A stretch of DNA of 64,000 bases from a virus, in IMG/VR virus record IMGVR_UViG_3300007512_001547, positions 64,001-128,000 of that record, one strand, 5' to 3'. This document shows, piece by piece, positions 1 to 64,000 of this stretch; the first letter of the stretch is position 1, and each line of letters begins with the position of its first letter. A model generated the notes under the pieces. It was not told the DNA's origin. It ran no database searches and saw nothing but the letters and a program-made list of their open reading frames with translations. Position numbers and translations under genes: made by a program.

Positions 1-1962
1 GTTGCAGGTATTATAGCAGGTAAAAAAGATGGCACAGGAAATCACGGTGTGGCTTTTGATGCAGATCTAGTTGGTGCTAATGTTGACTATTATGGATTTG
101 GTGGTATCTCAAAAAGTTATGCTCAACAGGCATTACACGATTTTGCAAAATTAAAAGATCCAAATGGTGAAAACTTAAACATTGTTGCAGTTAATATGAG
201 TTTTAACTCTCCAACAGTATTTACTAGTGGTTCAAATGATTGGACATGGAATAATGGTTCAACAGTAATTCAATTATCAGATGGCACATACAACGCAACA
301 GAAATTACTGCGGCAGTCAACGTTGGTGACGGTCAAGGAAAATATTGGAAAATTGCAACAGACAATGATATTATTTTAGTAAACTCGGCAGGTAACACCG
401 GACATAATCACGCAGGTGATCCTGGTATATGGGCAGTTGAAACCGATGCAAATGGAAATCTTGTGTTAGGTGGCAAAATGGTTATAGTAGGTAACTGGGA
501 TGGCTCAAATGTTCAAGGTAACAAAGCAGGCCATGTATGTTTAGATATTAATACATCTAACAATACTTGTAATGATACAAACAAAATTTCAGACTTTTAT
601 ATATTAGCACCGGGTGATATGATTTATAGTTCAACACCTACACATTTATCGGGTAATGGATATATGAATATGTCTGGTACTAGTATGGCGGCACCCCACG
701 TTACTGGTGCATTTGGTGTAATAAATCAAATGTGGCCACACATGAAAGGTGAAAATTTAGTTAAACTTGTATTATCGACAGCAGATAAAAATTTAACAGG
801 TTATGATGTTAATGTACATGGACAAGGATTATTAGATTTAGACGAAGCAACAAAACCTCAAGGTGCAGTAGGTATTCCTACAACAGGTAGAACAAATGGA
901 CCATTAGTAGGAACATATGGAACATATTTCTCAACTGGTACTGCGTTGCCAAGTAATTTAGCAAATTTAAAAGTAATGATACTAGACGAATATGAAAGGG
1001 ATTATTATATTAATTTAGGATCTGGTTTTACAGTTAAAGATACGAGAAAAATTTCTGACGTTGATGCAACAATGCAAGGGAACACATATCTTCCAATACA
1101 ATCTATGTACGGTAATTTTACACAAGGTGGAAATTACGATCTAGGATTTATGAACTTTGGCTTATACACAGGTGATGGTGGTAATGGAGACTATTCTTTA
1201 AATGTAGGTAAAAACTTTATGTTAAGTGATAAATTTAAATTAAAAACATCAATAGGACAAATGAACGAACAAGACAACTGGTTAGGTAACTCTTCAGATG
1301 GTGTTCTTGCAGTTGGTGATAATAACATTACAAACTTTGGACAAATAGGTGTTGAATATCAATTAGGTAACAATGTATTAAGTTTTGATTATTCAAAAGG
1401 TTACACAGATGTTAATACAATTGACAATAGTTTAATAACAGGATTTGATAATATTGAAACAGAATCAATGAAACTAGCATATAAAATACACAAAGATCAA
1501 AATAACACTTGGGGATTTACATTATCAACACCAAGTCATATTACAAATGGTACAATGAATTTATCAGTCCCTGAATCTAGAACATTAGATGGAACAGTAA
1601 ATTATACAGATATTAATTCTGAGATGAGTTCAAGCACAATAGAGAAAGACATTGGATTCTTTTATAAACACACTCCAAAAAATGACATGGATTTTTCTTT
1701 TAATTTTAAAACAGAATACAGAAAAGATATATCAGGTGTTGCTGGACAGGACGGTGTTAACCTAGCATTCAACTTTGTTAAAAAGTTAAACACAAATTGT
1801 AATTTTTTATGGAAGAAAAATCCAAAATGTTATGAAAAAAATGAAAATGGTGAAGAAGTATTAAAAGCAAATCTATATTCCAATAACAACGAAAACAACG
1901 CAACAAAACACGGATTAGTTTACGATTTAGAAACTGACAAATTTATACCAATAGAAAAGTAA
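1..1962 (+). CDS. S8 subtilisin-like serine peptidase with C-terminal autotransporter-like beta domain (5'-partial)
   Basis: The frame is open from base 1 (VAGIIAG...HGVA, the stretch after the catalytic His). It contains oxyanion NSAGN, catalytic SGTSMAAPHVTG and GQGLLDLDEAT, followed by a beta-strand-rich C-terminal half. Confidence 0.88.
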   Translation, partial: VAGIIAGKKDGTGNHGVAFDADLVGANVDYYGFGGISKSYAQQALHDFAKLKDPNGENLNIVAVNMSFNSPTVFTSGSNDWTWNNGSTVIQLSDGTYNATEITAAVNVGDGQGKYWKIATDNDIILVNSAGNTGHNHAGDPGIWAVETDANGNLVLGGKMVIVGNWDGSNVQGNKAGHVCLDINTSNNTCNDTNKISDFYILAPGDMIYSSTPTHLSGNGYMNMSGTSMAAPHVTGAFGVINQMWPHMKGENLVKLVLSTADKNLTGYDVNVHGQGLLDLDEATKPQGAVGIPTTGRTNGPLVGTYGTYFSTGTALPSNLANLKVMILDEYERDYYINLGSGFTVKDTRKISDVDATMQGNTYLPIQSMYGNFTQGGNYDLGFMNFGLYTGDGGNGDYSLNVGKNFMLSDKFKLKTSIGQMNEQDNWLGNSSDGVLAVGDNNITNFGQIGVEYQLGNNVLSFDYSKGYTDVNTIDNSLITGFDNIETESMKLAYKIHKDQNNTWGFTLSTPSHITNGTMNLSVPESRTLDGTVNYTDINSEMSSSTIEKDIGFFYKHTPKNDMDFSFNFKTEYRKDISGVAGQDGVNLAFNFVKKLNTNCNFLWKKNPKCYEKNENGEEVLKANLYSNNNENNATKHGLVYDLETDKFIPIEK

Positions 1963-1963
1963 T

Positions 1964-2152
1964 ATGGACAAAATTGAAATTACTTGTACAAATAATGGCA
2001 AAACTAAAACTGCAGACATACTATTTCGTAGTGATAAACATCTAAAAGTAGCCATTGAGGGTACTCAAATAACAATTGAGATGCATCGACTAGACGTAAA
2101 TAAACCGTATATAGGGCATACAGCAGGATTAGAGTTTACATATGGCAACTGA
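1964..2152 (+). CDS. hypothetical protein (62 aa)
   Basis: ORF tightly packed between its neighbours; no recognisable motif. Confidence 0.6.
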   Translation: MDKIEITCTNNGKTKTADILFRSDKHLKVAIEGTQITIEMHRLDVNKPYIGHTAGLEFTYGN

Positions 2153-2621
2153 AAAATTAAAATTTAAATTAGAACTATACGCAACAATGTGGGATAAGCC
2201 ACCAATTGCTGATATAAAAATTAATGAGAAGAGTCATTTCAAAGAAGAAATCACAGGTACTAACGATAAACCAACTATTATAGAATTTGAGCACGAATTT
2301 GAAGAAAATAAATCATATAATTTTATCATAGACAGATTAGGTAAAGATAAAAAACAAACAATAGTTGAAGATGGAAAAATTGTTAAAGATCAACTATTAC
2401 ATATAAAATCTATAGAAATTGACGAAATTGAGCTTGGTTCATTAATATACGAAGGTGTATATAAACCTAACTATCCAGAACCATGGGCATCACAACAAGC
2501 AGAAGCAGGCAACAAACTACCAGAAACTCTTAAAAATGTTACCCAAATGGGTCATAACGGTACCTGGACATTCTCATTTACTTCACCCTTTTATATGTGG
2601 CTATTAGAAAACCTTTACTAA
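2142..2621 (+). CDS. hypothetical protein (159 aa)
   Basis: ORF in operon-like packing; no motif recognised. Confidence 0.7.
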   Translation: MATEKLKFKLELYATMWDKPPIADIKINEKSHFKEEITGTNDKPTIIEFEHEFEENKSYNFIIDRLGKDKKQTIVEDGKIVKDQLLHIKSIEIDEIELGSLIYEGVYKPNYPEPWASQQAEAGNKLPETLKNVTQMGHNGTWTFSFTSPFYMWLLENLY

Positions 2622-2634
2622 TAAATATGCTTAT

Positions 2635-2991
2635 ATGAGAGCAAATCAATTCATAACAGAAGCACAAGATTCAGACGCAATAAACGAGTTAGACTTGTTT
2701 ATTATGAACGATGAAGATTTATATCGTAGACGTTTTATGCCTATTATAACAAATATTAAAAGAAAAATGAAAAGAGGCATATACGATCACGAAAAAGTAA
2801 TTAAATTATGGATGTATCTTGTTGATGATGCCGCAAGACAATACGTACAAGAATTTGGCACACCTGACCAAGATGTTAAAGATATGTTTCCTAAAGAAAC
2901 TAGACTGCAAGTTGCTCAAATAATTGCAAATAGAGAAAAAGAAAATATAGAACAAGGCGAATACGATGCACCTAAGGGAATTGTTTCTTAA
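2635..2991 (+). CDS. putative head-internal protein (CTS-like N-terminus MRANQFITE)
   Basis: TAAATA at 2622-2627 lies 7 nt upstream of the ATG, and the N-terminus resembles T4 internal-protein leaders. Confidence 0.55.
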   Translation: MRANQFITEAQDSDAINELDLFIMNDEDLYRRRFMPIITNIKRKMKRGIYDHEKVIKLWMYLVDDAARQYVQEFGTPDQDVKDMFPKETRLQVAQIIANREKENIEQGEYDAPKGIVS

Positions 2992-4138
2992 GGAGGATGA
3001 CAGGTCCACAGCCGTCTTTGCATTTGGCCGATTCAATCCTCCCACAATAGGACACCAAAAATTAATAGAAAAAGTACAGTCAATGGCTAGACAAGTCAAT
3101 GGCAAAGGATATCTATTTTTAACACATACACAAAACAATAAAAAAGATCCATTAACGTTTCAAGAGAAACAAGCATACATTACAAGTCAAGTAAATGATC
3201 CTAATTTGCAAATTGGAAGTGCAGATGTAAAAACAATTATTCAAGCATTACAAAAAATAGAAGCACAAGGTAGAACAAGAGTAATAATGGTTGCTGGTGA
3301 TGATCGTGTAATGGAATTCCAAAAATTTTTAAATCAATATAACGGCAATCCAGATAAGCAAGGTAACATTCCTTATAAATTTGATGACGTCCAAGTAGTC
3401 AGTGCTGGACAAAGAGATCCAGACGCAGATGACATAGCAGGTGTTTCAGCATCTAAGGCAAGAGAGTTGGCACTAAAAGGTCAGGAACATGAATTTTCTA
3501 AAATAGTAATGGGCGGTGATGCTGGTAAAGTACTATACGATAAAATACAAGACGCACTTGGAGTCCAGGTTGCTGAAAACAACAAAAAGTTGTATAATGA
3601 AGATATGGACGGTAAACCAATAGTATATATTGACATGGATGGCGTTTTGGCTGACTTCTTTGGTGGTGTTGAAAAAATGTATGGCGTACAACACTGGAAA
3701 GAATTAAGTTCAGACAAAACTAAAGATTTAAAACAAGAAGTTATTAATAGAATATCAGGCACAGATTTTTTTGCAACACTTCCTAAATTTGATAGTGCTG
3801 GTGAATTAATATCAATGGTTAAAGAGTTTACTGGTGGAAACTTTTCAATTAACACATCTCCTTTAAGAGGTGACAATGAAAACTCTACCAAATACAAAAA
3901 ATTATGGATACAAAATAACATTGAACAACCAGATGAAATTGTAATAACAGGACGTAAAGAAAGTTATGCAAAAGACAAAGCATCTGGTACACCAAATATT
4001 TTAATAGACGACAGGCCAGTTAATATTGAACGTTGGCAGGGAGCGGGAGGTTATGGAATTTTATATCAAGCAAATAGAGATTCACTAACTAAAGTAAAAC
4101 AAGCACTTGACCAATATGGTAAATCAGATCAATCATAG
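2966..4138 (+). CDS. HxGH cytidylyltransferase-like domain fused to HAD 5'(3')-deoxyribonucleotidase
   Basis: FGRFNPPTIGHQKL (HxGH-type) and VAGDDR in the N-half. YIDMDGVLADF and LIDDR (HAD motifs I and IV) in the C-half. Confidence 0.8.
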   Translation: MHLRELFLKEDDRSTAVFAFGRFNPPTIGHQKLIEKVQSMARQVNGKGYLFLTHTQNNKKDPLTFQEKQAYITSQVNDPNLQIGSADVKTIIQALQKIEAQGRTRVIMVAGDDRVMEFQKFLNQYNGNPDKQGNIPYKFDDVQVVSAGQRDPDADDIAGVSASKARELALKGQEHEFSKIVMGGDAGKVLYDKIQDALGVQVAENNKKLYNEDMDGKPIVYIDMDGVLADFFGGVEKMYGVQHWKELSSDKTKDLKQEVINRISGTDFFATLPKFDSAGELISMVKEFTGGNFSINTSPLRGDNENSTKYKKLWIQNNIEQPDEIVITGRKESYAKDKASGTPNILIDDRPVNIERWQGAGGYGILYQANRDSLTKVKQALDQYGKSDQS

Positions 4139-4781
4139 ATATCTTCACTTTGGACCAGTAATAGGTGGCACAAAATGTAATACTGATCTCTGTAAAGAAC
4201 TATTAAATCGTGGTCATAAAACAACTAGATCACACGTTAAAAATCTTGCAGGTCATATGAAAAAGGAAAATATCTTCGAAGACCTAGATAAGAAATGGTT
4301 TGTTGATAATTTTCAAAACTATTTTATTCCTTATTTTAAAAAATTACAAGACAAATCAGATCCCAATTACTATTATGGTATGGATCCTTTTAAAGAAATA
4401 TGGCTCGCAACATTATGGATTAATTTTATGAAAAAGGGAGAATATAATCCTCCACATAATCATACTGGAGACTTTTCATTTGTTTTATACTTGCAAGTTC
4501 CAGAAGAATTAAAAAAAGAAGATCAAGCATTTGAAGGACGAGGTAGTGGACCTGGAACAATAAGTTTTATATATGGAGAAGAACAAAAAGGTATTAGCAC
4601 TGGTCATGGAATACTCCCTACTATAAATGATTTATGGATATTTCATTCATCATTAAAACATACTGTACCACCATTTAGATCAGATGTAGAACGTATTTCT
4701 GTTTCAGGAAATTGGTATATTACAGATCATATAAAAGATAAAAGCAAAGAACTAGAATTTGGAAAAATTTTAATTAAATAA
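4107..4781 (+). CDS. 2OG-Fe(II) oxygenase
   Basis: PPHNHTGDFSFVLYL, a distal His (HTVPP) and R-x-S (RISVSGN). Confidence 0.75.
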   Translation: MTNMVNQINHRYLHFGPVIGGTKCNTDLCKELLNRGHKTTRSHVKNLAGHMKKENIFEDLDKKWFVDNFQNYFIPYFKKLQDKSDPNYYYGMDPFKEIWLATLWINFMKKGEYNPPHNHTGDFSFVLYLQVPEELKKEDQAFEGRGSGPGTISFIYGEEQKGISTGHGILPTINDLWIFHSSLKHTVPPFRSDVERISVSGNWYITDHIKDKSKELEFGKILIK

Positions 4782-4793
4782 CAAAAAGGAAAT

Positions 4794-4973
4794 ATGGCAA
4801 AATTCAGCGGGATCAATAGAGCATACACAACAGGTGAAATACCAAAAACACCACAAGAAAAACAAAGAGAGTTAGATAAAAAAATGCAAGAGTTTTTAGC
4901 CAAAGGCGGCAAAGTAGAAAAATTAAAAGATCATAAGCCTACCAAAGAACAATTAAGATCATGGAAGATTTAG
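4794..4973 (+). CDS. 59-aa protein with SutA-like (RNAP-binding helix) motif; not in supplied ORF track
   Basis: ATG at 4794 after an AAGGA SD. Translates to MAKFSGINRAYTTGEIPKTPQEKQRELDKKMQEFLAKGGKVEKLKDHKPTKEQLRSWKI and fills the gap exactly. Confidence 0.7.
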   Translation: MAKFSGINRAYTTGEIPKTPQEKQRELDKKMQEFLAKGGKVEKLKDHKPTKEQLRSWKI

Positions 4974-5167
4974 AACGTTTAAAAAAATTAGCAGGCATTG
5001 AGAATTTACCTGTAGAAGATTCAATGGGAGAAAACCTTTCTCTTCATGGAACAAAAAAAGCAGAATATCAAAGAAAACATAATGTCCGTCCTGGAACAGA
5101 AGAATGGTTTAAACTGTGGTTTGCTAGACCCAAACTAACAGGTGAGAACCCAATGCCAAAAAAATAA
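4961..5167 (+). CDS. hypothetical protein with RLKKLAGI motif
   Basis: Overlaps the stop of the previous ORF. The LAG[IL] motif is shared with ORFs at 12830 and 13673. Confidence 0.65.
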   Translation: MEDLERLKKLAGIENLPVEDSMGENLSLHGTKKAEYQRKHNVRPGTEEWFKLWFARPKLTGENPMPKK

Positions 5168-5197
5168 TACCTAAATTTTACAAATTAAATACTGGCA

Positions 5198-6289
5198 ATG
5201 TTTGATGTTAAACAAAACAAAGCAATATGTATTTTACCATGGGTCCATGAGTTTAAAAATATAACTGGACAATCTGCTCCTTGTTGCCATGCACAAAAAT
5301 ACAAAAATAACCAAACCATAGATTATGTAAGAGACTCTATGTTGAAGGGCATACAACCTGATGTATGTAGTAATTGTTACAAAAGTGAAAAAGAATCAAA
5401 TTGGAGTCATAGAATAAGAGAAACCAACGATTGGATTAAAAAATTTGGTACTCCAGACATAGATAATCCAAAAATACAATTTGCAGATATTAGATACAAT
5501 CCAACTTGTAATTTAAAATGTAAAACTTGTAATGCAGAAGAAAGCACTTTATGGGCAAAAGAAAAAGGCATAAAAATTTCTATAAATGAAGAAAATCAAA
5601 ATTATATCCATACATTAGATAAAAAAATACTTAAAAAAGTTTACCTTGCAGGAGGAGAACCCACTTTTATAAAAGACTATTTAGAATTTTTAAATGCTTT
5701 ACATCTTGTTAATCCTTTTTGTGAAGTAATTATTAACACAAATCTAAAAAGACTGCCTGCTCCATGGAAAGAAATAATTAAAAAATTTGAAAATTTAACA
5801 ATAATTTGTTCTTGTGATGCTGTTGGTATACTTGGTACATATGTACGTTATCCTTTAGGTTGGGATGAATTTGAACAAAACGTTAAATTTGTAAGTGAGA
5901 ATGCAAACTTTCTACAATTTAATTTAGTTGCAAGTAATTTAACTTCTCACAAATTATACGAAACTTGCTCATGGATGAAGCAATATTCAAATCATATTAA
6001 TATATCTATTTTAAATGAACCCGAAATTTTTTTAGAATGTAGTGTACCATTGGAATACAGAGAAACATACATTAATAATATTAAAAAACTATTAAAATTT
6101 CCTGTATCTGTTTATTATGCTTCACAATTCAGAAGTGAAATAAACTATCTAATCAAAAAATACTCGACAGCGAAATATGTAAAATCATCACATAATGCGT
6201 TAAAAGACGAAATTACTGAACAAGATTCGCATAGACACTTAAAACTAATAGACGTTGATCCATTTTTACACTCTTGGATATTTCAATAA
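5198..6289 (+). CDS. Twitch/SPASM-domain radical SAM protein (paralog 1)
   Basis: N-terminal CILPW..PCC..CSNC, then CNLKCKTC and AGGEP. Confidence 0.88.
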   Translation: MFDVKQNKAICILPWVHEFKNITGQSAPCCHAQKYKNNQTIDYVRDSMLKGIQPDVCSNCYKSEKESNWSHRIRETNDWIKKFGTPDIDNPKIQFADIRYNPTCNLKCKTCNAEESTLWAKEKGIKISINEENQNYIHTLDKKILKKVYLAGGEPTFIKDYLEFLNALHLVNPFCEVIINTNLKRLPAPWKEIIKKFENLTIICSCDAVGILGTYVRYPLGWDEFEQNVKFVSENANFLQFNLVASNLTSHKLYETCSWMKQYSNHINISILNEPEIFLECSVPLEYRETYINNIKKLLKFPVSVYYASQFRSEINYLIKKYSTAKYVKSSHNALKDEITEQDSHRHLKLIDVDPFLHSWIFQ

Positions 6290-6299
6290 ATATTCATAT

Positions 6300-6908
6300 A
6301 TGCGAATAAATGAAATCCTAGAAGGTCCACACGATCCTTTTAGACATAAAGCAATATTTTTTGCTGGCTCTCCTGGTGCAGGTAAAACATATGTTGCTAG
6401 AAAATTAGCAGGTGTATTCCAAGGATTAAAACAAGTAAACATGGACACTTGGTTTAAACGTCTCATGACAAAGAAAAACTTATCATGGAAAATGCCTCCT
6501 GAAGAGGAACCTGAACGAGAAAAACAAAGACAAAGATCAAAAGAATTAGTTGCTAAACAACAACAATTACACACCGAAAGTGGATTAGGTTTGCTAATAG
6601 ATTCTACAGGTAGAGTATATGAAACTATTGAAAGAATAAAAAGTGGATTAGAAGATAAAGGATATGAAACAACAATGGTTTTTGTCAACACTGATTTACA
6701 AACTGCTTTACGTAGAAACAAACAAAGAGAACGTCAATTACCTGACGATCTTATACATAAAAATTTTGAAGTTATAGAACAAAATTTAGGAAGATTTCAA
6801 CGTTTGTTTAATGACGTACATATTATTAATAATTCTGATGATGAACAAGACACAATGCCTGAACAAATAGTACAAGTTGAAAAAGACATTAGAAAATTTT
6901 TGCAATGA
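6300..6908 (+). CDS. P-loop kinase (AAA_33/zeta-toxin-like) with CTS-like N-terminus
   Basis: Walker A GSPGAGKT, LLIDST and ALRRNKQR lid. Start placed at MRINEILEG (6300) behind TAAATA 6287-6292. Confidence 0.75.
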   Translation: MRINEILEGPHDPFRHKAIFFAGSPGAGKTYVARKLAGVFQGLKQVNMDTWFKRLMTKKNLSWKMPPEEEPEREKQRQRSKELVAKQQQLHTESGLGLLIDSTGRVYETIERIKSGLEDKGYETTMVFVNTDLQTALRRNKQRERQLPDDLIHKNFEVIEQNLGRFQRLFNDVHIINNSDDEQDTMPEQIVQVEKDIRKFLQ

Positions 6909-7162
6909 AAATACTTAGAATTATATTATGGCCTTTTAAGATGTTGTCAAACATATTATCTGCAAATTACTGGGCAAACAAAATAGCCGATAAAACCAAT
7001 ATGCATGAAAAGGTACAAGGTAGTAGATTTAATAGATGGCAGAATAGTCTACCTCAACCATATAGATTTATATTCAAAACATCTATGTTGATAATATGTA
7101 TCTACCTTATTGAGATGTATTTTAATCTAGTAGGTATGTCAATGTTGCCATGGAGATGGTAG
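6905..7162 (+). CDS. hypothetical membrane protein
   Basis: Hydrophobic C-terminal segment; ATGA overlap with the upstream stop. Confidence 0.6.
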   Translation: MKILRIILWPFKMLSNILSANYWANKIADKTNMHEKVQGSRFNRWQNSLPQPYRFIFKTSMLIICIYLIEMYFNLVGMSMLPWRW

Positions 7163-7543
7163 ATGAAAAAACTATTATTAACTTTATTTTTTATATTATT
7201 TACTTTTCCAATATATGCAAAAGAACACTTACAATTGTTAATGGCACACAATCCAGGTTGTAATATTTGTCAAAATTTTATTAACGAAGTAGCAGTAGAC
7301 TATAACGATACTGAACAATCAAGGTATCTTCCATTAGTCATAATTAATGTATATAAACAACCTGAATGGTTTAAAGAAGCATATGCTGAAAACAGAATTA
7401 AACATATTAGAGGAACACCAACATTTATTATATGGAATGGTAAAAAAGAGTTATCAAGACTTACTGGTTATAGAGACAAAGGCGATTTTATGATAAGAAT
7501 TAACATTTTTATTGAGGAACACAAATTAGATTATGAGAATTAA
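7163..7543 (+). CDS. exported thioredoxin-like protein (SoxS-like)
   Basis: Signal-peptide-like N-terminus, CNIC CxxC motif, RGTPTFI cis-Pro loop and RLTGY. Confidence 0.7.
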   Translation: MKKLLLTLFFILFTFPIYAKEHLQLLMAHNPGCNICQNFINEVAVDYNDTEQSRYLPLVIINVYKQPEWFKEAYAENRIKHIRGTPTFIIWNGKKELSRLTGYRDKGDFMIRINIFIEEHKLDYEN

Positions 7544-8180
7544 TGAAATTATAGGTGAATGGCTGATAATGCCCCAATCAATTAAACCTATGGGTTTAAT
7601 TAGAAAACCTGGTGGGGGTTTTGACTTTAAAAATAAAGGCAACAACAGAGCCAACGAAAAAGCACCTCCTGGCAGAGAAAAACAAGTTAAAGCATTAAAA
7701 GGCAAGGTTGATAATCCATATGCAGTTGCTTGGGCTTCTTATAACAAAAGCAAAAATAAAACTAATGAAGCACCGATAGAACAAGATCATAACAATCCTA
7801 TAGCAAAACCATATGTTGATATGCCAGAATGGAAAGCATTACACGATATGGATGACAAAATTATTGACGCATACATTAAACACAAACAAGTAAAAGAAGA
7901 GGTAGATCAATTTGCACCAGCAAGAGCATTAGGTGAAGCTCAATCTTCTTTAATGCATGGATTACAAATGGCTCAAAATATAATTAAAAAAGATTATAAA
8001 TTGGCAGAAGTTCAAGCCAAAGTCATTGCAGAAAATTGGCCACCTTTGATTGATAAAATTCAAAACATATACAAAAAAGAAGATGCCGCCGGTGTTGGTA
8101 TTATTACCAAACAAAACACCACTAAAGACGTCAAACCTGGCGACGAATATAAGAACGTAAAAAAATTACACCTTAGATAA
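7533..8180 (+). CDS. modular putative head-internal protein
   Basis: MRINEIIGE leader and short modules separated by xxE junctions. Confidence 0.55.
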   Translation: MRINEIIGEWLIMPQSIKPMGLIRKPGGGFDFKNKGNNRANEKAPPGREKQVKALKGKVDNPYAVAWASYNKSKNKTNEAPIEQDHNNPIAKPYVDMPEWKALHDMDDKIIDAYIKHKQVKEEVDQFAPARALGEAQSSLMHGLQMAQNIIKKDYKLAEVQAKVIAENWPPLIDKIQNIYKKEDAAGVGIITKQNTTKDVKPGDEYKNVKKLHLR

Positions 8181-8202
8181 TACAAATAATTACTTTATAC
8201 GT

Positions 8203-8946
8203 ATGATACACCTTAGAAGTTTTGGTAATAATGACGATCCTGTTATGGGAGCAGGAAACTCAACTTGGGACGCTAATTCAGGTTTACGGAAAAAAATAAT
8301 GTTTGAAAATATATCTAAGTTGCCTTACGACTTTAATAATAAAAAAATTTTAACAATAGCAGGAGGAGTAGGCAGAAATGCCGATACTCTTAGAAACTTA
8401 GGTGCAAAAGTAACAAATTCTGATTTAGGTCAACTTTGCGTTAATATTGGAAAAAGATATTACCCTAAAATTAATCATATTGTTTATGACCTGCGTAATG
8501 ATCCTTTGGAAGGATTTGACTATGTTGTATGGGAACAAATATGGACTAGAGCATATGATTTTAAAACATGGGAACATATGTATAAGTGGAAAAATTTTGC
8601 AAGAATTATTCCAAATCCGATACGATTAAAAATTTTTAAATTTAATAGTGATTACATAGATAAGACTTATTATCAACCTGAAAAAATTGGTAATGATTAT
8701 ATTAAAAGACAATTTGGTGATGGAATTTGTAATGTTAAAATGGAAACTGATATAATTGAAGATTTAATTGAAGAAGATATTGAAATTGATCTATTCAATC
8801 TGAACATTAATATACCAAAGGTGTCAAGTCATAGGTATCAAATTTTAGGTTTTAAGACAGAGCTTATTTCTAACAGAATAAATGGAATTTTTATATCCAA
8901 TGGTATAAGATTAAAATTTGAAAACGGAAAAATCAAAAAAATATGA
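8203..8946 (+). CDS. class I SAM-dependent methyltransferase-like protein
   Basis: ILTIAGGVGRN glycine loop, VTNSD acidic strand 2, YDL and FDYVV. Confidence 0.55.
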   Translation: MIHLRSFGNNDDPVMGAGNSTWDANSGLRKKIMFENISKLPYDFNNKKILTIAGGVGRNADTLRNLGAKVTNSDLGQLCVNIGKRYYPKINHIVYDLRNDPLEGFDYVVWEQIWTRAYDFKTWEHMYKWKNFARIIPNPIRLKIFKFNSDYIDKTYYQPEKIGNDYIKRQFGDGICNVKMETDIIEDLIEEDIEIDLFNLNINIPKVSSHRYQILGFKTELISNRINGIFISNGIRLKFENGKIKKI

Positions 8947-9815
8947 GTTATATATTAGGTATTGGTTTACTATATAAAAAGTATAAAAAAAATGCAACAA
9001 TTAGAATTTATATAAACAATAATTTAATTGAAACATATCAATTAACACAAGACATCAATCATATAGAAATACCCACAAGTATAATAAAAAGTTTTATGAA
9101 AAAACTCAAACGGTTTAACCATAATTCTCTCTCCATTCCTGATCTAATTCAAATTAAATGTAAAATTCCAAAATTTTTAAAATTAATTGAAATTGAAGAA
9201 GAAAAACTTACTGGAGAAGTTAGAATTGAAGTTGACAATGATGATAGTAATTATACTAATGGATTTATGTCAAAGTCATCACTAATAGAACCAAATTTTT
9301 TTATACTTTGTCCAAAAGAACTTTTAAAAAACAATGGGCAGTTTTTTTTCGAATTCCAAGAAAACCTATACAAAAAATTAGTATCTAAGATTGAAAAAGA
9401 TAAGGATTTTTCGATCCGGAGCGAAAAACCCAGACTGGAGTGGCCAATACCTCAATTTTTTGATATTGTTTTAGATAGAAACAATAAAATTAATAAAATT
9501 AAAAAAGATTGTGAAAAACAAGAACTTTGGTATCAACGTAATGGGGCATATAAGGATAATCAGAAAAATTATAACTTTCCAAGAACAAAATGGATAGATC
9601 TTTTTAAAAAACGTGGTACTTTAGCTGACCCTTATGTTTTACCATATTTTACACAATATCCACAATATATTGGAGGATCATTTCATATAACATTTAACAT
9701 TAACAAAAAGAATAAAATATATTTTCTAGACGCATATAATGTAACTAGTGGAAACCCTACAGTTTCTATGCAAACCTTTTCGTTTGCCCACTACTTTTCC
9801 CATAAATATAAGTAA
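8943..9815 (+). CDS. hypothetical protein (290 aa)
   Basis: Long ORF coupled (ATGA) to the methyltransferase; K/I/N-rich. Confidence 0.7.
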   Translation: MSYILGIGLLYKKYKKNATIRIYINNNLIETYQLTQDINHIEIPTSIIKSFMKKLKRFNHNSLSIPDLIQIKCKIPKFLKLIEIEEEKLTGEVRIEVDNDDSNYTNGFMSKSSLIEPNFFILCPKELLKNNGQFFFEFQENLYKKLVSKIEKDKDFSIRSEKPRLEWPIPQFFDIVLDRNNKINKIKKDCEKQELWYQRNGAYKDNQKNYNFPRTKWIDLFKKRGTLADPYVLPYFTQYPQYIGGSFHITFNINKKNKIYFLDAYNVTSGNPTVSMQTFSFAHYFSHKYK

Positions 9816-10102
9816 TGAAAATTACAGAAATTATAATACATAAACGAATAGGTGAACAAGCAACTGCAGGTGCTACATCAAGCGGCAATATAGCAACAGT
9901 TACATCACCACACGTTGCAATAGGCAAGGATAGAGGTAATAAATCCTATATAGGATCACCAGGACGTTCAGGCACAAAAGCACCAAAACTACCTAAAATA
10001 GTACAAAAGAAAAATAAAGACGGTACAGCTAAACCATGGCATGAATTAGGAAAAGGTACTAGTATGTTTGGTGGGCCTGTACAACGGAGACCATATCCAT
10101 AA
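9815..10102 (+). CDS. putative head-internal protein (MKITEII leader, ATAGATSSGNIA module)
   Basis: TAAATA at 9803-9808, 6 nt upstream; CTS-like start. Confidence 0.55.
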   Translation: MKITEIIIHKRIGEQATAGATSSGNIATVTSPHVAIGKDRGNKSYIGSPGRSGTKAPKLPKIVQKKNKDGTAKPWHELGKGTSMFGGPVQRRPYP

Positions 10103-10248
10103 TGGAACTAAAAAAATGCAAGAACTGTGGTGGTGATTCACACTGCGAAACTAGAGCTACAAGAACGGAACATAGGTATCCATCTGAAGGCGGCGAAGAA
10201 TATGAAATAGAAGTATGCCGTGAATGTAGATGCGACACTTGTAAATAA
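10102..10248 (+). CDS. 48-aa Cys-rich (Zn-binding-like) protein; not in supplied ORF track
   Basis: MELKKCKNCGGDSHCETRATRTEHRYPSEGGEEYEIEVCRECRCDTCK; TAATG coupling to the upstream gene; fills the gap. Confidence 0.6.
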   Translation: MELKKCKNCGGDSHCETRATRTEHRYPSEGGEEYEIEVCRECRCDTCK

Positions 10249-10256
10249 ATACTACT

Positions 10257-10676
10257 ATGAAAGCACAAGAATTTATTCAAGAAGGCGCATCAATGTTACC
10301 TTACTTTAAAAAAGATGAAAAAACTTGGTCTTTTCCAGATGCTTGGGCAAAAGACGAAGCATTAGACACACCTTATATGAGTAATATGAGTATGCGTCAG
10401 TTTTTAGACACACTAGGATATGACAGTGATTTTGAAAGTGCAAGTCCAGTAGATGCAAAAGAATTTATAGGACGTACTACACAATGGTTACAAAAAAATA
10501 TTGATAAACCATCACAAGAAATTCCAACAACAGTTGATAGATCCGGAGGCGGTGCTACAATGATAGGTGGCGGAAAACCAGAAGGTTGGGATAATAGACA
10601 AGTAAAACATCATAACGAATTAGCAAGAAAAATTTTAGCAAAATATCCAGAAGTAACACATTTTGGATTTAATTAA
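10257..10676 (+). CDS. putative head-internal protein (MKAQEFIQE leader)
   Basis: Leader closely resembles the T4 IPIII CTS MKTYQEFIAE; TAAATA at 10246-10251. Confidence 0.6.
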   Translation: MKAQEFIQEGASMLPYFKKDEKTWSFPDAWAKDEALDTPYMSNMSMRQFLDTLGYDSDFESASPVDAKEFIGRTTQWLQKNIDKPSQEIPTTVDRSGGGATMIGGGKPEGWDNRQVKHHNELARKILAKYPEVTHFGFN

Positions 10677-10677
10677 T

Positions 10678-12804
10678 ATGAAATATAACGAATTTAATAA
10701 CCCTAGAGAAAAACCACAAGTTAGACCAGTAACAACCATGACGTCAAAAGAGCTTGGTGATAGAATAGAAAAAGCAAGAGCAAAAAATTATAAAAAACCT
10801 GAACCATTGGACTTTACAAAATTATGGAGTAAAGAAAAACCAGCAGTAGAAGCAGGTGTAACACCAGGCGGAACAAAAGTTGATTATGCCAATATAATGT
10901 TTCGTGGTAAAGAAATAGATCATAATAGTATAGAATATGAAATGCAGGATTTTAGTGATATGATTTATGAGCTACATGGAGCAAAATATATAGATGGTAC
11001 ACCTTTAACTGATGAAGAATTACAAGAACTTGAAAGGACAGACGAATTTACTGACTGGGTTAGTATGGATTATGCATCATCTGGACCAGATGCGCCAGAC
11101 GATTATCCATTTGAAGAAGACGGTATGACATCTGCTGATGTTGATCGAATAAGAAACCAAAAGTTTACTACCAACCAAATTAAACAGGCTTATCGTGTTT
11201 TAAATCATCCAAGAGTTAAAGGTGGCAATTATACAGCCGCTTATAATATTATTAATAGAATTGCTCCTGGTCTAGCAGATCACCCAGATGTTGCAAACGC
11301 ATTAAGAAGAGCAAATGAAATGAAAGAAGATATAACAACAATGGCATCAAGAGTAATCAGAAATTATGCTAGAGAGATTGGTCCGGATTCCATGGACTAT
11401 GGTATGTTTATGACATCAGCAGAACTATTAGACAAAGGTATGCTGAAATCATTAGCACAACTTATAGATAAGTCAGATACCGCTCCAAGAGAATACGTAA
11501 TGAAAAAAATAGCGGATCATGATCCAGAGACATTTAAAAAAATGTATGGTGACCAAGAGGGTTATCTTTCTGTAATGAAACCAGCACAAGATTTAAAAGA
11601 TGCTGACTACAATAACTCTTTACAAAATAAATTAGATAAAGCTATGCAAGAATACGACTCACCAGAAAAGAAAGCAGAACGTGATGCATTAATGAAAAAG
11701 TATCTTGCTAAAGGTGGAAAAGTTGAAAAAGTACCAACAGGAAAAACTGCATACAAAGGAAAAGAATTAAAACCACAATATAAAAAAGATAATGGAACAC
11801 CAATTACAAGTCCAATGAGCGACGAATCAGTGCAAGAAGACATTTCAGAAAAAGGCAGAATTGCTTTAGAAAAAGCAGGATTTGATCCAAATGCAATTCA
11901 TGAGTATATGGCAGTGTTCAATGACCACGGTGATACTTCAGAGTTAGAAGACATGAACGAAGTTAAAATTGGAGTAGCAGATGCTATGGCCATGGTGTTA
12001 GCATCTCACGATGCTGGAGATATGTATCCAAAAAGTCCATATAGTAGTGATCCAAAATATAGAAGTAAAGAATCAGTTGAAGAATCATCTATCAAACCTT
12101 ATGTGTCAATGTATAAAGGTGATGATGGAAAAACTGTATATGACGTACTAGACAAAGACGGTAAATCAGCATACAAAACAAAAGATGAAAGATTAGCACA
12201 GCATTACTTCAAAAAAAATTATCAAAAATTAAAAGAAGACGGCGCTCCATTTGGTTCAGGCATGGAACTTTTAAGAATGGCAATTATGAGAAAGTTTATT
12301 ACTGTTCAAGAATGGGATTTATTAAAACACAAATGGAAAGAAGCGGCCGCTGAAGTTGAACAACAATATAGTGATTGGCCAGAAGGCGAAGGTTTTGGAT
12401 CATCAGATCACAACTTTGCAATTAGAGATTTAATGACTGCTGTTGGATATGAATTTGATGACCAAGATACAAGTGGTAGATTTGTTGTTACAAAACAACC
12501 AGAAGAAATAGAAAAAGCAGGTATTAAAAATGTTAGAATGCAAGGTGAACCTGTTGCAACAGAAGGTGGTATGCCTGCTTCAATTATTAAACATAAACAA
12601 AAACTTGCACATATGTCTGATGAAGAATTAGCAGATAGATTTAAAGATTTTGATGAACAAAGATTAAGACAAATGGCTTGGAGACACGGATATGGTAAAA
12701 TGAGTTCTCATTACTTGGACAGAGTTAGAAACCATATGACTAGCAAAAGAACTGGAACATACGAATCAAAACTTGCTAATATGTTAAATCAACGTCTTAA
12801 ATAA
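10678..12804 (+). CDS. large modular acidic protein, probable processed head-internal polyprotein; contains SutA-like module
   Basis: MKYNEF leader, many hydrophobic-x-E junctions, and ERDALMKKYLAKGGKVEKV at about 11665-11740. Confidence 0.6.
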   Translation: MKYNEFNNPREKPQVRPVTTMTSKELGDRIEKARAKNYKKPEPLDFTKLWSKEKPAVEAGVTPGGTKVDYANIMFRGKEIDHNSIEYEMQDFSDMIYELHGAKYIDGTPLTDEELQELERTDEFTDWVSMDYASSGPDAPDDYPFEEDGMTSADVDRIRNQKFTTNQIKQAYRVLNHPRVKGGNYTAAYNIINRIAPGLADHPDVANALRRANEMKEDITTMASRVIRNYAREIGPDSMDYGMFMTSAELLDKGMLKSLAQLIDKSDTAPREYVMKKIADHDPETFKKMYGDQEGYLSVMKPAQDLKDADYNNSLQNKLDKAMQEYDSPEKKAERDALMKKYLAKGGKVEKVPTGKTAYKGKELKPQYKKDNGTPITSPMSDESVQEDISEKGRIALEKAGFDPNAIHEYMAVFNDHGDTSELEDMNEVKIGVADAMAMVLASHDAGDMYPKSPYSSDPKYRSKESVEESSIKPYVSMYKGDDGKTVYDVLDKDGKSAYKTKDERLAQHYFKKNYQKLKEDGAPFGSGMELLRMAIMRKFITVQEWDLLKHKWKEAAAEVEQQYSDWPEGEGFGSSDHNFAIRDLMTAVGYEFDDQDTSGRFVVTKQPEEIEKAGIKNVRMQGEPVATEGGMPASIIKHKQKLAHMSDEELADRFKDFDEQRLRQMAWRHGYGKMSSHYLDRVRNHMTSKRTGTYESKLANMLNQRLK

Positions 12805-12816
12805 AACTACAACAAA

Positions 12817-12824
12817 TATAAATA
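12817..12824 (+). promoter_or_regulatory. T4-type late promoter TATAAATA
   Basis: Exact T4 late consensus, 5 nt upstream of ATG 12830. Confidence 0.65.
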
Positions 12825-12829
12825 CTTAG

Positions 12830-13663
12830 ATGGCACATAATAAATCCGAAGATAATAGTTTTAGAGACCTGGTTGCTCGTTTAAACGCAATGAGTAACAT
12901 GACTCCTGAGCAAGAACGTGCATCTCTAATGGAATCAGTTGGCAAGGCACCAAAAGTACTAGACGACAAAGACATTTCATTAGCAGATATTGCCAAATTA
13001 GCAGGTATTAAAGAATATGTTGAACCTGTAAAAGTTTCTAAAAAAGCACAAAAACTAGTTGAGGAAATTACTAAAGAACCAAAAGTAGAATCAAGCATAG
13101 CTAAAGCAATAGCAGAGTCTGACGCTGATGATTCAATATCAACAAACATTAAAAAAGCAGTAACAGAAGAAAGCAATAGATTAGATAAAATTACTGAACT
13201 TGAAGCACAACTAGCAGAATTAAAAGCAGAACAAAAAGAAGAACAAACATATGATAGTAAAGCATTTAGAGACGTTATCTCAACAGATATCGCAGAATAT
13301 ATTAAAAACGCAGAAGAATCTCAACTTGTTGAATTATACAACACTTTCTCAGACAATGAAGCAATTTACAATGAAGAACAAAAAAGCATTCTTGTCAAAA
13401 CTCCAGAAACTACAGAAATAATTGCAGACGCAGAAAAAGCAGAAGCACCTGAAGAAGATGAAGTTGTTCAAGAAAAAGAACCAGAAGAAAGATCAGTAGA
13501 CTTAGATAAAGAAGTTTTACCAGATCCTGGAACACCATCAGTAGAAACACCTGCTGTAGAAGATGGTGGCGAAGAAGTTGAACTAGATGCTGTTGAACCA
13601 GCAATTGAAGTCCCTCAACAAGATAAATTTACCAACGATTTAGACCCAGTAGAAAAAAAATAA
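12830..13663 (+). CDS. highly acidic coiled-coil protein (scaffold/prohead-core-like)
   Basis: E/D-rich, heptad segment LEAQLAELKAEQ, LAGI motif and a late promoter. Confidence 0.5.
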   Translation: MAHNKSEDNSFRDLVARLNAMSNMTPEQERASLMESVGKAPKVLDDKDISLADIAKLAGIKEYVEPVKVSKKAQKLVEEITKEPKVESSIAKAIAESDADDSISTNIKKAVTEESNRLDKITELEAQLAELKAEQKEEQTYDSKAFRDVISTDIAEYIKNAEESQLVELYNTFSDNEAIYNEEQKSILVKTPETTEIIADAEKAEAPEEDEVVQEKEPEERSVDLDKEVLPDPGTPSVETPAVEDGGEEVELDAVEPAIEVPQQDKFTNDLDPVEKK

Positions 13664-13672
13664 ATACCCTAT

Positions 13673-13909
13673 ATGACGGGTATTCCTTACAACTATAAAG
13701 ATTATATTAATGACGTTACTAAAATGCGTCAAAGAGGAGCCATTAGTGCAGGTGAACAAGTAAAATCTCCTAACAGTGCTGGTAGTAGAGGACTTGCAAA
13801 AGTTGAAGCATTTGCTGATAGTCCAAATCAAATAATGAAAAATAACGATGTAGTTGAAGAACACGATCAAGAATTACAACGTATCATGAAATTAGCGGGT
13901 CTACTCTAA
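13673..13909 (+). CDS. hypothetical protein ending in RIMKLAGLL
   Basis: TAAATA at 13661-13666; LAG[IL] motif. Confidence 0.65.
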   Translation: MTGIPYNYKDYINDVTKMRQRGAISAGEQVKSPNSAGSRGLAKVEAFADSPNQIMKNNDVVEEHDQELQRIMKLAGLL

Positions 13910-13916
13910 AAACCAT

Positions 13917-13945
13917 TTGCATATCATCTAAAACTGTTATATACT
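13917..13945 (+). promoter_or_regulatory. sigma70-type promoter
   Basis: TTGCAT-17 bp-TATACT upstream of an AGGAGA SD and ATG 13968. Confidence 0.55.
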
Positions 13946-13967
13946 TGTTATAACAACAGGAGAAACT

Positions 13968-14225
13968 ATGGCAGTAAGAAACTTTAACGAAGAAGAAAAA
14001 CAAAAATTAATCCAAATTATATCACAAGGTTCACAAGTGTTAGGTGAAGTTGATGATTTACGATCTGGATTAAGAGATACCGTTAAGTCAATTGCAGAGG
14101 AATTAGAATTAAAACCTGCATTAATCAACAAAGCAATTTCCGTTGCACATAAAGGCAATTACCAAAATATTGCTGATGACATGGACGCATTAGAAAGCAT
14201 ACTAAACTCAGTCGGTAAACTTTAG
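13968..14225 (+). CDS. T4 DsbA/GapR-like double-stranded DNA-binding protein
   Basis: The size and pattern LRDTVKSIAEELELKPALINKAISVAHKGN resemble T4 DsbA; located upstream of the polymerase. Confidence 0.55.
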   Translation: MAVRNFNEEEKQKLIQIISQGSQVLGEVDDLRSGLRDTVKSIAEELELKPALINKAISVAHKGNYQNIADDMDALESILNSVGKL

Positions 14226-14503
14226 TGTATCGTTTACTCAAAGAATTTTGGGTAACAAGTTACAAACAAGATAAAATTGCTTTTTACCTAGAAGTATTTT
14301 CAGTCTCAGTTACGGTAGCAGGATCATATCTATTAACTTTTACCTCCCCAGGACCAGATATGCGTTTGATTTTTCCATTGTATCTTTTAGGTTCATCTAC
14401 TCTTGCATATGCATCATGGCGTAGAAGGATAATTTGGACTTGCGTTTTGGCATCATGGTTTACTATAATGAATGTAATAGGAAATTTTAGAGTATTTTTA
14501 TGA
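14225..14503 (+). CDS. small membrane protein (about 3 TM)
   Basis: Three hydrophobic segments. Confidence 0.65.
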   Translation: MYRLLKEFWVTSYKQDKIAFYLEVFSVSVTVAGSYLLTFTSPGPDMRLIFPLYLLGSSTLAYASWRRRIIWTCVLASWFTIMNVIGNFRVFL

Positions 14504-14736
14504 GAACAAAAACAAAATATATTCACGTTAATCAACACAAAATTCGTTCAAATAAAAAACATGGCTTAAATGATCCAGTTATCACAATTAAACAAGGTTC
14601 TAAAAATACTTACTGTCACGAGGTTGCAATATTAGGACCAAGCCAAGTATTATATGGAGGTAATAATAAACCTTTACTTCCTTGTGGTGCTAGAGTTGTT
14701 ATTAAAACAGAAAGTGATGTTGAAATTATTAAATGA
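14500..14736 (+). CDS. hypothetical protein
   Basis: ATGA-coupled on both sides; IHVNQH motif. Confidence 0.7.
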   Translation: MRTKTKYIHVNQHKIRSNKKHGLNDPVITIKQGSKNTYCHEVAILGPSQVLYGGNNKPLLPCGARVVIKTESDVEIIK

Positions 14737-17396
14737 GTTACATAGACGCTCTATATAAAAAAGACGAAGACAAAATTTACGTAGTAGAACGTGATTCTAA
14801 AAAAGGTCGTGTATTTGTAGATTATGATGCTAGGTATGTATTCTATTATCCAGACACAAGAGGCAAACATAAATCCATGACTGGTGAAACATTACAAAAA
14901 GTACAATGTCGTACATCAAAAGAATTCATTAAAGAGCAACGAATAAGGTCTAATAAAACTCTTTATGAACAAGATATCAATCCAGTGTTTAGATGCCTTG
15001 AGGAAAATTATTTAGGTAAAGAAACACCCAAGTTAAACGTACTGTTCTTTGATATCGAAGTGGACTTTGATCCTGAAAAGGGTTATGCCACAACTGATGA
15101 TCCGTTCATGCCCATAACTGCCATAAGTTGTTATATGGAATGGACGGATCAATTAGTTACCCTTGCAATTCCACCAAAAACAATTACAATGCAAGAAGCA
15201 AAAGTACTCACAGAGAGATTTCCTAATACAATGTTATTCGAAAAAGAAAAAGATATGCTTGATGCATTTTTACAATTAGTTGAAGATGCAGATATTTTAT
15301 CAGGTTGGAACTCAGAAGGATATGACATTCCATACACAGTAGGACGAATACAAAAAGTTTTAAGCAGTGATGATACAAGACGTTTATGTTTTTGGGGAGA
15401 AAAACCTAAAAAAAGAGTATTTGAAAAATACGGTAGAGAACATTTAAGTTATGATTTAATTGGCAGAGTACATTTAGATTTATTAGAGTTATATAGAAAA
15501 TACACATATGAAGAACGTCATAGTTTTAGATTAGATGCAATAGGTGAACATGAATTAGGAGAAAAGAAAACTATATATGAAGGATCGTTAGATTCACTTT
15601 ATAAAAATGACTTTGGTTTGTTTATAGAATATAACAGACAAGACACACACTTACTTGCAAAATTAGAAAAGAAATTAAAATTTATAGATTTGGCAAACGA
15701 AATAGCACACCAAAATACTGTATTGCTACAAACTACAATGGGTGCAGTTGCAGTTACAGAACAAGCAATCGTTAACGAAGCACATAGACGTGGCATGATT
15801 GTACCAGGTAGAAAATACAGAGAAAAAGACGCTGAACCAATTACGGCGGCAGGTGCTTATGTGGCAACTCCAAAAAAAGGTATACATGACTGGATAGGAT
15901 CTATTGATATTAACTCACTATATCCATCTGTTATTAGAGCATTGAACATGGGTCCAGAAACTATTGTAGGACAAATAAGACCAGTAATAACATCAGCAGA
16001 AATAAACAGAGCAAAATTACAAAAAAAATCATTTGCGGCGGCTTGGGATAATCAATTTGGCAGTTGGGAATATCAAGCAGTAATGAACAAAGATAAAGGT
16101 ACAGAAATAGTTATAGATTGGGCTGACGGTACTAGTATTAGAATGTCAGCGGCACAACTGTATGATTTAGTATTTGAAAGTAACAACAAATGGATGTTAA
16201 GTGCCAATGGCACAATATTCACATATGAATTTGAAGCAATTATTCCAGGACTACTTAAACGTTGGTATGCTGAACGAAAAGAAATGCAACGTAAAATGCA
16301 ACAGTCTGGAAGTAACGAAATTGAAAGAGCATATTGGGATAAAAGACAATTAGTTAAAAAAATTAATTTAAATAGTTTATATGGAGCACTTTTAAATCCT
16401 GGTTGTAGATTTTTTGATATACGTATAGGACAATCAGTAACATTAACAGGCAGATGCATTACAAAACACATGGCGGCAAAAGTAAATGATATTATTGCAG
16501 GCAAATATAATCATACTGGCGAATCTATAATTTATGGAGATACAGATTCAGTTTATTTTACAGCACATAAAACTTTACAAAATGATATTAACGCAGGTAA
16601 AATTGCTTGGAATAAAGAATCAGTAATTGCATTATATGATAAAATTGCAGAGGAAATGAATACATCTTTTACAGGATTCATGACTAACGCATTTCATTGT
16701 CCACATACACGTGGTTCTGTTATTAGAGCAGGTAGAGAACTTGTAGCAATTAAAGGATTATTCATTACAAAGAAAAGATATGCAGTATTATATTACGACA
16801 TTGAAGGTGAACGTACAGATAACGCAGGTAAAGAAGGCAAAATGAAAGCTATGGGATTAGATTTAAAAAGATCTGATACTCCAATATTTGTACAAGATTT
16901 TTTAAGTGATATATTATATATGGTATTAACAGGTAAAACAGAAAAACAAGTATTAAACAGGATTGGCGAATTTAGATCAGAATTTAAAGCAAGACCTGGT
17001 TGGGAAAAAGGATCTCCAAAAAGAGCAAATAATGTTACAAAATATACCGACGAAGAAAAGAAAAAAGGCAAAGCAAATATGCCAGGACACGTAAGAGCAA
17101 GTATGAACTGGAACAACTGTAAACAAATGTATGGTGACAAGTATTCTTTACCTATATTAGATGGTGCAAAAGTTATTGTATGTAAACTTAAAAACAATCC
17201 ATTAAACTATACAAGTATTGCATATCCTACAGATGAATTACGTATTCCAGAATGGTTTAAAGAACTACCTTTTGATTCTGAAGCTATGGAACAAACAATA
17301 TTAAATCAAAAGATAGACAACCTAATAGGTGTATTAAATTGGGACGTACAAAGTACTGAAACCAGTAATACATTCAACAAACTGTTTGAATTCTAA
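14733..17396 (+). CDS. gp43: family B DNA polymerase (T4 gp43-like)
   Basis: ExoI FDIEVD, ExoII GWNSEGYD, motif A DINSLYPS, motif B KINLNSLYG and motif C YGDTDS. Confidence 0.97.
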   Translation: MSYIDALYKKDEDKIYVVERDSKKGRVFVDYDARYVFYYPDTRGKHKSMTGETLQKVQCRTSKEFIKEQRIRSNKTLYEQDINPVFRCLEENYLGKETPKLNVLFFDIEVDFDPEKGYATTDDPFMPITAISCYMEWTDQLVTLAIPPKTITMQEAKVLTERFPNTMLFEKEKDMLDAFLQLVEDADILSGWNSEGYDIPYTVGRIQKVLSSDDTRRLCFWGEKPKKRVFEKYGREHLSYDLIGRVHLDLLELYRKYTYEERHSFRLDAIGEHELGEKKTIYEGSLDSLYKNDFGLFIEYNRQDTHLLAKLEKKLKFIDLANEIAHQNTVLLQTTMGAVAVTEQAIVNEAHRRGMIVPGRKYREKDAEPITAAGAYVATPKKGIHDWIGSIDINSLYPSVIRALNMGPETIVGQIRPVITSAEINRAKLQKKSFAAAWDNQFGSWEYQAVMNKDKGTEIVIDWADGTSIRMSAAQLYDLVFESNNKWMLSANGTIFTYEFEAIIPGLLKRWYAERKEMQRKMQQSGSNEIERAYWDKRQLVKKINLNSLYGALLNPGCRFFDIRIGQSVTLTGRCITKHMAAKVNDIIAGKYNHTGESIIYGDTDSVYFTAHKTLQNDINAGKIAWNKESVIALYDKIAEEMNTSFTGFMTNAFHCPHTRGSVIRAGRELVAIKGLFITKKRYAVLYYDIEGERTDNAGKEGKMKAMGLDLKRSDTPIFVQDFLSDILYMVLTGKTEKQVLNRIGEFRSEFKARPGWEKGSPKRANNVTKYTDEEKKKGKANMPGHVRASMNWNNCKQMYGDKYSLPILDGAKVIVCKLKNNPLNYTSIAYPTDELRIPEWFKELPFDSEAMEQTILNQKIDNLIGVLNWDVQSTETSNTFNKLFEF

Positions 17397-17404
17397 ATAG
17401 TATT

Positions 17405-18202
17405 ATGCTGAGTATAGAAGAAATAAAACTGTTAATTGAAAAACTTGAAAAAGTAAAAAAAGAAGATTTACAAAAATTAATTGATTCTAATTTAAAAATT
17501 CTAAAAAATTTAGCAATAGCTATAGATGCTAATAATAACGAAGAAATTAACAGATTAGATAAGACTGTAGAATGGTATAGACTTGATCTGGAACAGAAAA
17601 TAAAAAAGCCTGTTGTTGACCTGATGTTATATAGAACAATACAAACAAAAATATTTCAATTTGCTAAAACCAATATTTACAATAGTTTAGAAATAGGCCC
17701 AGGTACAGGAATGTTTTCCAAAGAATTTAGATCATGGAGGAACAATTTCTTTTTAGAAACAATACCAGAACTAGAACTAAAAATTAGAAGAAGATTTAAA
17801 CCTCCACATCAAAAATATTTAAAATTTTATACAACACGCAGAACAGAATGTTCAAATATTCCACAAGGTTCATGCAACTTTGTGTTTAGTTGGGATACCT
17901 TTGTATTTTTTACACAAAATCATATACAACAATATCTACATGACATTAAAAGAGTGTTAATACCGGGTGGTTATGTGTTTATACAATATGCTGATTGCCA
18001 TTATGATTATGACTTACATCTAGCAAAACGTGGTTATTGGAATTATAATACCAAAACTGCAATGGAAAAAATTATTAAAGAAGAAGGTTATGAAATTATA
18101 GAAATGTTACAATTTAAACCAGGTGCCAATTATGCCATATTTAAAAAACCTGGTAAACAAAATCCTGCTATATATAAAATTTCTGAAATGACACTTGATT
18201 AA
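17405..18202 (+). CDS. class I SAM-dependent methyltransferase
   Basis: LEIGPGTG, FVFSWDTF and LIPGG motifs. Confidence 0.8.
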   Translation: MLSIEEIKLLIEKLEKVKKEDLQKLIDSNLKILKNLAIAIDANNNEEINRLDKTVEWYRLDLEQKIKKPVVDLMLYRTIQTKIFQFAKTNIYNSLEIGPGTGMFSKEFRSWRNNFFLETIPELELKIRRRFKPPHQKYLKFYTTRRTECSNIPQGSCNFVFSWDTFVFFTQNHIQQYLHDIKRVLIPGGYVFIQYADCHYDYDLHLAKRGYWNYNTKTAMEKIIKEEGYEIIEMLQFKPGANYAIFKKPGKQNPAIYKISEMTLD

Positions 18203-18223
18203 TATATGAATAACCTATATAAT
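18195..18223 (+). promoter_or_regulatory. sigma70-type promoter
   Basis: TTGATT-17 bp-TATAAT, 8 nt upstream of ATG 18232. Confidence 0.6.
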
Positions 18224-18231
18224 AAAGCACT

Positions 18232-18969
18232 ATGATAGATATCTTGAAAGACATTGTCAAGCATACGCATGGCTTGGGATTTTTAGATCTTGTTAAAATT
18301 ACTGGAGACAGTAACGAGACTGTCATTGATTCAATGGCAGAAGACAGATCAGTTATCTTGCAAGGATCTTTTCACAAACCACAATCAGAAATGGTTGGTA
18401 CTTTTGGTATGCCACAGTTAGGCAAACTAGATATTCACTTGAAGTGCCCAGAATATAAAGAAAAAGCAAAAATAACTGTACTCAAAGGAACTAGGAATGG
18501 CGCTGAAGTGCCAACAGGTATTCATTTTGAAAATGAAAAAGGTGACTTTAAGAACGATTACAGATTTATGAATGCTGAAATTATCAACGAGAAACTTAAA
18601 ACAGTTAAATTTAAAGGTGTTAAGTGGGACGTTGAAATTGAACCAAGTGTGGCAAGTGTACAAAGATTTAACTTTCAGTCAGTAGCAAATACAGAACACA
18701 ATTCTTTTGTTGTTAGAACAGAGAATGGTAACCTGGTATTCACATTTGGTGATCAAGCATCACACGGTGGAGAATTTGTTTTTGCAAACGGAATGAATGG
18801 AACTCTAAACAAAGGATGGAGTTGGCCTGTAGCACAGGTATTGCAAATACTGAAACTCTCTGATTCGGCAAAAGTTATGTTGCATTTTTCTAACGAAGGT
18901 GCAATGATGATTTCTGTTGATTCAGGACTTGGCAAGTATCAATATATTATTCCAGCTCAGGCGCAATAA
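18232..18969 (+). CDS. DNA sliding clamp-like processivity factor (gp45-like)
   Basis: About 245 aa with an alternating beta/alpha pattern ending in KYQYIIP; close to the polymerase. Confidence 0.6.
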   Translation: MIDILKDIVKHTHGLGFLDLVKITGDSNETVIDSMAEDRSVILQGSFHKPQSEMVGTFGMPQLGKLDIHLKCPEYKEKAKITVLKGTRNGAEVPTGIHFENEKGDFKNDYRFMNAEIINEKLKTVKFKGVKWDVEIEPSVASVQRFNFQSVANTEHNSFVVRTENGNLVFTFGDQASHGGEFVFANGMNGTLNKGWSWPVAQVLQILKLSDSAKVMLHFSNEGAMMISVDSGLGKYQYIIPAQAQ

Positions 18970-20420
18970 TGACAGAAAATAAAAGGCAAGAACATTTAGG
19001 AGATTTTAATCGAAATTTTGCAGTGTTCTTGCCTGCTATTTCCAATTTTTTTAATACATTCATTTCCAGACAAAGAGTTACTAAAGGTACTCATATTCCA
19101 ACAGAAAGAATTCCAAAAGGTTTAGACAGAGGAGTTGAAGGTTTAAACTTTATTAATCCAGACGAAGGTTACTTTACATATCCAACTGCATTATATTCAG
19201 CAGGACACGCTTGTTTAGATATGGATAAAGTTACAGACAGAGATTCTATGTGTGTTAATAGAGATCGAAAATTTAGTACAATAGTAGGCGACTCTGGTGG
19301 ATATCAGATAGCAAAAGGTGTTATACAATTTGATTGGAAAGATTTTGAAGGTAACAAAGCAAATAAAGTTAGATCTAACATATTAAATTGGTTAGAACTT
19401 ATTGCAGACTGGTCAATGACATTAGATGTACCTACATGGGCGGCAGATGATTTAAACAGAGGCAAATCAGGATTAAACAGTTTCCAAGATTGTTTAGATG
19501 CTACAAAATTTAATAATGATTATTTCCAAAAAAATAGATTAGGACAAACAAAATTTTTAAATGTACTACAAGGTGATGATTGGGAGACTGGAACAATTTG
19601 GTATGATCAAATGAAAAAATACGAGTTTGAAGGTTGGGCATTTGGTGGTATTAATATGTGTGATATGGAAATACTACTTAAAAGACTAATTGTAATGAGA
19701 GATGAAAAGCAATTAGATGGCAAAGATTGGATTCACGTATTAGGAACATCACAATTAGATTGGGCTTGTTTCTTAACTGCAATACAAAGACAACTAAGAA
19801 AACATATCAATCCAAACGTTACAATAAGTTTTGATTCAGCATCTGCATTTTTATCAACTGCAAACGGTTTAGTTTATACACAAAATACATTTACTCCAAG
19901 TAGATTCTCATTTATTATGGATAAAGCACCAGATGACAAAAAAATGAAAGGTTCAGATATACCTTTTCCATTCCACAGTCAAATTGGAGATAGATTAACA
20001 ATGGGAGATGTTTGTTGGTATGGCGAAGGCGACCTAAATAAAAACAACAAAGAAGGTGCAACTTCTTGGGATAGTTTTAGTTATTGTTTAATGATGTCTC
20101 ACAATGTTTACAATCAAATCAAAGCAGTACAAGTAGCAAATGATTTAAACGATATTGAAAGTATAAAATATAAACCACAAGTAGGGCATTGGCGAAAAAC
20201 AAAAGGATCAGATACAACCGATGAAATGAGTAATTTTGTTCCAAGAAATATATTATATTTCAATACACTTGTAGAAGAAGTATTCACATCAGAGAATCCC
20301 ATGGAAGTTATCAATAATGCTAGACCATTTTTAGCAGATATAAGAGGAACACGTTGGGCAAGACATACAGGTGGTGGTAAAGGTAAAAACAACTTTAGTT
20401 CATTATTTGAAGGAGGATAA
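18969..20420 (+). CDS. dpdA: tRNA-guanine transglycosylase-like protein (DpdA-type DNA 7-deazaguanine insertase candidate)
   Basis: GDSGGYQ, TLDVP, VLQG, AFGG, HVLG and SFDSAS reproduce the TGT catalytic and substrate-binding residues. Confidence 0.75.
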   Translation: MTENKRQEHLGDFNRNFAVFLPAISNFFNTFISRQRVTKGTHIPTERIPKGLDRGVEGLNFINPDEGYFTYPTALYSAGHACLDMDKVTDRDSMCVNRDRKFSTIVGDSGGYQIAKGVIQFDWKDFEGNKANKVRSNILNWLELIADWSMTLDVPTWAADDLNRGKSGLNSFQDCLDATKFNNDYFQKNRLGQTKFLNVLQGDDWETGTIWYDQMKKYEFEGWAFGGINMCDMEILLKRLIVMRDEKQLDGKDWIHVLGTSQLDWACFLTAIQRQLRKHINPNVTISFDSASAFLSTANGLVYTQNTFTPSRFSFIMDKAPDDKKMKGSDIPFPFHSQIGDRLTMGDVCWYGEGDLNKNNKEGATSWDSFSYCLMMSHNVYNQIKAVQVANDLNDIESIKYKPQVGHWRKTKGSDTTDEMSNFVPRNILYFNTLVEEVFTSENPMEVINNARPFLADIRGTRWARHTGGGKGKNNFSSLFEGG

Positions 20421-21592
20421 TGCAAGATAATTTTTGCGTAATGCCGTTTGTACACGCATTTGTTACACCTAACATCATAAGTCCTTGTTGTGCCTATACT
20501 ACACCACTCAAATTTAATTCAAAAAAACAATATTGGGCTTCTGAACAACTCAAAACAATTCAACAAAATATGTTGAGCAACACACGTGACGCAGGTTGCA
20601 GAGTTTGTTGGAAAAAAGAAGACAGAGGGTATAGCAGTTTAAGACAACATAGTAATCAAATTTACAAAGAACACATAGACTCAATTAAAAGCAACAGTAT
20701 TGATAAGCAACCATACTATCTTGATTTACGTTTAGGAAACTTATGTAACCTTAAATGTAGAATGTGTGTAAGTGAATGGAGCAGTCAAATTGCAGGAGAG
20801 ATATTAGATAATCCTAATGAAGACTGGATAGACACACCTAAACAAAAAATAATTGAATTGGACGACGACTCATGGAAACTATTAGATAATTGGATTCCGT
20901 TTGTAAGACGTGTGTTCATGACTGGCGGAGAACCAACAATTATAAAACGTAACTTAGATTATATTGATAAAATTGTAGAATCAGGATATAGTAAAAATGT
21001 TGAACTTATTTTTACAACAAACGCCACAAATATAAATCAAAAATTTATAGAAATTAGTAAGAAATTTAAGAGTGTTAGTTTTAATGTATCAATAGATGCA
21101 GTTGGTAATTTAGCAAATTATATTAGACATCCTAGTAATTGGAAAACTATTAAAAATAATTTACAAAACATTAATAAAAACGGTGTTGGAGTATCTTTTA
21201 ACACAACTATACAATGGTTAAACATGACAAGATTAAATGAGATATTTGATTACATTGAAAATTGCAATATTGATTTTGGTGGTATTTGGTTTCAATTGGT
21301 TACTGATCCATATTATCTTGATTCAATATATGCTCCAAATTTTATGAAAAAAAAATGTATTAACGATATAGAAGAATTTTTACATAGACCTTTTTTAAAT
21401 AATCCAAAATTTAATAACATTCTTTTTGGTGAATTAAAGCAAAGTCTAATACAAACAAAGAACTTTTTGAGTAAAAACTTTAACAATGTAAAATATACAG
21501 ATGAGTTTTTAAAAAGGATGGAAATACTTGATAGATTAAGAAACCAAAATCTATTTGAGGTATTACCAGAATTAAAACAGATAGGAGAATAA
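20420..21592 (+). CDS. Twitch/SPASM radical SAM protein (paralog 2)
   Basis: FCVMPF..PCC..CRVCW, CNLKCRMC and TGGEP. Confidence 0.88.
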   Translation: MQDNFCVMPFVHAFVTPNIISPCCAYTTPLKFNSKKQYWASEQLKTIQQNMLSNTRDAGCRVCWKKEDRGYSSLRQHSNQIYKEHIDSIKSNSIDKQPYYLDLRLGNLCNLKCRMCVSEWSSQIAGEILDNPNEDWIDTPKQKIIELDDDSWKLLDNWIPFVRRVFMTGGEPTIIKRNLDYIDKIVESGYSKNVELIFTTNATNINQKFIEISKKFKSVSFNVSIDAVGNLANYIRHPSNWKTIKNNLQNINKNGVGVSFNTTIQWLNMTRLNEIFDYIENCNIDFGGIWFQLVTDPYYLDSIYAPNFMKKKCINDIEEFLHRPFLNNPKFNNILFGELKQSLIQTKNFLSKNFNNVKYTDEFLKRMEILDRLRNQNLFEVLPELKQIGE

Positions 21593-21593
21593 A

Positions 21594-21791
21594 ATGGCTG
21601 GTAAAAACAAAAAATTAAAAAAATTACAAGATCATCATGATTACCTAAATCGAAAGGTAGATGACCTTACCAAAGACAGAAAAAAAGATAGAAGTGATGA
21701 AAGCAAACAACTTTTAATGCGTTTGAAAAAAACCAAACTTGCGATAAAAGATGCAATCGCTAAAACCAAACAAACATTGACAAAATCTTAG
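21594..21791 (+). CDS. DUF465/YdcH-like coiled-coil protein
   Basis: HDYLNRKVDDL...LKKTKLAIKDAI pattern. Confidence 0.6.
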   Translation: MAGKNKKLKKLQDHHDYLNRKVDDLTKDRKKDRSDESKQLLMRLKKTKLAIKDAIAKTKQTLTKS

Positions 21792-21804
21792 GATATGCTA
21801 TAAT
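21777..21804 (+). promoter_or_regulatory. strong sigma70 promoter (extended -10)
   Basis: TTGACA-16 bp-TATAAT preceded by TGn; in-frame ATG at 21812 is 7 nt downstream. Confidence 0.7.
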
Positions 21805-22348
21805 GTTAACAATGAAAAGAACTTATGCAACAGGTATAAAAAAAGATGTTACTGTGTTTTCTGGATTGGAAATTGAGCATACGCCTGCATATGGCTTACA
21901 AACACTATTCATTGCTCGTAATGATTTAACATTTGATCAAATACAAGAAATGGCTGTAATAACCAATGCTGAAGCAATTTATTATGGTGCAAATAGAAGT
22001 TATATGCACAATCAGTATATGCAAGTAGCACAAATTATGAAATTTTTAGAACACGGTTATTATGTAACTGTGGAATATCCTTTTGAATTACACCAAATGG
22101 TTGGACAAAAATTTGCATTAGTTTGGAAACATCCAAAATTTATTCCGTTCTGTTCAATTATAATGCCAGATTCAGAAGAAGACTCATCGCTATGTTTTAA
22201 AATTGACGATATTGATTTTAACAAAACTAATCCCGGTGTATGGACAATGAGTATGAAAGATTTTAAAGATAAAGCAGGATTTACTAAATGGGATCAATAT
22301 ATAAAAGATGAACCAATAGAAGAGAACAAAATATGGTCAATGAAGTAG
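21803..22348 (+). CDS. hypothetical protein (likely start 21812)
   Basis: First gene behind the promoter; overlaps the T-fold gene. Confidence 0.7.
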   Translation: MLTMKRTYATGIKKDVTVFSGLEIEHTPAYGLQTLFIARNDLTFDQIQEMAVITNAEAIYYGANRSYMHNQYMQVAQIMKFLEHGYYVTVEYPFELHQMVGQKFALVWKHPKFIPFCSIIMPDSEEDSSLCFKIDDIDFNKTNPGVWTMSMKDFKDKAGFTKWDQYIKDEPIEENKIWSMK

Positions 22349-22770
22349 AAGAAAGAAGAGATCAAGCATTAACGGAAAACTTGAGTAAAGCAAGTAAAAT
22401 GATATGGGTTACTTTCCGTAAGGAAGGTATGCACAAATACCCAGCGGCATTAGAAGATCCAAAATTAAAAACAGGTGATGAATATGATGTATCGTTTTTA
22501 GGATACCCACATAGACATACGTTCCATTTTAAAGTTGCAATAGAAGTATTCCACGACGATAGAGATATTGAATTTATACAATTTCAAAGATGGATTTTAA
22601 GTTTATATAGTCAAGGTACATTACAAAACGACTTTAAAAGTTGTGAAATGATGTCAGATGATTTATACATTCAAATAACAAAAAAATATCCTGGCAGAAA
22701 AATTGAAATAGATGTTTCTGAAGATGGAGAAAACGGATCACACGCAGTATATGAAAGAAATAACGTTTAA
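22333..22770 (+). CDS. T-fold QueD-like protein; matches DpdL-type (CDG decarboxylase) signature
   Basis: LGYPHRHTF fits LxxxHRHxF; RDIEFI, SCEM and VSEDGENG. It lacks the canonical QueD CxxxHGH. Confidence 0.65.
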   Translation: MVNEVEERRDQALTENLSKASKMIWVTFRKEGMHKYPAALEDPKLKTGDEYDVSFLGYPHRHTFHFKVAIEVFHDDRDIEFIQFQRWILSLYSQGTLQNDFKSCEMMSDDLYIQITKKYPGRKIEIDVSEDGENGSHAVYERNNV

Positions 22771-23071
22771 AGAAAAAAGAGCAACAACAAGAATGGGTTA
22801 CCTACCAATTGGTGGAGGTGGACTTAATGCTTCATATACTTTTGTTGATGCAGTAGCAAATATATGCACTACCGCAGGTAATTTAGGTATGAAATATGGC
22901 AAAGATTTCATTTGGGCATATCACGGATATGACAATGAAGACGATGACTGTGTTACATTAATGGTGAAAGAAGACAAGTATGAAACTTTTTTACATTTAG
23001 CACTACAAAACTCACACAGAATTAAACACACCGTTAACGGCACAATCAAACTAACAAAGGAGAGAGCATGA
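22751..23071 (+). CDS. hypothetical protein
   Basis: Start adjusted to MKEITFKE to reduce the overlap. Confidence 0.6.
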   Translation: MKEITFKEKRATTRMGYLPIGGGGLNASYTFVDAVANICTTAGNLGMKYGKDFIWAYHGYDNEDDDCVTLMVKEDKYETFLHLALQNSHRIKHTVNGTIKLTKERA

Positions 23072-23307
23072 CTAAACTATACGAAGTGAAGATAGAACTT
23101 ACTGAAAAAATTAAGACACACAAAACCGAGTACATAAAAGCAGAATCAAAACATGAAGCGATGGAGAAGGTCGAAGGATTCGTTACAGACCAATATGTCA
23201 AAGATAACGACTTCAACTACACTGACGCCAATGCCATCAGCGCCAAACCAATCAGTGAGAGGGACTTCTCAAATGACAGGATCGGACTGCCATCAGACAA
23301 CACATAA
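23068..23307 (+). CDS. hypothetical protein
   Basis: AGGAGA SD; ATGA coupling. Confidence 0.6.
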   Translation: MTKLYEVKIELTEKIKTHKTEYIKAESKHEAMEKVEGFVTDQYVKDNDFNYTDANAISAKPISERDFSNDRIGLPSDNT

Positions 23308-23316
23308 GGAGGCAAG

Positions 23317-23847
23317 ATGAGAGTACCATATGTAAATTTTAAAACAAGAATAGGCGATAACGACGCAGTAGGTGGTTGTACATTTATTGGAGGTGAATGG
23401 AAAGAAGTAGATACTACAGAAATATTTGACAATAAAAAAGTCGTTGTATTTGCACTTCCAGGAGCATTTACACCAACTTGTTCATCACAACAAGTACCAG
23501 GATATGAAAAAATGTATGATGAAATTAAAGCACAAGGTATAGATGAAGTTTATTGCTTATCAGTAAATGATGCATTTGTAATGAATGCTTGGTTTAAAGA
23601 TGAAAAAATTACAAAAGTTAAACCAATCGGCGATGGTGAAGGTGCATTTACACAAGGTATGGGTATGCTTGTGAATAAACCTGGACAAGGTTTTGGCATG
23701 AGGTCTTGGAGATACTCAATGCTTGTTGATAACGGAGAAGTTGTTAAACAATTTATTGAACCGGGTAAAAACGACGCTAGTGATGACAACGATCCGTTTG
23801 AGGTTTCTGACGCTAAAACAATGTTAAATTATTTGAAGGGTGCATAA
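23317..23847 (+). CDS. peroxiredoxin (Prx5/Redoxin family)
   Basis: LPGAFTPTCS peroxidatic motif, SVNDAFVM and RSWRYSM. Confidence 0.92.
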   Translation: MRVPYVNFKTRIGDNDAVGGCTFIGGEWKEVDTTEIFDNKKVVVFALPGAFTPTCSSQQVPGYEKMYDEIKAQGIDEVYCLSVNDAFVMNAWFKDEKITKVKPIGDGEGAFTQGMGMLVNKPGQGFGMRSWRYSMLVDNGEVVKQFIEPGKNDASDDNDPFEVSDAKTMLNYLKGA

Positions 23848-23865
23848 GTCATCTAAATAACATGA

Positions 23866-25020
23866 ATGTCACGAAAAATACTAGAAAAAAATTTCTGTGT
23901 ATTACCTTGGACAGGTTTTGAACTAGAACCTGACGGTGTAGTAAAAAACTGCATTATCTCAAAAGAAACTATTGGCAACATACATCAAAATAGCATAGAA
24001 GATATTCTTCAATCAGAAAAGAATCTTGAGATTAAAGCTCAAATGCTAAACAAAGAATTCCCAAATAATTGTGCAGGTTGTTATTTTCAAGAAAAAGATC
24101 GTGCAACAAATTTTGAAAGTATTAGTAGTAGACTATATTATGCAAAAGAATTAGGCCCACACATTGACAATAAATTACTAGACAAAAAAGATAACTTTGA
24201 TTTAAGTCATGTTGATCTCAGATGGAATAATAAATGCAATCAGGCCTGTGTTTATTGTTACCCAGAATACAGTAGTAAATGGGCACAAGAATTAAACATT
24301 AAACAAGAGTTTGAAAAAGGAAATGTTGAAAAAGTAAAACAATATGTCTTTAAAAATATTAAAAAATTAAAAAACATCTATCTTGCTGGTGGTGAACCTT
24401 TACTTATAAACGAAAATCGTGAATTTTTAAAATTATTATTAGAACAAAATCCAGATGTACATATAAGAGTAAACACAAATTTAAGTTCAACAAAAACTGG
24501 AGTATTTGAATTATTGTGTAAATTTAAAAATGTCCATTGGACGGTAAGTGTTGAATCCATGGATAAGGAATATGAATATATTAGATACCATAGTTCATGG
24601 AAAGACTTTATAAAAAATCTAAAATACATACAAACACTTAATCATAAAATTAGTTTTAATATGTTGTATTTCATTTTAAACTACAAAAGCATATTTGATT
24701 GCATTGATTACTTTAAATCGATAGGATTTCACAATAATAGTTTTATAATAGGACCATTATATACACCATTGTTTTTAAATGTTAGACATTTACCAAAAAA
24801 TATAAAAGAAGAAGTTATTACTATGTTTGAAAACAAAATTGCTGAACAACCAGGATTTTACCTACAAAATAGTTTGGAAAATTGCTTAAAGTATTTGACT
24901 GAAAATGGTTTTAATGCTAATATAGAACTAACAAGACAAAACATTAAAAAAATGGATTTAAGAAGAAAATTAGATAGCGAAAAAGTATTTCCAGAATTAT
25001 ACAAAGAGGTACTAAATTGA
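23866..25020 (+). CDS. Twitch/SPASM radical SAM protein (paralog 3)
   Basis: FCVLPW..NC..CAGCY, CNQACVYC and AGGEP. Confidence 0.88.
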   Translation: MSRKILEKNFCVLPWTGFELEPDGVVKNCIISKETIGNIHQNSIEDILQSEKNLEIKAQMLNKEFPNNCAGCYFQEKDRATNFESISSRLYYAKELGPHIDNKLLDKKDNFDLSHVDLRWNNKCNQACVYCYPEYSSKWAQELNIKQEFEKGNVEKVKQYVFKNIKKLKNIYLAGGEPLLINENREFLKLLLEQNPDVHIRVNTNLSSTKTGVFELLCKFKNVHWTVSVESMDKEYEYIRYHSSWKDFIKNLKYIQTLNHKISFNMLYFILNYKSIFDCIDYFKSIGFHNNSFIIGPLYTPLFLNVRHLPKNIKEEVITMFENKIAEQPGFYLQNSLENCLKYLTENGFNANIELTRQNIKKMDLRRKLDSEKVFPELYKEVLN

Positions 25021-26192
25021 AAATATTTTACATGGGTTTAGAACCCTATGAAGGACGATATACATTACAATTAACAGAATGGACTAAACGTGTTTATAAA
25101 AAACGTGATATTGACTATGTGATTGTTCCAGGTACTACTATTGACGATTCAAAAGCAATAGTAACAGGACAAGTTTTAGATGCACATGGCAGAAGTTATT
25201 TTGGTATGAGCCAAATGATGAATCTTGTACAAATGATGAAAGCTGGCGAAGTTACTTCCGAGGATATAATATTTTTTGAGGATATGTTCCAACCAGGAAT
25301 GGAATCTCTTCCATATATTTTACACCAAGTTGACAAAGAGCATATGCCAACAATATATTTGAGATGTTTAGCACAGGCAATTGATCCTGATGACTTTGTA
25401 CACGTTTGGGGAATGAGCAAATGGATGAGTTTATATGAACAGATGTGTAATGAAATTCCAAATGTCAATATACTTGCAACAAACGAAGAAATGGTTGCAC
25501 ATATGCGTATAGCAAACTGGAAAGCACCTATATACAATATATCTGGTTTAAGTTTTGGCAAAGAAGAAGTACAAGAAAGAGTTCCTAATAGAAAAGCATT
25601 TAATGATAGAAAAATGAGAGTAATATTTGGAGCAAGATGGGATCAAGAAAAACAACCAGGATTTTTTATGGATATGATTGATCACTGGAAAGCAAATCCA
25701 AAATTACCAGAAGTAGAATTTGCAATATGTTGTGGCGGTCCTTTAAGAAGTAATAACACTTCTTATGTAAACAGAGCAAGAATAATGGAACAAGACGGTA
25801 CATTAAAAATATATGAAAATTTAAAAAAGAATGAATACTACAACATACTTGCAGATTCAAGAGTATTGTTTAATTGTGCATTACAAGATTGGACATCCAA
25901 TACAGTATCAGAAGCAGACTCATTAGGCACAAACGTATTGTTTCCAGCATACAGAACATTTCCAGAAGTATTTGCTAACGATGAAACAAGAATGTATATT
26001 CCATGGAGCGGTAGAGACGCAATGGAAAAATTAAAAGTATTATTAATGAAACCATCCCCTAGTATAGGTCAAATATCTGATTGGACAGACGGTACAATAG
26101 ATAGAATGATTGACATTATGACAGGCACGGGAGAACAATGGAGAAGAGATGGAAAACACTACAGAACACCAGTTTCCGAGTCCAAGTATTAA
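25017..26192 (+). CDS. GT-B (GT4-like) glycosyltransferase
   Basis: TTG start; ARWDQEKQP and the LQDWTSNTVSEA (E-x7-E-like) region; FPE. Confidence 0.75.
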   Translation: MKIFYMGLEPYEGRYTLQLTEWTKRVYKKRDIDYVIVPGTTIDDSKAIVTGQVLDAHGRSYFGMSQMMNLVQMMKAGEVTSEDIIFFEDMFQPGMESLPYILHQVDKEHMPTIYLRCLAQAIDPDDFVHVWGMSKWMSLYEQMCNEIPNVNILATNEEMVAHMRIANWKAPIYNISGLSFGKEEVQERVPNRKAFNDRKMRVIFGARWDQEKQPGFFMDMIDHWKANPKLPEVEFAICCGGPLRSNNTSYVNRARIMEQDGTLKIYENLKKNEYYNILADSRVLFNCALQDWTSNTVSEADSLGTNVLFPAYRTFPEVFANDETRMYIPWSGRDAMEKLKVLLMKPSPSIGQISDWTDGTIDRMIDIMTGTGEQWRRDGKHYRTPVSESKY

Positions 26193-27180
26193 CACACTTA
26201 CAAGATCTGTATTAGTTACAGGTGGAGGTGGCTATGTGGGTTCTCACACTTGCAAATTATTATCTAAAAATGGATACGTTCCTGTAACTGTTGATAGACA
26301 TTACAGAGAAGGACTAGTATCGTTTGGGCCAAATTATAATTTACATCTACCACAAGAAATTAATAGATTAGATGAAATTATTAAAAGACATAACATTACA
26401 AGTTGTATACATTTTCTGGCCAGCACATCAGTATCTGAATCTGTTACAAATCCCTCATTATATTATAAAAACAATCTTATAAACACAATTACATTACTAG
26501 ACAAATTAGTTTCTTTAGATATTAAATCATTTGTATATTCTTCTAGTGCGGCAGTTTATGGCAATCCAGGAATGAAACTATGCAAAGAAACAGATCAATG
26601 CAATCCAATTAGTTCTTATGGTGGAAGTAAATTAATGATAGAACAAGTTTTAAAAGATTATCATAGAGCATATGGTATATCATCAGTAGGATTAAGGTAT
26701 TTTAATGCCGCTGGAGCAGACCCAGAAGGAGACGTTGGAGAATTAAGAGAAAAAGAAACACATATAATACCATTAGCCATTAAAGCATCTAGGCAACTAA
26801 AAACATTTAAATTATTTGGTGCAAAATTTCCAACAGAAGATGGCACGTGTGTTAGAGATTATGTTCATGTTATGGACCTTGCAGATGCACACATTAAGGC
26901 TTTAAACTATGCTCATGAAAATAATTGTGCCGATGTTTTTAATTTAGGTTCTGGAGCACCTGTTTCTAATAGAGAATTATTAGATGTTATACAAAAGCAT
27001 ACAGGTAAAATGGATATTAAATTTGAGCCAAGCAGAGCAGGGGATCCTGCATATCTTGTAGCAGATATAACAAAGGTAAAAGAAATATTAAATTGGGAAC
27101 CAACACAAAGTTCAATTGATAATATAGTAGCAACTGCATTAAGATGGTATAATAAGATGCACAAGAAAGATATCCATTAA
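26149..27180 (+). CDS. galE: UDP-glucose 4-epimerase
   Basis: TGGGGYVGSH, SSSAAVYG, YGGSK, RYFNAAGA and CVRDYVHV. Confidence 0.9.
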   Translation: MENTTEHQFPSPSINTLTRSVLVTGGGGYVGSHTCKLLSKNGYVPVTVDRHYREGLVSFGPNYNLHLPQEINRLDEIIKRHNITSCIHFLASTSVSESVTNPSLYYKNNLINTITLLDKLVSLDIKSFVYSSSAAVYGNPGMKLCKETDQCNPISSYGGSKLMIEQVLKDYHRAYGISSVGLRYFNAAGADPEGDVGELREKETHIIPLAIKASRQLKTFKLFGAKFPTEDGTCVRDYVHVMDLADAHIKALNYAHENNCADVFNLGSGAPVSNRELLDVIQKHTGKMDIKFEPSRAGDPAYLVADITKVKEILNWEPTQSSIDNIVATALRWYNKMHKKDIH

Positions 27181-28316
27181 TGGATCCAAAGAAAAAATAC
27201 CATTTATTCAAAACAAATAAAAATTTTTGTGTTGTTCCGTGGACTAATTTTGAAATATACACAAATGGAGATGTTAGAACCTGTTCAATGGGTGGCGAAA
27301 CTTTAGGCAATATTAACAATCAAGATATTGAAGATATTTTACAAAGTGATACTATTAAACGAATTAAATCAAATATGCTAGAAAATAAACCAGATAAAAA
27401 CTGTGTATCATGCTATCACAGATCTATTGAAGATAAAAATTTTTCATATCTACGAGATCATTACAACAAATTACTGGTCAAAGCAGATGTTGATTATGAA
27501 AACATTGAAACTTTTGATATGCACTGTATTGATTTGCATTGGTCTAATATATGTAATTTACGTTGTATAATGTGTAATCCACAACAAAGCAGTTTGATTG
27601 CAAAAGATGAAAAGGAAATTATTACTCCAGTTAATAAAAAAAGTGTAGAAAAAATAATACAAATGACTGTTAAAAATCAAGCAAAAATAAAAGAAATATA
27701 CTTGAGTGGTGGAGAACCATTTTATATTCCTTACAATGTACAACTTTTAAAACAACTGGAAAATAAAGATGTACCATTAAGAATTAATACTAATATGCAA
27801 TGGAAAAAAACAAATCCTTTATTACAAGCATTGAAAAATTTTAATAATGTTCAACTCACAATGAGTGCTGATGCTGTAGGTGATAAATTTAATTATATAA
27901 GAAACGGAGCGGATTGGGACTTGTTTTGTAATAATTTAGAATATATTAAAAACAATACAAATTTTTCAATCAGAGTAAACACAATTTTTAGTATAATCAA
28001 TGCTGATTGTATAGATAATTTAATTAATTATTTTTATAACCAAATGAATATAACTGACATGACTATTAATTTAGTATATGTTCCTAATGCAATGGATCCA
28101 AGAAACTACCCTGCAGGAAAAAAAACAAATATCATATCTAAATTGCAAAAAATTAAAAAAACTATATCTAACGAACACACAAATTTACTTAATAATTTAG
28201 AAAATTGTATCATGCAAATAAGTTTGGAAAATATAAAAGATTATGTTCCTACGTTAGATCATGTTACAAAAAAACATAAAACAAATTGGAGACAAGTATT
28301 TGTAGATTTAGTATGA
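27180..28316 (+). CDS. Twitch/SPASM radical SAM protein (paralog 4)
   Basis: FCVVPW..TC..CVSCY, CNLRCIMC and SGGEP. Confidence 0.88.
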   Translation: MDPKKKYHLFKTNKNFCVVPWTNFEIYTNGDVRTCSMGGETLGNINNQDIEDILQSDTIKRIKSNMLENKPDKNCVSCYHRSIEDKNFSYLRDHYNKLLVKADVDYENIETFDMHCIDLHWSNICNLRCIMCNPQQSSLIAKDEKEIITPVNKKSVEKIIQMTVKNQAKIKEIYLSGGEPFYIPYNVQLLKQLENKDVPLRINTNMQWKKTNPLLQALKNFNNVQLTMSADAVGDKFNYIRNGADWDLFCNNLEYIKNNTNFSIRVNTIFSIINADCIDNLINYFYNQMNITDMTINLVYVPNAMDPRNYPAGKKTNIISKLQKIKKTISNEHTNLLNNLENCIMQISLENIKDYVPTLDHVTKKHKTNWRQVFVDLV

Positions 28317-28924
28317 AGACAGCATTATTAATTGGTTGTGGCGGAAAAAGAGGAGAAGATTTAATAAAAGGTTGCCAACAGGCTGACTTTGACGTAATTA
28401 ATATAGGTTCTAGTGAATCTAAATTAAAAAATGTAGAAAACATTAAGATTGATTGGAGAACCTTTGATATAATACAAATGCATAAAATTTATAAACAACT
28501 GTCTTACAATTTTGACTTTATATTTTTTAATCAAAATTCATCGGCGTTGGCAAAAGAAAATTTTATTAATACAATTAAAACTGTAGATTTATGGAGTTTA
28601 ACTAAGAGCTGGAGTAAAAGTTATTGGTTAAGTTGTCAATTTCCTTTTATAATAATCAAAACACTAGAAGAACAAAATAAGTTAGATAAAAATGCTACTA
28701 TAGGTTGGATGCTGTCTAGTTACATTGATAAAAATGTTAAAGGTGTTGACGACTATGCTGATTACAGTGGTTATAAATTTACAAACTATTTAATAATGAA
28801 AAACTTTAATACAAAATACCAATGTTTTGGTATTAATCCCAAATTTGGTTCTTCTGACTATACAGATTTAATTTATAAAATTTGTAGCAACCAAATTAAA
28901 TGCAATGGACAAATAATTGAATAA
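28313..28924 (+). CDS. SDR-like NAD(P)-binding oxidoreductase
   Basis: LLIGCGGKRG Rossmann loop and YSGYK (YxxxK); start at MKTALL. Confidence 0.55.
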   Translation: MKTALLIGCGGKRGEDLIKGCQQADFDVINIGSSESKLKNVENIKIDWRTFDIIQMHKIYKQLSYNFDFIFFNQNSSALAKENFINTIKTVDLWSLTKSWSKSYWLSCQFPFIIIKTLEEQNKLDKNATIGWMLSSYIDKNVKGVDDYADYSGYKFTNYLIMKNFNTKYQCFGINPKFGSSDYTDLIYKICSNQIKCNGQIIE

Positions 28925-28928
28925 TTGT

Positions 28929-28957
28929 TTGACAAAATGGTGCAACTACTGTAAAAT
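28929..28957 (+). promoter_or_regulatory. sigma70 promoter
   Basis: TTGACA-17 bp-TAAAAT, then an AAGGAG SD before 28976. Confidence 0.65.
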
Positions 28958-28975
28958 AGTATATAAGGAGATACA

Positions 28976-29176
28976 ATGACAAATGAAGAAGACAAAAGCT
29001 ATGAAAATGAATCGGCCAGTCCATCACCAATGGTACAAATCTCAATTAAAGAGTATGACAAACTCAAAGAACATCAAAAATATATTACAGATAAAAGTTT
29101 AATTGCTGTAATTGATAAAATTGAAGAGTTAGTTAGAGCATTAAGAAAACACATAGTTAGAACAGATATAGAATAA
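28976..29176 (+). CDS. hypothetical coiled-coil protein
   Basis: SD and promoter upstream. Confidence 0.65.
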   Translation: MTNEEDKSYENESASPSPMVQISIKEYDKLKEHQKYITDKSLIAVIDKIEELVRALRKHIVRTDIE

Positions 29177-29179
29177 TAT

Positions 29180-29890
29180 ATGGATGACACTTTAAAAGAC
29201 AGTTGGATTGTTAAAGGTCCAATATCAAAAACAATTAAAGACAGAATTAAAAAAGCAGGAAAAAGATTTCACTGTAATGATAATATTTCTGAATATATTG
29301 AGGATGGTGACTTAGAAAAATTACAAGTAGAGGTACAAGAAAAATTACAAGGAGTTTTGGAAAGTCTTGTAATTGATACAGAAAACGATCACAACACACA
29401 AGAAACTGCAAAACGTGTCGCAAAAATGTACATCAAAGAAACATTTGGTGGCAGATATAATCCAATGCCAAGAATTACACACTTTCCTAATATGGGATAT
29501 AAGAGTATGTACACTAGTGGTCCAATCAGTATTAAATCAACGTGTGCTCACCATTTACAAAACATTGTAGGTAATGCTTGGGTAGGTATTATTCCAAATG
29601 GCAAAGTTATCGGATTAAGTAAGTTTAATAGAATTATTCACCATATTGTAGAAAGACCACAAATACAAGAAGAGATGACAACACAAATTGCTGATGCATT
29701 AAAAGAATATGCACATACAAGTCATATTGCAGTAGTAGTTAAAGCAGAACATCATTGCATGACACACAGAGGCGTAAGAGAACACGAATCTGATATGACA
29801 ACTGCAATTATGTTAGGTGCATTTAAAGAAGATCCAGCAACTAGAGATGAATTTTATAAAATTTGTATGAACATGAAGGGTCATGAATAA
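29180..29890 (+). CDS. folE: GTP cyclohydrolase I
   Basis: ETAKRVAK, STCAHHL, GLSK, RPQIQE and HHCMTHRG. Confidence 0.95.
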   Translation: MDDTLKDSWIVKGPISKTIKDRIKKAGKRFHCNDNISEYIEDGDLEKLQVEVQEKLQGVLESLVIDTENDHNTQETAKRVAKMYIKETFGGRYNPMPRITHFPNMGYKSMYTSGPISIKSTCAHHLQNIVGNAWVGIIPNGKVIGLSKFNRIIHHIVERPQIQEEMTTQIADALKEYAHTSHIAVVVKAEHHCMTHRGVREHESDMTTAIMLGAFKEDPATRDEFYKICMNMKGHE

Positions 29891-30158
29891 AAAACAATAC
29901 CAAAAAGAAAAAGAAAGACAAGCTAACTTACAATCAGATAATGTAGAAATGGAAAATTGGGTTCCAAGTGAAGGTTCAATAGGCACCGTCGATACTATGA
30001 ATATAGATTTTGACGTAGGTTATGATTCAGATCAAATGAATTTTGATTTTGAAAGAGATTTAAGAAAAAAATATCCTGCACTAAAAGATGCTTGGGAGCA
30101 TTATCAAAATATAAAACAAATGTGTGAAGCAAGAGAAAAAGAAGAAGATGCGAATTAA
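29883..30158 (+). CDS. hypothetical protein
   Basis: Coupled ORF; KYPALKDAWEHY. Confidence 0.6.
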   Translation: MNKKQYQKEKERQANLQSDNVEMENWVPSEGSIGTVDTMNIDFDVGYDSDQMNFDFERDLRKKYPALKDAWEHYQNIKQMCEAREKEEDAN

Positions 30159-31191
30159 CCAAGATCCAAAACTAAATTACGAAGACGTTTTATTACAACC
30201 AAAACGTTCCACGTTATCATCAAGAAAAGATGTAGACATGACTCGTAAGTTTACATTTCGGAACTCAGACAAAGTAATGAACTTTACACCAATCTTTGCA
30301 AGTAATATGGATGGTGTTGGTACATTTAGTATGGCAAAAATATTACAAGAATATAAAATGATGACTGTTATTACAAAATCCACTACTCCAGATCAATGGA
30401 AAGAGGCAGTAGGCAATGGTGTAAGATTACAAAGTGTTTCTGTATGTACAGGCACAAATAAAATGTTTGATGATGAAGCTGAAGATTATACTAATATGCA
30501 AGAAATATTAAAAAGTTTTCCTGATATTAAAATGATTACAATAGATGTTGCTAATGCATATCATCAAAATATGGTTGGCTTTGTTCAAAAAGTTAGAGAA
30601 GAATATCCAGACAAAGTTATTGTAGCAGGTAACGTAGTAACACCTGAGATGACCGAAGAATTAATTATTAACGGTGCTGACGTAGTTAAAATAGGAATAG
30701 GACCAGGTAGTGTTTGCACTACACGAACAATGACTGGTGTTGGTGTTCCACAATTTTCAGCAATATTAGAATGTGCTGATGCGGCTAATGGTGTTGATGG
30801 ACACATAATGGCGGATGGTGGTTGCACACAACCAGGAGATATTGCAAAAGCATTAGGTGGTGGTGCACATATGGTTATGATTGGCGGTATGTTAGCAGGA
30901 CATAACGAATCAGAAGTAGAAGTAAAAGACGGATTTAGAGAATTTTATGGCATGAGTTCTGATCGTGCAAGAGAAGTACACGGCAAAAGAAAAGACGGAT
31001 ATAGAGGCAACGAAGGTAGAGTAGTACATTTACCTGATAGAGGACCTGTTAAAGAAACTATAGAAAATATACTTGGCGGTGTAAGAAGTGCTTGTACATA
31101 TATTGGTGCAAGACGATTAAAAGATATGCCTAAATGTGCAACTTTTGTAACAACATACAACGTAATTAATAAAGTTTACGAGCAATTTTAA
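30148..31191 (+). CDS. guaC: GMP reductase
   Basis: PKRSTLSSRKDV, ASNMDGVG, DVANAY, GIGPGSVCTT, ADGGC and FYGMSS; start MRINQD. Confidence 0.93.
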   Translation: MRINQDPKLNYEDVLLQPKRSTLSSRKDVDMTRKFTFRNSDKVMNFTPIFASNMDGVGTFSMAKILQEYKMMTVITKSTTPDQWKEAVGNGVRLQSVSVCTGTNKMFDDEAEDYTNMQEILKSFPDIKMITIDVANAYHQNMVGFVQKVREEYPDKVIVAGNVVTPEMTEELIINGADVVKIGIGPGSVCTTRTMTGVGVPQFSAILECADAANGVDGHIMADGGCTQPGDIAKALGGGAHMVMIGGMLAGHNESEVEVKDGFREFYGMSSDRAREVHGKRKDGYRGNEGRVVHLPDRGPVKETIENILGGVRSACTYIGARRLKDMPKCATFVTTYNVINKVYEQF

Positions 31192-31208
31192 ATATTTAAA
31201 TACATTAT

Positions 31209-32387
31209 ATGATTCCTAATAAGAATACATTTTGTATTGCTCCATGGTTTAGTGTTTTTATTGATTCAAGAAAAAAATTATCACCATGTTGCAAAAGTAA
31301 TAAGACAAACAAATACAATTATTCTCAATTAAACGATTATTTTTTTTCTAACGAATTAGAACAATTACGCAAAGACTTAATTAATGGAATAAAAAACAAG
31401 ACTTGTTCAGCATGTTGGGAAACAGAAGAACAAAACGGAGATTCATTACGAAAACAATACAATAGGACTTTAGCCATGAGATTTGATAAAGGTTCTATTC
31501 TCAATCAAATCAATAATCCATCAGTAAAAAATATAAAAAGTTTTGATCTAGTTCTAGGAAATTTATGCAATTTAAAGTGTATAATGTGTAATCCAGGACA
31601 AAGTAGTCAATTACTAGCAGAAGCAAATTTAAATCCTGAATTGAAAAAATGGTATACAAAAAATACTACATATAATCAAAAATTATTTAATTGGCCAGAA
31701 GACAATGATTTTGTCAACTGGTGTGAGAAAAATCTACCACAAAGTATTCATATAAAATTTACTGGTGGAGAACCTTTTATAATTCCGGGGCTTCATAAAA
31801 TTATAGAACAAATCCCAGACTCACAAAAGAAGAATTGTATTTTGCATTTTACTACAAATTTAACGAATATTAATAAAGATATATTAAATTATTTTACAAA
31901 ATTTAAAGAAGTTTGGCTGAGTGTTTCTTGCGAAGGTATAGAAGAAACACTAGAATATGTAAGATTTGGTCATAAATGGAAAACACTAGATGAAAATTTT
32001 AAAATTATTCAAAATATGAATTCAAAAAACATTATTTTAGCAGTAAATTATGTTGTTCAAGCACTCAGTTATCATTCAATCATAGCTATGGTTAAATATT
32101 TTGATTCACTTAAAATTAAAATAGATCCTATTATGTTATCAGATCCAAAACACTTCCATATTTCATCATTAACCAAATATGCTAAAAACAAATTTATATC
32201 CGATACTAAGGATTATAATGGTTTTAATAAAAGTTTTGTCAATTTTATAAGAAACATGTCTAAAAAATACATTGATCACGATAAAAGTCTTTCTAAAAAA
32301 TGTATTAAACATTTAGAATTACTAGATAAAAGTAGAAAAACAAATTATAAAAAAATAATACCGTTTGAAAATTTACATCAAATATAG
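31209..32387 (+). CDS. Twitch/SPASM radical SAM protein (paralog 5)
   Basis: FCIAPW..PCC..CSACW, CNLKCIMC and TGGEP. Confidence 0.88.
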   Translation: MIPNKNTFCIAPWFSVFIDSRKKLSPCCKSNKTNKYNYSQLNDYFFSNELEQLRKDLINGIKNKTCSACWETEEQNGDSLRKQYNRTLAMRFDKGSILNQINNPSVKNIKSFDLVLGNLCNLKCIMCNPGQSSQLLAEANLNPELKKWYTKNTTYNQKLFNWPEDNDFVNWCEKNLPQSIHIKFTGGEPFIIPGLHKIIEQIPDSQKKNCILHFTTNLTNINKDILNYFTKFKEVWLSVSCEGIEETLEYVRFGHKWKTLDENFKIIQNMNSKNIILAVNYVVQALSYHSIIAMVKYFDSLKIKIDPIMLSDPKHFHISSLTKYAKNKFISDTKDYNGFNKSFVNFIRNMSKKYIDHDKSLSKKCIKHLELLDKSRKTNYKKIIPFENLHQI

Positions 32388-32398
32388 TAAAATAAAAT

Positions 32399-32857
32399 AT
32401 GGATACAAAGAAAAACTATTTTACAACAGGTCAAATGCGTAATGCATTAATACAAATAGAAGATCAAATGGTCCACTCCAATTGGATGCCAACTATTATA
32501 TTAGGTATTAATAGAGGTGGTTGTATTCCTGGCGTTTACCTTTCACACAGACTTAATATAGCACACGAAGTACTTGATATACGATTAAGAGATCATACAA
32601 CAAAGCCAAATCTATCTGTATTAGAAAAAGCGTTTGCATTTCAAAAGAAAATTTTAATCATTGATGATATTAATGATACAGGAGCAACGTTCAATTATAT
32701 TGTTGAAAATTTTAGTAAGGGTGATGGTAGAATTAAATTTGCCGCACTTATACATAATAAACCAAGCAAAGCAAAAGTAGATTACCAAGGATACAAAATA
32801 GACAAGTCAAAAGATCCTGCATGGATTGTTTTCCCATGGGAAGAATGGGACAAATAA
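32399..32857 (+). CDS. gpt: type I phosphoribosyltransferase (xanthine-guanine PRT-like)
   Basis: RGG, LIIDDINDTGAT PRPP loop and WIVFPWE. Confidence 0.8.
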   Translation: MDTKKNYFTTGQMRNALIQIEDQMVHSNWMPTIILGINRGGCIPGVYLSHRLNIAHEVLDIRLRDHTTKPNLSVLEKAFAFQKKILIIDDINDTGATFNYIVENFSKGDGRIKFAALIHNKPSKAKVDYQGYKIDKSKDPAWIVFPWEEWDK

Positions 32858-32868
32858 TTTACACTCTG

Positions 32869-32897
32869 TTGACAAATCATCTAAATAATAGTAAAAT
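32869..32897 (+). promoter_or_regulatory. sigma70 promoter, leaderless-type
   Basis: TTGACA-17 bp-TAAAAT, 6 nt before ATG 32904 with no SD. Confidence 0.65.
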
Positions 32898-32903
32898 AAT
32901 ATT

Positions 32904-33293
32904 ATGTCAAATATAGCAGGAAAAATTTGGGGATCTACAGAACTTATTCTCGCAAACAGTTCATTAGAATTTCATAGAATAGATTATAAAAAAGGTGGTG
33001 TTTGCTCTAAACACAAACACGAATACAAATGGAATGGCTTCTATTGTATGACAGGAAAACTAAAAATTAAAGTATGGCAAAAAGATTACAATTTAGTAGA
33101 CGAAACTATTTTAAACCCTGGCGATTTTACTGCTGTCAAACCACAATTATTCCATTCATTTGAAGGCTTAGAAGACGGTGTTGCATTTGAATTATATTGG
33201 GCAGAATTCAGACACAACGATATACAAAGAGAATCTGTAGGACACTTAACAGAAGGCAACGTAGTTAGACTGGATAAGAAAAAAGGAAAGTAA
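32904..33293 (+). CDS. cupin-fold protein
   Basis: GKIWG, CSKHKHE motif 1 and LNPGD...HSFE motif 2. Confidence 0.75.
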   Translation: MSNIAGKIWGSTELILANSSLEFHRIDYKKGGVCSKHKHEYKWNGFYCMTGKLKIKVWQKDYNLVDETILNPGDFTAVKPQLFHSFEGLEDGVAFELYWAEFRHNDIQRESVGHLTEGNVVRLDKKKGK

Positions 33294-33294
33294 C

Positions 33295-34296
33295 ATGATT
33301 CCTATAAAAGGATATGCAACTTTTCACCCATTAAAACATTGTTGGATAGGATCCGGATTTAAAGCAGAATGGTTTCAAGATTTACCTATATATAAAAATA
33401 ACAAAATTATGGATCCTTTGAAACGTATTGCAGAGGAAACCGAAGAAGATTCTCAAACACTAGAAAAAATATTAAAAGATGCTGGTGTAAAAACACATCG
33501 CAGTTGGTTGGATATAGATAAGGTAGGTTCTCTTAAAAATATATTTCGTCCACCAGTTAACCCAAGAGACCATTTTGCAGTAATTGGTGAAAAACTATAT
33601 GCCTGCCATGGATCGGGTACTCCTGGATATGTAGATATTTTAAAACAAATAGACAAAAAAAATCTATACATAAACATACAAGACAGTACAATTACTTCTG
33701 CTTGTATTTGTAGAGTAGGAAAAGATTTGTATTGGGATCACGGTGTTACTGACACAACCGAAGCAACTATAAAAAAATTTACAGACATTTGGACTAAGGA
33801 AGGATTTAGAGTACATAAATCAAACAGAGGTTATCATTCAGATGGTGTGTTTTGTGTTGTGAAACCTGGTTGTATTGTTTCATTAAACGATATACAAGAT
33901 TATAAAACAGAATTCCCAGGCTGGGACGTACTATATCTACCAGATCAATCGTGGGATAAAGTAAGTCCTTTTTTAGAAATGAAAAAAAAAGTAGGAGGAC
34001 GTTGGTGGTTAAAAGGAGAAGAGCATAACGATCAATTAATTGAATTTGTTGACACATGGTTAAATGATTGGGTTGGTTATGTGGAAGAAACTGTATTTGA
34101 TGTTAATATGTTGTCAGTTGACGAAAACAGAATAATATGCAACAATTACAACAAAGACGTATTTGAACATTTTAAAAAACATAAAGTTGAACCAATTATA
34201 TTCAACTTTAGACATAGATACTTTTGGGATGGTGGAATACATTGTATAACACAAGATTTATATAGAGAAGGAAAAATGGAGGATTACTTTGGCTGA
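33295..34296 (+). CDS. amidinotransferase (pentein superfamily)
   Basis: NPRD, HSDG, FDVN and GGIHCITQD with catalytic Asp/His/Cys. Confidence 0.8.
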   Translation: MIPIKGYATFHPLKHCWIGSGFKAEWFQDLPIYKNNKIMDPLKRIAEETEEDSQTLEKILKDAGVKTHRSWLDIDKVGSLKNIFRPPVNPRDHFAVIGEKLYACHGSGTPGYVDILKQIDKKNLYINIQDSTITSACICRVGKDLYWDHGVTDTTEATIKKFTDIWTKEGFRVHKSNRGYHSDGVFCVVKPGCIVSLNDIQDYKTEFPGWDVLYLPDQSWDKVSPFLEMKKKVGGRWWLKGEEHNDQLIEFVDTWLNDWVGYVEETVFDVNMLSVDENRIICNNYNKDVFEHFKKHKVEPIIFNFRHRYFWDGGIHCITQDLYREGKMEDYFG

Positions 34297-34627
34297 CATA
34301 TATCACATTTGGGCAGATCATCATAAAGACGTAGACGCATATGACTTTGCAAAAAAAATGCGAAAGTTTTTAGATGGTTTAGTTGAAATGGGTAAAATGA
34401 AAAGTTACAGACTTACAAGATCAAAATTAGGTTTTAGATCAATGGATATGCCTGAATTTCATGTTATGATGGAATTTACCAATATGCAACAACTAGATGA
34501 TGCTATGACAAGCATAATCCGTAATGAAGAAAAAATAGATGAATCACACGTTTCGTTTAATCAATTAGTAAACAAAGAAACAATACAACACTTTTTATAC
34601 AGAGATTTTCCAGATGAACTCAAATAA
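34289..34627 (+). CDS. DUF6614-like protein
   Basis: IYHIWA...YRLTRSKLGF..EFHVMMEF..QLD..LYRDFPD. Confidence 0.65.
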   Translation: MADIYHIWADHHKDVDAYDFAKKMRKFLDGLVEMGKMKSYRLTRSKLGFRSMDMPEFHVMMEFTNMQQLDDAMTSIIRNEEKIDESHVSFNQLVNKETIQHFLYRDFPDELK

Positions 34628-35525
34628 AAAAATAGTAATTGCTTACCATCCTGGAATGTATGGCGGATTACTAAGATGGTTATTGGACAGATTTTCTCCT
34701 GATTGTAAATTTAAACACATTAACAATCCATGGGATGAACATGATAGAGTACATGGAGTATTTGAATACAATAACAAATTTAATCGGGCAGATTTAAATT
34801 TTAAAGTACCATCAGATAATTCAACAAATAAGATAGTGATATATTTTAATTTATCTGATTTATTATTTGCAGAAAGATGTACTTTTTATAGAGGTGAGGG
34901 ATTTGAAGATGATACAGGTAGATATAAGATACTTATATCTGACTCTGACATTAAATTGTTAAATTTATTTAAAATTGATAAAACAAAAAACTCTAAAGCA
35001 GTTACTAAAGAACTTTACAAAATACAACTACATGACGGTGAAAATGGAATTTGGTCTGACCGTATTATTAAATTTATGTCAAACCCAACTTACTATCAAT
35101 TTCCTGTTTATGCACTCTGGAACAAAGATCTGTTCATACAACAACTTCGAACTATTAGCAATAAATTTATACTTGATTTAGAAATTGACGAAACTATTAT
35201 TGAAAACGTAACAAAAAAAATAAGTGAAACATTTGTTATAAAAACAAGAAACAGAGCAAAGACTGTATTAGAAGCAATACAAAATAAACAACAAATGAAT
35301 TGCAGTGAATTAGATATATTAGAACAGGCCTGGATAGAAGTTTTATTAGAAAAACAACACGATTCTATAATTTTTCCATATGGTACTAATTGGTTTAAAA
35401 ATACCAATCAAATTAATGAATTTTTAGAAACATATCCTTCGTATCTAAAACATATGAATCCACGATTACCATGGTATAATAATGCAAAAAATCCCTTTTA
35501 TTGGAGTACGTTGACAGAAAAGTAA
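34614..35525 (+). CDS. uncharacterised protein, tandem paralog A (sulfotransferase-like N-terminal loop)
   Basis: IAYHPGMYGGLLRWLL; near-identical ends with the next gene. Confidence 0.7.
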   Translation: MNSNKKIVIAYHPGMYGGLLRWLLDRFSPDCKFKHINNPWDEHDRVHGVFEYNNKFNRADLNFKVPSDNSTNKIVIYFNLSDLLFAERCTFYRGEGFEDDTGRYKILISDSDIKLLNLFKIDKTKNSKAVTKELYKIQLHDGENGIWSDRIIKFMSNPTYYQFPVYALWNKDLFIQQLRTISNKFILDLEIDETIIENVTKKISETFVIKTRNRAKTVLEAIQNKQQMNCSELDILEQAWIEVLLEKQHDSIIFPYGTNWFKNTNQINEFLETYPSYLKHMNPRLPWYNNAKNPFYWSTLTEK

Positions 35526-35689
35526 ATAGCTTAAACCAGATGAGTAAAATACAAATTGTTTATCATTCAGGCACATATGGAAGATTATTACGTTGGTTAT
35601 TGGACAGATTTTCTCCTGATTGTAAATTTAAACACATTAACAATCCATGGGATGAACATGATAGAGTACATGGAGTATTTGAATACAAT
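34677..35689 (+). repeat. 96-bp perfect direct repeat (34677-34772 = 35594-35689)
   Basis: TGGTTATTGGACAG...TTTGAATACAAT read identical in both copies. Confidence 0.9.
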
Positions 35690-36412
35690 CAAAGATTTAG
35701 GAGGGCACATCAAATAAAAAAAAACAGAGGTGAAAGTTCGATTGACCCGGAGGCAAGTAAAATAATTATAAATTTTAATCTAGACGATTTATTGTTTGTT
35801 GAACGTTGTGGATTCTACAGGAACCCAAAAAATTATACAGAACAAGCAAGATACAAATCTATTATTAATGACACAGATATTAAAATTTTAAAATTGTTTA
35901 ACATCAATAAAGACAAAATACACAAATCTGTTGCCAAAGAAATTTACAAAATACAATTACACGATCATGAAAACCATAGACATTGGAAAGAAATGACAAA
36001 ATATATGAAAAACAATAATCATTATCAATTCTCTATATATGCATTATGGAACAAAGAGAATTTTATTAAAGAGCTTAAAGCAATATCTAACAAGTTCTCA
36101 CTTGACCTAAATATCAATGAAGCTATTATAAGCAACATTACAGAAAAAATTAGTAAGATGTATCCAATTTCTACGAAATATAGAGCAAAAAATATTTTAA
36201 AAGCAATTAAAGAAAATACCAATATAGAGTGTAACGAATTAGATATACTTGAACAAGCATGGATAGAAGTAATACTAGAAAAACAACACGATTCTATAAT
36301 TTTTCCATATGGTACTAATTGGTTTGGAAATACCAATCAAATAAATGAATTTTTAGAAACATATCCTTCGTATCTAAAACATATGAATCCACGATTACCA
36401 TGGTATAATAAT
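35347..36412 (+). repeat. 137-bp direct repeat, 3 mismatches (35347-35483 / 36276-36412)
   Basis: TAGAAAAACAACACG...TGGTATAATAAT compared by eye. Confidence 0.88.
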
Positions 36413-36460
36413 ATAAAAAATCCATTTTATTACAATGAATTGACATACCCGCAAAAGTAG
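35540..36460 (+). CDS. uncharacterised protein, tandem paralog B
   Basis: Start MSKIQIVYHSGTYG at 35540, aligned to paralog A. Confidence 0.7.
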   Translation: MSKIQIVYHSGTYGRLLRWLLDRFSPDCKFKHINNPWDEHDRVHGVFEYNQRFRRAHQIKKNRGESSIDPEASKIIINFNLDDLLFVERCGFYRNPKNYTEQARYKSIINDTDIKILKLFNINKDKIHKSVAKEIYKIQLHDHENHRHWKEMTKYMKNNNHYQFSIYALWNKENFIKELKAISNKFSLDLNINEAIISNITEKISKMYPISTKYRAKNILKAIKENTNIECNELDILEQAWIEVILEKQHDSIIFPYGTNWFGNTNQINEFLETYPSYLKHMNPRLPWYNNIKNPFYYNELTYPQK

Positions 36461-36468
36461 TATACAAT
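36440..36468 (+). promoter_or_regulatory. sigma70 promoter for queE
   Basis: TTGACA-17 bp-TACAAT. Confidence 0.6.
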
Positions 36469-36509
36469 TAAAGAATAGTAGAAACAACAAAAAATATAGA
36501 TCCAAAAAT

Positions 36510-37397
36510 ATGGAAAAAATAAGATATTCAGAAATATTTCATTCAGTACAAGGTGAAGGGCGATTTGTAGGCGTACCTAGTGTATTCTTTAGAGTATTTG
36601 GTTGCAATTTCCATTGTCATGGATTTGGGCAAGGTAGAGATAAAAGTAAATGGCTTAAACCAGAAGAAATGCCATATTCCACGCAAGACCTATCAGAACT
36701 TAAAAATATTAAAGATTTACCTGTTGTTGATATTGGCTGTGACGCAAGTGCAAGTTGGTCAACAAGATATAAACATTTAGTTGATTGGGAACCTATAGAT
36801 AAAATTGCAAAACAAATTATATCTTTCACACCAGAAAATAAGTGGATATGTTCTACAGGACAAGATATACATTTTGTTATAACAGGTGGAGAACCTATGT
36901 TGTGGCAAAGAGAAACACAACATTTATTAAGACAACCACAATTTAATGATTTAAAAAATTTAACTATTGAAACTAATTGCACACAACCATTTAAAGAAAA
37001 CTTTGATAAATTTATGCACGGTTTAACTGCTGGTGATTATACAAAACATCCAGTTCACGTAACTTGGTCAACTTCACCAAAATTATCAATATCAGGTGAG
37101 AAGTGGGAAAAAGCAATTAAACCTGAAGTTGCAAGACAATATTCAGAAATACCAAACACACATTTATATTTTAAATTTGTTGTTGAAGATGAAGAAGATT
37201 TAGAAGAAGTTGATATGGCAAGAAAAGCATATGCAGACGCAGGTGTAGAAGCAGACATATATCTAATGGCAGTAGGTGCCACAGTTGAAGGGCAATCTAA
37301 AACTGCTAAACAAGTCGCTGACTTATGTTTGAAATATGGTTTTAAATATTCTCCAAGACTGCACGTAGATTTATTTGGTAATAAGTGGGGAACATAA
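36510..37397 (+). CDS. queE: 7-carboxy-7-deazaguanine synthase (radical SAM)
   Basis: EIFHSVQGEG..GVPSVFFR..GCNFHC....CD, ITGGEP, IETN, SPKL and SPRLHV. Confidence 0.92.
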   Translation: MEKIRYSEIFHSVQGEGRFVGVPSVFFRVFGCNFHCHGFGQGRDKSKWLKPEEMPYSTQDLSELKNIKDLPVVDIGCDASASWSTRYKHLVDWEPIDKIAKQIISFTPENKWICSTGQDIHFVITGGEPMLWQRETQHLLRQPQFNDLKNLTIETNCTQPFKENFDKFMHGLTAGDYTKHPVHVTWSTSPKLSISGEKWEKAIKPEVARQYSEIPNTHLYFKFVVEDEEDLEEVDMARKAYADAGVEADIYLMAVGATVEGQSKTAKQVADLCLKYGFKYSPRLHVDLFGNKWGT

Positions 37398-37750
37398 TGA
37401 TTGCAAAAAAAGGAAAAACAAACTATAATAAAACAATGAAAGTTAAAAAAACTACAAAACCGAGAGCAAAAAAGAAAACTACTAAAAGTGAGGAACCTTG
37501 GGTTAAGGTTTTAAATATAAATGTTAGTCCAGACAATCCACGTAATGGATTTTTTGAACTAGATTGGAATGACGAATTTGTTAACAATTTAAAACAACAT
37601 GGATATCTTGGTCAATCAGATGAAGAAATAGTTGACAGATGGTTTCAAACTCTCTGTCGAACAATTGGCAATGAGCAAGGTATTGACGTTACTGGCTCTG
37701 GTTATGTTCAAATAAACAGACGAGATGATGGCAAAACAGAGGTCTCGTAA
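37385..37750 (+). CDS. hypothetical protein
   Basis: Coupled ORF; FELDWNDEF motif. Confidence 0.7.
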   Translation: MGNIMIAKKGKTNYNKTMKVKKTTKPRAKKKTTKSEEPWVKVLNINVSPDNPRNGFFELDWNDEFVNNLKQHGYLGQSDEEIVDRWFQTLCRTIGNEQGIDVTGSGYVQINRRDDGKTEVS

Positions 37751-38736
37751 TGACCCACATATTAGTTGATACAGCAAACACATTTTTTCGTGCTAGGCAT
37801 GTAATTAGAGGAGACACGTCTGAAAAAATAGGTATGGCTATCCATATCACTATGAACTCTATTAAAAAAGCATGGCAAGACTTTAACGGTACACACATGG
37901 TTTTCTGTTTAGAAGGACGTAGTTGGCGTAAAGACCACTATACTCCATACAAAAAAAATAGAAAAGAAGTGTTTGAAGCAATGACTGAAAAAGAGAAAGA
38001 TGAAAATAAAGTATTTTGGGAGTGTTATGATGATTTTATTGATTTTATTAAAACAAAAACCAATGTTACTGTATTACAAAACTCACGTTGCGAAGCAGAT
38101 GACTTAATTGCACGTTGGATTGATAAGCATCCAAACAAAAAACACGTAATTTTAAGTACTGACAAAGATCTAAATCAACTTGTAAGTGAAAATGTTAAGC
38201 AATACAACGGTATTACAGAAACCACTATTACACACGAAGGTTGGTTTGACGGAAAAGGAAATGAAATTATAGACAAGAAAACAAAAACACCAAAAGGAGC
38301 ACCAAATCCAGAGTGGATTATATTCGAAAAAAGTATGAGAGGCGATCCTAGTGATAATATTTTTAGTGCATACCCTGGTGTTAGAACAAAAGGCACTAAA
38401 AATAAAATAGGATTGCAAGAAGCATTTGCAGATCGTAATGAAAAAGGATATACTTGGAATAATATAATGTTATCTAAATGGGTTGATACAGAAGGTACTG
38501 AACATAGAGTAATAGACGATTACGAAAGAAACAAGTTATTAGTAGATCTTCACGCACAACCAGAAGCCATTGTAGAAGAACTAGATCAAACGATTACACA
38601 GGCTAAGGCAGAAAATAAAAGTATAGATCAAGTTGGAATCAGATTCATGAGGTTCTGTGCCAAGTATGATTTAAATAGAATTAGTGAGCAGGCTCAACTA
38701 TACGTAGAGCCCTTTAATGCGAGGTTAAGTGTATGA
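37750..38736 (+). CDS. rnh: 5'-3' exonuclease / T4 RNase H-like flap nuclease
   Basis: LVDTAN, EGRSWR, YKKNR, EADDLI, STDKD and GDPSDNI. Confidence 0.88.
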   Translation: MTHILVDTANTFFRARHVIRGDTSEKIGMAIHITMNSIKKAWQDFNGTHMVFCLEGRSWRKDHYTPYKKNRKEVFEAMTEKEKDENKVFWECYDDFIDFIKTKTNVTVLQNSRCEADDLIARWIDKHPNKKHVILSTDKDLNQLVSENVKQYNGITETTITHEGWFDGKGNEIIDKKTKTPKGAPNPEWIIFEKSMRGDPSDNIFSAYPGVRTKGTKNKIGLQEAFADRNEKGYTWNNIMLSKWVDTEGTEHRVIDDYERNKLLVDLHAQPEAIVEELDQTITQAKAENKSIDQVGIRFMRFCAKYDLNRISEQAQLYVEPFNARLSV

Positions 38737-39248
38737 CAATAAAAGCAAAAACACTTGTAAAAGACAAGTTTTGGATTGTTGAAGAACGCGGTCAAAAATT
38801 AGGTACCCTTCAAAAAAAAGAAGATAATGGTTGGATCTTTTTAAGTAAAAAAGATCATAGACAAGTGTTTCACACACAGGAGAGCCTGTTCACCAAATTT
38901 GGTTTTAATATTTTTAAAGAGAAAATTAAAGAAGTAGAAGAAAAGTCAGTTGATAAATGGGACGTAAAACAAGCACAAGATTTTGAAGTACATGGCTATC
39001 CATGTTCACAAAAACCTTATAATTCATTATGGGACGTACAAAAAAAATTACCTCTGTATACAAAAACACCAAAATCCAAATCAATGTTTTGTGCAGGTTA
39101 TTACATTGTAAAATTTGAAACTGTAAATTGGCGTAAAGCATACTGTCCAAAAATTATTACACTACAAAGGTATCCTTACAAAGGACCTATAAAATCAAAA
39201 ACTGAAATGGTATCACAACTAAATGACGCACTCAAAAATTCAAACTAA
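38733..39248 (+). CDS. hypothetical protein
   Basis: Coupled ORF. Confidence 0.7.
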   Translation: MTIKAKTLVKDKFWIVEERGQKLGTLQKKEDNGWIFLSKKDHRQVFHTQESLFTKFGFNIFKEKIKEVEEKSVDKWDVKQAQDFEVHGYPCSQKPYNSLWDVQKKLPLYTKTPKSKSMFCAGYYIVKFETVNWRKAYCPKIITLQRYPYKGPIKSKTEMVSQLNDALKNSN

Positions 39249-39471
39249 ACCAATTGAAGATTTGCTAGGTAGAATAAGAACCTTACGTCAAAAAGGTGAA
39301 CGTGAAATTAGGATACCAGCTAGTGAAGCTGACAAGTTAGCAGATTCTTTATCACAAGTCATGACAAGAATAGTCACTATTCAAGAAGAAATAATTGAAG
39401 CACTCAAAACTGCCAAAGAAGCACAAACGATCAATATTGAGATGGACGGTGGCGACTTTAATAAAAAATAG
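39223..39471 (+). CDS. hypothetical protein
   Basis: ORF in the operon. Confidence 0.65.
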   Translation: MTHSKIQTKPIEDLLGRIRTLRQKGEREIRIPASEADKLADSLSQVMTRIVTIQEEIIEALKTAKEAQTINIEMDGGDFNKK

Positions 39472-39502
39472 TAATACAATTATTGGTAAATATAGTTGTA
39501 TC

Positions 39503-39790
39503 ATGAGCAGGCCAAAACCAACAGTGTTACTACAGCACAGTAATAAAACTACCTATAAAATGGACGAAGTCCTTGCGGCTGAAGGCATATGGGCAGTTTT
39601 TTATGATGGTAAACCAATCAACTTAAAATCGTCAAGTTTGGTTGCGAATTATCCAGGACCAAAATACAAGAAAGTATCATTCTCTAATCCAGGCCATGCA
39701 GAGAATTTGGCTAAGAAGTTAAACACACAACACAACACCGATAAATTTGGTGTGTATCTTTTAAAAACTGGCGACAAATTCTCTAGATAA
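39503..39790 (+). CDS. hypothetical protein (start MSRPKP)
   Basis: Start moved to ATG 39503 to avoid the overlap; KYKKVSFSNPGHA. Confidence 0.7.
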   Translation: MSRPKPTVLLQHSNKTTYKMDEVLAAEGIWAVFYDGKPINLKSSSLVANYPGPKYKKVSFSNPGHAENLAKKLNTQHNTDKFGVYLLKTGDKFSR

Positions 39791-39798
39791 TTAAGTGT

Positions 39799-40194
39799 AT
39801 GGACACAAAGACAGCCTACACTCGAACCTTCCTTACACTCAAGGAACAACCATTACACGATGAAAGTATAAAAGCGGCTTATTTTAGTTGGTGGCAAAAT
39901 GTACGAGAAAGCTACCAAGCAAGATCACTGAGATTAACAAAAATAGGCTATGAATGTGTGAAATCCTTAGATATTAAAACCTATGAAATTAAATTTCCTG
40001 CTAAAATCATATTCAGACCACAAACATTTTTATGGTTAGATGAATTTGTTGACTGCCCATATTATGTAGACAAAAAGCAAATTGTTGTAACCATGGAAAA
40101 AATGGCATTACAACTCATGATGTTTGCTGGAGATGTAACAAAATACGGTTTAGCACGGGCTATGAGCAAGGCCGATGAGGGGAAAAATACGTGA
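39799..40194 (+). CDS. hypothetical protein
   Basis: LRLTKIG and CPYY motifs. Confidence 0.7.
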   Translation: MDTKTAYTRTFLTLKEQPLHDESIKAAYFSWWQNVRESYQARSLRLTKIGYECVKSLDIKTYEIKFPAKIIFRPQTFLWLDEFVDCPYYVDKKQIVVTMEKMALQLMMFAGDVTKYGLARAMSKADEGKNT

Positions 40195-41348
40195 ACCAAT
40201 ATTCATGTGAATTTATAGACAAAGGATTATTTGTTTCTCACAGAGGAACAAGTTTATGTTGTGTTAATGAACAAATCGAAAAACCAACGCAACTACCAAG
40301 CAAATTTTGGAATAGTAAAAAAAGACAACAAGCTATAATTAGAAGTCACAAAGATATGCCTGTCGATGGCTGTGCTTCTTGTTATAGACTTGAAAGTAAA
40401 AAGTTGCCAAGTAATAGGACAAGATTGAAAAAACACAATTCTCTTCCTACCAAAGATCTACCAGTACTTTTAGATTTAGATTTTAGCAATTTATGTAATT
40501 TAAAATGTATAATGTGCAATTCAGAACGTAGTTCTGAGTTGGCAAAAGACAAAAAACTATATGTAAACAATAAAGGAGTATCTCAAGTTTCTAAACAAGT
40601 TATAGATGACCTAATTAATATATCCGCAGAAGTAAAAGAAATTCAAATACAAGGTGGAGAACCTAGTATTATGGAAGATAACAATTATTATTTTCAAAGG
40701 CTTGACGAAAAAGGTTACTCAAAAAACATAACCGTATTGATTAACATAAATGGTACAAATTTAAATAAAAAATTTTGTAATTCTTTAAAAAATTTTAAAT
40801 CAGTTAGATTAAGTGTTAGCATAGACAGTTATGGGTTAGCAAACAACTATATTAGATGGCCTAGTAAATTTGAAGCAATTGATAAAAACGTTCGTGCATT
40901 AGCCAAATACAAAAATTTCCATACAGAAGTTTTTAGCACAATTAACGTATTATCTTTATTCGATTACAAAAACTTTTTATTTTGGTGTAAAGAAATGGAA
41001 TCATTTTATGCTACAAACGGAAAAACCTTTAGAGTTACACCATCAAAAATATTAAATCCAATTTATTATAGTCCATTTATTGCAACAAACAATCTTAAAG
41101 ATTACTTTATACACCAAATAAACGATTTTTTACAATATAATAATTTAACCCATAATAGCAAATGGAAATTAGAAATGTTAATGTTTTTAAAATCGTTAAA
41201 AGAAGCAAAAACAAACCATAATGCAATAAAACAATTAATGTATCAAGTAAAATACCTTGATGAGCAACGAAATACAAGCATTGAGCATTTTATTCCTAAT
41301 TTTTCTCTTCTTCTGGACAAAAATCCTAGTAAAATAGCGACTTTTTAG
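40191..41348 (+). CDS. Twitch/SPASM radical SAM protein (paralog 6)
   Basis: YSC..LCC..CASCY, CNLKCIMC and QGGEP; GTG start. Confidence 0.87.
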   Translation: MNQYSCEFIDKGLFVSHRGTSLCCVNEQIEKPTQLPSKFWNSKKRQQAIIRSHKDMPVDGCASCYRLESKKLPSNRTRLKKHNSLPTKDLPVLLDLDFSNLCNLKCIMCNSERSSELAKDKKLYVNNKGVSQVSKQVIDDLINISAEVKEIQIQGGEPSIMEDNNYYFQRLDEKGYSKNITVLININGTNLNKKFCNSLKNFKSVRLSVSIDSYGLANNYIRWPSKFEAIDKNVRALAKYKNFHTEVFSTINVLSLFDYKNFLFWCKEMESFYATNGKTFRVTPSKILNPIYYSPFIATNNLKDYFIHQINDFLQYNNLTHNSKWKLEMLMFLKSLKEAKTNHNAIKQLMYQVKYLDEQRNTSIEHFIPNFSLLLDKNPSKIATF

Positions 41349-41361
41349 CCATAATACCAGG

Positions 41362-41389
41362 TTGACGTATTACAATACTATGTTATTAT
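41362..41389 (+). promoter_or_regulatory. sigma70 early-type promoter
   Basis: TTGACG-16 bp-TATTAT with TGn extension; AGGAG SD before 41422. Confidence 0.55.
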
Positions 41390-41421
41390 AGTATTATAAA
41401 CATTTAAACAGGAGTGTACAA

Positions 41422-42525
41422 ATGGCAAGAACCAAAAACAAAGAACAAGCAATAGGCAGTCAAAATAGAACTGTAACGCCAAACGAGGCAAAATCAGCAT
41501 TAACACATTGTATCAAATTACAAAGACCAATAATGATGTGGGGGGCACCTGGTATTGGTAAATCCGACATAGTTAAACAAATTGCAGATTCACAAAAAAG
41601 AGAAGTTATCGATATTAGACTTCCTTTATGGGAACCTACAGATATTAAGGGTATTCCTTATTACAATTCAAAAGAAAACAACATGGTTTGGGCTAGTCCT
41701 GCAGAACTGCCAACTGATCTTAAATCGACTGCTATTGTATTCTTAGATGAATTGAACTCAGCGGCACCGGCAGTACAAGCGGCGGCTTATCAACTTATTT
41801 TAAACAGAAGAGTAGGACAATATCATTTGCCAGAAGGCGTTTCAATTGTAGCGGCTGGTAATAGAGATAGTGATAAAGGTGTCACTTACAGAATGCCTGC
41901 TCCGTTAGCCAACAGATTTGTTCACATTGAACTAAGAGTGGACTATGACGATTGGTTACAATGGGCAACAGACAAACATATCCATTCTGATGTGGTAGGT
42001 TATTGCACATTCGCAAAACAAGATTTATATGATTTTGATCCTAAAGGATCAAGTAGATCATTCGCAACTCCGAGATCATGGAGTTTCGTATCACAACTTC
42101 TATCAGATGACCTGCCAGAAAGTACGCTCACTGACCTCGTTGCAGGTTGCGTAGGAGAAGGCCTGGCCGTTAAGTTTATGAATCATCGTAAGGTTAGCGG
42201 TCAGTTACCTAACCCATCTGATATATTGAGCGGTAAGGTTAAAGATCTTAAAACTAAAGAAATATCAGCGATGTATTCACTTACAGTTTCGTTGTGTTAT
42301 GAATTACAACAGGCACATGAAAAGAAAGTGAAAAATTGGAACGAACAAGCAGATAGATTTTTTCACTATATGATGGACAACTTTGAAACAGAGTTGGTTG
42401 TTATGGGTGCTAAAATTGCACTGACAAACTATAAACTTCCGTTCGATCCTAGCAAGTTGAAATCATTTGATAGGTTCCATAAGAAGTTTGGCAAGTATGT
42501 CATAACTGCTATGGAGTCTAAATAA
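41422..42525 (+). CDS. MoxR-like AAA+ ATPase
   Basis: WGAPGIGKS, FLDE, AAGN, ANRF and TPRSW. Confidence 0.9.
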   Translation: MARTKNKEQAIGSQNRTVTPNEAKSALTHCIKLQRPIMMWGAPGIGKSDIVKQIADSQKREVIDIRLPLWEPTDIKGIPYYNSKENNMVWASPAELPTDLKSTAIVFLDELNSAAPAVQAAAYQLILNRRVGQYHLPEGVSIVAAGNRDSDKGVTYRMPAPLANRFVHIELRVDYDDWLQWATDKHIHSDVVGYCTFAKQDLYDFDPKGSSRSFATPRSWSFVSQLLSDDLPESTLTDLVAGCVGEGLAVKFMNHRKVSGQLPNPSDILSGKVKDLKTKEISAMYSLTVSLCYELQQAHEKKVKNWNEQADRFFHYMMDNFETELVVMGAKIALTNYKLPFDPSKLKSFDRFHKKFGKYVITAMESK

Positions 42526-43241
42526 TGTATTACCGAGGACCAATAGATTATAAAAAAAGTAAAAATTTTTCAAATAATGATGAATGTATTTGGATAGTAT
42601 ATCCTCCGGGTGCAGGAGGAGATTTACTTGCAACAATAATTAATTATCATTATTTAGAAACAGGTTCTTCATTTTTTGGAATAAGTGATCGAGGAAAAGT
42701 TATGTTTTCTCCTACTGATGGAAAAACTGCTGGATTAGAAGTTGAAGGTACTATTATCTTTAATAAACAACTAATCCATGACATTAATAACGAAATTGGA
42801 AAAAATACATTATCATATAATATGTTAGATATGGTTCTATTTTCTAATCATAATTGGAGAGATTGCGTTGTTGAAAACATATTATCTTTTTTTAAAAAAG
42901 CAAAAATAATAAGAATACTACCAAAAAATAAAAATGAAGCAGAGATTATTAAATGGCTGAGTATGTTTAAAAACCTATCTAAAAACCTATCATTTGATGA
43001 TGATATAATAAAACAAGTCTCATTTGAAAAATTTAAAACTAATTTACAAGATGAAAGATTATTTGAAATAAAATTTCATGAGTTATTAAATAAAAAAAAA
43101 TTTGAGAACGTTTATACAAGATTAATAAAATATTTAAATCTACCGTGCAAATTAATTAGTTTTGATTTTATAGAATTTTGGTTAAGTAACCAACATCCAA
43201 CAATTAGAAAAAATTTAACTAGTATGGAGTCTAAATAATGT
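42510..43241 (+). repeat. 19-bp direct repeat TATGGAGTCTAAATAATGT flanking an inserted gene (42510-42528 and 43223-43241)
   Basis: Exact match in both copies; both upstream ORFs end MESK*. Confidence 0.9.
42525..43238 (+). CDS. accessory protein with sulfotransferase-like N-terminal loop
   Basis: IVYPPGAGGDLLATII; K/I/N-rich; bracketed by the direct repeat. Confidence 0.65.
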   Translation: MYYRGPIDYKKSKNFSNNDECIWIVYPPGAGGDLLATIINYHYLETGSSFFGISDRGKVMFSPTDGKTAGLEVEGTIIFNKQLIHDINNEIGKNTLSYNMLDMVLFSNHNWRDCVVENILSFFKKAKIIRILPKNKNEAEIIKWLSMFKNLSKNLSFDDDIIKQVSFEKFKTNLQDERLFEIKFHELLNKKKFENVYTRLIKYLNLPCKLISFDFIEFWLSNQHPTIRKNLTSMESK

Positions 43242-44473
43242 CAGACTACCATAATCAAAAAATCATAGACAAACTAGTGACAGCGAGGATTGCCTTACTA
43301 TTGAAACACCCTTTCTTTGGCAACCTTGCTACTAGATTGAAACTTGTGAATGCAGATGATTGGTGTCCTACTGCTGGTACAGATGGTAGATACTTTTATT
43401 ACAATACAAAATTTATAGATTCACTTACACCAAAAGAAGCAGAGTTCTTATTTGGTCATGAAGTTCTACATAATGTATTTGAACATATGTTAGTTAGAAT
43501 TGGAAATAGAGATCCACAACTTTGGAACATAGCGGCAGACTATGCCGTTAACCAAATACTTGTTGACGGAAAAATTGGAGAAATGCCAAAGGGTAAAAAA
43601 GGTGAGAACAAAGGCTTCCAAGATGAAAAATACAAGGATTGGCCAGCAGAAAGAATATATGATGACATCTATAAACAAGCCAAAAAGAATGGTAAGAAGA
43701 TGTTAGACAAATTAGGTAAACTTATGGACGAACACGTTGATTGGGGCAAAGAGCCAGGATCAGGTGGAAAAGGAAAAGATAAAAACGGAAAAGGAAAACA
43801 ACCAGTTTATTCTAAAGAAGAATTAAAAAAAATCAGAGACGAAGTAAAAGAAGCAATGGTGAGTGCCGCACAATCTACAGGTGCAGGTAACTTACCGGGG
43901 GCTTTACAAAGATTAGTTGCTGACTTAACAGAACCAAAAATGGATTGGAGAGAAATACTTCAACAACAAATTATGAGTACAATTAAATCAGATTATACCT
44001 GGATGAGACCTAGTAGAAAATCATGGCACACATCTGCTATACTACCAGGACAAAACAATGACGAAATGATTGATATATGTTTGGCTCTTGATGCTTCTGG
44101 TTCGATAAGCAATGAACAATGTAAAGAATTTTTGACAGAAGTAAAAAACATAATGGATCAATACAAAGATTTTAGAATACATCTTTGGACTTTTGACACA
44201 GAAGTTTTTAATCCAAAAGTGTTTACACCAGATAATGCAGATGAATTATTAGATTATAAATTAGGTTCAGGTGGTGGTACAGAGTTTGAATGTAATTGGG
44301 ATTATATGAAAAGAGAAGGTATAGAACCTAAAAAATTTATAATGTTTACAGATGGTTGGCCATTTAATAGTTGGGGAGATGAAACTTATTGTGATACAAT
44401 ATTTTTAATTAATAACCCATACGAAAGAGGAATAGAAGCACCATTTGGAATGACTGTACAATACAATGACTAA
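43238..44473 (+). CDS. metallopeptidase-like + VWA domain protein (DUF2201-like)
   Basis: TAGTDG, HEVLH (HExxH), DASGS MIDAS, GGGTEF and FTDG. Confidence 0.88.
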   Translation: MSDYHNQKIIDKLVTARIALLLKHPFFGNLATRLKLVNADDWCPTAGTDGRYFYYNTKFIDSLTPKEAEFLFGHEVLHNVFEHMLVRIGNRDPQLWNIAADYAVNQILVDGKIGEMPKGKKGENKGFQDEKYKDWPAERIYDDIYKQAKKNGKKMLDKLGKLMDEHVDWGKEPGSGGKGKDKNGKGKQPVYSKEELKKIRDEVKEAMVSAAQSTGAGNLPGALQRLVADLTEPKMDWREILQQQIMSTIKSDYTWMRPSRKSWHTSAILPGQNNDEMIDICLALDASGSISNEQCKEFLTEVKNIMDQYKDFRIHLWTFDTEVFNPKVFTPDNADELLDYKLGSGGGTEFECNWDYMKREGIEPKKFIMFTDGWPFNSWGDETYCDTIFLINNPYERGIEAPFGMTVQYND

Positions 44474-44771
44474 TATGCTTTACCAAACTATAACCCCAGG
44501 CTTATATGCACAAATAAATATTTGCATGATTAAAACAGCCAAAGAACATTTAGAAAATAGTAAAATGAATTATCAAAAACATTTTACTCATTCATTATAC
44601 AATGCTTATCTATTAACAATAATCGTTTTTAGTTCTGTTATCCATGCATTCTTTCCTATGGTGTTAAGACAACATGCCGCTAGAGGAGTTGTAAGAATTT
44701 ATAATTCTATGAAAAAACATGCACACCTAAGAAAAATGATTAATGATGAGAGCAAAAATGTTAAAGATTAA
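44466..44771 (+). CDS. DUF6356-like small protein
   Basis: YQKHFTHSL...VIHAFFP pattern. Confidence 0.45.
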   Translation: MTNMLYQTITPGLYAQINICMIKTAKEHLENSKMNYQKHFTHSLYNAYLLTIIVFSSVIHAFFPMVLRQHAARGVVRIYNSMKKHAHLRKMINDESKNVKD

Positions 44772-45027
44772 TCCAAAAAACTTTTACCAAAGAGAATTAC
44801 ATATATTACCACCACATTTTGTTAATACTGTAATAAAAGCAACTGAATACGATGTTGAGAACATACGAACATGGATTTATGAACATTGTTCAGGTAGATA
44901 TTCAATTACCAATGATATAATAACATACAACGACAAAACTAAACCTGTTACTGTTTTTGGATTTGAAAACCCAGGTGATCTTACTCTATTTGCGTTAAGC
45001 GGTCTAGCTCAAAACAATCAAAAATAA
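44743..45027 (+). CDS. hypothetical protein
   Basis: ORF in the operon. Confidence 0.65.
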   Translation: MMRAKMLKINPKNFYQRELHILPPHFVNTVIKATEYDVENIRTWIYEHCSGRYSITNDIITYNDKTKPVTVFGFENPGDLTLFALSGLAQNNQK

Positions 45028-45030
45028 CTA

Positions 45031-45059
45031 TTGCATTTGATAATTAATTTTAGTATAAT
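45031..45059 (+). promoter_or_regulatory. sigma70 promoter
   Basis: TTGCAT-17 bp-TATAAT; AGGAG SD before 45104. Confidence 0.55.
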
Positions 45060-45103
45060 ATATGTATATTAAATAACTAATTGCAATTAGGAGAAATACA
45101 AAA

Positions 45104-45412
45104 ATGGCAACAAAAAAGAGAACTTTAAAAAAGCCAACAACTGCCACTACAAAGGCACCAACAGAAACGGCTACAGCTAATTCGGCACCAGCAGGTGGAC
45201 CACAACCAGATCCTAATGCTTTATCAATTGGCGACTTAAAAAATCTTTCATCAATACTTGATGTAGCATCTACAAGAGGTGCATTCAAGGCTGGAGAAAT
45301 GGCAGGTGTAGGATTTTTATATAACAAACTTCAGGCGTTCTTAGCCAAAGTGGCACCACCTGAACCTGCGAAAGAAGCAGAACCTACAACAACAGGCACA
45401 GGAGGAAAATAA
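45104..45412 (+). CDS. hypothetical protein
   Basis: T/A/P-rich termini with core ASTRGAFKAGEM. Confidence 0.7.
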   Translation: MATKKRTLKKPTTATTKAPTETATANSAPAGGPQPDPNALSIGDLKNLSSILDVASTRGAFKAGEMAGVGFLYNKLQAFLAKVAPPEPAKEAEPTTTGTGGK

Positions 45413-45413
45413 T

Positions 45414-45962
45414 ATGCCACTAGTAAATGTAAACAACCAGGCTATGCCAATGGATAGTGGAACAGGTAAACCTGGAGAAGGACAAACAGGTCCGAGAAGA
45501 CACTTCAAACATATTGGAGAACTTGCGGATGAAAGTAAGGCAAAGGTAGTAATTGTTTATAGAACTGTACCAGGTGAACCAAATAACTGTTTGATAGTAG
45601 GTACAAAATTTTTACCTGACCTATACCACAATGCACTAATGAGAGCAGTAGAATCAGATGGTGGGCAAGACGCAAAAGAACTAGGTGAATTTTTAGGCAG
45701 ACAAACATTTCCAGATGGAACTAATATGTTGGCCGTATTACATAATGACAACTATATTAAAAAGTTTACAACTAAAGAGATTATAGTTACTTTTGGAAAT
45801 ACTGTAGAAGGTAGAATTGCACTAAACAAATTAAACGAACAAATGGCAAGAGATCTAGGTGTTAAAGTATCTGAATTAGCAGTCAAAGACGAAACACCAG
45901 TTACGGCTGAAGCGGCTACTACTAAAAAAGCAGATGCCAAAAAAACTACCGCCAAAAAATAG
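45414..45962 (+). CDS. hypothetical protein
   Basis: GGAGG SD; FKHIGE motif. Confidence 0.7.
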   Translation: MPLVNVNNQAMPMDSGTGKPGEGQTGPRRHFKHIGELADESKAKVVIVYRTVPGEPNNCLIVGTKFLPDLYHNALMRAVESDGGQDAKELGEFLGRQTFPDGTNMLAVLHNDNYIKKFTTKEIIVTFGNTVEGRIALNKLNEQMARDLGVKVSELAVKDETPVTAEAATTKKADAKKTTAKK

Positions 45963-46278
45963 TAGTTGGGTACAATTAACAAAAGATTTTGTTAAGGAAT
46001 GGCCCGAGATTCTTGAAGGATTACACTTCAAGAATATGCCCGTCAAATATCTACTTTACTGCAATATTAATCTTAAAAATCATATAACGATACATTATGA
46101 TATTAAAAAAGAATTAAAAATTAAAAGTCAAGATTCTATAGCACGTTTTCTTAAAAAAACAATTGAAGCAAATTACTTTAAAATTAAAAATGTAGATTTG
46201 AAATTTGATATTCCTGCACTAAAACGTGATATGGAATCACGAACAAATACAATATTAGCAAAAACTTTTAAGAAATAA
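45934..46278 (+). CDS. hypothetical protein
   Basis: ORF filling the gap up to the aminotransferase. Confidence 0.6.
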   Translation: MPKKLPPKNSSWVQLTKDFVKEWPEILEGLHFKNMPVKYLLYCNINLKNHITIHYDIKKELKIKSQDSIARFLKKTIEANYFKIKNVDLKFDIPALKRDMESRTNTILAKTFKK

Positions 46279-47336
46279 TGATAGCACTATCTGGTTTTGG
46301 CTACGAAAGAAAGCTAAAAAATCCATCTAAGGCATTTGCCGAAACATGGAAGTCTAAAAGTTTTATCAACGGGCCTGCTGTAAAAGAATTTGAAAAGCAG
46401 TTTGCTCAATACTGTGGCACAAATCATTGTGTTGCAGTAAGTTCATGCACATCTGCACTACACTTATCACTTCTAGCCTTAGGTATTGGACCAGGAGACG
46501 AAGTTATTACTGTACCATACACTTGGGTCAGTACAGTTGAGGTTATAAAACAAGTAGGCGCCACACCAGTATTTGCTGACATAAGTCTTAATGATATGTG
46601 TATAGATCCAAAGGAAGTCGCTAAAAAAATAAACAATAAAACTAAAGCAATCATTGGTGTAGATCTTTATGGAAATGTATGCGATATAGACGAATTAAAA
46701 AAGTTTAATGTTCCAGTTATACAAGATTCTGCACAAAGCACAGGTGCTTTTTATAAAAGCAAAAGAGTGGGTAGTGTTGCTGACTTAACTTGTTTTAGTT
46801 TCTATCCTACAAAAAATTTAAGTTGTTGGGGAGATGCGGGTGCTGTCACAGGCAATGAAAAATATTTAAAAACAATCAGGCAATTGAGAAACCATGGTCA
46901 GTCTACTAGATTTAAAATGCATATGGTTGGATGGAATGCAAGAATGGATTCGATACAAGCAGAAGTGCTTCTTAACAAACTACCAGAATTAGACAAACAC
47001 AATGCCAGACGTAGAGCAAATGCTACACTGTACAATGGAACCCTATGGAAGTCTGTGGAAATACCAGTCCAAAATATTAACAGTTTACACGTCTATCATC
47101 AATACATAATAAAACATAAAAAAATTAACAACATCGAAAAGGCTTTACTAGGCAAGGGAATACAGTCTAGAAGATACTATCCAACACCTTTACACAAAAC
47201 AGAAACATACAAAGATGAAAATTCTTATCCAAATTCTGAATATTGTAGCAGTAATGCATTGGCAATTCCTGTACATCAATATTTGACAGATAGCGAAGTT
47301 AAAACTATAATAAAAACTATTAAAGAAGCAACATGA
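46278..47336 (+). CDS. DegT/DnrJ/EryC1/StrS PLP sugar aminotransferase
   Basis: SSCTSAL, DSAQS, SFYPTKNL (PLP Lys) and GDAGAV. Confidence 0.93.
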   Translation: MIALSGFGYERKLKNPSKAFAETWKSKSFINGPAVKEFEKQFAQYCGTNHCVAVSSCTSALHLSLLALGIGPGDEVITVPYTWVSTVEVIKQVGATPVFADISLNDMCIDPKEVAKKINNKTKAIIGVDLYGNVCDIDELKKFNVPVIQDSAQSTGAFYKSKRVGSVADLTCFSFYPTKNLSCWGDAGAVTGNEKYLKTIRQLRNHGQSTRFKMHMVGWNARMDSIQAEVLLNKLPELDKHNARRRANATLYNGTLWKSVEIPVQNINSLHVYHQYIIKHKKINNIEKALLGKGIQSRRYYPTPLHKTETYKDENSYPNSEYCSSNALAIPVHQYLTDSEVKTIIKTIKEAT

Positions 47337-48232
47337 GATTAGCAGTAATAGGTACAGGATATTGGGGAAGTAAAATTGTAGATACAATTAAAAAAATGAA
47401 TCTACAAGTATCTCTATATGATTTAAATGACAATATAGATGCAATTGTTCCTAGTTTAATTGATGGTGTAATAATTGCCACTCCTGCACAAACACATATA
47501 ACCCTTGCAAAAGTATTTTTAAGAAGAGGTATTGATTGTTTAGTTGAAAAACCTGCGTTTATGAACATGGCTGAATATAACGAGATAGCACCTTATACTG
47601 CTAATGCAAAATTAATGGCAGGACACATATTGTTATATAATGAACACTTTGATTTTTTAAAACAAACAGTTGTTGACAAAGAAATATTACACATTGAACA
47701 TCGTAGATTGGCATGGGGAAGATTACAAAAAGATATTAATCCAATATTACACTATGCACCACACGACATAGCCATTTTAGATAACTTGTTAGGTACTATG
47801 CCAGATGAGATACATAGCACAGGCATACACATTATAAAACAAACACAACCTGACTTTGTCACTTGTAATTTAAAGTATGGCAAAGTAACTGTACAATTAC
47901 AAATGGGTTGGTACTACCATAAGAAAGTTAGGGATATTTCTGTTATAACAGACAAAGGTACACTTATTTGGAATGATGCTGAGAACAAAAGCAAATGGAT
48001 TAGCCAAACAATAGAAGATGGTCGACAGATACAACATATGGATCTAGACAAAACATTTACTGAATCTACGTCTCCTATGCAGAGACAAATATCAGCATTT
48101 ATAGACTATTGCGAGAAAGACAAATTACCAGATTCAAGCATGGAACATATTAAAAAAGTTACATACATTGTAGAGTGTATGGAGAAAAGTTTAAAAACAG
48201 GAGAGGTTGTATGTCCTTCAAAAAAATATTAG
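47333..48232 (+). CDS. Gfo/Idh/MocA NAD-dependent dehydrogenase
   Basis: GTGYWG, IATP, VEKP and HDI. Confidence 0.9.
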   Translation: MRLAVIGTGYWGSKIVDTIKKMNLQVSLYDLNDNIDAIVPSLIDGVIIATPAQTHITLAKVFLRRGIDCLVEKPAFMNMAEYNEIAPYTANAKLMAGHILLYNEHFDFLKQTVVDKEILHIEHRRLAWGRLQKDINPILHYAPHDIAILDNLLGTMPDEIHSTGIHIIKQTQPDFVTCNLKYGKVTVQLQMGWYYHKKVRDISVITDKGTLIWNDAENKSKWISQTIEDGRQIQHMDLDKTFTESTSPMQRQISAFIDYCEKDKLPDSSMEHIKKVTYIVECMEKSLKTGEVVCPSKKY

Positions 48233-48852
48233 CCATAGGTGCACATCCAGACGATGTTGAACTAGGTTGCTCAGGTACATTATTAAAGTATCAAGCAGAA
48301 GGTTCTCACATTGACATTGTTATTTGTAGAGATGATAACGCACCAAAGCCAAGTACTTGGAGAGACAGAGAAAAGATGCAGACAGAATACAAAAAGTCTG
48401 AAGAACTATTTGGAATTAAATTTAATATACTTGAAAATCCTACCGATAACGATGGAAGGCCAGTTCTAGAATGGAATAGTAAGTTTGTTAAGAAAATGGA
48501 CGACATTGTTTATAATGACAACTATGATCTTATAATAACACACAGTCCAGGAGACCATCATCAGGATCATGTGAATACTTTTCACATTGTTAATTCTTCT
48601 TTACGTAGATGGAAAGGAGAGTTTTGGTTGATGGAGGGCGGACCATACAGTAATAAAAATCAACAATTTAACCCAAATGTGTTTATAGACATATCTGATT
48701 ACATAGATAAAAAAATCGAGTTAGTTAGTTGTTATGACAGTTATTTCTCTGATACATTATTACACAATATAAAAGGACTTGCGGCATACAGAGGACAGAT
48801 GACTGACTCTAAATATGCTGAAGCTTTCGAATGCAAATGGAGAACACTATGA
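48211..48852 (+). CDS. PIG-L/LmbE family deacetylase
   Basis: GAHPDDVELG, HQDH and YAEAF; start MSFKK at 48211. Confidence 0.9.
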   Translation: MSFKKILAIGAHPDDVELGCSGTLLKYQAEGSHIDIVICRDDNAPKPSTWRDREKMQTEYKKSEELFGIKFNILENPTDNDGRPVLEWNSKFVKKMDDIVYNDNYDLIITHSPGDHHQDHVNTFHIVNSSLRRWKGEFWLMEGGPYSNKNQQFNPNVFIDISDYIDKKIELVSCYDSYFSDTLLHNIKGLAAYRGQMTDSKYAEAFECKWRTL

Positions 48853-49850
48853 GAATACTAATATTAGGGGGCTATGGATTTATAGGTAGCCATATTTGTC
48901 AACAATTAAAATCAGAAGGACACACAATAGGAGTTGTAGATTGTTATCATCAATATTACACGTTTCCAGATTGGGAATACTATCCTGTGCTTAATCAAAG
49001 AAAAGAAATTACAAAAACAGATAAAGAATACATAGGACAAATAGAAAACTTTCAATTTATGGAACAAACATTTGAAGATTTTAAGCCAGACAGAATTATT
49101 CATGTTGCTACTTTTCCAAATGCAAAAATGGTTAAAAGAAATGTGTTAGATGCAACTAATAATATGATTACTGCTACTGCATACATATTAGATCTATGTG
49201 TCAAACATAAGGTACAAAAGATAGTTTATGCTTCAAGCAGTATGGTATATGGAGAGTTTAATAATCAAATACCAGACGAAGAAGTTATACCAGAACCAAA
49301 TACATTGTACGGCTCATACAAAAAACAAGGTGAAACTATGTGCAAGATATGGAACAGAGAGTATGGCTTACCTTATATTATTATGAGACCATCAGCACTT
49401 TATGGCACACGTGATACTATATGCAGAGTCATCAGCCAAATGTTAAAGAGTGTATTAACGACCGGTGATATGACTGTGCAGGGACCTGATAATAAATTAG
49501 ACTTCTCAAATGTACTGGATGTTGCCAAATACTTTTCATTAGCTACTACAAACGAAGTACTCAACGAAACATTTAATTGTACTCGTGGTAATGGTAGAAA
49601 AATTATAGACGCGGCAGAGATAATAAAATCAAAAATAGGTACTGGAAATATTATTACTAAACCACATGATTCATTCTATCCAAACAGAGATACACTAAAC
49701 AGTGATAAAGCAAAAACTATGTTTAATTTTAATCCAACAATAGATATAGAAGAAGGTATTCCAAAATATATTAATTGGTTTTTAGAACAACCTTTTTATT
49801 TTAATAATTTAAATATTAATCCAAAGTTTGCTCTGGGTACAAAGACTTAA
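48849..49850 (+). CDS. NAD-dependent nucleotide-sugar epimerase/dehydratase
   Basis: GGYGFIG, ASSSMVYG, YGSYK and RPSALYG; start MRILIL. Confidence 0.88.
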   Translation: MRILILGGYGFIGSHICQQLKSEGHTIGVVDCYHQYYTFPDWEYYPVLNQRKEITKTDKEYIGQIENFQFMEQTFEDFKPDRIIHVATFPNAKMVKRNVLDATNNMITATAYILDLCVKHKVQKIVYASSSMVYGEFNNQIPDEEVIPEPNTLYGSYKKQGETMCKIWNREYGLPYIIMRPSALYGTRDTICRVISQMLKSVLTTGDMTVQGPDNKLDFSNVLDVAKYFSLATTNEVLNETFNCTRGNGRKIIDAAEIIKSKIGTGNIITKPHDSFYPNRDTLNSDKAKTMFNFNPTIDIEEGIPKYINWFLEQPFYFNNLNINPKFALGTKT

Positions 49851-51147
49851 ACTGCTCTTTAATCCATTCATAATCATAAGAATACATTAATTTATTGTAA
49901 TCATTTTTGTAGTTGTTGTAATGCTTCTGACCATCAACTGCACCTTGATATATCCATTTAGCATTCTCACCATTACCCAACGTACTCCATTTTTTAAGTC
50001 TGTATTTAGATTCCACTGTTGGTTTCATTTGTAATAATTTTATAACTTCCCTAAATGATGACCTATAAGCTAACAATGGTGTTTCGTTACAGTTACTAAT
50101 TGCAGACAATATAGGTACTGAATGATGTGCTTGTGACAATGTAAAATCTAAACCTGGCTTTGTTGTTTTCATTACTAGATCTTTATTGTAAAGTATAACG
50201 CCTCCCCAACCATATGTTAGATCTATCACAGAATTATAACAATCAAATATGTAATGACAAGGGTTCCTTAACCTCTCTGGTTGAAAATCGAATTTAAAAC
50301 TATCTACTATTTCGCTCTTTGGGAACACAGCAAAGAAATATTCTGTTTTACTCATCTGTGCCGCGGCCATGTAAGCAAGTGTCTGTCCTTGTACACCTTT
50401 GCTCCATTTAGCTCTAGGAAATTTTTCTTTTAATTTATTATATCGTTTTTCAGCACTAGGTTCGTCATACGATATAAAAACTATGTCCATTGGATTTATA
50501 TTATAGTCTAAGTCATAATGTACACTTCTTTCTACATCATAAAATTGTTTTAAATTATCTTGCTTTGGTACCAACATAATATCTTTTGTGTTACCCCAAG
50601 AATACAGTTTAACGTCTTCCCAGAAGCTAGGGTAAAAATTTGGCACTTTGTCAGGATCCAATTCTTTATTATACAGCCATGTATAGTATTCTTCACTGTT
50701 ATTGTATGCGGTAATTGGATCACTTAATTTAAATGCAATTTTTGGTATTATGTTTTGAAAAAGATTAGCATGAGCATGATAATTAATGTCTTGAAAATCT
50801 CGCAAATATTGTATGTTGTACATCTGTTCTTTAAATTCTTTTGTAGGTATCAACATAATATTACCTTCTTTATTTGTTCCACCGTTAGGGTGCGTGTTGT
50901 ACCATACGTGTATTTGATTTTTTTCGTGTTGTTCTGGAATGTAATCTATATCTATAGTTTTCATATTAATGAAACTAGAAAAAAACCAGAAGTACTCTGT
51001 CTTAATCTCCCCTACTACACTCTTAAGTATTTCAAAATAACTCTTAACAAAAGGTACTACCCTAGTGTTAGCAAAAGGACTTGGAAAAAATCCTGTATCT
51101 TTAAATCTGACCTGTACACTATCAAACGCCATAAAAGTCTCCACCAT
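49816..51147 (-). CDS. two-domain GT-A glycosyltransferase-like protein
   Basis: The C-half DIVFISYDEP..GVQG..GWGGVILY is paralogous to 60825-61724; the N-half looks like a diverged copy. Confidence 0.6.
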   Translation of the reverse strand: MVETFMAFDSVQVRFKDTGFFPSPFANTRVVPFVKSYFEILKSVVGEIKTEYFWFFSSFINMKTIDIDYIPEQHEKNQIHVWYNTHPNGGTNKEGNIMLIPTKEFKEQMYNIQYLRDFQDINYHAHANLFQNIIPKIAFKLSDPITAYNNSEEYYTWLYNKELDPDKVPNFYPSFWEDVKLYSWGNTKDIMLVPKQDNLKQFYDVERSVHYDLDYNINPMDIVFISYDEPSAEKRYNKLKEKFPRAKWSKGVQGQTLAYMAAAQMSKTEYFFAVFPKSEIVDSFKFDFQPERLRNPCHYIFDCYNSVIDLTYGWGGVILYNKDLVMKTTKPGLDFTLSQAHHSVPILSAISNCNETPLLAYRSSFREVIKLLQMKPTVESKYRLKKWSTLGNGENAKWIYQGAVDGQKHYNNYKNDYNKLMYSYDYEWIKEQFKSLYPEQTLD

Positions 51148-51156
51148 TAAGTTTTA

Positions 51157-52620
51157 TCATAGTACTTTTACTCCATATTTGGCTGTCCAGTCTTTACCAT
51201 CTTTGGTGTCATTTACCATTGGCATACCCTTAATGTTCAAACTGGTGTTTAACAATATTGGACAACCTGTTTTCTTTTTCCATGCTTTAAGTAACTCATA
51301 AAACCCTTCGTTATCGCTTTTAGCGACGGTTTGCACCCTAGATGTATTATCATAGTGTATTATGGCAGGACAGTCTTTACCATGCGTGTACGTTGCTGTA
51401 TATTGCATATAAGGGGTGTTTAAAACACCTTTAGGTAGCTTAAAATACTCGTTTACATCCTCTTCTAAAATGGCAGGAGCAAACGGTCTAAACTTTTGTC
51501 TTCTTTTAATTTGATTTACCATATCCTTAATTTCCAATCCTCTTGGGTCAGCTAAAAGAGATCTATTACCAAGAGCTCTTGGTCCAAACTCTGCTCTACC
51601 ATTTGCAACTCCTACCATTTTATTTTCTGTTAATTCTTTTATAATTTTATCTACTGGATATTCTCCTTCTATGTTATATCCTAAAAATGGACTCTTCCAA
51701 TCTAAGTGTCTTTGTTCCGATGCCGCGATACATCCTAACGAACTTCCTGCATCTCCTGGATTAGGTATAATCCAAATGTTATCAAACAATCCCATATTTG
51801 CTAATGCAGTGTTTGCCGCACAATTAAGAGCAACTCCGCCTGCATAAACTAAATTTCTGCTACCATACTTAGATGCTCTATGCCATAAATCTGCAAGACA
51901 TTCTTCAAGAACTGATTGTATACTTGCGGCTATATCCATAACATCTGCTTCTGGATGCCAATCACTTAACCCTCTATGTAAATTCTTTTTTAATTTAAAA
52001 GGTGATTGTATCACAAAGTCTTCATAGATATCATCTTTATATCTTGGTTTTCCATAAGCCGCCATTCCCATTAAAATATATTCTTCTTCTGCAGGTTTTA
52101 ATCCACAACGTTGTGTAAATGCAGAATATAATATGCCCAAACTATGTGGATACTTTATAGTTTCTTTTCGTTCTATCCAAACTTTGTTAGCAGTAGATAT
52201 TGATACTGTATCCCATTCACCTATTGCATCCACTGTTAAAATAGTTGCTTCTCGAAATGGTGAAGTAAAATATCCTGCCGCGGCATGACTATCATGATGT
52301 TTTACATATTCATCTATTTTAATTTTAAAATTATCTAAATGCCATTGTGGCATTTCTGTATAACTTAAAGCATCACTGTATTGTCCTGCATAAAATTGTC
52401 GTGTTTTCTTTAATAAAGGTTTTTCGTAATAAACAACTTTGTCAAAAGGACCATATGTCATTGCTTCATTTACTATTCGCCAATTTAAATAAAAATCATT
52501 TTTAACTTTTGAATAACGTTCTGCATGAGCGGCCCATAGCACTTCGCCTATACCACTGCTGTAATCAACAACTGCCATTGCGGCATCGTGATTCATACAG
52601 TTTATACCTAATATTCTCAT
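51157..52620 (-). CDS. NodU/CmcH/TobZ-type O-carbamoyltransferase
   Basis: HDAAMA, HHDSHAAAG, VDAIGE, GGVALNC, EFGPRALGNRS, RPFAP and NTSLN. Confidence 0.93.
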   Translation of the reverse strand: MRILGINCMNHDAAMAVVDYSSGIGEVLWAAHAERYSKVKNDFYLNWRIVNEAMTYGPFDKVVYYEKPLLKKTRQFYAGQYSDALSYTEMPQWHLDNFKIKIDEYVKHHDSHAAAGYFTSPFREATILTVDAIGEWDTVSISTANKVWIERKETIKYPHSLGILYSAFTQRCGLKPAEEEYILMGMAAYGKPRYKDDIYEDFVIQSPFKLKKNLHRGLSDWHPEADVMDIAASIQSVLEECLADLWHRASKYGSRNLVYAGGVALNCAANTALANMGLFDNIWIIPNPGDAGSSLGCIAASEQRHLDWKSPFLGYNIEGEYPVDKIIKELTENKMVGVANGRAEFGPRALGNRSLLADPRGLEIKDMVNQIKRRQKFRPFAPAILEEDVNEYFKLPKGVLNTPYMQYTATYTHGKDCPAIIHYDNTSRVQTVAKSDNEGFYELLKAWKKKTGCPILLNTSLNIKGMPMVNDTKDGKDWTAKYGVKVL

Positions 52621-53171
52621 CTTTTTAATTTAAACCATTTTTTTGCTTGTTTTAAATAATTTTTCCACCATTTATTTTCAATTGTATATTCAAAATTTTG
52701 TGAGGTTTTGTTTACTTGTAATTCTTTAGCACCATTCCTTAAATGAAATTCTCGTGCCATATCTGTTAATGGTGATAATGTAACTAATCGATTTAAATGA
52801 TTTGATTTTTTAATCATTTTAAAAACTTCTTGTATTATTCTTTTTCCACCACCTTTTTTCTTTGACCAAACTGTATAAGCAATAGCAATATTGCCTTGTA
52901 TTCCTGCTCTATGAGTTGCCTGTATAAAAGCATCTTTACTCATTAAATCTAATTCTTCTATCGTCTTTGGTATTTCGTGTGTAAAGGCAAAGCACATAAC
53001 CGCAACAATATCTTTGCCAAGTTTTAAACCATATATTTTTCTACCCCAATCTTTTCTAAACTTATTATCCAATTCAGGCCTCACAGGATCTTCTTTGAAA
53101 TGACAATATTTCATTTCAACTAACTCCACTTTTTTAAGCCAATCAAATGTTAACTTTTTAATTTTTTTCAT
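52617..53171 (-). CDS. GNAT-like acetyltransferase-fold protein
   Basis: YTVWS..KGGGKRII and AREFHLRNG resemble GNAT motifs A and B. Confidence 0.45.
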   Translation of the reverse strand: MKKIKKLTFDWLKKVELVEMKYCHFKEDPVRPELDNKFRKDWGRKIYGLKLGKDIVAVMCFAFTHEIPKTIEELDLMSKDAFIQATHRAGIQGNIAIAYTVWSKKKGGGKRIIQEVFKMIKKSNHLNRLVTLSPLTDMAREFHLRNGAKELQVNKTSQNFEYTIENKWWKNYLKQAKKWFKLKR

Positions 53172-53455
53172 TTGTTTACTTTTATTTCTTCACTCTCTCC
53201 ATAATACGGAGATGCAAGAGAGTGTGGTTTTATTATAAATCCTCTTATATTATACATTTTAATTTGTGCTAATAAATTTCCTGCTTCTGCTAAAGCAAAC
53301 CAAAATGCATTTTTTTCATAGAGATAAATCCAACTAAACTTCCTAGGATATTTCTTACCGTTAATATAAACTTTCCAACCATTAACAATATTATAATTTC
53401 CCCATTTATGTTTAATATTAAACCTTCGACTAAATTTTTTACATTTAATTTCCAT
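53168..53455 (-). CDS. hypothetical protein
   Basis: Coupled ORF. Confidence 0.5.
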   Translation of the reverse strand: MEIKCKKFSRRFNIKHKWGNYNIVNGWKVYINGKKYPRKFSWIYLYEKNAFWFALAEAGNLLAQIKMYNIRGFIIKPHSLASPYYGESEEIKVNK

Positions 53456-53462
53456 TTAAATC

Positions 53463-53567
53463 TTATTTGTATATAAACGGGTCTTTTTTCTTTAGTTCTT
53501 TTAATCTTTTACGATAAGCAAGTTCTTGCTTAATCTTATTGATTATTTTTTTAATCCATCCGAACAT
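53463..53567 (-). CDS. 34-aa basic peptide; not in supplied ORF track
   Basis: AGGAGG SD; MFGWIKKIINKIKQELAYRKRLKELKKKDPFIYK. Confidence 0.7.
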   Translation of the reverse strand: MFGWIKKIINKIKQELAYRKRLKELKKKDPFIYK

Positions 53568-54372
53568 TTTTTCCTCCTATTATTTCATTAAACTTAGGTT
53601 GCATTAATTTTACAGCATCTCTGTGTGCTTTGTCTAGCGGGTGTGTTGTACCACGTTCATATTCATTCAATAATGCCCATTGATTAAATCCCATACAACG
53701 ATCACCAAAGAAAAACCATCTGGTTAAATCTATTTCTTTATGTAATGCTAACATAAATGGATCTTGATCTTTGTGGTTATCAAAGTCTCTGTAAAACAAA
53801 CTATTATCAGCAAGTGTAAACATATATGGAATTTTCTTTTTTTCTAAAATATTCTGTAACCAAATAATAGATTTCCAGCTCAAATATGTTTCATGATATT
53901 CATTAGCGGCGTGTTTATAAATTGCTTCAGCAAATGGTTTAACTCCTGTATTAATTAATAACTCTTCTCTTCTTTTCCATTGTTCTTGTTGTGCTTCGGA
54001 TCCTACTAACGCAGTATGTCGCTCTTCACTTGCTATTTTAGTGTCCCAGGGAGATATTGTTGCCCAACGAGTTTTTTCTAAATTTCTATGTCGTGGCATC
54101 GCCCAATCATAACGAGATAAAAAACTCCACATTACAACAACACAACCAATATCTGTTGTATTTGCTACTGCATTAAAAACTCTTCTTGCAATTCCTGGAT
54201 TTCCTGTACCAGGTCTTGCTGTACAAATATAATTGTCTGGTTGACAATAATTTTCTTCTTGACTTAAAACATATGCCCAACTTTGCTTAGATGGTGTTTT
54301 ACCTTCATTATCATCAGACAATTCGTGTCCAAATGTAAAACTACAACCTCCTGCTATAAATTTTTTATTCAT
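53551..54372 (-). CDS. SGNH/GDSL hydrolase-like protein
   Basis: GGCSFTFG block I, GTGN and a C-terminal THP. Confidence 0.6.
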   Translation of the reverse strand: MNKKFIAGGCSFTFGHELSDDNEGKTPSKQSWAYVLSQEENYCQPDNYICTARPGTGNPGIARRVFNAVANTTDIGCVVVMWSFLSRYDWAMPRHRNLEKTRWATISPWDTKIASEERHTALVGSEAQQEQWKRREELLINTGVKPFAEAIYKHAANEYHETYLSWKSIIWLQNILEKKKIPYMFTLADNSLFYRDFDNHKDQDPFMLALHKEIDLTRWFFFGDRCMGFNQWALLNEYERGTTHPLDKAHRDAVKLMQPKFNEIIGGKNVRMD

Positions 54373-55531
54373 ATATTTGTAATACCTTATTTAAAAGTGG
54401 AAAAACATCTCCAAAATCTTCTTTTCTATACTTGTCTGTTTGTAATATCCTTGCTTTTCTTTGCTCTCTAATTTCTTCTGAATCTCTATGTGCTGAATTC
54501 ATAAATCTTAATGTGGGTTGAAAATCTGTAAGCATTGAGTATCTACTATTAACAATATTTTTAACCTGTTTAGGTAATGTTTGTATGTTAAAATAATCTG
54601 GATCAAAACAGGTATTAACATAAAAGAATTTAGGTTGATATTGTGCTACCCATAATGAAATTTTTGCTAAACTAAAAATATTAAAAATACTAATTGTTGT
54701 ACAAATTTGAAACTCCATATTATGAGTTTGATATGTTTTAAACTCTACAAGATTATGATTAACTTCTCTCCAGTTAGCAGGGTGTCTTTGATATTGAAAC
54801 TGCTCTCCTACATCATCAATACTAAATGCTATTTCAACTCTTTTAAAATATCTCCACAGGTCAAATATTTCTCTAGGCGGCAATTGTGTTCCATTTGTGT
54901 TGTAGTGTATATCTATATTTTTTGCATAACCTTTTTCAACACAATGCATTAATATTTTAAAATGATCTCGTATCATAAAAGGTTCACCACCTGTAAACTC
55001 AAAATATTCTGCATCTGCTAAACATTCTTGTATGTCATCAAAAAATGTAGGATGTTTTTTTGGCCAACCACCTTCTTTTAGATTTTTTCTTGCGACTGGA
55101 TTTTCTCCATAATCTAATTCTTCCTGTGCCCACTTGCTGGAACTCCAACTGCCACATATTCTACATTTTAAATTACATACGTTGCCCAACTTAAAATCTA
55201 TAAACTTTAGTGTTGGCTCGCTATTAGGGGTCCAGTCTTTTAAACTGTTACGCATTTTATAAATTGAATTCATACGTTTTGATGTTTTTCCAACACTTTC
55301 TTCTTGCCAACAACTTTCACAACTTAAAGGACGTTCTCCATTTTTAAATTTTTGTCTTAATTTTTTCATATATTCAGAACTTTGTATTGTTTTTAAATCA
55401 GTTTCATATACTTTAACATTGGGTATATTTCCTTTATATAAACAACAAGGCGAAGCACCTCCATTTACATCTACTTCTAAATGTGTCCACGGTAATGGAC
55501 ATATATTTGATTTTATATACTTTTCCACCAT
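54365..55531 (-). CDS. Twitch/SPASM radical SAM protein (paralog 7)
   Basis: ICPLPW..PCC..CESCW, CNLKCRIC and TGGEP. Confidence 0.9.
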   Translation of the reverse strand: MVEKYIKSNICPLPWTHLEVDVNGGASPCCLYKGNIPNVKVYETDLKTIQSSEYMKKLRQKFKNGERPLSCESCWQEESVGKTSKRMNSIYKMRNSLKDWTPNSEPTLKFIDFKLGNVCNLKCRICGSWSSSKWAQEELDYGENPVARKNLKEGGWPKKHPTFFDDIQECLADAEYFEFTGGEPFMIRDHFKILMHCVEKGYAKNIDIHYNTNGTQLPPREIFDLWRYFKRVEIAFSIDDVGEQFQYQRHPANWREVNHNLVEFKTYQTHNMEFQICTTISIFNIFSLAKISLWVAQYQPKFFYVNTCFDPDYFNIQTLPKQVKNIVNSRYSMLTDFQPTLRFMNSAHRDSEEIREQRKARILQTDKYRKEDFGDVFPLLNKVLQIYE

Positions 55532-56859
55532 TCCAATACCTCTGGTTCTTTTATTAATATTTTTGTAATATCTGTTCCACGAATTTTATCTAAACGCTCG
55601 CATTCTTCTTTTCCTGATTTCCAACCTTTCATACAAGTTTCTTTATCATAACGTTGTTCATTAGTAGGATGATTTTTCAAATCGTCCAATCCTTCTAAAA
55701 ATGCCATGTTAAACACTGTAGGTTTTTCGTTTTTAACTTTGTCTTTAACTTTGTCTACCATTTTGTGTAATAATTTTTGAGGCATAAACAAAGGACTCAT
55801 GAATACATCAGGACTAAAAGTAAATACTTTTTTACATAATAACGGTATTTTCAAATCTTTTTGTAATTCATACATATTTTCTAAGTCAAATAATCCAGGA
55901 AGTGTTACAGTAAGATCTAATTGTAATTGTCTTGGATGCCTTACGAATTTTTTTGCATATTGCATATTAGAATACCATTCGTTATATTTTAAACCTGTTC
56001 TAATATATTCACCAATTTCGCCAGTTCCGTCTATTGATGCATTTATTTGCCAATCTTGAAATTTTGAAAGAATATCATCAAATAAATTTAATTTAAAAAA
56101 TTTAATTCTACTCATATTAGAATTATACCTAACATAAACTTGATTTGCATATCCTAATTCTACTACACGTTGCATGGCAATCCAGTGTATTTTCCACATT
56201 AACGGTTCTCCACCGCACCAATAAAACTCTCTAATAGTTTTCTCTTCAATTGCTTTTGTAAATTCTTTAACCATTGTTTGATCATGGAACTTTTGCAATA
56301 TTGCTTGTACATCTTTCCTACCCCAAATTCTATATTTTGTGTATAGTTCAGGTTTGCGATGTTTTTTATTTTCCGCCTCCCAACTACTACTCAACATATC
56401 ACCACACATTCTACAACTAAAATTACAAAGATTAGAAAATCTATAATCCCAACTAACAACTTTCATTGTTGTTACACCGGTGTCATCTGTTGACTCAAAT
56501 GCTTTATCTATATCGTTTCCGTAAAATCTGTTGAAGTGCTGTCTATACACCTGTGCATTAAGCAGTTTATGATTACAAGTAGCACATTGTGGTATTTCTT
56601 CTCCGGCCATTAATTTAAGCCTAACTGATTTCATATATTCAGAATTCCAATGCTCATCTAAACTTTTTAAATTAATTTTACCTGAACTTATATTACTCTT
56701 ATAATCTTTTGGTAGTGTGTCAATATATTGTTTAAAATTATTGGAATCTTCACGACTTGCACAACACAATCGCCTTTCCATTTGAGGTGACATATAAGTA
56801 TGCACCCATGGCGCCATACAGAATGTTTTATTACCTTCGTTTGGTTTAATTTTTTTCAT
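55513..56859 (-). CDS. Twitch/SPASM radical SAM protein (paralog 8)
   Basis: Start moved to MKKIKPNEG (56859); FCMAPW..LCC..CATC, CNFSCRMC and CGGEP. Confidence 0.9.
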   Translation of the reverse strand: MKKIKPNEGNKTFCMAPWVHTYMSPQMERRLCCASREDSNNFKQYIDTLPKDYKSNISSGKINLKSLDEHWNSEYMKSVRLKLMAGEEIPQCATCNHKLLNAQVYRQHFNRFYGNDIDKAFESTDDTGVTTMKVVSWDYRFSNLCNFSCRMCGDMLSSSWEAENKKHRKPELYTKYRIWGRKDVQAILQKFHDQTMVKEFTKAIEEKTIREFYWCGGEPLMWKIHWIAMQRVVELGYANQVYVRYNSNMSRIKFFKLNLFDDILSKFQDWQINASIDGTGEIGEYIRTGLKYNEWYSNMQYAKKFVRHPRQLQLDLTVTLPGLFDLENMYELQKDLKIPLLCKKVFTFSPDVFMSPLFMPQKLLHKMVDKVKDKVKNEKPTVFNMAFLEGLDDLKNHPTNEQRYDKETCMKGWKSGKEECERLDKIRGTDITKILIKEPEVLEWWKSI

Positions 56860-58138
56860 ATTTGTCAAATAATTCTTTCCATTCTGGAAACGTATCAGTA
56901 AACGTTTCGTCTCTAATTTTATCATATTTCTTTGTTTCTCTGAAAAACAATTCAAGTTTATCTGTTTTATCTCTTCTAAAAAGATAATCCAAAGCACTTT
57001 CATATCCTTTAGTTGCACGAGTAAGATGATCTTGTGCTTTTAACCATTCTATATGTTTTTCGTATTTTTCTTTTATTTGTTGCTTAAATTCTTCTGGCAA
57101 AAGATCCATACGTTGCCATAACGGAAACTGCAATAAATTAAAATTAAAATCTTGTGGTTTAATCAATCCTTGCTCTACCCAATTCTTATGAAAATCTACA
57201 ACGTGTAATGCATTTACTAATCCTACTGTTGAACTAATATAAAAATCAACTTGTGGACAAACTACTAACATACGTTTTCTATTTGCTACAATATCTTTCC
57301 ATACAGTTCCTTTACGCATTAATTCTGCTCTTGGTCCTTCTGCATCTAAACTTGCTCCTATAGATACTGAATCAAATTTATTCCATAATTCAAATATATC
57401 TGTACCTTTAAATTTGGACTTACTAAAATTTGTATTATAAATTAACCTAACATGATACATTTTACGTTTGTCTAATTCTTTTAAAATTCTTAGATGTTCT
57501 TCCATTATAATTGGTTCACCACCAGCAAAATAAAACTGTTCCACATGATCAAATTGTTCTAATAATTGATCCCATATATCATTAGAAGTCCTACCAACTT
57601 TCATAATTTTTGCATGGGGTGGTGGACTACCTGTTAATTTTTTGTGATCTTCGTACCAATTAGAACTAAACCATGTACCACAACTTCTACAAGCCATGTT
57701 ACACAAATTACTAAAACGTATATCCCAATATTTTATTACAAAGTCTGCTGAACCATCTGACTGTGTAGTATTAACCATATCAATATTATGTCCAAAATGT
57801 TTGTTTGAACTTAAACGTAAACTAAAGAATCCAGATTTTTCTTGATCATAACACTTAAAACATTCACGTGATGGTTTGTTTGCTAACATATTCAAACGCA
57901 TTTGTTTCATTTTATCACCATTCCAAACTTCAGCCATTGATTGTTTATTAAGATCACCAACTGGCAATTTGTCTAAAGCAAAACAACAAGAATATGCTCT
58001 GCCATCTGGAAATGCGTGAAGGTGCATCCATGGCAACATACAAAAATTGTCACTTTCTATTAATAACTCCTTTTGTTTAGGAGTCATATCTTTTATTTTT
58101 AATTTCTCAGGCTCTTTTGCTCCGTACTCATATGCCAC
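56846..58138 (-). CDS. Twitch/SPASM radical SAM protein (paralog 9)
   Basis: FCMLPW..SCC..CFKCY, CNMACRSC and AGGEP. Confidence 0.9.
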   Translation of the reverse strand: MAYEYGAKEPEKLKIKDMTPKQKELLIESDNFCMLPWMHLHAFPDGRAYSCCFALDKLPVGDLNKQSMAEVWNGDKMKQMRLNMLANKPSRECFKCYDQEKSGFFSLRLSSNKHFGHNIDMVNTTQSDGSADFVIKYWDIRFSNLCNMACRSCGTWFSSNWYEDHKKLTGSPPPHAKIMKVGRTSNDIWDQLLEQFDHVEQFYFAGGEPIIMEEHLRILKELDKRKMYHVRLIYNTNFSKSKFKGTDIFELWNKFDSVSIGASLDAEGPRAELMRKGTVWKDIVANRKRMLVVCPQVDFYISSTVGLVNALHVVDFHKNWVEQGLIKPQDFNFNLLQFPLWQRMDLLPEEFKQQIKEKYEKHIEWLKAQDHLTRATKGYESALDYLFRRDKTDKLELFFRETKKYDKIRDETFTDTFPEWKELFDKYEKN

Positions 58139-59471
58139 GATACCATTCTCCTATTATTGGGAAAGTTTTTTCAAAATCTTTTCCTCTTCGTTTGTCATAT
58201 TGACTATAAAATAACTTAAAGTCTTTTTGTAATTTTTCTCTTGCGGCCGCTCCAGCGTGTGGTGTTTTAACAACATCTAAATAATCAATTAATCTTTGTG
58301 TATGATTAATTTCCATTTCTTCTAAATGTTGTTGATTATTTTTTAAAAATTTTTCAATATCCCCTTTAAACTTATTACGTAAATCATCTGGCAATACCAA
58401 AGGTGATTGAAAACTTGGAAACCTTAAAATATTAAGTGTATAATTTATTGTTGGTCCGTAAATCTTACTTGCATTTTTTAACCATACAATTTTTTCTAAA
58501 AATTCAGCCAGTGATTCTAAACACAATGCATTGATTGTACACATATTGTGAATTTCTGCTGGTACTTTATCAACCATCATGTGTAATACTTGACTATACC
58601 AATCTCCATAATTTAATCCGTCTCTAATATATTCTGCTTGTCTAAATGTTGCTTCATTACTAGTGTACAAGTGAAATCTATCAAAGTTTTTTAATTTCTT
58701 TTTAAAACGTTCTATAATATCTTGTTTTGCACCTAAATTAGAATTAATTGCAATACGCATATGAGGATTCATTTTGTGTCCTTGTGTTTCTATCCAATCT
58801 AACAGTCTCCATAAATTAGGCGACATCATAGGTTCACCGCCTGTTATTCTTAATTCATCTAAACTTTTATGCAAATCTGTTTCCCACCAAGTGTAAAATG
58901 CTTCAACATAAGGATTAGTTTCATCTTTTTTATAAGGTTCTGCTGATTCATGACTGTGAGTAAAATGATTTCTTCCGTCTGTTGTCATATCTGTGTATGG
59001 ACCTTTTTGTTTAATGTCTCTTGCCCATGTTGTGCTAAATGCAGGATTGCAATAAGAACAAGCAAAATTACAAGTTCTGTCAAATGCTATTTCTAATGTT
59101 TTTAAATTCCAATCAATTTCGTGACTCTCAGTAAATGCTTCTTCTAAATGACCACTGTCAAATATTTTTGATTTGTATACCCTATCTGATATAGCATCTT
59201 TGCCAATGTCTTCTATTTTCCAACAATATTCACAACCTGCAGGTCTTTCACCACACTGCATTTGTTTACGTTGCTCCTTCTTTTGCCATGTATTGTGTAT
59301 TGCAGATGGATTTGTTTTTATTTCTTCTAAATCTATTTTGTGTGGTAATGGGTGATGACAACTTGTAGTCATACCACTGCCTAACCATATAGTTGCATTG
59401 AACCATTTAGCACCACAAAAACTTGCTGACTTTGTATCTAATATTTGTTTTTTATATTCTAAATCTTTCAT
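58128..59471 (-). CDS. Twitch/SPASM radical SAM protein (paralog 10)
   Basis: FCGAKW..SCHH..CEYCW, CNFACSYC and TGGEP. Confidence 0.9.
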   Translation of the reverse strand: MKDLEYKKQILDTKSASFCGAKWFNATIWLGSGMTTSCHHPLPHKIDLEEIKTNPSAIHNTWQKKEQRKQMQCGERPAGCEYCWKIEDIGKDAISDRVYKSKIFDSGHLEEAFTESHEIDWNLKTLEIAFDRTCNFACSYCNPAFSTTWARDIKQKGPYTDMTTDGRNHFTHSHESAEPYKKDETNPYVEAFYTWWETDLHKSLDELRITGGEPMMSPNLWRLLDWIETQGHKMNPHMRIAINSNLGAKQDIIERFKKKLKNFDRFHLYTSNEATFRQAEYIRDGLNYGDWYSQVLHMMVDKVPAEIHNMCTINALCLESLAEFLEKIVWLKNASKIYGPTINYTLNILRFPSFQSPLVLPDDLRNKFKGDIEKFLKNNQQHLEEMEINHTQRLIDYLDVVKTPHAGAAAREKLQKDFKLFYSQYDKRRGKDFEKTFPIIGEWYRGI

Positions 59472-60838
59472 GCGTTTTTACACTCCTGCCAAAATTCTGA
59501 CATTTCTGGGAATACTGTTTCAAAGTTTGTTAAGCGTCTACGATCATGTTCGTTAAAAAATGCGTAAAAGTTCTTTTTAGTTTGCGTACTAGTGTCTGCA
59601 TTTTTACGCCAATAAGCTAAATTGCGTAACATTTTTTGAATCTCAAAGTCTTTGAATATGTGTAATCCTTTATCTTCTCCAGAATTTTCTCTCATATATT
59701 CTATGTTGGCTTCATGTATTGCTTGATATGCCTCAGGCAATAATGTTATCTGTTGCCATGCAGGCTGTCTAAGCAATGGTATATCAAACCATACTCGTTG
59801 ATACGTTTTACTATGTCGTTTTCGTAATTCTAAAATACCTTCTAATAACTTATCCAAACTTGTAACACTAAGATTATTGTATGTGATTATAAAAGTAACT
59901 GAATTACGTACTGGTATACGATCCAAAAATTCATCTACATTATCCCACATACGATTAAATTCTAATCCATTTCTAATATATTCTGCTTGTTTACCCCATG
60001 CATCAACTGAAACAAATTGCATGAAATGTTCAACTTTCTCCTCAATACAGATTTTCTTAACCATATCAAAATATTTGTTTTTTAATTTGTTATTAGGTGG
60101 ACACATATTACTGGTTACGTTTAAGTGTAAGTCTTGTTTTGGATTATTAATAACGTATTCAAATACTTTATATGTGTTATTGTCCATCATAGGTTCACCA
60201 CCTGTCATACGAAAATGTTTTAAATTTTTATATAATGTAGGCCACCACTTCCAAAAAGCAGTAACATAAGGATTATCTTCTTTATGTGGTATTGGACGTT
60301 TTCTTCCTTGAAAGTGTTCAGGTGCATTGTGGGGAGGAGATGTTGGATATTGGCCATATACAGCAATCTCCTTCCCCCACGTTGTCGAGAATTGTGGTGA
60401 GCAATAAGAACACTTAAAATTACAAGCATTATTAAAGTTTACTTCCACATATCTCGGTGTCCAACGTTCGTCCATTGGATTTTGTTTAATTGCTGTAAAG
60501 TCTTGCATGGCCCATGGTTCACCAGAACGATAATGTCTATCTGACATTTCGCCTGTGTCTTCCATTTTCCAACAATATGAACAACCCTCAGGCCGTTCTC
60601 CTTTAAGCATTTGTTGTCTTTGATTTAATTTTTCTGCTGTATTATGTAGTGCCGCAGGATTATCTTCTAATTTTGTTGCATCTATTTCATGTAAAGGTGG
60701 ATGATAGCAACTGTTTGTTAATCCAGTAGGCAAGTGTAATGAAACTTGATTCCATTTTGCCAAACACATAGTTGGTGAAACATTATCAAGTAAACTTTTA
60801 GCCAACTCTGCATCTGCTTTATAATTACTTGTACTCAC
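59468..60838 (-). CDS. Twitch/SPASM radical SAM protein (paralog 11)
   Basis: MCLAKW..SCYH..CSYCW, CNFKCSYC and TGGEP. Confidence 0.9.
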   Translation of the reverse strand: MSTSNYKADAELAKSLLDNVSPTMCLAKWNQVSLHLPTGLTNSCYHPPLHEIDATKLEDNPAALHNTAEKLNQRQQMLKGERPEGCSYCWKMEDTGEMSDRHYRSGEPWAMQDFTAIKQNPMDERWTPRYVEVNFNNACNFKCSYCSPQFSTTWGKEIAVYGQYPTSPPHNAPEHFQGRKRPIPHKEDNPYVTAFWKWWPTLYKNLKHFRMTGGEPMMDNNTYKVFEYVINNPKQDLHLNVTSNMCPPNNKLKNKYFDMVKKICIEEKVEHFMQFVSVDAWGKQAEYIRNGLEFNRMWDNVDEFLDRIPVRNSVTFIITYNNLSVTSLDKLLEGILELRKRHSKTYQRVWFDIPLLRQPAWQQITLLPEAYQAIHEANIEYMRENSGEDKGLHIFKDFEIQKMLRNLAYWRKNADTSTQTKKNFYAFFNEHDRRRLTNFETVFPEMSEFWQECKNA

Positions 60839-61724
60839 GGTCTTGTACTCCTGTGTTGAATGGGCGTGGCATTACAAATTTAAAAAAATTGCTTTGGTCT
60901 TCATCAAAATTTTCACAAGGTATATCTATTCTTTGCTTAAGACTATTGCCATATACTTCTAAATCTTCATCTACTTTATCTTCAACTATACCATTTGCAA
61001 ATAAATCTGCCATTTTATCTAACTCTCTAATTTGTATAAATTCGGTTGAATCCACAGTAGTTGAATAACAACCCATTCTTGCTCCTAACATAGCATACTT
61101 GCCATACTCAACATCTGCACCTACAGTCATCCACGTGGTTAGTATTCTAAGATTGCTACCTTGTATAACACGCATAAAATTTTGTGGTGGTATATGTTTA
61201 CCTTGATTTAAACTCATCTTAACACCTTCTCTATAACCTGCTATCCAAGCCTGTTGTGGTGTTGCATTAATAACAGTAGTTGAATAACAATTATGTAAAT
61301 TTTCATGAGGTACTGTCCAACAAAAATCTATTTCTGCTTTTTCATCTTTTGCGTTTTCGTGTGTTTTCATTTGCAAACAAGTTTCACGTGGCCATCCTAC
61401 CAAACCACCATTGCCATATACTAAATTATTAACATTATTTCTTGCTCGCCAACGATGTACGGCTTTTGGATCTGTTTTAGACCAATCTAAAGTTTGTAAT
61501 AAAAAACTCTCATCTATAATATTGTCTCCATCAACTGAAATAAAAAAATCTGTTTCTGCTTTTTCTGCCGCGGCTTTGTGTGCTGAATCAAATCCTTTAA
61601 CTCCGTCAACACGCTTTGCCCACGGCACTTTGCTTAACAAGTCTGCCCAATTCTCTTCTTTGTTTGGTTCAGCATAACTTATAAAAACAAAGTCTAAATC
61701 CGAGACTCTTACTCTATCCGCCAT
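60825..61724 (-). CDS. GT-A glycosyltransferase-like protein
   Basis: FVFISYAEP, GVKGFDSAH, VDGDN (DxD) and YGNGG. Confidence 0.7.
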   Translation of the reverse strand: MADRVRVSDLDFVFISYAEPNKEENWADLLSKVPWAKRVDGVKGFDSAHKAAAEKAETDFFISVDGDNIIDESFLLQTLDWSKTDPKAVHRWRARNNVNNLVYGNGGLVGWPRETCLQMKTHENAKDEKAEIDFCWTVPHENLHNCYSTTVINATPQQAWIAGYREGVKMSLNQGKHIPPQNFMRVIQGSNLRILTTWMTVGADVEYGKYAMLGARMGCYSTTVDSTEFIQIRELDKMADLFANGIVEDKVDEDLEVYGNSLKQRIDIPCENFDEDQSNFFKFVMPRPFNTGVQDREYK

Positions 61725-62005
61725 ACATACCCTTCCTTACCAATATTTTTAACCCAAAAAGGATTTTTTTTATAAAATTTAACTCCGTTATCTGCCTTAT
61801 GCATTAATGGTTGTCGCTGTTCTACAGGTATACGTTTTTTTCTTACAACTTCTCCTTTTTTCCACGTATAATTTTCCTCACCTGCTCTTGTTATTTCTAA
61901 ATAACGTTCTAATGTTACAACTATACTTTGACCTTCGATAGTAACCACGTGAGGTTGTCTTTCTTTTGGCTTAAAATTTTCTAATGCTTCAAAAAATCCT
62001 GGCAT
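61709..62005 (-). CDS. hypothetical protein
   Basis: Coupled ORF. Confidence 0.6.
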   Translation of the reverse strand: MPGFFEALENFKPKERQPHVVTIEGQSIVVTLERYLEITRAGEENYTWKKGEVVRKKRIPVEQRQPLMHKADNGVKFYKKNPFWVKNIGKEGYVWRIE

Positions 62006-62789
62006 TTAATTCCTCTGGTAATGATTTGTTATAATAATGAAATATTCTTGATTGCTTATATCCACCTACATAAACTTTTTCATCTATTTGCATTGGATAT
62101 AGATATTGATCGTTAATAAATGCTTGGGTTAATCCATTTATTGCATTTTTATTATGCATAAAATTAAACCAATCATATTTTATACGTAATTCATTTAATG
62201 GATCTTGTATTTTAAGTGCAAGAGCATATACAACATCTGTTGATGATTGCTCATCATGACAATTTATTAAAAATTTATTCCGTACAACAGGCCAATTTAA
62301 CATAATGCCTTTACATAAATTATAAAATGTTTGTGCTTGTCTACTTTTTCTAAAATAAGTTAATCCGTTATATACATCTGGCAAATTATTTGTAACAAAT
62401 AATTTTCTATAAGGTGTATGTTCAATAATTGTGTCTCTATAACATCTTACATGATAAGAAAAAACCATATTATGTTGATGCAAATAATTCCACCACCAAT
62501 CTGTGTTACTTGTAAACAACATATCAGCTTCTAATTTAATTGTGTGCTTAAAAGGTGTTAAATTAAAAACTTGCCATTCGTTGTTTAACTTCCATTCCTG
62601 ATCTTTGCTATAATCTTGTTCTAATACAACTACATGATCAAATTCTTCATGATCAACTAGTTTATCAGTTATAATACATACTTTATTTTGCCTATTATGC
62701 TTTTTAATTGACTTTGCAAGACGTTTACTTAACTCTATATAATCAGTTGTGGAGTTATTCAATGCAAACCAAACATATCCTCTATCCAT
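61989..62789 (-). CDS. GT8-like nucleotide-diphospho-sugar transferase
   Basis: DYIELSKRLAKSIK, TPFKHTIKLEADML and YNGLTYF. Confidence 0.65.
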   Translation of the reverse strand: MDRGYVWFALNNSTTDYIELSKRLAKSIKKHNRQNKVCIITDKLVDHEEFDHVVVLEQDYSKDQEWKLNNEWQVFNLTPFKHTIKLEADMLFTSNTDWWWNYLHQHNMVFSYHVRCYRDTIIEHTPYRKLFVTNNLPDVYNGLTYFRKSRQAQTFYNLCKGIMLNWPVVRNKFLINCHDEQSSTDVVYALALKIQDPLNELRIKYDWFNFMHNKNAINGLTQAFINDQYLYPMQIDEKVYVGGYKQSRIFHYYNKSLPEELNARIF

Positions 62790-63546
62790 TTACAAACTCC
62801 TTATCCATAACATGAACATCTTGTTCTTCAACCATATTAACTTTATTATTGTACTTGAATGTTATTGTTTTATCCGACATATCTAATACATCTACTTCAT
62901 GTGATATCATAGCCATTGGTGTTGGAATAAAATTTTTATGAGAATTAAATCCATTTAACTGATGTAATGCTATTGCAAAAGCAAAATCATTTCTATAATT
63001 TTTATATTTTATACGATACAAATTTCTATAATGAGCATAGTATTGTTGTATGTGTTGAATTAAATTAAAAACTTGTTCTGCAAATACTGATTTACGAAAA
63101 ATAGTAACCGTTGCCCAAACTATTGGTACTGTTGATTCATTTTTACCTTCAATCATATTTTCACCTGTTAAATCATATACGTTATTGTGTAATAAAAAAT
63201 CATACTTTGTATTTGCATACGTTAATAGATTATTAGTAAAAACAAAGTAATCACAATCCATAAGAATTGTAGTATCATAAGGTGAGTGTTTGTATGCTAA
63301 ACTTCTTTCTAAATTATGCCAAGCAATACTTTGACCTCTATAACTTCTTCTATTGCCTACTTTATTATCAACAATCTTGTAATTAATCATACCTAAAGGT
63401 TTAAACTTTTTGTAAGTTTCAAAATTAGTAACAATAGTAATTTCTAATTTTAGATATTTTCGTATTTGTGCTACACAACGTTCAGCTAACAAGTGGTAGT
63501 TAACTTCAGGCGTATTGAAACAATACATTAATACACCTGTTGTCAT
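62782..63546 (-). CDS. GT8-like nucleotide-diphospho-sugar transferase
   Basis: SPYDTTILMDCDY (DxD) and RNDFAFAIA. Confidence 0.65.
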   Translation of the reverse strand: MTTGVLMYCFNTPEVNYHLLAERCVAQIRKYLKLEITIVTNFETYKKFKPLGMINYKIVDNKVGNRRSYRGQSIAWHNLERSLAYKHSPYDTTILMDCDYFVFTNNLLTYANTKYDFLLHNNVYDLTGENMIEGKNESTVPIVWATVTIFRKSVFAEQVFNLIQHIQQYYAHYRNLYRIKYKNYRNDFAFAIALHQLNGFNSHKNFIPTPMAMISHEVDVLDMSDKTITFKYNNKVNMVEEQDVHVMDKEFVNG

Positions 63547-63863
63547 TTTAACCTTTTATTCTTTAGATCCTCGTGTAGTTGATGGTATGAATTTAATGTT
63601 TCTTGATTTCTTTCAATCAATATTCTCAAAAATTCATCTGGATCTATTATGTGACACGGATTATCATTAGTATCTAACATATAAAACTCCTTAGAGTGTG
63701 CTTTAAATGTTTGAACTACATTTATGGTATCAGCGTCTGCACGAAATAATCTACCATTGTATGCTATAATCTGTCTGGATTTTAACTTTTCCAGAGCATT
63801 CTTTTTAATTTGGTTTAGATCGTGTGCTAGATCAGAATAGTTTTTGAGAGTGCCAATATCCAT
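63543..63863 (-). CDS. hypothetical protein
   Basis: First gene of the minus-strand operon; no SD. Confidence 0.65.
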   Translation of the reverse strand: MDIGTLKNYSDLAHDLNQIKKNALEKLKSRQIIAYNGRLFRADADTINVVQTFKAHSKEFYMLDTNDNPCHIIDPDEFLRILIERNQETLNSYHQLHEDLKNKRLK

Positions 63864-63869
63864 AACTGT

Positions 63870-63898
63870 ATTATACAGTTAATTATGGACTGTGTCAA
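63870..63898 (-). promoter_or_regulatory. consensus sigma70 promoter overlapped by a 19-bp palindrome
   Basis: Minus strand reads TTGACA (63898-63893)-17 bp-TATAAT (63875-63870). The palindrome TAACTGTAT-T-ATACAGTTA spans 63863-63881. Confidence 0.7.
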
Positions 63899-63917
63899 TG
63901 TGGTAAAATGTTTTTTA

Positions 63918-64000
63918 TTATGATGTAGTATTAGATACTGTTGCGTCAGATGAAATAGCACCAACTGAAGCCAACCCTTGTGCAGTTGTTGGATTCACTG
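63918..64000 (-). CDS. 3' end of an upstream gene (partial; S/T/A-rich, possibly structural)
   Basis: Open frame ...VNPTTAQGLASVGAISSDATVSNTTS*. Confidence 0.45.
   Translation of the reverse strand, partial: VNPTTAQGLASVGAISSDATVSNTTS

Follow-up and report, generated by a model that had tools for sequence, protein, structure and literature searches.

SutA is so far known as a regulator of the Pseudomonadales and Alteromonadales, and it is described as lacking homology to other polymerase-binding proteins (PMC9300723). Its RNA polymerase-binding domain (RBD) comprises residues 57-90 (You et al., PMC9300723), and alanine or bulky substitutions have demonstrated that L67, M71, F74, L75, V81, I84, K60, R64, G78 and G79 are needed for binding to the protrusion of the beta subunit (PMC9300723). 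K60 and R64 are located near S59 and E73 of beta, and the protrusion gains a strand from residues 81-84 (PMC9300723). Activation requires the acidic N-terminal domain and the wedge loop (PMC9300723; 10.1101/423384); this N-terminal domain, which must be joined to the RBD, directs the wedge loop into the gap that separates the protrusion from the lobe (PMC9300723). [quoted passage not shown] SutA is moreover specific, as it does not bind the polymerase of E. coli (10.1101/423384). A match to its docking motif is therefore no guarantee of binding to the polymerase of a given host.

The viral locus compared here with SutA lies in a stretch of 64,000 nucleotides (the window), which corresponds to bases 64001-128000 of a 137,583-bp IMG/VR record with a CheckV completeness of 29%. 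The GC content of this phage DNA is about 31%. The B-family DNA polymerase encoded at 14733-17396 has its nearest relatives in two T4-like jumbo phages with genomes of about 470-490 kb, Phosso of Sinorhizobium (50.6%) and Atu_ph07 of Agrobacterium (45.5%). At least eight studies of seawater have yielded metagenomes that contain near-identical DNA. The source is an abundant, uncultured marine T4-like jumbo phage. An alphaproteobacterial host is only suggested, on the basis of these polymerase relatives and of the 31% GC. Neither a gene for an RNA polymerase beta subunit nor a tRNA gene was found in the window or in the record, which represents about 29% of the genome. The record carries many radical-SAM genes, and a full-length dnaK gene was also observed (G000:C1:565-2454), whose product is 66% identical to enterobacterial DnaK.

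The earlier note had described a 59-aa open reading frame resembling the RNA polymerase-binding helix of SutA. This frame, designated ORF59, is present on the plus strand with the sequence that was quoted, and its likeness to SutA goes beyond chance, as judged by the Pfam model PF20661. It is separated from the preceding gene by 12 nt. The features of the locus are collected in Table 1.

Table 1. Features of the ORF59 locus and of the mosaic gene located downstream, in window coordinates.
Feature	Position	Strand	Evidence or remark
TAAATA box, overlapping the stop of the preceding gene, 14 nt before ORF59	4775-4780	+	read from sequence
Shine-Dalgarno-like AAGGA, 3 nt 5' of the ORF59 ATG	4786-4790	+	read from sequence
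ORF59 ('mini-SutA', RNAP-binding domain only), 59-aa basic protein	4794-4973	+	conserved family, dN/dS 0.075, PF20661 E 4.1e-6
SutA-RBD-like core, ORF59 aa 20-45: amphipathic helix, Gly-Gly, short strand	4851-4928	+	Pfam match, interface residues, co-fold contacts
Conserved C-terminal tail of ORF59, aa 46-59	4929-4970	+	alignment; contacts in co-fold
ORF68, small gene, 13-nt overlap with the end of ORF59	4961-5167	+	beside ORF59 in 22 of 52 loci; no family match
Mosaic 713-aa ORF with T4 capsid-targeting-like N-terminus	10663-12804	+	mosaics of relatives, leader count
First hydrophobic-x-Glu-Asp/Gly site, after E152	11110-11121	+	others after E222, E392, E525, E634
Embedded SutA-RBD-like cassette, aa 318-392, ending at a V-Q-E site followed by D	11614-11838	+	24.9 bits alone; near-invariant

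The exact ORF59 protein has already been predicted by gene callers on 15 contigs, and a word-indexed search matched it to about 157 protein clusters, mostly from ocean metagenomes. Among the 120 clusters listed, nearly all members are 59 aa long and 73-100% identical, this length being fixed in more than 100 clusters. Conservation spans the whole protein, beyond the SutA-like core, and in the tail K48, P49, K51, Q53 and W57 are invariant among close relatives. ORF59 is carried by 49 IMG/VR viral contigs of 6-307 kb. Pairwise comparison of 29 orthologues gave a median dN/dS of 0.075, with synonymous sites saturated in half of the pairs. Taken together, these comparisons show ORF59 to be a real gene of a viral family. 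Metatranscriptome contigs of relatives at 90-95% identity cover parts of the region, including 4902-5163, in libraries of RNA that may also hold DNA.

The gene order of the window (S8 peptidase, nucleotidyltransferase-nucleotidase, ORF59, ORF68) is conserved in 22 of 52 loci and the remaining 30 present differing contexts; ORF59 has thus come to be distributed over several lineages of marine phages. A 2OG-Fe(II)-oxygenase-like gene (4107-4781) situated before ORF59 is an insertion that most relatives lack, being present in only 4 of the 52 loci; in a metatranscriptome library, a relative is represented by a contig on which position 4084 is connected straight to 4809. The N-terminal part of ORF68 contains a K-L-A-G-I/L string, seen as well in the mosaic modules of relatives, and then a P-V-E site followed by D. 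On another ORF59-bearing contig (L033), a dnaK gene is located a few kb from the ORF59 homologue.

Among 185,579 species genomes, ORF59 was detected on three contigs only (NHCU01000066.1, NHDJ01000027.1 and PAOW01000003.1), of 8-16 kb, in metagenome-assembled genomes binned as Betaproteobacteria, Verrucomicrobia and an archaeon. Host copies of the gene were considered for NHCU01000066.1 and NHDJ01000027.1 and rejected: these two contigs, the ones with full-length copies, share the neighbouring genes of the phage, and the taxa assigned to the three contigs are incongruent. The two are probably phage DNA placed in the wrong bins. No match was obtained in 50,697 phage records, either by megablast with 10 kb or by tblastn with ORF59 and with the embedded cassette, and a relative exceeding the Pfam cut-off gave weak matches only among cultured phages.

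Together with the one that precedes ORF59, the first 15 kb contain eleven TAAATA boxes on the plus strand (2097-13666), all located upstream of a start codon and eight of them within 6-14 nt of it. Such spacing would produce late transcripts that are nearly leaderless; alternatively, the box may belong to the signal for translation initiation. A single copy of the T4 late-promoter octamer TATAAATA is present in the 64 kb, compared with 15.0 +/- 3.7 in shuffled sequences. This sole copy (12817-12824) ends 6 nt before the start, at 12830, of the gene for an acidic 277-aa protein, and its strong avoidance elsewhere is as expected if the octamer is a working signal.

The link between ORF59 and SutA was evaluated with profiles. 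PF20661, the 35-position Pfam model of the SutA RBD, matches residues 20-45 of ORF59 with an E-value of 4.1e-6. At 26.5 bits this match falls short of the gathering cut-off of 29.3 bits, as do those of the 713-aa protein (19.5 bits, E 6.2e-4), of its cassette taken alone (24.9 bits, E 1.3e-5) and of a relative's version of the cassette (26.6 bits); ORF59 and the 713-aa protein are the only matches to the model in the 137.6-kb record. A profile built from 16 members of the ORF59 family was then run against 1.84 billion representative proteins and retrieved 84 of them at an E-value of 1e-3 or better, almost all small, marine and sharing the same core. When 35 clean and broadly sampled relatives were compared with PF20661, 31 matched at an E-value of 0.01 or better. 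Six relatives recognized by the ORF59 profile (E 1.5e-4 to 1e-10) exceed the Pfam cut-off, with 41.8, 35.8, 34.1, 31.7, 31.3 and 31.0 bits, and ORF59 is therefore tied to the PF20661 family through intermediates.

No canonical SutA with its acidic tail is present among the 84 significant matches. With the SutA equivalog model NF041490 of NCBIfam, whose cut-off is 145 bits, ORF59 scores 20.9 bits and the 713-aa protein 15.7, and the match is confined to the RBD. In the reciprocal direction, the narrow ORF59 profile recovers the SutA chain 7f0r_G from the PDB at rank three with an E-value of 0.055, and is outscored there by an unrelated chain, that of CaBP4. The string given in the earlier note as the SutA core proved to be correct, since it is exactly the one that aligns in 7f0r_G. 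The matching segment is about 25 residues long, rich in Lys and Glu, and the score is driven largely by a short F-L-x-K/R-G-G-K string. A recent capture of a host sutA gene was considered as the origin of ORF59 and rejected, the family being old and canonical SutA being missing from the significant matches. Many such proteins are tagged automatically with PF20661 in databases, and one Atlas cluster is named accordingly; our literature search found no paper describing SutA-like proteins of phages.

A further comparison is provided by the residues of SutA validated by mutation. In an ungapped alignment anchored on the F-L pair, SutA L67, M71, F74 and L75 correspond to ORF59 L27, M31, F34 and L35, and SutA G78, G79, V81 and I84 to G38, G39, V41 and L44. 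Eight of the ten interface residues are thus kept, namely the six hydrophobic ones and both glycines. The polar contacts K60 and R64 are lost, being replaced by P20 and Q24, and the latter is kept in 26 of 35 relatives. Across these 35 diverse proteins F34, G38 and G39 are invariant, L35 and M31 are found in 34 and 32 of them, respectively, and position 41 is occupied by Val or Ile throughout. Position 27 is more variable (Leu in 15, Arg in 14). The embedded copy likewise has Arg at the equivalent of L67, and the same face of its helix carries a Leu three residues downstream.

A structural prediction was then obtained for ORF59 with an alphaproteobacterial beta subunit. Residues 1-600 of Pelagibacter ubique RpoB (RPOB_PELUB) were used as a stand-in for the subunit of the host. 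The complex was predicted with an ipSAE of 0.65, the best of three controls being 0.00; the mark applied is reached by 58 of the 80 complexes of known structure and by 2 of the 110 mismatched pairs, counts that are only approximate here, where our own alignment was supplied. The runs share at least 81% of their contacts and the pLDDT of the partner is at least 68. RpoB residues 57-61, 63, 70, 72, 94-133, 143, 402 and 498-517 contact residues 19-34, 40-47 and 49-59 of ORF59. In particular, ORF59 41-47 pairs with RpoB 122-128, Q24 touches RpoB 57, 61 and 72, and residues 46-47, 49, 53 and 56-59 of the tail touch RpoB 498-517. The helix and the added strand of ORF59 are therefore predicted to be seated on the beta protrusion as they are in SutA. 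Since the SutA complexes 7F0R, 7XL3 and 7XL4 are already solved, this result may be one of recall. Judging by the numbering and by a location close to where the first beta1 segment ends, RpoB 122-128 is probably the same edge strand as the one used by Mfd and CarD.

The second copy of the motif, which the earlier note had placed inside a large protein, is indeed found at residues 335-357 of the 713-aa ORF (11665-11733), and the PF20661 match itself covers residues 342-363 (11686-11751). A likelier ATG of this ORF is located at 10678 and gives a protein of 708 aa. ORF59 and the embedded copy share a run of nine residues whose codons differ at nearly every synonymous site able to differ. The peptide has therefore been kept by selection at the protein level, and no recent duplication of DNA is involved. 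The cassette, about 75 aa long, is nearly identical in relatives that are 39% identical overall, and these relatives are mosaics of shuffled modules. In the closest genome, neither of the two corresponding proteins has the cassette, and the other modules are rearranged. The AlphaFold2 model of the 713-aa protein (mean pLDDT 45.8) is too poor for a fold search; it contains a helix for the motif at 334-349 followed by a low-confidence stretch at 351-395, as expected of a docking peptide.

The motif was also observed twice in a 426-aa protein (P0141), after FG-GAP repeats in a 289-aa protein (P0201), inside a giant protein of 3415 aa (P0197) and after a leader and a P-loop segment in a 106-aa protein (P0130). 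The N-terminal part of P0130 has no match to the leader-bearing ORF at 7533 of the window beyond the leader itself, and this seemingly leader-bearing protein with an ORF59-like end may reflect either a true fusion or an error of gene calling. From the arrangements encountered, the docking motif appears to be a portable module, which occurs alone, duplicated or fused to unrelated domains.

The reading favoured here, to which a probability of about 60% is given, is that ORF59 belongs to a viral family reduced to the SutA RBD, which would dock on the beta1 domain of the host polymerase and block or tether the enzyme, the cassette tethering further modules that are perhaps delivered in the capsid. 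The helix of ORF59 would occupy the hydrophobic groove on the protrusion of beta (the beta1 domain), and the strand that follows Gly-Gly would pair with the exposed strand of the beta1 sheet. ORF59, without the acidic N-terminal tail and the wedge loop, would probably neither open the lobe nor activate transcription. It would more likely fill the beta1 site and keep host factors off, Mfd and CarD/CdnL, which both use the beta1 edge strand, being the candidates for displacement. The conserved basic C-terminal tail may be positioned near sigma or promoter DNA. The cassette of the 713-aa protein would in the same manner tether the other modules of this protein to the polymerase.

The alternative that survives best, even if it is considered unlikely, is that ORF59 is a general helix-Gly-Gly-strand ligand directed at something other than the polymerase, be it a phage protein, a chaperone or another host machine, and that its likeness to SutA is remote or convergent. 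This possibility is consistent with the score below the Pfam cut-off, with the weak reciprocal match in the PDB, where the CaBP4 chain does better, and with the conserved N- and C-terminal parts that are proper to the family and missing from SutA. The embedding of the motif in unrelated architectures, such as the FG-GAP protein and the 3415-aa protein, would also suit such a ligand, and the DnaK encoded by the phage provides a conceivable chaperone target. However, the intermediate relatives do exceed the Pfam cut-off, the conserved positions are exactly those of the validated SutA interface, and the co-fold adopts the binding mode of SutA with controls at 0.00. These three observations argue against such a ligand.

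The place of the 713-aa protein in such a docking system can be considered in the light of phage T4. The internal proteins of T4 and Alt carry a capsid-targeting sequence and are cut by the gp21 prohead protease after Leu/Ile-x-Glu, and Alt is a packaged protein that acts on the host polymerase. In the mosaic ORF, a leader of the T4 capsid-targeting type, M-K-Y-N-E-F, starts at 10678. Leaders of this type are found in 7 of 170 ORFs, six of the seven being grouped within 2635-12804 of the window. The presence of hydrophobic-x-Glu sites, which is all that was scored, is also in excess in the 713-aa protein (5 versus 0.77 in shuffles, p 0.0006), at a density ten times the genome average. These sites coincide with the borders of the shuffled modules, and one of them ends the cassette. 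No match to a prohead protease (Peptidase_S77) was detected in the 137.6-kb record, about 29% of the genome.

The leader and the sites at module borders make it plausible that the 713-aa protein is delivered in the capsid: it may enter the head, be processed by the prohead protease and reach the cell together with the DNA. The fuller scenario, in which a packed polyprotein cut into its modules, each flanked by sites for the prohead protease, would seize the host polymerase before phage transcription, the leaderless ORF59 supplying the anchor within the cell, is judged to be quite improbable.

The earlier note had gone further and proposed that the phage encodes SutA mimics, one standalone and one embedded in a putative injected cargo, which would retune the polymerase of slow-growing cells. 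The two modules of the SutA-RBD type did stand up to analysis, whereas the retuning did not, in view of the missing acidic N-terminal tail and of the net basic charge. Only 19 residues precede the core of ORF59, a single one of them being acidic, and the whole protein contains 15 Lys/Arg versus 8 Asp/Glu, a net charge of about +7. With this short N-terminus and this charge, ORF59 is not considered a functional mimic of SutA and is read as a polymerase-docking or blocking module. The activating acidic tail is missing from both copies, which would more likely occupy or tether the host polymerase than boost it.

A true mimic would activate the promoters of rRNA and housekeeping genes when the host grows slowly, and a neighbouring acidic protein might provide the acidic part in trans. 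The docking module common to SutA and ORF59 is in line with this possibility, as are the very acidic 277-aa protein encoded after the 713-aa gene and a protein with a Glu-rich tail that, in Stenotrophomonas phage AXL3, is encoded just before a 60-aa gene of SutA-RBD type. It is nevertheless very improbable, since the N-terminal domain of SutA must be joined to the RBD, the N-terminus of ORF59 is short and non-acidic in a net basic protein, and the synteny of the ORF59 loci reveals no link with an acidic partner.

The case of AXL3 deserves a description of its own. In this cultured phage (vB_SmaS-AXL_3, MT536174.2), one protein of the pair AXL3_62/AXL3_61 (L071:1100-1644) ends in a run of about 30 Glu. 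It is directly followed, in another frame, by a 60-aa protein that scores 25.8 bits with the SutA RBD. The pair looks like the acidic tail and the docking domain of SutA, either encoded separately or connected through a frameshift.

The small size of ORF59 and the absence of a significant tblastn match in cultured phage genomes might suggest a frame that is open by chance, or the decaying remains of a gene, in either case devoid of function. This reading has a negligible probability given the dN/dS of 0.075 over saturated synonymous divergence, a length fixed at 59 aa in more than 100 clusters, and a ribosome-binding site with tight operon spacing.

With a polymerase-docking family as the preferred reading, the SutA docking peptide becomes a widespread mobile module of marine phages, free or fused and devoid of the activating tail. 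If binding is confirmed, the beta protrusion would be a recurrent viral target and the docking peptide a portable polymerase tag of 25 residues, and a concrete test would be available of whether phages displace Mfd or CarD/CdnL. In the scenario of the packed polyprotein, an anchor that uses the beta1 edge strand would evict Mfd and CarD/CdnL as well. Such a packaged polymerase anchor, if real, would constitute a route of host shut-off not yet described.

Compared with known systems, ORF59 is closest to SutA of P. aeruginosa, with which it shares the docking segment made of helix, Gly-Gly and strand and, by prediction, the seat on the beta protrusion. The two differ in that ORF59 has neither the wedge loop of SutA nor its acidic N-terminal domain (about 55 residues), and in that the tail of ORF59 (aa 46-59) has no counterpart in SutA by sequence. 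SutA is moreover a protein of the Pseudomonadales and Alteromonadales, whereas ORF59 is viral, with its own conserved C-terminal tail and a second, embedded copy. The PFL_1563 family (NCBIfam NF058628, a 51-aa profile) also matches residues 18-43 of ORF59 (E 2e-4) and the 713-aa protein. It is bacterial, however, the score of ORF59 is 20.8 bits versus a cut-off of 60, and we know of no tested function for this family. The RNA polymerase-interacting domains (RID, Pfam PF02559) of Mfd (TRCF) and of CarD/CdnL bind by strand addition to beta1, as ORF59 does in the co-fold, but they have a Tudor-like fold whereas ORF59 contributes a short peptide. As for the internal proteins of T4 and Alt, a similar leader is found on the 713-aa protein and on five neighbouring genes and is missing from ORF59 itself; Alt modifies the polymerase enzymatically, whereas the 713-aa cargo would instead dock on it.

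Follow-up and report, generated by a model that had tools for sequence, protein, structure and literature searches.

The window analysed here, a 64,000-nucleotide stretch of DNA, belongs to a 137.6 kb IMG/VR viral contig that is rated ~29% complete. The source is an uncultured marine jumbo phage; its IMG/VR viral record, a PolB closest to those of jumbo phages (Atu_ph07/Phosso-type), and fibre-like and baseplate PHROG matches on the contig uphold the phage assignment. A motif scan of positions 5198–60838 of the window returned exactly 11 ORFs in which CxxxCxxC is followed by GGEP. These genes and their relevant neighbours are given below, with bit scores against NF033640 (N_Twi_rSAM, NCBIfam) and SH-aLRT values for orthologue clades.

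5198–6289, plus strand: accessory N_Twi radical SAM, orphan allele in a conserved slot (191 bits)
18969–20420, plus strand: probable divergent TGT/DpdA-like protein, a lead only (invariant GDSGGYQ motif)
20420–21592, plus strand: accessory N_Twi radical SAM whose start overlaps the stop of the TGT-like gene at 18969–20420 (336 bits; TAATG overlap)
23866–25020, plus strand: accessory N_Twi radical SAM, sister of 27180 (268 bits)
27180–28316, plus strand: accessory N_Twi radical SAM (253 bits)
31209–32387, plus strand: accessory N_Twi radical SAM between IMPDH/GMP-reductase-like and PRTase genes (275 bits)
36510–37397, plus strand: divergent radical SAM resembling QueE, outside the family (five QueE models match its N-terminus at E 6e-10 to 2e-8, each falling short of its cut-off)
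40191–41348, plus strand: accessory N_Twi radical SAM, strain-specific cassette (208 bits)
46278–49850, plus strand: sugar-nucleotide tailoring genes, convergent to the core operon (Pfam)
49816–54372, minus strand: downstream part of the operon, synteny conserved in both phage sub-clades; comprises the next four entries
49816–51147, minus strand: unannotated conserved operon gene
51157–52620, minus strand: carbamoyltransferase (Carbam_trans_N/C, E 5e-42 and 9e-53)
52617–53171, minus strand: unannotated operon gene
53551–54372, minus strand: unannotated operon gene
54365–55531, minus strand: core N_Twi radical SAM 5 (359 bits; SH-aLRT 100)
55513–56859, minus strand: core N_Twi radical SAM 4 (314 bits; ORF runs to 57018)
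56846–58138, minus strand: core N_Twi radical SAM 3 (403 bits; AF2 model pLDDT 79)
58128–59471, minus strand: core N_Twi radical SAM 2, SC[YH]H subtype, sister of 59468 (295 bits; SH-aLRT 99)
59468–60838, minus strand: core N_Twi radical SAM 1, SC[YH]H subtype (334 bits; SH-aLRT 99)
60825–61724, minus strand: conserved operon partner, possibly a GT-A-like transferase, a weak call (invariant DGDN motif; Pfam GT2 E=0.033, below cut-off)
61989–62789 and 62782–63546, minus strand: two paralogous conserved partners with DxD-type motifs (phrog_1903, function unknown)

All 11 ORFs are intact and sum to 4,461 aa (~4,400 aa had been estimated), and each matches NF033640 over its full length with a score of 190–403 bits, the curated cut-off being 170 bits. 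The original prediction described eleven paralogous genes with an auxiliary-cluster domain at the N-terminus, and both the model and the motifs bear this out: C-x17-18-C-x26-58-CxxC precedes the CxxxCxxC core in every copy, and no cluster ligand or GGEP is missing from any of them. The DxxR...FPE-like ending that had been noticed in many copies is found, as DxxR...[F/I]P, in 10 of the 11, the exception being 27180. PF04055 (radical SAM superfamily) gave matches among the copies, all of which carry CxxxCxxC plus GGEP, whilst PF13186 (SPASM/twitch) matched the N-terminus of five of the ten copies scanned, and the N-terminal domain aligned to the twitch of BtrN with an E of 4e-4, over 70 residues only. 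Judged from these alignments, the N-terminal domain is homologous to SPASM/twitch. The copies do not fit the SPASM-domain enzymes (PF13186/TIGR04085 architecture), as their domain lies at the N-terminus with just four conserved Cys, nor the BtrN-type dehydrogenase/epimerase class, as the domain order is permuted and BtrN matches only the 70-residue twitch. Neither the Foldseek nor the VIA matches listed BtrN, an absence which alone does not exclude closeness. Against the prokaryotic viperin model NF038283, the best copy scored 38 bits (cut-off 180).

Pairwise identity among the 11 copies is 16–36%, which rules out recent duplication. No family member scored above the NF033640 cut-off in any of 14 reference genomes, tblastn with 56846 (the sole copy queried) found matches in only 3 of 50,697 deposited phage records, and genuine bacterial loci mostly hold one copy each; eleven copies on one phage are therefore far beyond chance. 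The predicted diversified family of twitch-type radical SAMs consists of real paralogues, and the control genomes argue against a housekeeping class. An Fe-S investment unusual for a virus had also been proposed, and this holds: we count 13 radical SAMs and one A-type Fe-S carrier gene on the 137-kb contig, the latter offering Fe-S support for the copies. The twelfth radical SAM of the window, at 36510–37397, scored 36–39 bits against QueE equivalog models with cut-offs of 200–300, only its N-terminal 30–40 residues aligning. It may act like QueE, but on this similarity it cannot be filed as QueE.

The copies fall into two classes, a fixed five-gene core and six dispersed accessory cassettes. 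A phylogeny with genome neighbourhoods, suggested as a check on the original prediction, resolved the core into five 1:1 orthologue clades (SH-aLRT 99–100) that span both phage sub-clades, include a 338.5-kb relative genome rated 97% complete, and hold down to ~50% identity. Exactly five tandem copies are kept in 41 of the 42 related viral loci that are fully flanked, and stops and starts overlap between the core genes, pointing to translational coupling. Translation of 55513 probably begins inside the ORF, at the ATG at 56859, for a length of 448 aa in line with orthologues of 447–453 aa. Core dN/dS values (0.11 for 59468, which is 82% identical to its orthologue in relative G001; 0.08 for 58128, 0.17 for 55513 and 0.19 for 54365) range from 0.08 to 0.19 and equal those of flanking genes. 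More than 5,900 homologues of 56846 (E<=1e-10) occur among public genome and metagenome proteins, at 82–86% identity among the 120 matches listed, several of them from Tara. The family profile matches best to natural fusions of two to three complete N_Twi modules, which we count as support for cooperation between modules.

The accessory copies, in contrast, are present or absent as clean, gene-sized units among close relatives, and their evolution outpaces that of their flanks (dN 3–8x, with dS raised too). The slot of 5198 holds a non-orthologous member in G001 and G007, between flanks that are 74–86% identical, and an exact-word scan of IMG/VR, with a reach of close relatives only, found no close relative of 5198 itself. 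In G007, 43 bp replace 20420 whilst the TGT-like gene is retained, and both 27180 and the ORF at 28286–28924 are missing. Similarly, window positions 40180–41317 are missing from G001, where the flanks abut exactly; the best IMG/VR relative of 40191 is 50% identical. Identity to orthologues drops to 63% for 23866 (in G001; flanks 86–93%; dN 0.26) and to 46–52% for 31209 (flanks 78–91%; dN/dS 0.25–0.48). The "variable chemistry" originally proposed for the whole family fits these six dispersed copies only, the five tandem genes being a fixed, conserved set.

The confidently annotated partners of the core are sugar-type enzymes. Besides the carbamoyltransferase, the convergent genes at 46278–49850 encode a DegT aminotransferase, a Gfo/Idh/MocA oxidoreductase, a PIG-L deacetylase and an NAD epimerase/dehydratase (Pfam E 6e-103, 2e-9, 7e-17 and 3e-37, respectively), and the glycan context counts two NAD-epimerases in all. 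Immediately upstream of the core operon, on the same strand, are three to four paralogous fibre-like structural genes, and in all the relatives examined the operon goes together with sugar genes and fibre-like genes. The model of the 60825–61724 product (AF2 pLDDT 63) gave no significant fold match, its weak list being mostly GT-A transferases. The products of 61989–62789 and 62782–63546 match one another (hhalign probability 98.9%) and nothing in Pfam or PDB searches. The putative GT assignment of the three operon partners is weak and below significance. No flippase, polymerase or acceptor for a glycan was found among the genes identified.

Bacterial members of the family were sampled from one paralogue as seed (70 loci, 143 pooled neighbour ORFs). 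GT2 was the commonest neighbour (11 of the 143 ORFs; within 4 kb in 16 of the 70 loci), and 56846 falls in a small clade with members of two GT1/GT2-rich Acidobacteria loci (L076 and L086), and also with a member from Bdellovibrionales (L100), a locus without a detected GT. PqqD adjoins the members in 10 of the 70 loci, and Paenibacillus members lie in ACP-rSAM-SDR-KS-KS clusters. The family is thus not substrate-uniform, and a substrate cannot be transferred from membership of it.

Taken together, the carbamoyltransferase, the four types of sugar gene, the GT-A-like partner, the upstream fibre-like genes and the GT-rich bacterial loci lead us to our best reading, to which we give somewhat under an even chance: that a glycoconjugate built by the phage undergoes radical tailoring. 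It is for the five-gene core that gene context favours a glycoconjugate. What we observed is membership of the family, intact motifs, orthology, purifying selection, polymorphic cassettes and gene context; from these we infer cluster binding, substrate class, reaction type and product site as follows. Each copy would bind two [4Fe-4S] clusters, one at CxxxCxxC that cleaves SAM and another, with Cys as all its ligands, in the N-terminal twitch, which is the C-terminal twitch of BtrN in permuted form, and would abstract a hydrogen atom from its substrate via the 5′-deoxyadenosyl radical. The five non-redundant core enzymes would most likely perform successive, oxygen-independent steps (candidates are epimerisation, oxidation, dehydration or C-C chemistry) on a phage-built sugar or glycoconjugate, the product probably decorating the virion fibres. 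The six accessory cassettes, which are inserted, lost or swapped between close relatives within a nucleotide- and sugar-metabolism region, plausibly do the same chemistry on other nucleotide-linked substrates, and so would generate strain-level chemical variation.

Most SPASM/twitch enzymes modify proteins or peptides, and the fibre-like genes directly before the core operon could supply a protein substrate. The copies would then be maturases that install thioether or C-C cross-links, epimerise residues or oxidise Cα positions in the fibre-like proteins or in a hypothetical small peptide, an account we consider unlikely. The RiPP maturases TvgB, SkfB, CteB, SuiB and EpeE are among the best PDB sequence and fold matches; TvgB, CteB, anSME, SkfB, BlsE, viperin and MoaA are tied as neighbours, and these do not separate sugar from peptide enzymes. 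A conserved rSAM-PqqD module marks one alphaproteobacterial clade of the family, but in the tree this clade is not the closest to the phage genes, and it has two GT2 genes of its own. The PqqD/RRE model PF05402 gave no match in either the contig or the 97%-complete relative, although divergent RREs may escape this model. No precursor peptide came to light, and the confidently annotated partners, as noted, are of sugar type.

It is rather improbable that nucleotides or DNA bases are the substrates of some or all copies, in particular of the dispersed ones. Such copies might, for example, make or alter a 7-deazaguanine-type base for insertion into phage DNA by a TGT/DpdA-like enzyme. The idea draws on the overlap of 20420 with the stop codon of the TGT-like gene, a pairing kept in the distant relative G006 at ~40% identity; on the GTP cyclohydrolase I, QueE-like rSAM, IMPDH/GMP-reductase-like and PRTase genes that lie among the dispersed copies; and on the nucleotide and nucleoside enzymes (viperin, MoaA, BlsE) among the nearest folds. 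Yet 18969–20420 is no more than a probable TGT/DpdA-like gene, named from its motif and one ESM Atlas neighbour cluster (named TGT-like, score 0.94, with PF01702 on 17% of members), Pfam, NCBIfam, PHROG and PDB searches having given no match. Moreover, G007 does without 20420 yet retains the TGT-like gene, and the core five have no nucleotide-metabolism genes as neighbours.

We see only a slim chance that lipids, cofactors or other small molecules are the substrates, or that the copies serve as host-reprogramming auxiliary metabolic genes unrelated to the virion: the Paenibacillus clusters speak for it, as does a weak resemblance, below threshold in profile searches, to rSAMs of heme, tetraether-lipid and cofactor types, but the phage window has no acyl-carrier or lipid genes, and the core operon keeps company with genes of fibre-like and sugar type in all relatives examined. 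That most copies are functionless duplicates, redundant or in decay, is largely refuted and very improbable, for although 5198 and 40191 are long-branch orphans in the tree and several accessory copies are dispensable, all motifs and all 11 above-cut-off ORFs are intact, identity excludes recent duplication, dN/dS is 0.08–0.48, and 1:1 orthologues persist across deep divergence.

BtrN (the butirosin 2-deoxy-scyllo-inosamine dehydrogenase and prototype twitch enzyme, of the same class as the sugar epimerases HygY and SpeY) has one four-Cys auxiliary [4Fe-4S] site, as is predicted for the phage copies, whose spacing of C-x18-C-x~40-CxxC we take to resemble that of BtrN. The phage DegT, PIG-L, Gfo/Idh/MocA and carbamoyltransferase genes likewise recall aminoglycoside and sugar pathways. 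Unlike the permuted N-terminal twitch of the phage copies, that of BtrN is C-terminal to the core, and BtrN lies outside their top whole-protein sequence and fold matches. The nearest solved cores (E 3e-13, Z ~11) are those of the SPASM peptide maturases anSME, CteB, SkfB and TvgB/TigE (8VPO). In these enzymes the domain is C-terminal, its seven or eight Cys binding two auxiliary clusters, and an RRE is usual, whereas the phage copies have four conserved Cys at the N-terminus and no detected RRE. Virus-encoded glycan pathways are familiar from the capsid glycans of chlorovirus PBCV-1, the fibril glycans of mimivirus and the glycosylated virions of mycobacteriophages. Like our phage, these viruses have their own sugar-nucleotide and transferase genes beside structural genes; to our knowledge, none of these systems includes radical-SAM enzymes.

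The closest likeness is to NF033640 itself (~8,500 clusters at 50% identity), which has the same N-terminal four-Cys twitch, CxxxCxxC core, GGEP and C-terminal helical region as the 11 ORFs; a literature search found no published work on the family and no characterised member. Its bacterial members are mostly single-copy per locus and in mixed contexts, whereas the phage has 11 copies arranged as a fixed five plus swappable cassettes. The inverted domain order noted in the original prediction is real, but NF033640, which defines an architecture, already catalogues it. As for gene load, 12 radical-SAM genes, together with an A-type Fe-S carrier, were reported in 2017 from the environmental genome of a T4-like marine virus (Nishimura et al., 2017; PMC5332604). 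In that study, the genes were counted as Fe-S-related AMGs without analysis of family, architecture, orthology or context (Nishimura et al., 2017; PMC5332604). With 13 radical-SAM genes and one carrier, the present contig resembles that genome by gene content.

By ORF listing and motif scan, the 5198-60838 stretch of the window contains exactly eleven ORFs in which CxxxCxxC is followed by GGEP. In all eleven, a four-cysteine motif (C-x17-18-C-x26-58-CxxC) precedes the core, and 10 of the 11 have a C-terminal DxxR...[F/I]P. Each is matched along its full length by NCBIfam NF033640 (N_Twi_rSAM, "twitch domain-containing radical SAM protein") at 190-403 bits, above the curated cut-off of 170 bits. 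Pfam Radical_SAM was present in all ten copies scanned, with an N-terminal SPASM match (PF13186) in five of these ten. The original prediction of eleven paralogues with an N-terminal auxiliary motif, many of them with a C-terminal DxxR motif, was therefore accurate, and its total of ~4,400 aa agrees with the 4,461 aa that we computed, counting the copy at 55513 from an internal ATG at 56859. This ATG is most likely the true start of ORF 55513-57018, as it gives a protein of 448 aa, like the orthologues. Pairwise identity among the eleven copies is only 16-36%, and they are therefore old paralogues. The twelfth radical SAM of the window (36510-37397) is, by HMM scan, a divergent QueE-like protein outside the N_Twi family.

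The window covers bases 64001-128000 of its source contig, a 137,583-bp IMG/VR viral record, ~29% complete according to CheckV, with a low G+C content of ~31%. Its family-B DNA polymerase is nearest to that of Sinorhizobium phage Phosso (469 kb; 51% identity), followed by Agrobacterium phage Atu_ph07 (490 kb; 46%) and then by the ~350-kb Rak2/121Q-like E. coli phages. Among the other products of the contig are a T4-type baseplate-wedge connector and a number of proteins of fibre-like or virion-structural type. Outside the window are a thirteenth radical SAM of a different type (G000:C1:10453-11997; PF04055, 72 bits) and an A-type Fe-S carrier (G000:C1:39800-40105; PF01521, 51 bits), G000 being the source contig; a single-family search of the contig found no flavodoxin. 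Thirteen radical SAMs plus one Fe-S carrier within 137 kb illustrate that phages can invest heavily in oxygen-sensitive Fe-S enzymes. An A-type carrier and 12 radical-SAM genes were also noted, without further analysis, in a marine T4-like viral genome in a virome paper from 2017 (PMC5332604).

Five of the copies, named by their starts as 54365, 55513, 56846, 58128, and 59468, lie head to tail with stop-to-start overlaps in an operon that spans 49816-63863 of the window and is arranged as follows:

Immediately upstream, same strand, G000:128891-135759: a group of three to four paralogues, fibre-like or virion-structural
First: small ORF
Second: two paralogues with DxD-type motifs (hhalign probability 98.9% between them)
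Third: w60825 (the ORF starting at 60825), conserved, with an invariant DGD motif; sub-threshold GT2 match, E=0.033
Fourth: 54365-60838, minus strand, the five radical SAMs
Fifth: two proteins without annotation, one of them w53551 (53551-54372, minus strand)
Sixth: carbamoyltransferase, confidently annotated
Last: conserved protein without annotation
Converging on the operon, plus strand: DegT aminotransferase, Gfo/Idh/MocA oxidoreductase, PIG-L deacetylase, and NAD-epimerase

Close relatives keep this order gene for gene, as does a sub-clade at ~50% identity. The tandem array comprises exactly five copies in 41 of the 42 fully flanked related loci and seven in the remaining one. The seven-copy array (L052:5845-16246, in the relative G004) has two extra long-branch members inserted inside it. 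In a maximum-likelihood tree, the orthologues of each core gene group in a separate clade (SH-aLRT 99-100) in which both sub-clades are represented, and dN/dS of the core genes against one relative (0.08-0.19) is the same as that of flanking genes (0.07-0.16). As judged from gene order, copy number, and phylogeny, the five genes constitute a fixed core in a predicted fibre-adjacent operon with sugar-type genes.

All of the operon partners that could be annotated confidently are sugar-type enzymes; the transferase assignments fall below significance and serve as leads. The AF2 model of w60825 (pLDDT 63) gave weak matches, mostly to GT-A folds, and none by Foldseek at E<=0.001, so that a GT-A fold is not established for this protein. 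Profile searches of five operon partners against PDB sequences returned nothing usable except for a match of the w53551 orthologue profile to baculovirus 38K (AC98; E=1e-5, residues 65-215), and searches against PHROGs returned one family of unknown function and nothing else. We rejected an SGNH assignment of w53551, whose sole basis was a short N-terminal GDSL-like motif, GGCSFTFGHE. Our preferred reading, to which we would give slightly less than even credence, is that the five core enzymes use radical chemistry to tailor a glycoconjugate made by the phage. As five co-evolving, non-redundant enzymes encoded in one operon with their likely partners, the set offers a good entry to the substrate by co-expression.

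A scan of prokaryote genomes (one per species) yielded ~70 loci, mostly single-copy, at 29-41% identity; it was seeded with the orthologue alignment of one paralogue, toward which the bacterial sample is biased. In addition, several contigs with multiple copies (46-80% identity) resemble phage DNA binned into MAGs. The tandem arrays on short MAG contigs (loci L067-L075, L077, L106, L113, and L137) bear labels from unrelated phyla (Betaproteobacteria, Verrucomicrobia, Rickettsiales, Flavobacterium, Legionellales, Haliscomenobacter, and Undinarchaeota) and are probably mis-binned phage contigs. At 21 large-contig or isolate loci, the commonest neighbour was GT2 (11 of 143 pooled ORFs), followed by ABC transporters (5), ketosynthases (4), NTP_transf_5 (4), PqqD (4), and GT1 (3). 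With iterated HMMs, GT2 was detected <=4 kb from a member in 16/70 loci and PqqD in 10/70. The PqqD loci mostly represent one alphaproteobacterial module, rSAM-PqqD-x-GT2-GT2, seen at L101, L110, L118, L119, L121, L122, L124, and L134; this module may serve to make a glycosylated peptide. The rSAM is paired with GT2 in a Cellvibrionaceae genome and with PqqD in Anderseniella. In the tree, the phage 56846 group clusters with three bacterial members in a small clade (SH-aLRT 99): Acidobacteria L076 and L086, both in GT-rich loci, and L100, at whose locus no GT was detected. Because these bacterial contexts are mixed, the N_Twi family is defined by architecture, not substrate. For the phage enzymes, we consider modification of fibre proteins or peptides unlikely: the operon is fibre-adjacent, but searches of the source contig and of a near-complete relative (G006) found no PqqD/RRE, which weakens the peptide reading.

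The six accessory copies (5198, 20420, 23866, 27180, 31209, and 40191; all on the plus strand) behave differently from the core. In comparison with the relative used for the core genes, these copies have a dN of 0.26-0.47 (neighbouring genes, 0.04-0.12), and dS is likewise raised, which suggests exchange with more distant alleles. DNA alignments with relatives show clean, gene-sized polymorphisms: 40180-41317, containing rSAM 40191, is absent from the close relative G001, where the flanks abut; G007, another close relative, has 43 bp in place of 20420-21602 and also lacks 27186-29141, which contains rSAM 27180 and a Cys-rich ORF. A slot between a cytidylyltransferase/NT5C gene and a P-loop kinase is occupied by non-orthologous family members in different relatives. 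No close IMG/VR relative was found for copy 5198, nor for copy 40191, whose best match is 50% identical. On the evidence of these comparisons, the six accessory copies are mobile cassettes. At the 27186-29141 junction (27150-27186 / 29141-29180 versus locus L160), a stretch of ~36 bp in the relative aligns with the left as well as the right flank, possibly as microhomology or a short repeat that mediates cassette gain or loss. Directly after rSAM 40191 (41422-44473, plus strand) come a MoxR-type AAA+ ATPase, an unassigned 237-aa ORF (42525-43238), and a DUF2201 metallopeptidase/VWA protein; the ATPase-DUF2201 pair is 90-98% conserved in the relative that lacks rSAM 40191. A TAAATA motif, which may be a late-promoter-like element, lies 5-8 nt before the start codons of 5198, 23866, and 31209 (5180-5197, 23848-23865, and 31185-31208), and none was found between the five core genes.

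The accessory copies lie among genes for a redoxin, a weak GT1-like protein, an NAD-epimerase, GTP cyclohydrolase I, an IMPDH/GMP-reductase-like protein, a phosphoribosyltransferase, and a QueE-like protein. Three genes of the window may be of deazaguanine type:

18969-20420, plus strand: probable TGT/DpdA-like gene
29180-29890, plus strand: GTP cyclohydrolase I
36510-37397, plus strand: QueE-like radical SAM

Together they suggest a 7-deazaguanine-type pathway; neither QueC nor QueD was confirmed by the HMM scans run. ORF 18969-20420, whose stop codon overlaps the rSAM 20420 start, carries an invariant GDSGGYQ, taken here as the catalytic signature of TGT; among its ESM Atlas neighbours, one cluster is named TGT-like. 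A firm DpdA/TGT assignment was not adopted, as this motif and neighbour are its basis and neither HMM nor PDB searches gave a match. The 18969/20420 pair recurs in the distant 338-kb relative, and G007 retains the TGT-like gene without rSAM 20420. We judge nucleotide or DNA-base chemistry, especially by the accessory copies, to be rather improbable. Other small molecules as substrates seem less probable still; the Paenibacillus loci (L093:6293-12530 and L096) have an ACP-rSAM-SDR-KS-KS arrangement, an acyl/polyketide-type context unlike the phage's. Taking reading frames, motifs, profile matches, and constraint together, we conclude that the eleven ORFs are intact, under selection, and non-redundant, and that they belong to a so far uncharacterised radical-SAM family with an N-terminal twitch; non-function of the copies is scarcely credible.

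The original prediction had named membership of a characterised housekeeping class as one outcome that would count against it; none of the 14 reference prokaryote genomes has a family member above the cut-off. With one core copy (56846) as the query, tblastn gave three weak matches among 50,697 deposited phage records, and the same copy had >5,900 homologues at E<=1e-10 among public genome and metagenome proteins; the 120 matches listed are 82-86% identical, and several are from Tara. We found 66 related IMG/VR loci. Twelve larger related contigs have 6-11 matches each at E<=0.001; in the 338.5-kb record, which is rated 97% complete, eight exceed the cut-off. When a profile built from the eleven copies was searched against 1.84 billion proteins, 8,510 representative clusters (50% identity) matched at E<=1e-30. 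The best matches (protein representatives P0121-P0148) are natural fusions, 790-1,400 aa long, in which two or three complete N_Twi modules are joined, which suggests that several modules work together.

Auxiliary-cluster radical SAM enzymes perform some of biology's hardest reactions, and this family of ~8,500 clusters has its greatest concentration in jumbo phages of one abundant oceanic group. A literature search, jumbo-phage radical SAMs included, found no functional study of the N_Twi family. The split between core and swappable cassettes suggests that part of the chemistry is under diversifying pressure, and hence has relevance to phage-host recognition or DNA protection at sea. A more elaborate version of the glycoconjugate reading, which we offer tentatively and would not yet bet on, is that the five-enzyme core would be a radical-SAM assembly line for an unseen, heavily tailored fibre glycan (or glycan-protein linkage) of an abundant marine jumbo-phage clade, while the six cassettes would vary that chemistry, or that of a modified DNA base, across the population to escape host receptors or defences. 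If true, radical SAM enzymes would gain a new role in the biology of viruses, and this family of ~8,500 clusters its first functions.

Comparison with solved structures was made with an AlphaFold model of 56846-58138 (pLDDT 79, pTM 0.79). Arg108, Arg275, and Arg409, as numbered in this protein, are invariant and may belong to the substrate pocket. Foldseek matched CteB, anSME, BlsE, and EpeE at TM 0.3-0.4, as generic radical-SAM cores only, and VIA-align gave tied scores for BlsE (Z 11.9), anSME (11.3), CteB (11.3), and viperin (10.8). We therefore ruled out drawing a substrate from fold searches, as generic cores and tied scores do not separate sugar from peptide chemistry. None of Foldseek, VIA-align, or the sequence profile found a close solved relative. 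By sequence profile, the core matches TvgB/TigE (8VPO), and the N-terminal 70 residues of the N_Twi copies match the twitch of BtrN.

Follow-up and report, generated by a model that had tools for sequence, protein, structure and literature searches.

A phage gene unit encoding FolE, GuaC and a purine phosphoribosyltransferase within a predicted 7-deazaguanine module, and its possible role in guanine salvage

Why should a phage keep genes for a GTP cyclohydrolase, a GMP reductase and a purine phosphoribosyltransferase (PRT) within 3.7 kb of one another? The window analyzed here is a 64,000-nucleotide stretch of DNA from a large, uncultured marine phage, and the three genes occupy positions 29180-32857. 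A sequence-only reading of the window had offered two alternatives: that guanine released by transglycosylation is recycled, or that the PRT activates 7-deazaguanine while GuaC drains GMP. The enzymes, their neighbors and their linkage across viral loci fit the first of these best, with two amendments.

The FolE-GuaC-PRT unit and its enzymes

The unit and its borders contain the following features.
28929-28957, plus strand: sigma-70-like promoter match upstream of the unit (TTGACA, 17 nt, TAAAAT; 11/12)
28976-29176, plus strand: first gene of the unit, encoding a 66-aa homologue of the HTVC008M hypothetical protein I899_gp196 (blastn, 78% identity)
29180-29890, plus strand: GTP cyclohydrolase I, FolE (PF01227, 3.8e-48; phrog_2197, 1.3e-54)
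29883-30158, plus strand: conserved 91-aa ORF between FolE and GuaC, overlapping both neighbors
30124-31191, plus strand: GMP reductase, GuaC (NF003470, 456.1 bits)
31209-32387, plus strand: N-terminal-twitch radical SAM paralogue between GuaC and PRT (NF033640, 275 bits)
32399-32857, plus strand: small type I purine PRT, Gpt/XGPRT-like (PF00156, 1.4e-13; phrog_8995, 1.3e-21)
32869-32897, plus strand: sigma-70-like promoter match marking the end of the unit (11/12)
32904-33293, plus strand: cupin protein, 3' of PRT in the close clade (PF07883, 9.2e-07; phrog_7851; synteny)

FolE, GuaC and PRT are intact, co-directional and closely packed, and all three lie on the plus strand, at the positions given in the earlier reading. 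They most likely form one early-type transcription unit within a conserved phage module and would be co-transcribed. The upstream promoter match is located in the sole intergenic gap preceding the unit; as the total of promoter-like sites in the region was not above chance, both promoter assignments are tentative. The 91-aa ORF gave no family in Pfam, NCBIfam and PHROG searches, and most related loci carry a homologue at the same place (31-58% identity). The radical SAM paralogue is a variable insertion outside the core: most related loci lack it here, and some have it downstream of PRT. Neither of these two genes had been mentioned in the earlier reading.

FolE carries the zinc motifs CAHH and HHC and matches the FolE of Cellulophaga phage phiST (phmmer 1.6e-38). 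By the curated model GuaC is an ordinary GMP reductase, its score exceeding the 397-bit equivalog cut-off of NF003470. It aligned with human GMPR2 (E 3.7e-110), including both the catalytic loop GIGPGSVCTTR and the Glu motif NEGR, and is 50% identical to Salmonella GuaC. Stand-alone GMP reductases that are 38-42% identical to the present GuaC are carried by other large lytic phages, namely a "deep ecotype" pelagimyophage, Caulobacter phage Cr30 and the Xanthomonas phages XacN1 and Xoo-sp13. In contrast to those genes, GuaC is flanked by FolE and PRT in 37/37 loci of the closest clade.

The description of the third protein as a xanthine/guanine-type PRTase was borne out by PF00156 and by its solved relatives, the nearest being Pyrococcus 1VDM (3.5e-17), Sulfolobus GpT-2 (4Z1O) and E. 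coli XGPRT (1A95). The cellular Gpt/XGPRT-type enzymes (E. coli 1A95/1NUL; P. horikoshii 1VDM; S. solfataricus GpT-2 4Z1O) are, like the phage PRT, about 150 aa in length. PRT has in common with cellular 6-oxopurine PRTs the DDxxDTG motif with its N7 Asp, which in XGPRT and HGPRT serves N7 of the purine, and a C-terminal W-I...PW purine-stacking element. In PRT the PRPP motif reads DDINDTG; across the family this motif and W142-I143 show little or no variation. Since PRT scored under both the NCBIfam XPRT cut-off (NF006613, 48.7 versus 138 bits) and the HGPRT equivalog cut-off (TIGR01203, 29.8 versus 150 bits), it belongs to a distinct subfamily and is no orthologue of E. coli Gpt. A further difference concerns Lys115 of E. 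coli XGPRT, which contacts the purine O6. The equivalent residue is Lys in the PRT of the window, but K, Q, R, T, E, D, L and V all occur in the phage family.

Homologues of up to 59% identity are encoded on Flavobacteriaceae and Sphingomonadales chromosomes with no deazapurine genes nearby. These match every invariant residue of the phage family except one (G36 versus S36), and the conserved residues common to phage and chromosomal PRTs therefore give no sign of altered substrate. Unlike these cellular relatives, the viral PRT gene is found almost exclusively next to deazaguanine genes.

A predicted deazaguanine module of the phiST type

In phiST, dG is fully replaced by 2'-deoxy-7-deazaguanine (dDG), and the phage encodes FolE, QueD, QueE, DpdL and DpdA3 (Nucleic Acids Res 2023, PMC10516641). 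FolE, GuaC and PRT of the window are part of a larger conserved phage module with a gene set of this type, the other members and companions of which are as follows.
18969-20420, plus strand: 483-aa DpdA-like protein, candidate member of the TGT superfamily and putative DNA transglycosylase (motifs, profile match)
21803-22348, plus strand: conserved 181-aa protein, encoded 3' of the DpdA-like gene and 5' of the DpdL-like gene (alignment A1, 19 invariant residues)
22333-22770, plus strand: DpdL-like T-fold protein, proposed 7-carboxy-7-deazaguanine decarboxylase (phrog_17812, 5.3e-33)
25017-26192, plus strand: GT-B fold glycosyltransferase accompanying the module (model pLDDT 78)
26149-27180, plus strand: NAD-dependent sugar epimerase/dehydratase (PF01370, 1.3e-45)
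36510-37397, plus strand: QueE-like radical SAM protein of the 7-carboxy-7-deazaguanine synthase family (phrog_2076, 1.4e-52)
G000:C1:37150-37662, outside the window: QueD

The genes for 7-carboxy-7-deazaguanine synthesis (FolE, QueD and QueE-like) are thus all encoded, as in the dDG type. The QueE-like protein matched phiST QueE (phmmer 5.8e-8). Its N-terminus has an unusual Cys motif, CxxxC lacking a third Cys at +3. DpdL is distinguished as a QueD paralogue having LxxxHRHxF in place of CxxxHGH; the protein at 22333-22770 carries this signature as LGYPHRHTF and matched phiST DpdL (phmmer 5.3e-12). QueD has the same CxxxHGY variant in both phages, the DpdA-like gene is a candidate counterpart of the TGT-superfamily gene of phiST, and both lack QueC: here no PF06508 match was found in the 137-kb record, a fragment with a CheckV estimate of 29%. 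The phiST genome also encodes a homologous small PRT (phmmer 6.4e-12). On these grounds the module is predicted to substitute 7-deazaguanine for DNA guanine, giving DNA of the phiST dDG type.

The DpdA-like protein carries the motifs GDSGGYQ, LDVP, HVLG and FDSASAF, and the catalytic-type residues D108, D153 and D289 are invariant in its family. It falls in the ESM Atlas TGT cluster (0.94, 217 shared features). Searched against the PDB, its family profile A3 found almost solely Z. mobilis TGT, with a weak E of 0.04 and with the catalytic motifs aligned. Pfam and PHROG searches gave no match. Unlike the phiST transglycosylase, it belongs to a 483-aa family that the phiST DpdA3 HMM fails to detect. 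PF01702 likewise misses the accepted phiST DpdA3. Related loci retain the gene upstream, as does the complete relative, and a putative TGT-superfamily gene was conserved in each lineage examined.

In addition to the phiST gene set the window encodes GuaC, the glycosyltransferase, the epimerase and the 181-aa protein, whereas the MazG-like gene and CGPG_00066 of phiST have no homologue here. The 181-aa protein is weakly similar to the N-terminal part of DpdA3; its model (pLDDT 82) gave no clear fold match beyond a QueE-like partial barrel at Z ~6. The glycosyltransferase model matched BshA, PimA and T4 alpha-glucosyltransferase in Foldseek (E 2.5e-11 to 2.6e-8), and a homologue adjoins DpdL in cyanophage BUCT-ZZ01 (E 5e-178).

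Linkage of PRT and GuaC to the pathway

Clustering of FolE, GuaC and PRT greatly exceeds chance. In 97 fetched viral loci GuaC was co-located with PRT at a median start-to-start distance of 1371 bp, and FolE was co-located with GuaC (also in 97 loci) at a median of 968 bp; more distant relatives retain the three genes in shuffled order. Among 60 PRT-anchored viral loci a QueE-like gene was present in 60, FolE in 59, a DpdL-like gene in 51 and GuaC in 42. GuaC, which is not found in phiST, is therefore a facultative add-on. In the complete relative G001 it lies ~34 kb from FolE-PRT, measured across the record ends.

PRT co-occurs with the pathway genes in three cultured phage groups and is adjacent to them in two. 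The gene order in BUCT-ZZ01 is QueE-PRT-x-QueD-FolE, and in Brevundimonas phage MaInes FolE-PRT adjoins genes for a dNMP kinase and ribonucleotide reductase. The phiST PRT gene adjoins RNase H near a ribonucleotide reductase gene, and the deazaguanine genes lie ~17 kb away. No well-characterized phage lacking the pathway was among the 11 phage records with a PRT match.

Proposed guanine salvage and its alternatives

The explanation we favor, at about even chances, is that PRT recaptures as GMP the guanine expelled by base exchange. FolE, QueD and QueE would make 7-carboxy-7-deazaguanine, which the DpdL-like putative decarboxylase would convert to 7-deazaguanine, and the DpdA-like transglycosylase would exchange G in DNA for this base, expelling one free guanine per exchange. 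PRT, probably a normal 6-oxopurine salvage enzyme of cellular origin, would most likely join this guanine, together with guanine from degraded host nucleic acid, to PRPP. Capture would keep free guanine from competing with the incoming base and would save nitrogen and carbon. The GMP formed could be rephosphorylated to GTP, the FolE substrate, closing a guanine-to-deazaguanine loop; in GuaC-bearing phages it could instead be irreversibly deaminated to IMP and enter AMP synthesis, the phage genome having 69% A+T. What the analysis establishes is gene identity, residue conservation, linkage and gene order; the substrates, the fluxes, dDG in the DNA of this phage and co-transcription are inferred.

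The recycling alternative of the earlier reading thus stands as the best fit, supported by the candidate TGT-superfamily gene, by the XGPRT-type PRPP motif, N7 Asp and stacking Trp of PRT and by the ordinary GuaC. It needed amendment in that salvaged GMP may also return to GTP for FolE and in that GuaC is optional. The close packing of the unit between two 11/12 promoter matches also counts in favor of salvage. Against it we count the variable Lys115 equivalent, which bears on PRT specificity, and a transglycosylase call made from motifs and a weak profile match outside the DpdA3 family. We found no paper that mentions a guanine salvage step accompanying a DNA deazaguanine pathway, and in the main text of the phiST paper (PMC10516641) there is no mention of a PRT or of a GMP reductase.

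A more general explanation, to which we give a rather low probability, is that GuaC and PRT rebalance the purine pool of an AT-rich phage from G to A using degraded host RNA and DNA, the proximity of FolE being owed to the clustering of nucleotide-metabolism genes in T4-like genomes. GuaC does occur without deazaguanine genes: none were found near it in Caulobacter phage Cr30, and they were missing from 12 of the 59 marine loci anchored on GuaC. Jumbo phages of Xanthomonas and Stenotrophomonas also carry GuaC (the deazaguanine-free neighborhood was inspected in Cr30), a published survey counts a GMP reductase among the ecotype-specific genes of pelagimyophages, and the distant GuaC of G001 is in keeping with such a role. 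This explanation leaves PRT unaccounted for, however, given the near-universal QueE-like and FolE genes of the PRT loci, the pathway-bearing genomes of the three cultured groups and the 11 phage records. It is very improbable that FolE supplies folate or tRNA-queuosine, with PRT and GuaC maintaining GTP homeostasis for that supply. FolE catalyzes the first step of folate synthesis and an AT-rich genome requires much dTMP, but the DpdL-type protein, QueE, QueD and the DpdA-like gene are all conserved alongside FolE, and QueC, which preQ0 and queuosine synthesis require, is absent.

The second alternative of the earlier reading, in which PRT activates 7-deazaguanine while GuaC drains GMP, found no direct support. 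It keeps weight through a precedent which that reading had not named: in the Streptomyces tubercidin and toyocamycin (tub/toy) clusters 7-deazaguanine bases are the substrates of a PRT, and a homologue of GMP reductase is encoded (PMC6112128; bioRxiv 10.64898/2026.04.15.718813). By analogy, PRT would form 7-deaza-GMP from PRPP and DG or CDG, kinases together with ribonucleotide reductase would yield dDGTP, and the polymerase would incorporate it directly; GuaC, like TubD/ToyE, would convert 7-deaza-GMP to 7-deaza-IMP, from which host PurA and PurB could possibly make 7-deaza-AMP. We regard this nucleotide route as unlikely, and it is doubtful in a higher degree that PRT is the entry to a phage tubercidin-like pathway providing both dDGTP at replication and, through GuaC, 7-deaza-adenine nucleotides. 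If true, the latter would be a pre-replicative deazapurine route, contrary to the published view of post-replicative insertion, and phage nucleic acid might contain 7-deazaadenine.

The gene classes match: GTP cyclohydrolase I, a QueD-type CPH4 synthase, a QueE-type radical SAM CDG synthase, a purine PRT, a decarboxylation step and a GMP-reductase homologue. The PRT of the tubercidin cluster was shown to use CDG and PRPP, and that cluster, like the window phage, lacks QueC. The placement of PRT within the biosynthetic operon of BUCT-ZZ01 and beside nucleotide-metabolism genes in MaInes also suits the route. So do the MazG-like pyrophosphatase gene adjoining FolE in phiST, where replacement is complete, the P-loop-like N-terminus seen by eye in the small phiST ORF CGPG_00066 (which matched no family) and the observation that heterologous DpdA3 plus DpdL produced no dDG.

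Against these points, the nucleotide route would not require the putative TGT-superfamily gene that every lineage examined conserves, and the tub/toy clusters have no nucleic-acid insertion enzyme. Their decarboxylase is UbiD-type, whereas the candidate here is the T-fold DpdL; they carry Nudix or HAD phosphatase, regulator and exporter genes; and the phage enzyme is a standard GuaC by the curated model rather than a GMP-reductase homologue. PRT shows no systematic active-site change relative to its chromosomal homologues, retains the acidic N7 Asp that should disfavor a 7-carboxylate, and was not found in fused form in our search, which is weak evidence. TubE rejects 7-deazaguanine. GuaC is missing from phiST and many other PRT-bearing lineages. 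Adenylosuccinate synthetase and lyase homologues occur in the toy type and not in the tub type; for PurA/PurZ there was no PF00709 match in the window's own record (G000), in G001, G002 and G004, or in BUCT-ZZ01. Draining of GMP would moreover starve FolE of substrate, and the HAD gene noted in the window is not specific to the pathway.

That HAD deoxynucleotidase, noted earlier at about 3600-4138, is real and corresponds to an NT5C domain (residues 217-369) within a 390-aa fusion.
2966-4138, plus strand: fusion of a cytidylyltransferase-like domain with an NT5C deoxynucleotidase domain (PF01467 and PF06941)

The cytidylyltransferase part is homologous to gp130 of Pelagibacter phage HTVC008M. 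In that phage a deoxyribonucleotidase is annotated as a separate gene (gp134), and the annotation contains no FolE, QueD or QueE; the fusion gene is therefore not regarded as pathway-specific. The 66-aa protein that opens the FolE-GuaC-PRT unit also matched this phage, with 78% identity over 63 aa by tblastn to positions 145813-146001, inside gp196 (145801-146004). Note that gp197, annotated as a late promoter transcription factor, begins at 146004 beside gp196.

The FolE-GuaC-PRT unit and its phage

Profile matches and motifs confirmed the genes that the sequence-only reading had reported, GTP cyclohydrolase (FolE), GMP reductase (GuaC) and a small purine phosphoribosyltransferase (PRT), in the following arrangement.

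Genes of the FolE-PRT unit (window coordinates)
29180-29890: FolE (PF01227, 3.8e-48; zinc motifs intact)
29883-30158: conserved 91-aa ORF overlapping FolE at one end and GuaC at the other
30124-31191: GuaC (NF003470, 456 bits versus a cut-off of 397; catalytic loop aligns to that of human GMPR2)
Between GuaC and PRT: radical SAM gene (N-terminal-twitch)
32399-32857: PRT, 152-aa type I purine phosphoribosyltransferase (PF00156; PDB 1VDM, 4Z1O and 1A95)

The 91-aa ORF had no family match and is kept wherever FolE and GuaC adjoin. Neighboring genes of the unit overlap or are separated by 11-46 bp, and the two best sigma-70-like matches (11/12) lie immediately 5' of a 66-aa ORF ahead of FolE and directly after PRT. 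This layout suggests a single early-type transcription unit (28976-32857), which we infer rather than observe because the total of promoter-like sites was not above chance. The radical SAM gene, given its weak MoaA similarity, was considered as a GTP-acting pathway enzyme, but was rejected as a core part since it has many paralogues and is found at varying positions; it is a variable insertion. Paralogous radical SAM genes having an auxiliary-cluster domain ahead of the core (NF033640) are found in the window at 5198, 20420, 23866, 27180, 31209 and 40191 and in a minus-strand block at about 55500-60800; more than a dozen of this type are present in the complete relative described next.

The window is AT-rich (G+C about 31%). 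A complete relative (G001) of 328,149 bp with direct terminal repeats encodes a GuaC 88% identical to that of the window, and thus at least one jumbo phage belongs to the lineage. The relationship to HTVC008M, a T4-like Pelagibacter phage, is loose only; close kinship was rejected, as only scattered genes are held in common and the DNA polymerases are about 26% identical. The whole window has a single copy of the T4 late-promoter octamer TATAAATA (12817) versus 15 copies expected from shuffles, and all 100 of 100 shuffles of the window had as many copies or more.

A deazaguanine module without QueC

Viral contigs were scanned with PRT and with GuaC, each scan returning 80 loci. Dozens of these have a recurring order (glycosyltransferase, epimerase, FolE, small ORF, GuaC, PRT, cupin, then further on a QueE-like gene and RNase H), and more distant relatives retain the module genes in shuffled order. 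Among the cultured phages with a PRT homologue is Cellulophaga phage phiST, in which dG is completely replaced by 2'-deoxy-7-deazaguanine (dDG) and which encodes FolE, QueD, QueE, the proposed decarboxylase DpdL and the transglycosylase DpdA3, but no QueC (PMC10516641). When phiST proteins were used as queries against the window's genome, FolE matched the window FolE (1.6e-38), PRT matched the window PRT (6.4e-12) and further pathway genes were recovered, as listed below.

Other genes of the module (window coordinates unless stated)
18969-20420: probable DpdA-like protein, 483 aa (motifs GDSGGYQ, LDVP, HVLG and FDSASAF)
21803-22348: conserved protein, 181 aa (170-184 aa in the family, 19 invariant residues), between the DpdA-like and DpdL-like genes
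22333-22770: DpdL-like (phiST query 5.3e-12; published LxxxHRHxF signature present)
25017-27180: GT-B fold glycosyltransferase (391 aa) and NAD-dependent sugar epimerase, between the DpdL-like gene and FolE
36510-37397: QueE-like (phiST query 5.8e-8; phrog_2076, 1.4e-52)
G000:C1:37150-37662 (contig of the window's own record, outside the window): QueD, with CxxxHGY in place of the textbook CxxxHGH

QueC is absent from the 137,583-bp IMG/VR virus record, of which the window is bases 64001-128000. The CxxxHGY variant of QueD is common to this record, the complete relative, phiST and cyanophage BUCT-ZZ01. In the QueE-like protein CxxxC is present but the third Cys of the radical SAM motif, normally at +3, is missing there, and the third ligand may lie elsewhere. 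The 391-aa ORF at 25017 was considered as DpdA and rejected on its GT-B glycosyltransferase fold, the matches to which include T4 alpha-glucosyltransferase. The same glycosyltransferase adjoins DpdL in BUCT-ZZ01 (E 5e-178), and together with the epimerase it may add a further sugar modification.

Six-frame searches with PF01702 found nothing in the window's own record or five relatives, a negative that is uninformative because the same search misses the accepted phiST DpdA3. No DpdA3 homologue was found in the record by phmmer, by an HMM of 120 DpdA3 relatives or by phrog_19058, nor by single-sequence hhalign to DpdA3 among all of its ORFs of at least 140 aa plus part of G001. A reading in which the module lacks a transglycosylase was dropped because motifs and a family profile point to a gene of the transglycosylase (TGT/DpdA) superfamily at 18969-20420. 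The 483-aa product had no match in Pfam or PHROG, but TGT-annotated viral clusters lie near it in the ESM Atlas (0.94; 217/256 features), and a profile made from 52 diverse members of the family and searched against all PDB sequences matched almost only Zymomonas TGT (weakly, E 0.04), with the catalytic-type motifs aligned. Its place ahead of the DpdL-like gene is conserved in the complete relative and in almost every related locus. On these grounds the gene probably encodes a DpdA-like transglycosylase.

The 181-aa ORF was considered as a mini-DpdA, as its distant homologues match the first third of the DpdA3 HMM at 1e-6. This reading was weakened by an hhalign probability of only 32% and by fold searches that returned no TGT (best Z 6.4, with QueE-like partial barrels at about 6); the structural model is confident and has no clear fold match. 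In Brevundimonas phage MaInes a hypothetical gene of 266 aa, the length of DpdA3, adjoins QueE (L267:670-1470) and is the top, marginal match of the DpdA3 HMM (E 0.049).

Linkage of PRT and GuaC to the module

Among 60 PRT-anchored loci flanked by 4 kb or more on each side, a QueE-like gene was present in all 60, FolE in 59 and a DpdL-like gene in 51. PRT is therefore bound to the deazaguanine pathway. It is found in cultured phages of three groups. The gene order in BUCT-ZZ01 is QueE, PRT, an intervening gene, QueD and FolE, followed by a gene for a 416-aa protein in which ADSGGLQ and YDST motifs occur, a DpdL-like gene and the same glycosyltransferase. In MaInes the FolE-PRT pair adjoins genes for a dNMP kinase and for ribonucleotide reductase, and QueE is not far away. 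GuaC is tied to the module more loosely and is facultative: 42 of these 60 loci have it (37/37 in the closest clade, 2/16 and 3/7 in more distant clades), 12 of 59 GuaC-anchored loci lack both FolE and the QueE-like gene, GuaC and FolE-PRT are about 34 kb apart in the complete relative (measured across the record ends) and Caulobacter phage Cr30 has a lone GuaC.

Proposed fate of the expelled guanine

In its published form, the model of phage 7-deazaguanine DNA has a transglycosylase insert the base after replication and is silent on the fate of the expelled guanine; formation of dDG was not reconstituted by DpdA3 plus DpdL in E. coli. The words "phosphoribosyl" and "GMP reductase" do not occur in the main text of the 2023 phiST paper (PMC10516641), nor "phosphoribosyltransferase" in the 2019 paper, and a search combining deazaguanine, phosphoribosyltransferase and bacteriophage, including a jumbo-phage survey, gave no paper linking the three.

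PRT retains the Trp-Ile stacking element and DDxxDTG, with the Asp that in XGPRT/HGPRT is used for purine N7. Homologues up to 59% identical were found, among 185,579 species genomes scanned, in marine Flavobacteriaceae and Sphingomonadales, on long contigs (several >300 kb) with no deazapurine gene near PRT. Three other matches carry the module (L187, L188 and L235, from MAGs labelled Rickettsiales, Methanobacteriota and Legionellales, with PRT identities of 80%, 67% and 42%) and look like phage contigs binned into MAGs. All strongly conserved positions are common to the phage and Flavobacteriaceae proteins, except G36 versus S36, which argues that the phage PRT kept the ancestral salvage substrate. 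No fused PRT forms were found among longer proteins or in the fetched loci, which is a weak negative.

If the ancestral substrate was kept, salvage would be the most economical model. Each transglycosylase exchange would expel one guanine, which PRT would convert to GMP; this could return to GTP, the FolE substrate, or be converted by GuaC to IMP for adenylate synthesis. With free guanine removed, less of it would also be put back into the DNA. The proposal that PRT and GuaC recycle expelled guanine thus stands in amended form, favored by the conserved TGT-like gene and the unaltered PRT, with GMP passing also to GTP and GuaC facultative. The companion proposal, that PRT activates 7-deazaguanine while GuaC drains GMP, found no support and is unlikely, though conceivable in a form that has precedent.

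A nucleotide-level route with PRT as its entry point is also conceivable because the gene classes match those of the Streptomyces tubercidin cluster (FolE, QueD, QueE, PRT, decarboxylase and GMP reductase, without QueC), in which TubE couples 7-carboxy-7-deazaguanine with PRPP and the GMP-reductase homologue is TubD (PMC6112128; bioRxiv 10.64898/2026.04.15.718813). Such a route would account for the lack of dDG from DpdA3 and DpdL alone, but we consider it unlikely: the related phages conserve the transglycosylase-like gene, PRT has an unaltered active site in which the retained acidic Asp is poorly suited to a 7-carboxylate, TubE rejects 7-deazaguanine, GuaC is facultative, and a search for a PurA/PurZ homologue found none in four phage records (including complete G001) or in BUCT-ZZ01.

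Because PRT almost always adjoins QueC-less pathway genes in the viral loci analyzed and is present in three cultured phage groups, it is the obvious candidate for a missing helper of dDG formation, whether by acting as a sink for guanine so that replacement can finish or as the nucleotide-level entry point. The salvage model, if true, would show how phages of nutrient-poor oceans recover a discarded nitrogen-rich base.

A gene for a cytidylyltransferase-like domain fused to an NT5C deoxynucleotidase domain (2966-4138) was considered as a remover of the canonical nucleotide. It was rejected as specific evidence: the distance to the cluster is about 25 kb, and HTVC008M, the annotation of which contains no FolE, QueD or QueE, has both a deoxyribonucleotidase annotated as a separate gene and a homologue of the cytidylyltransferase part. 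The fusion adjoins a P-loop kinase-like gene (6255-6908; Zeta_toxin/AAA_33).
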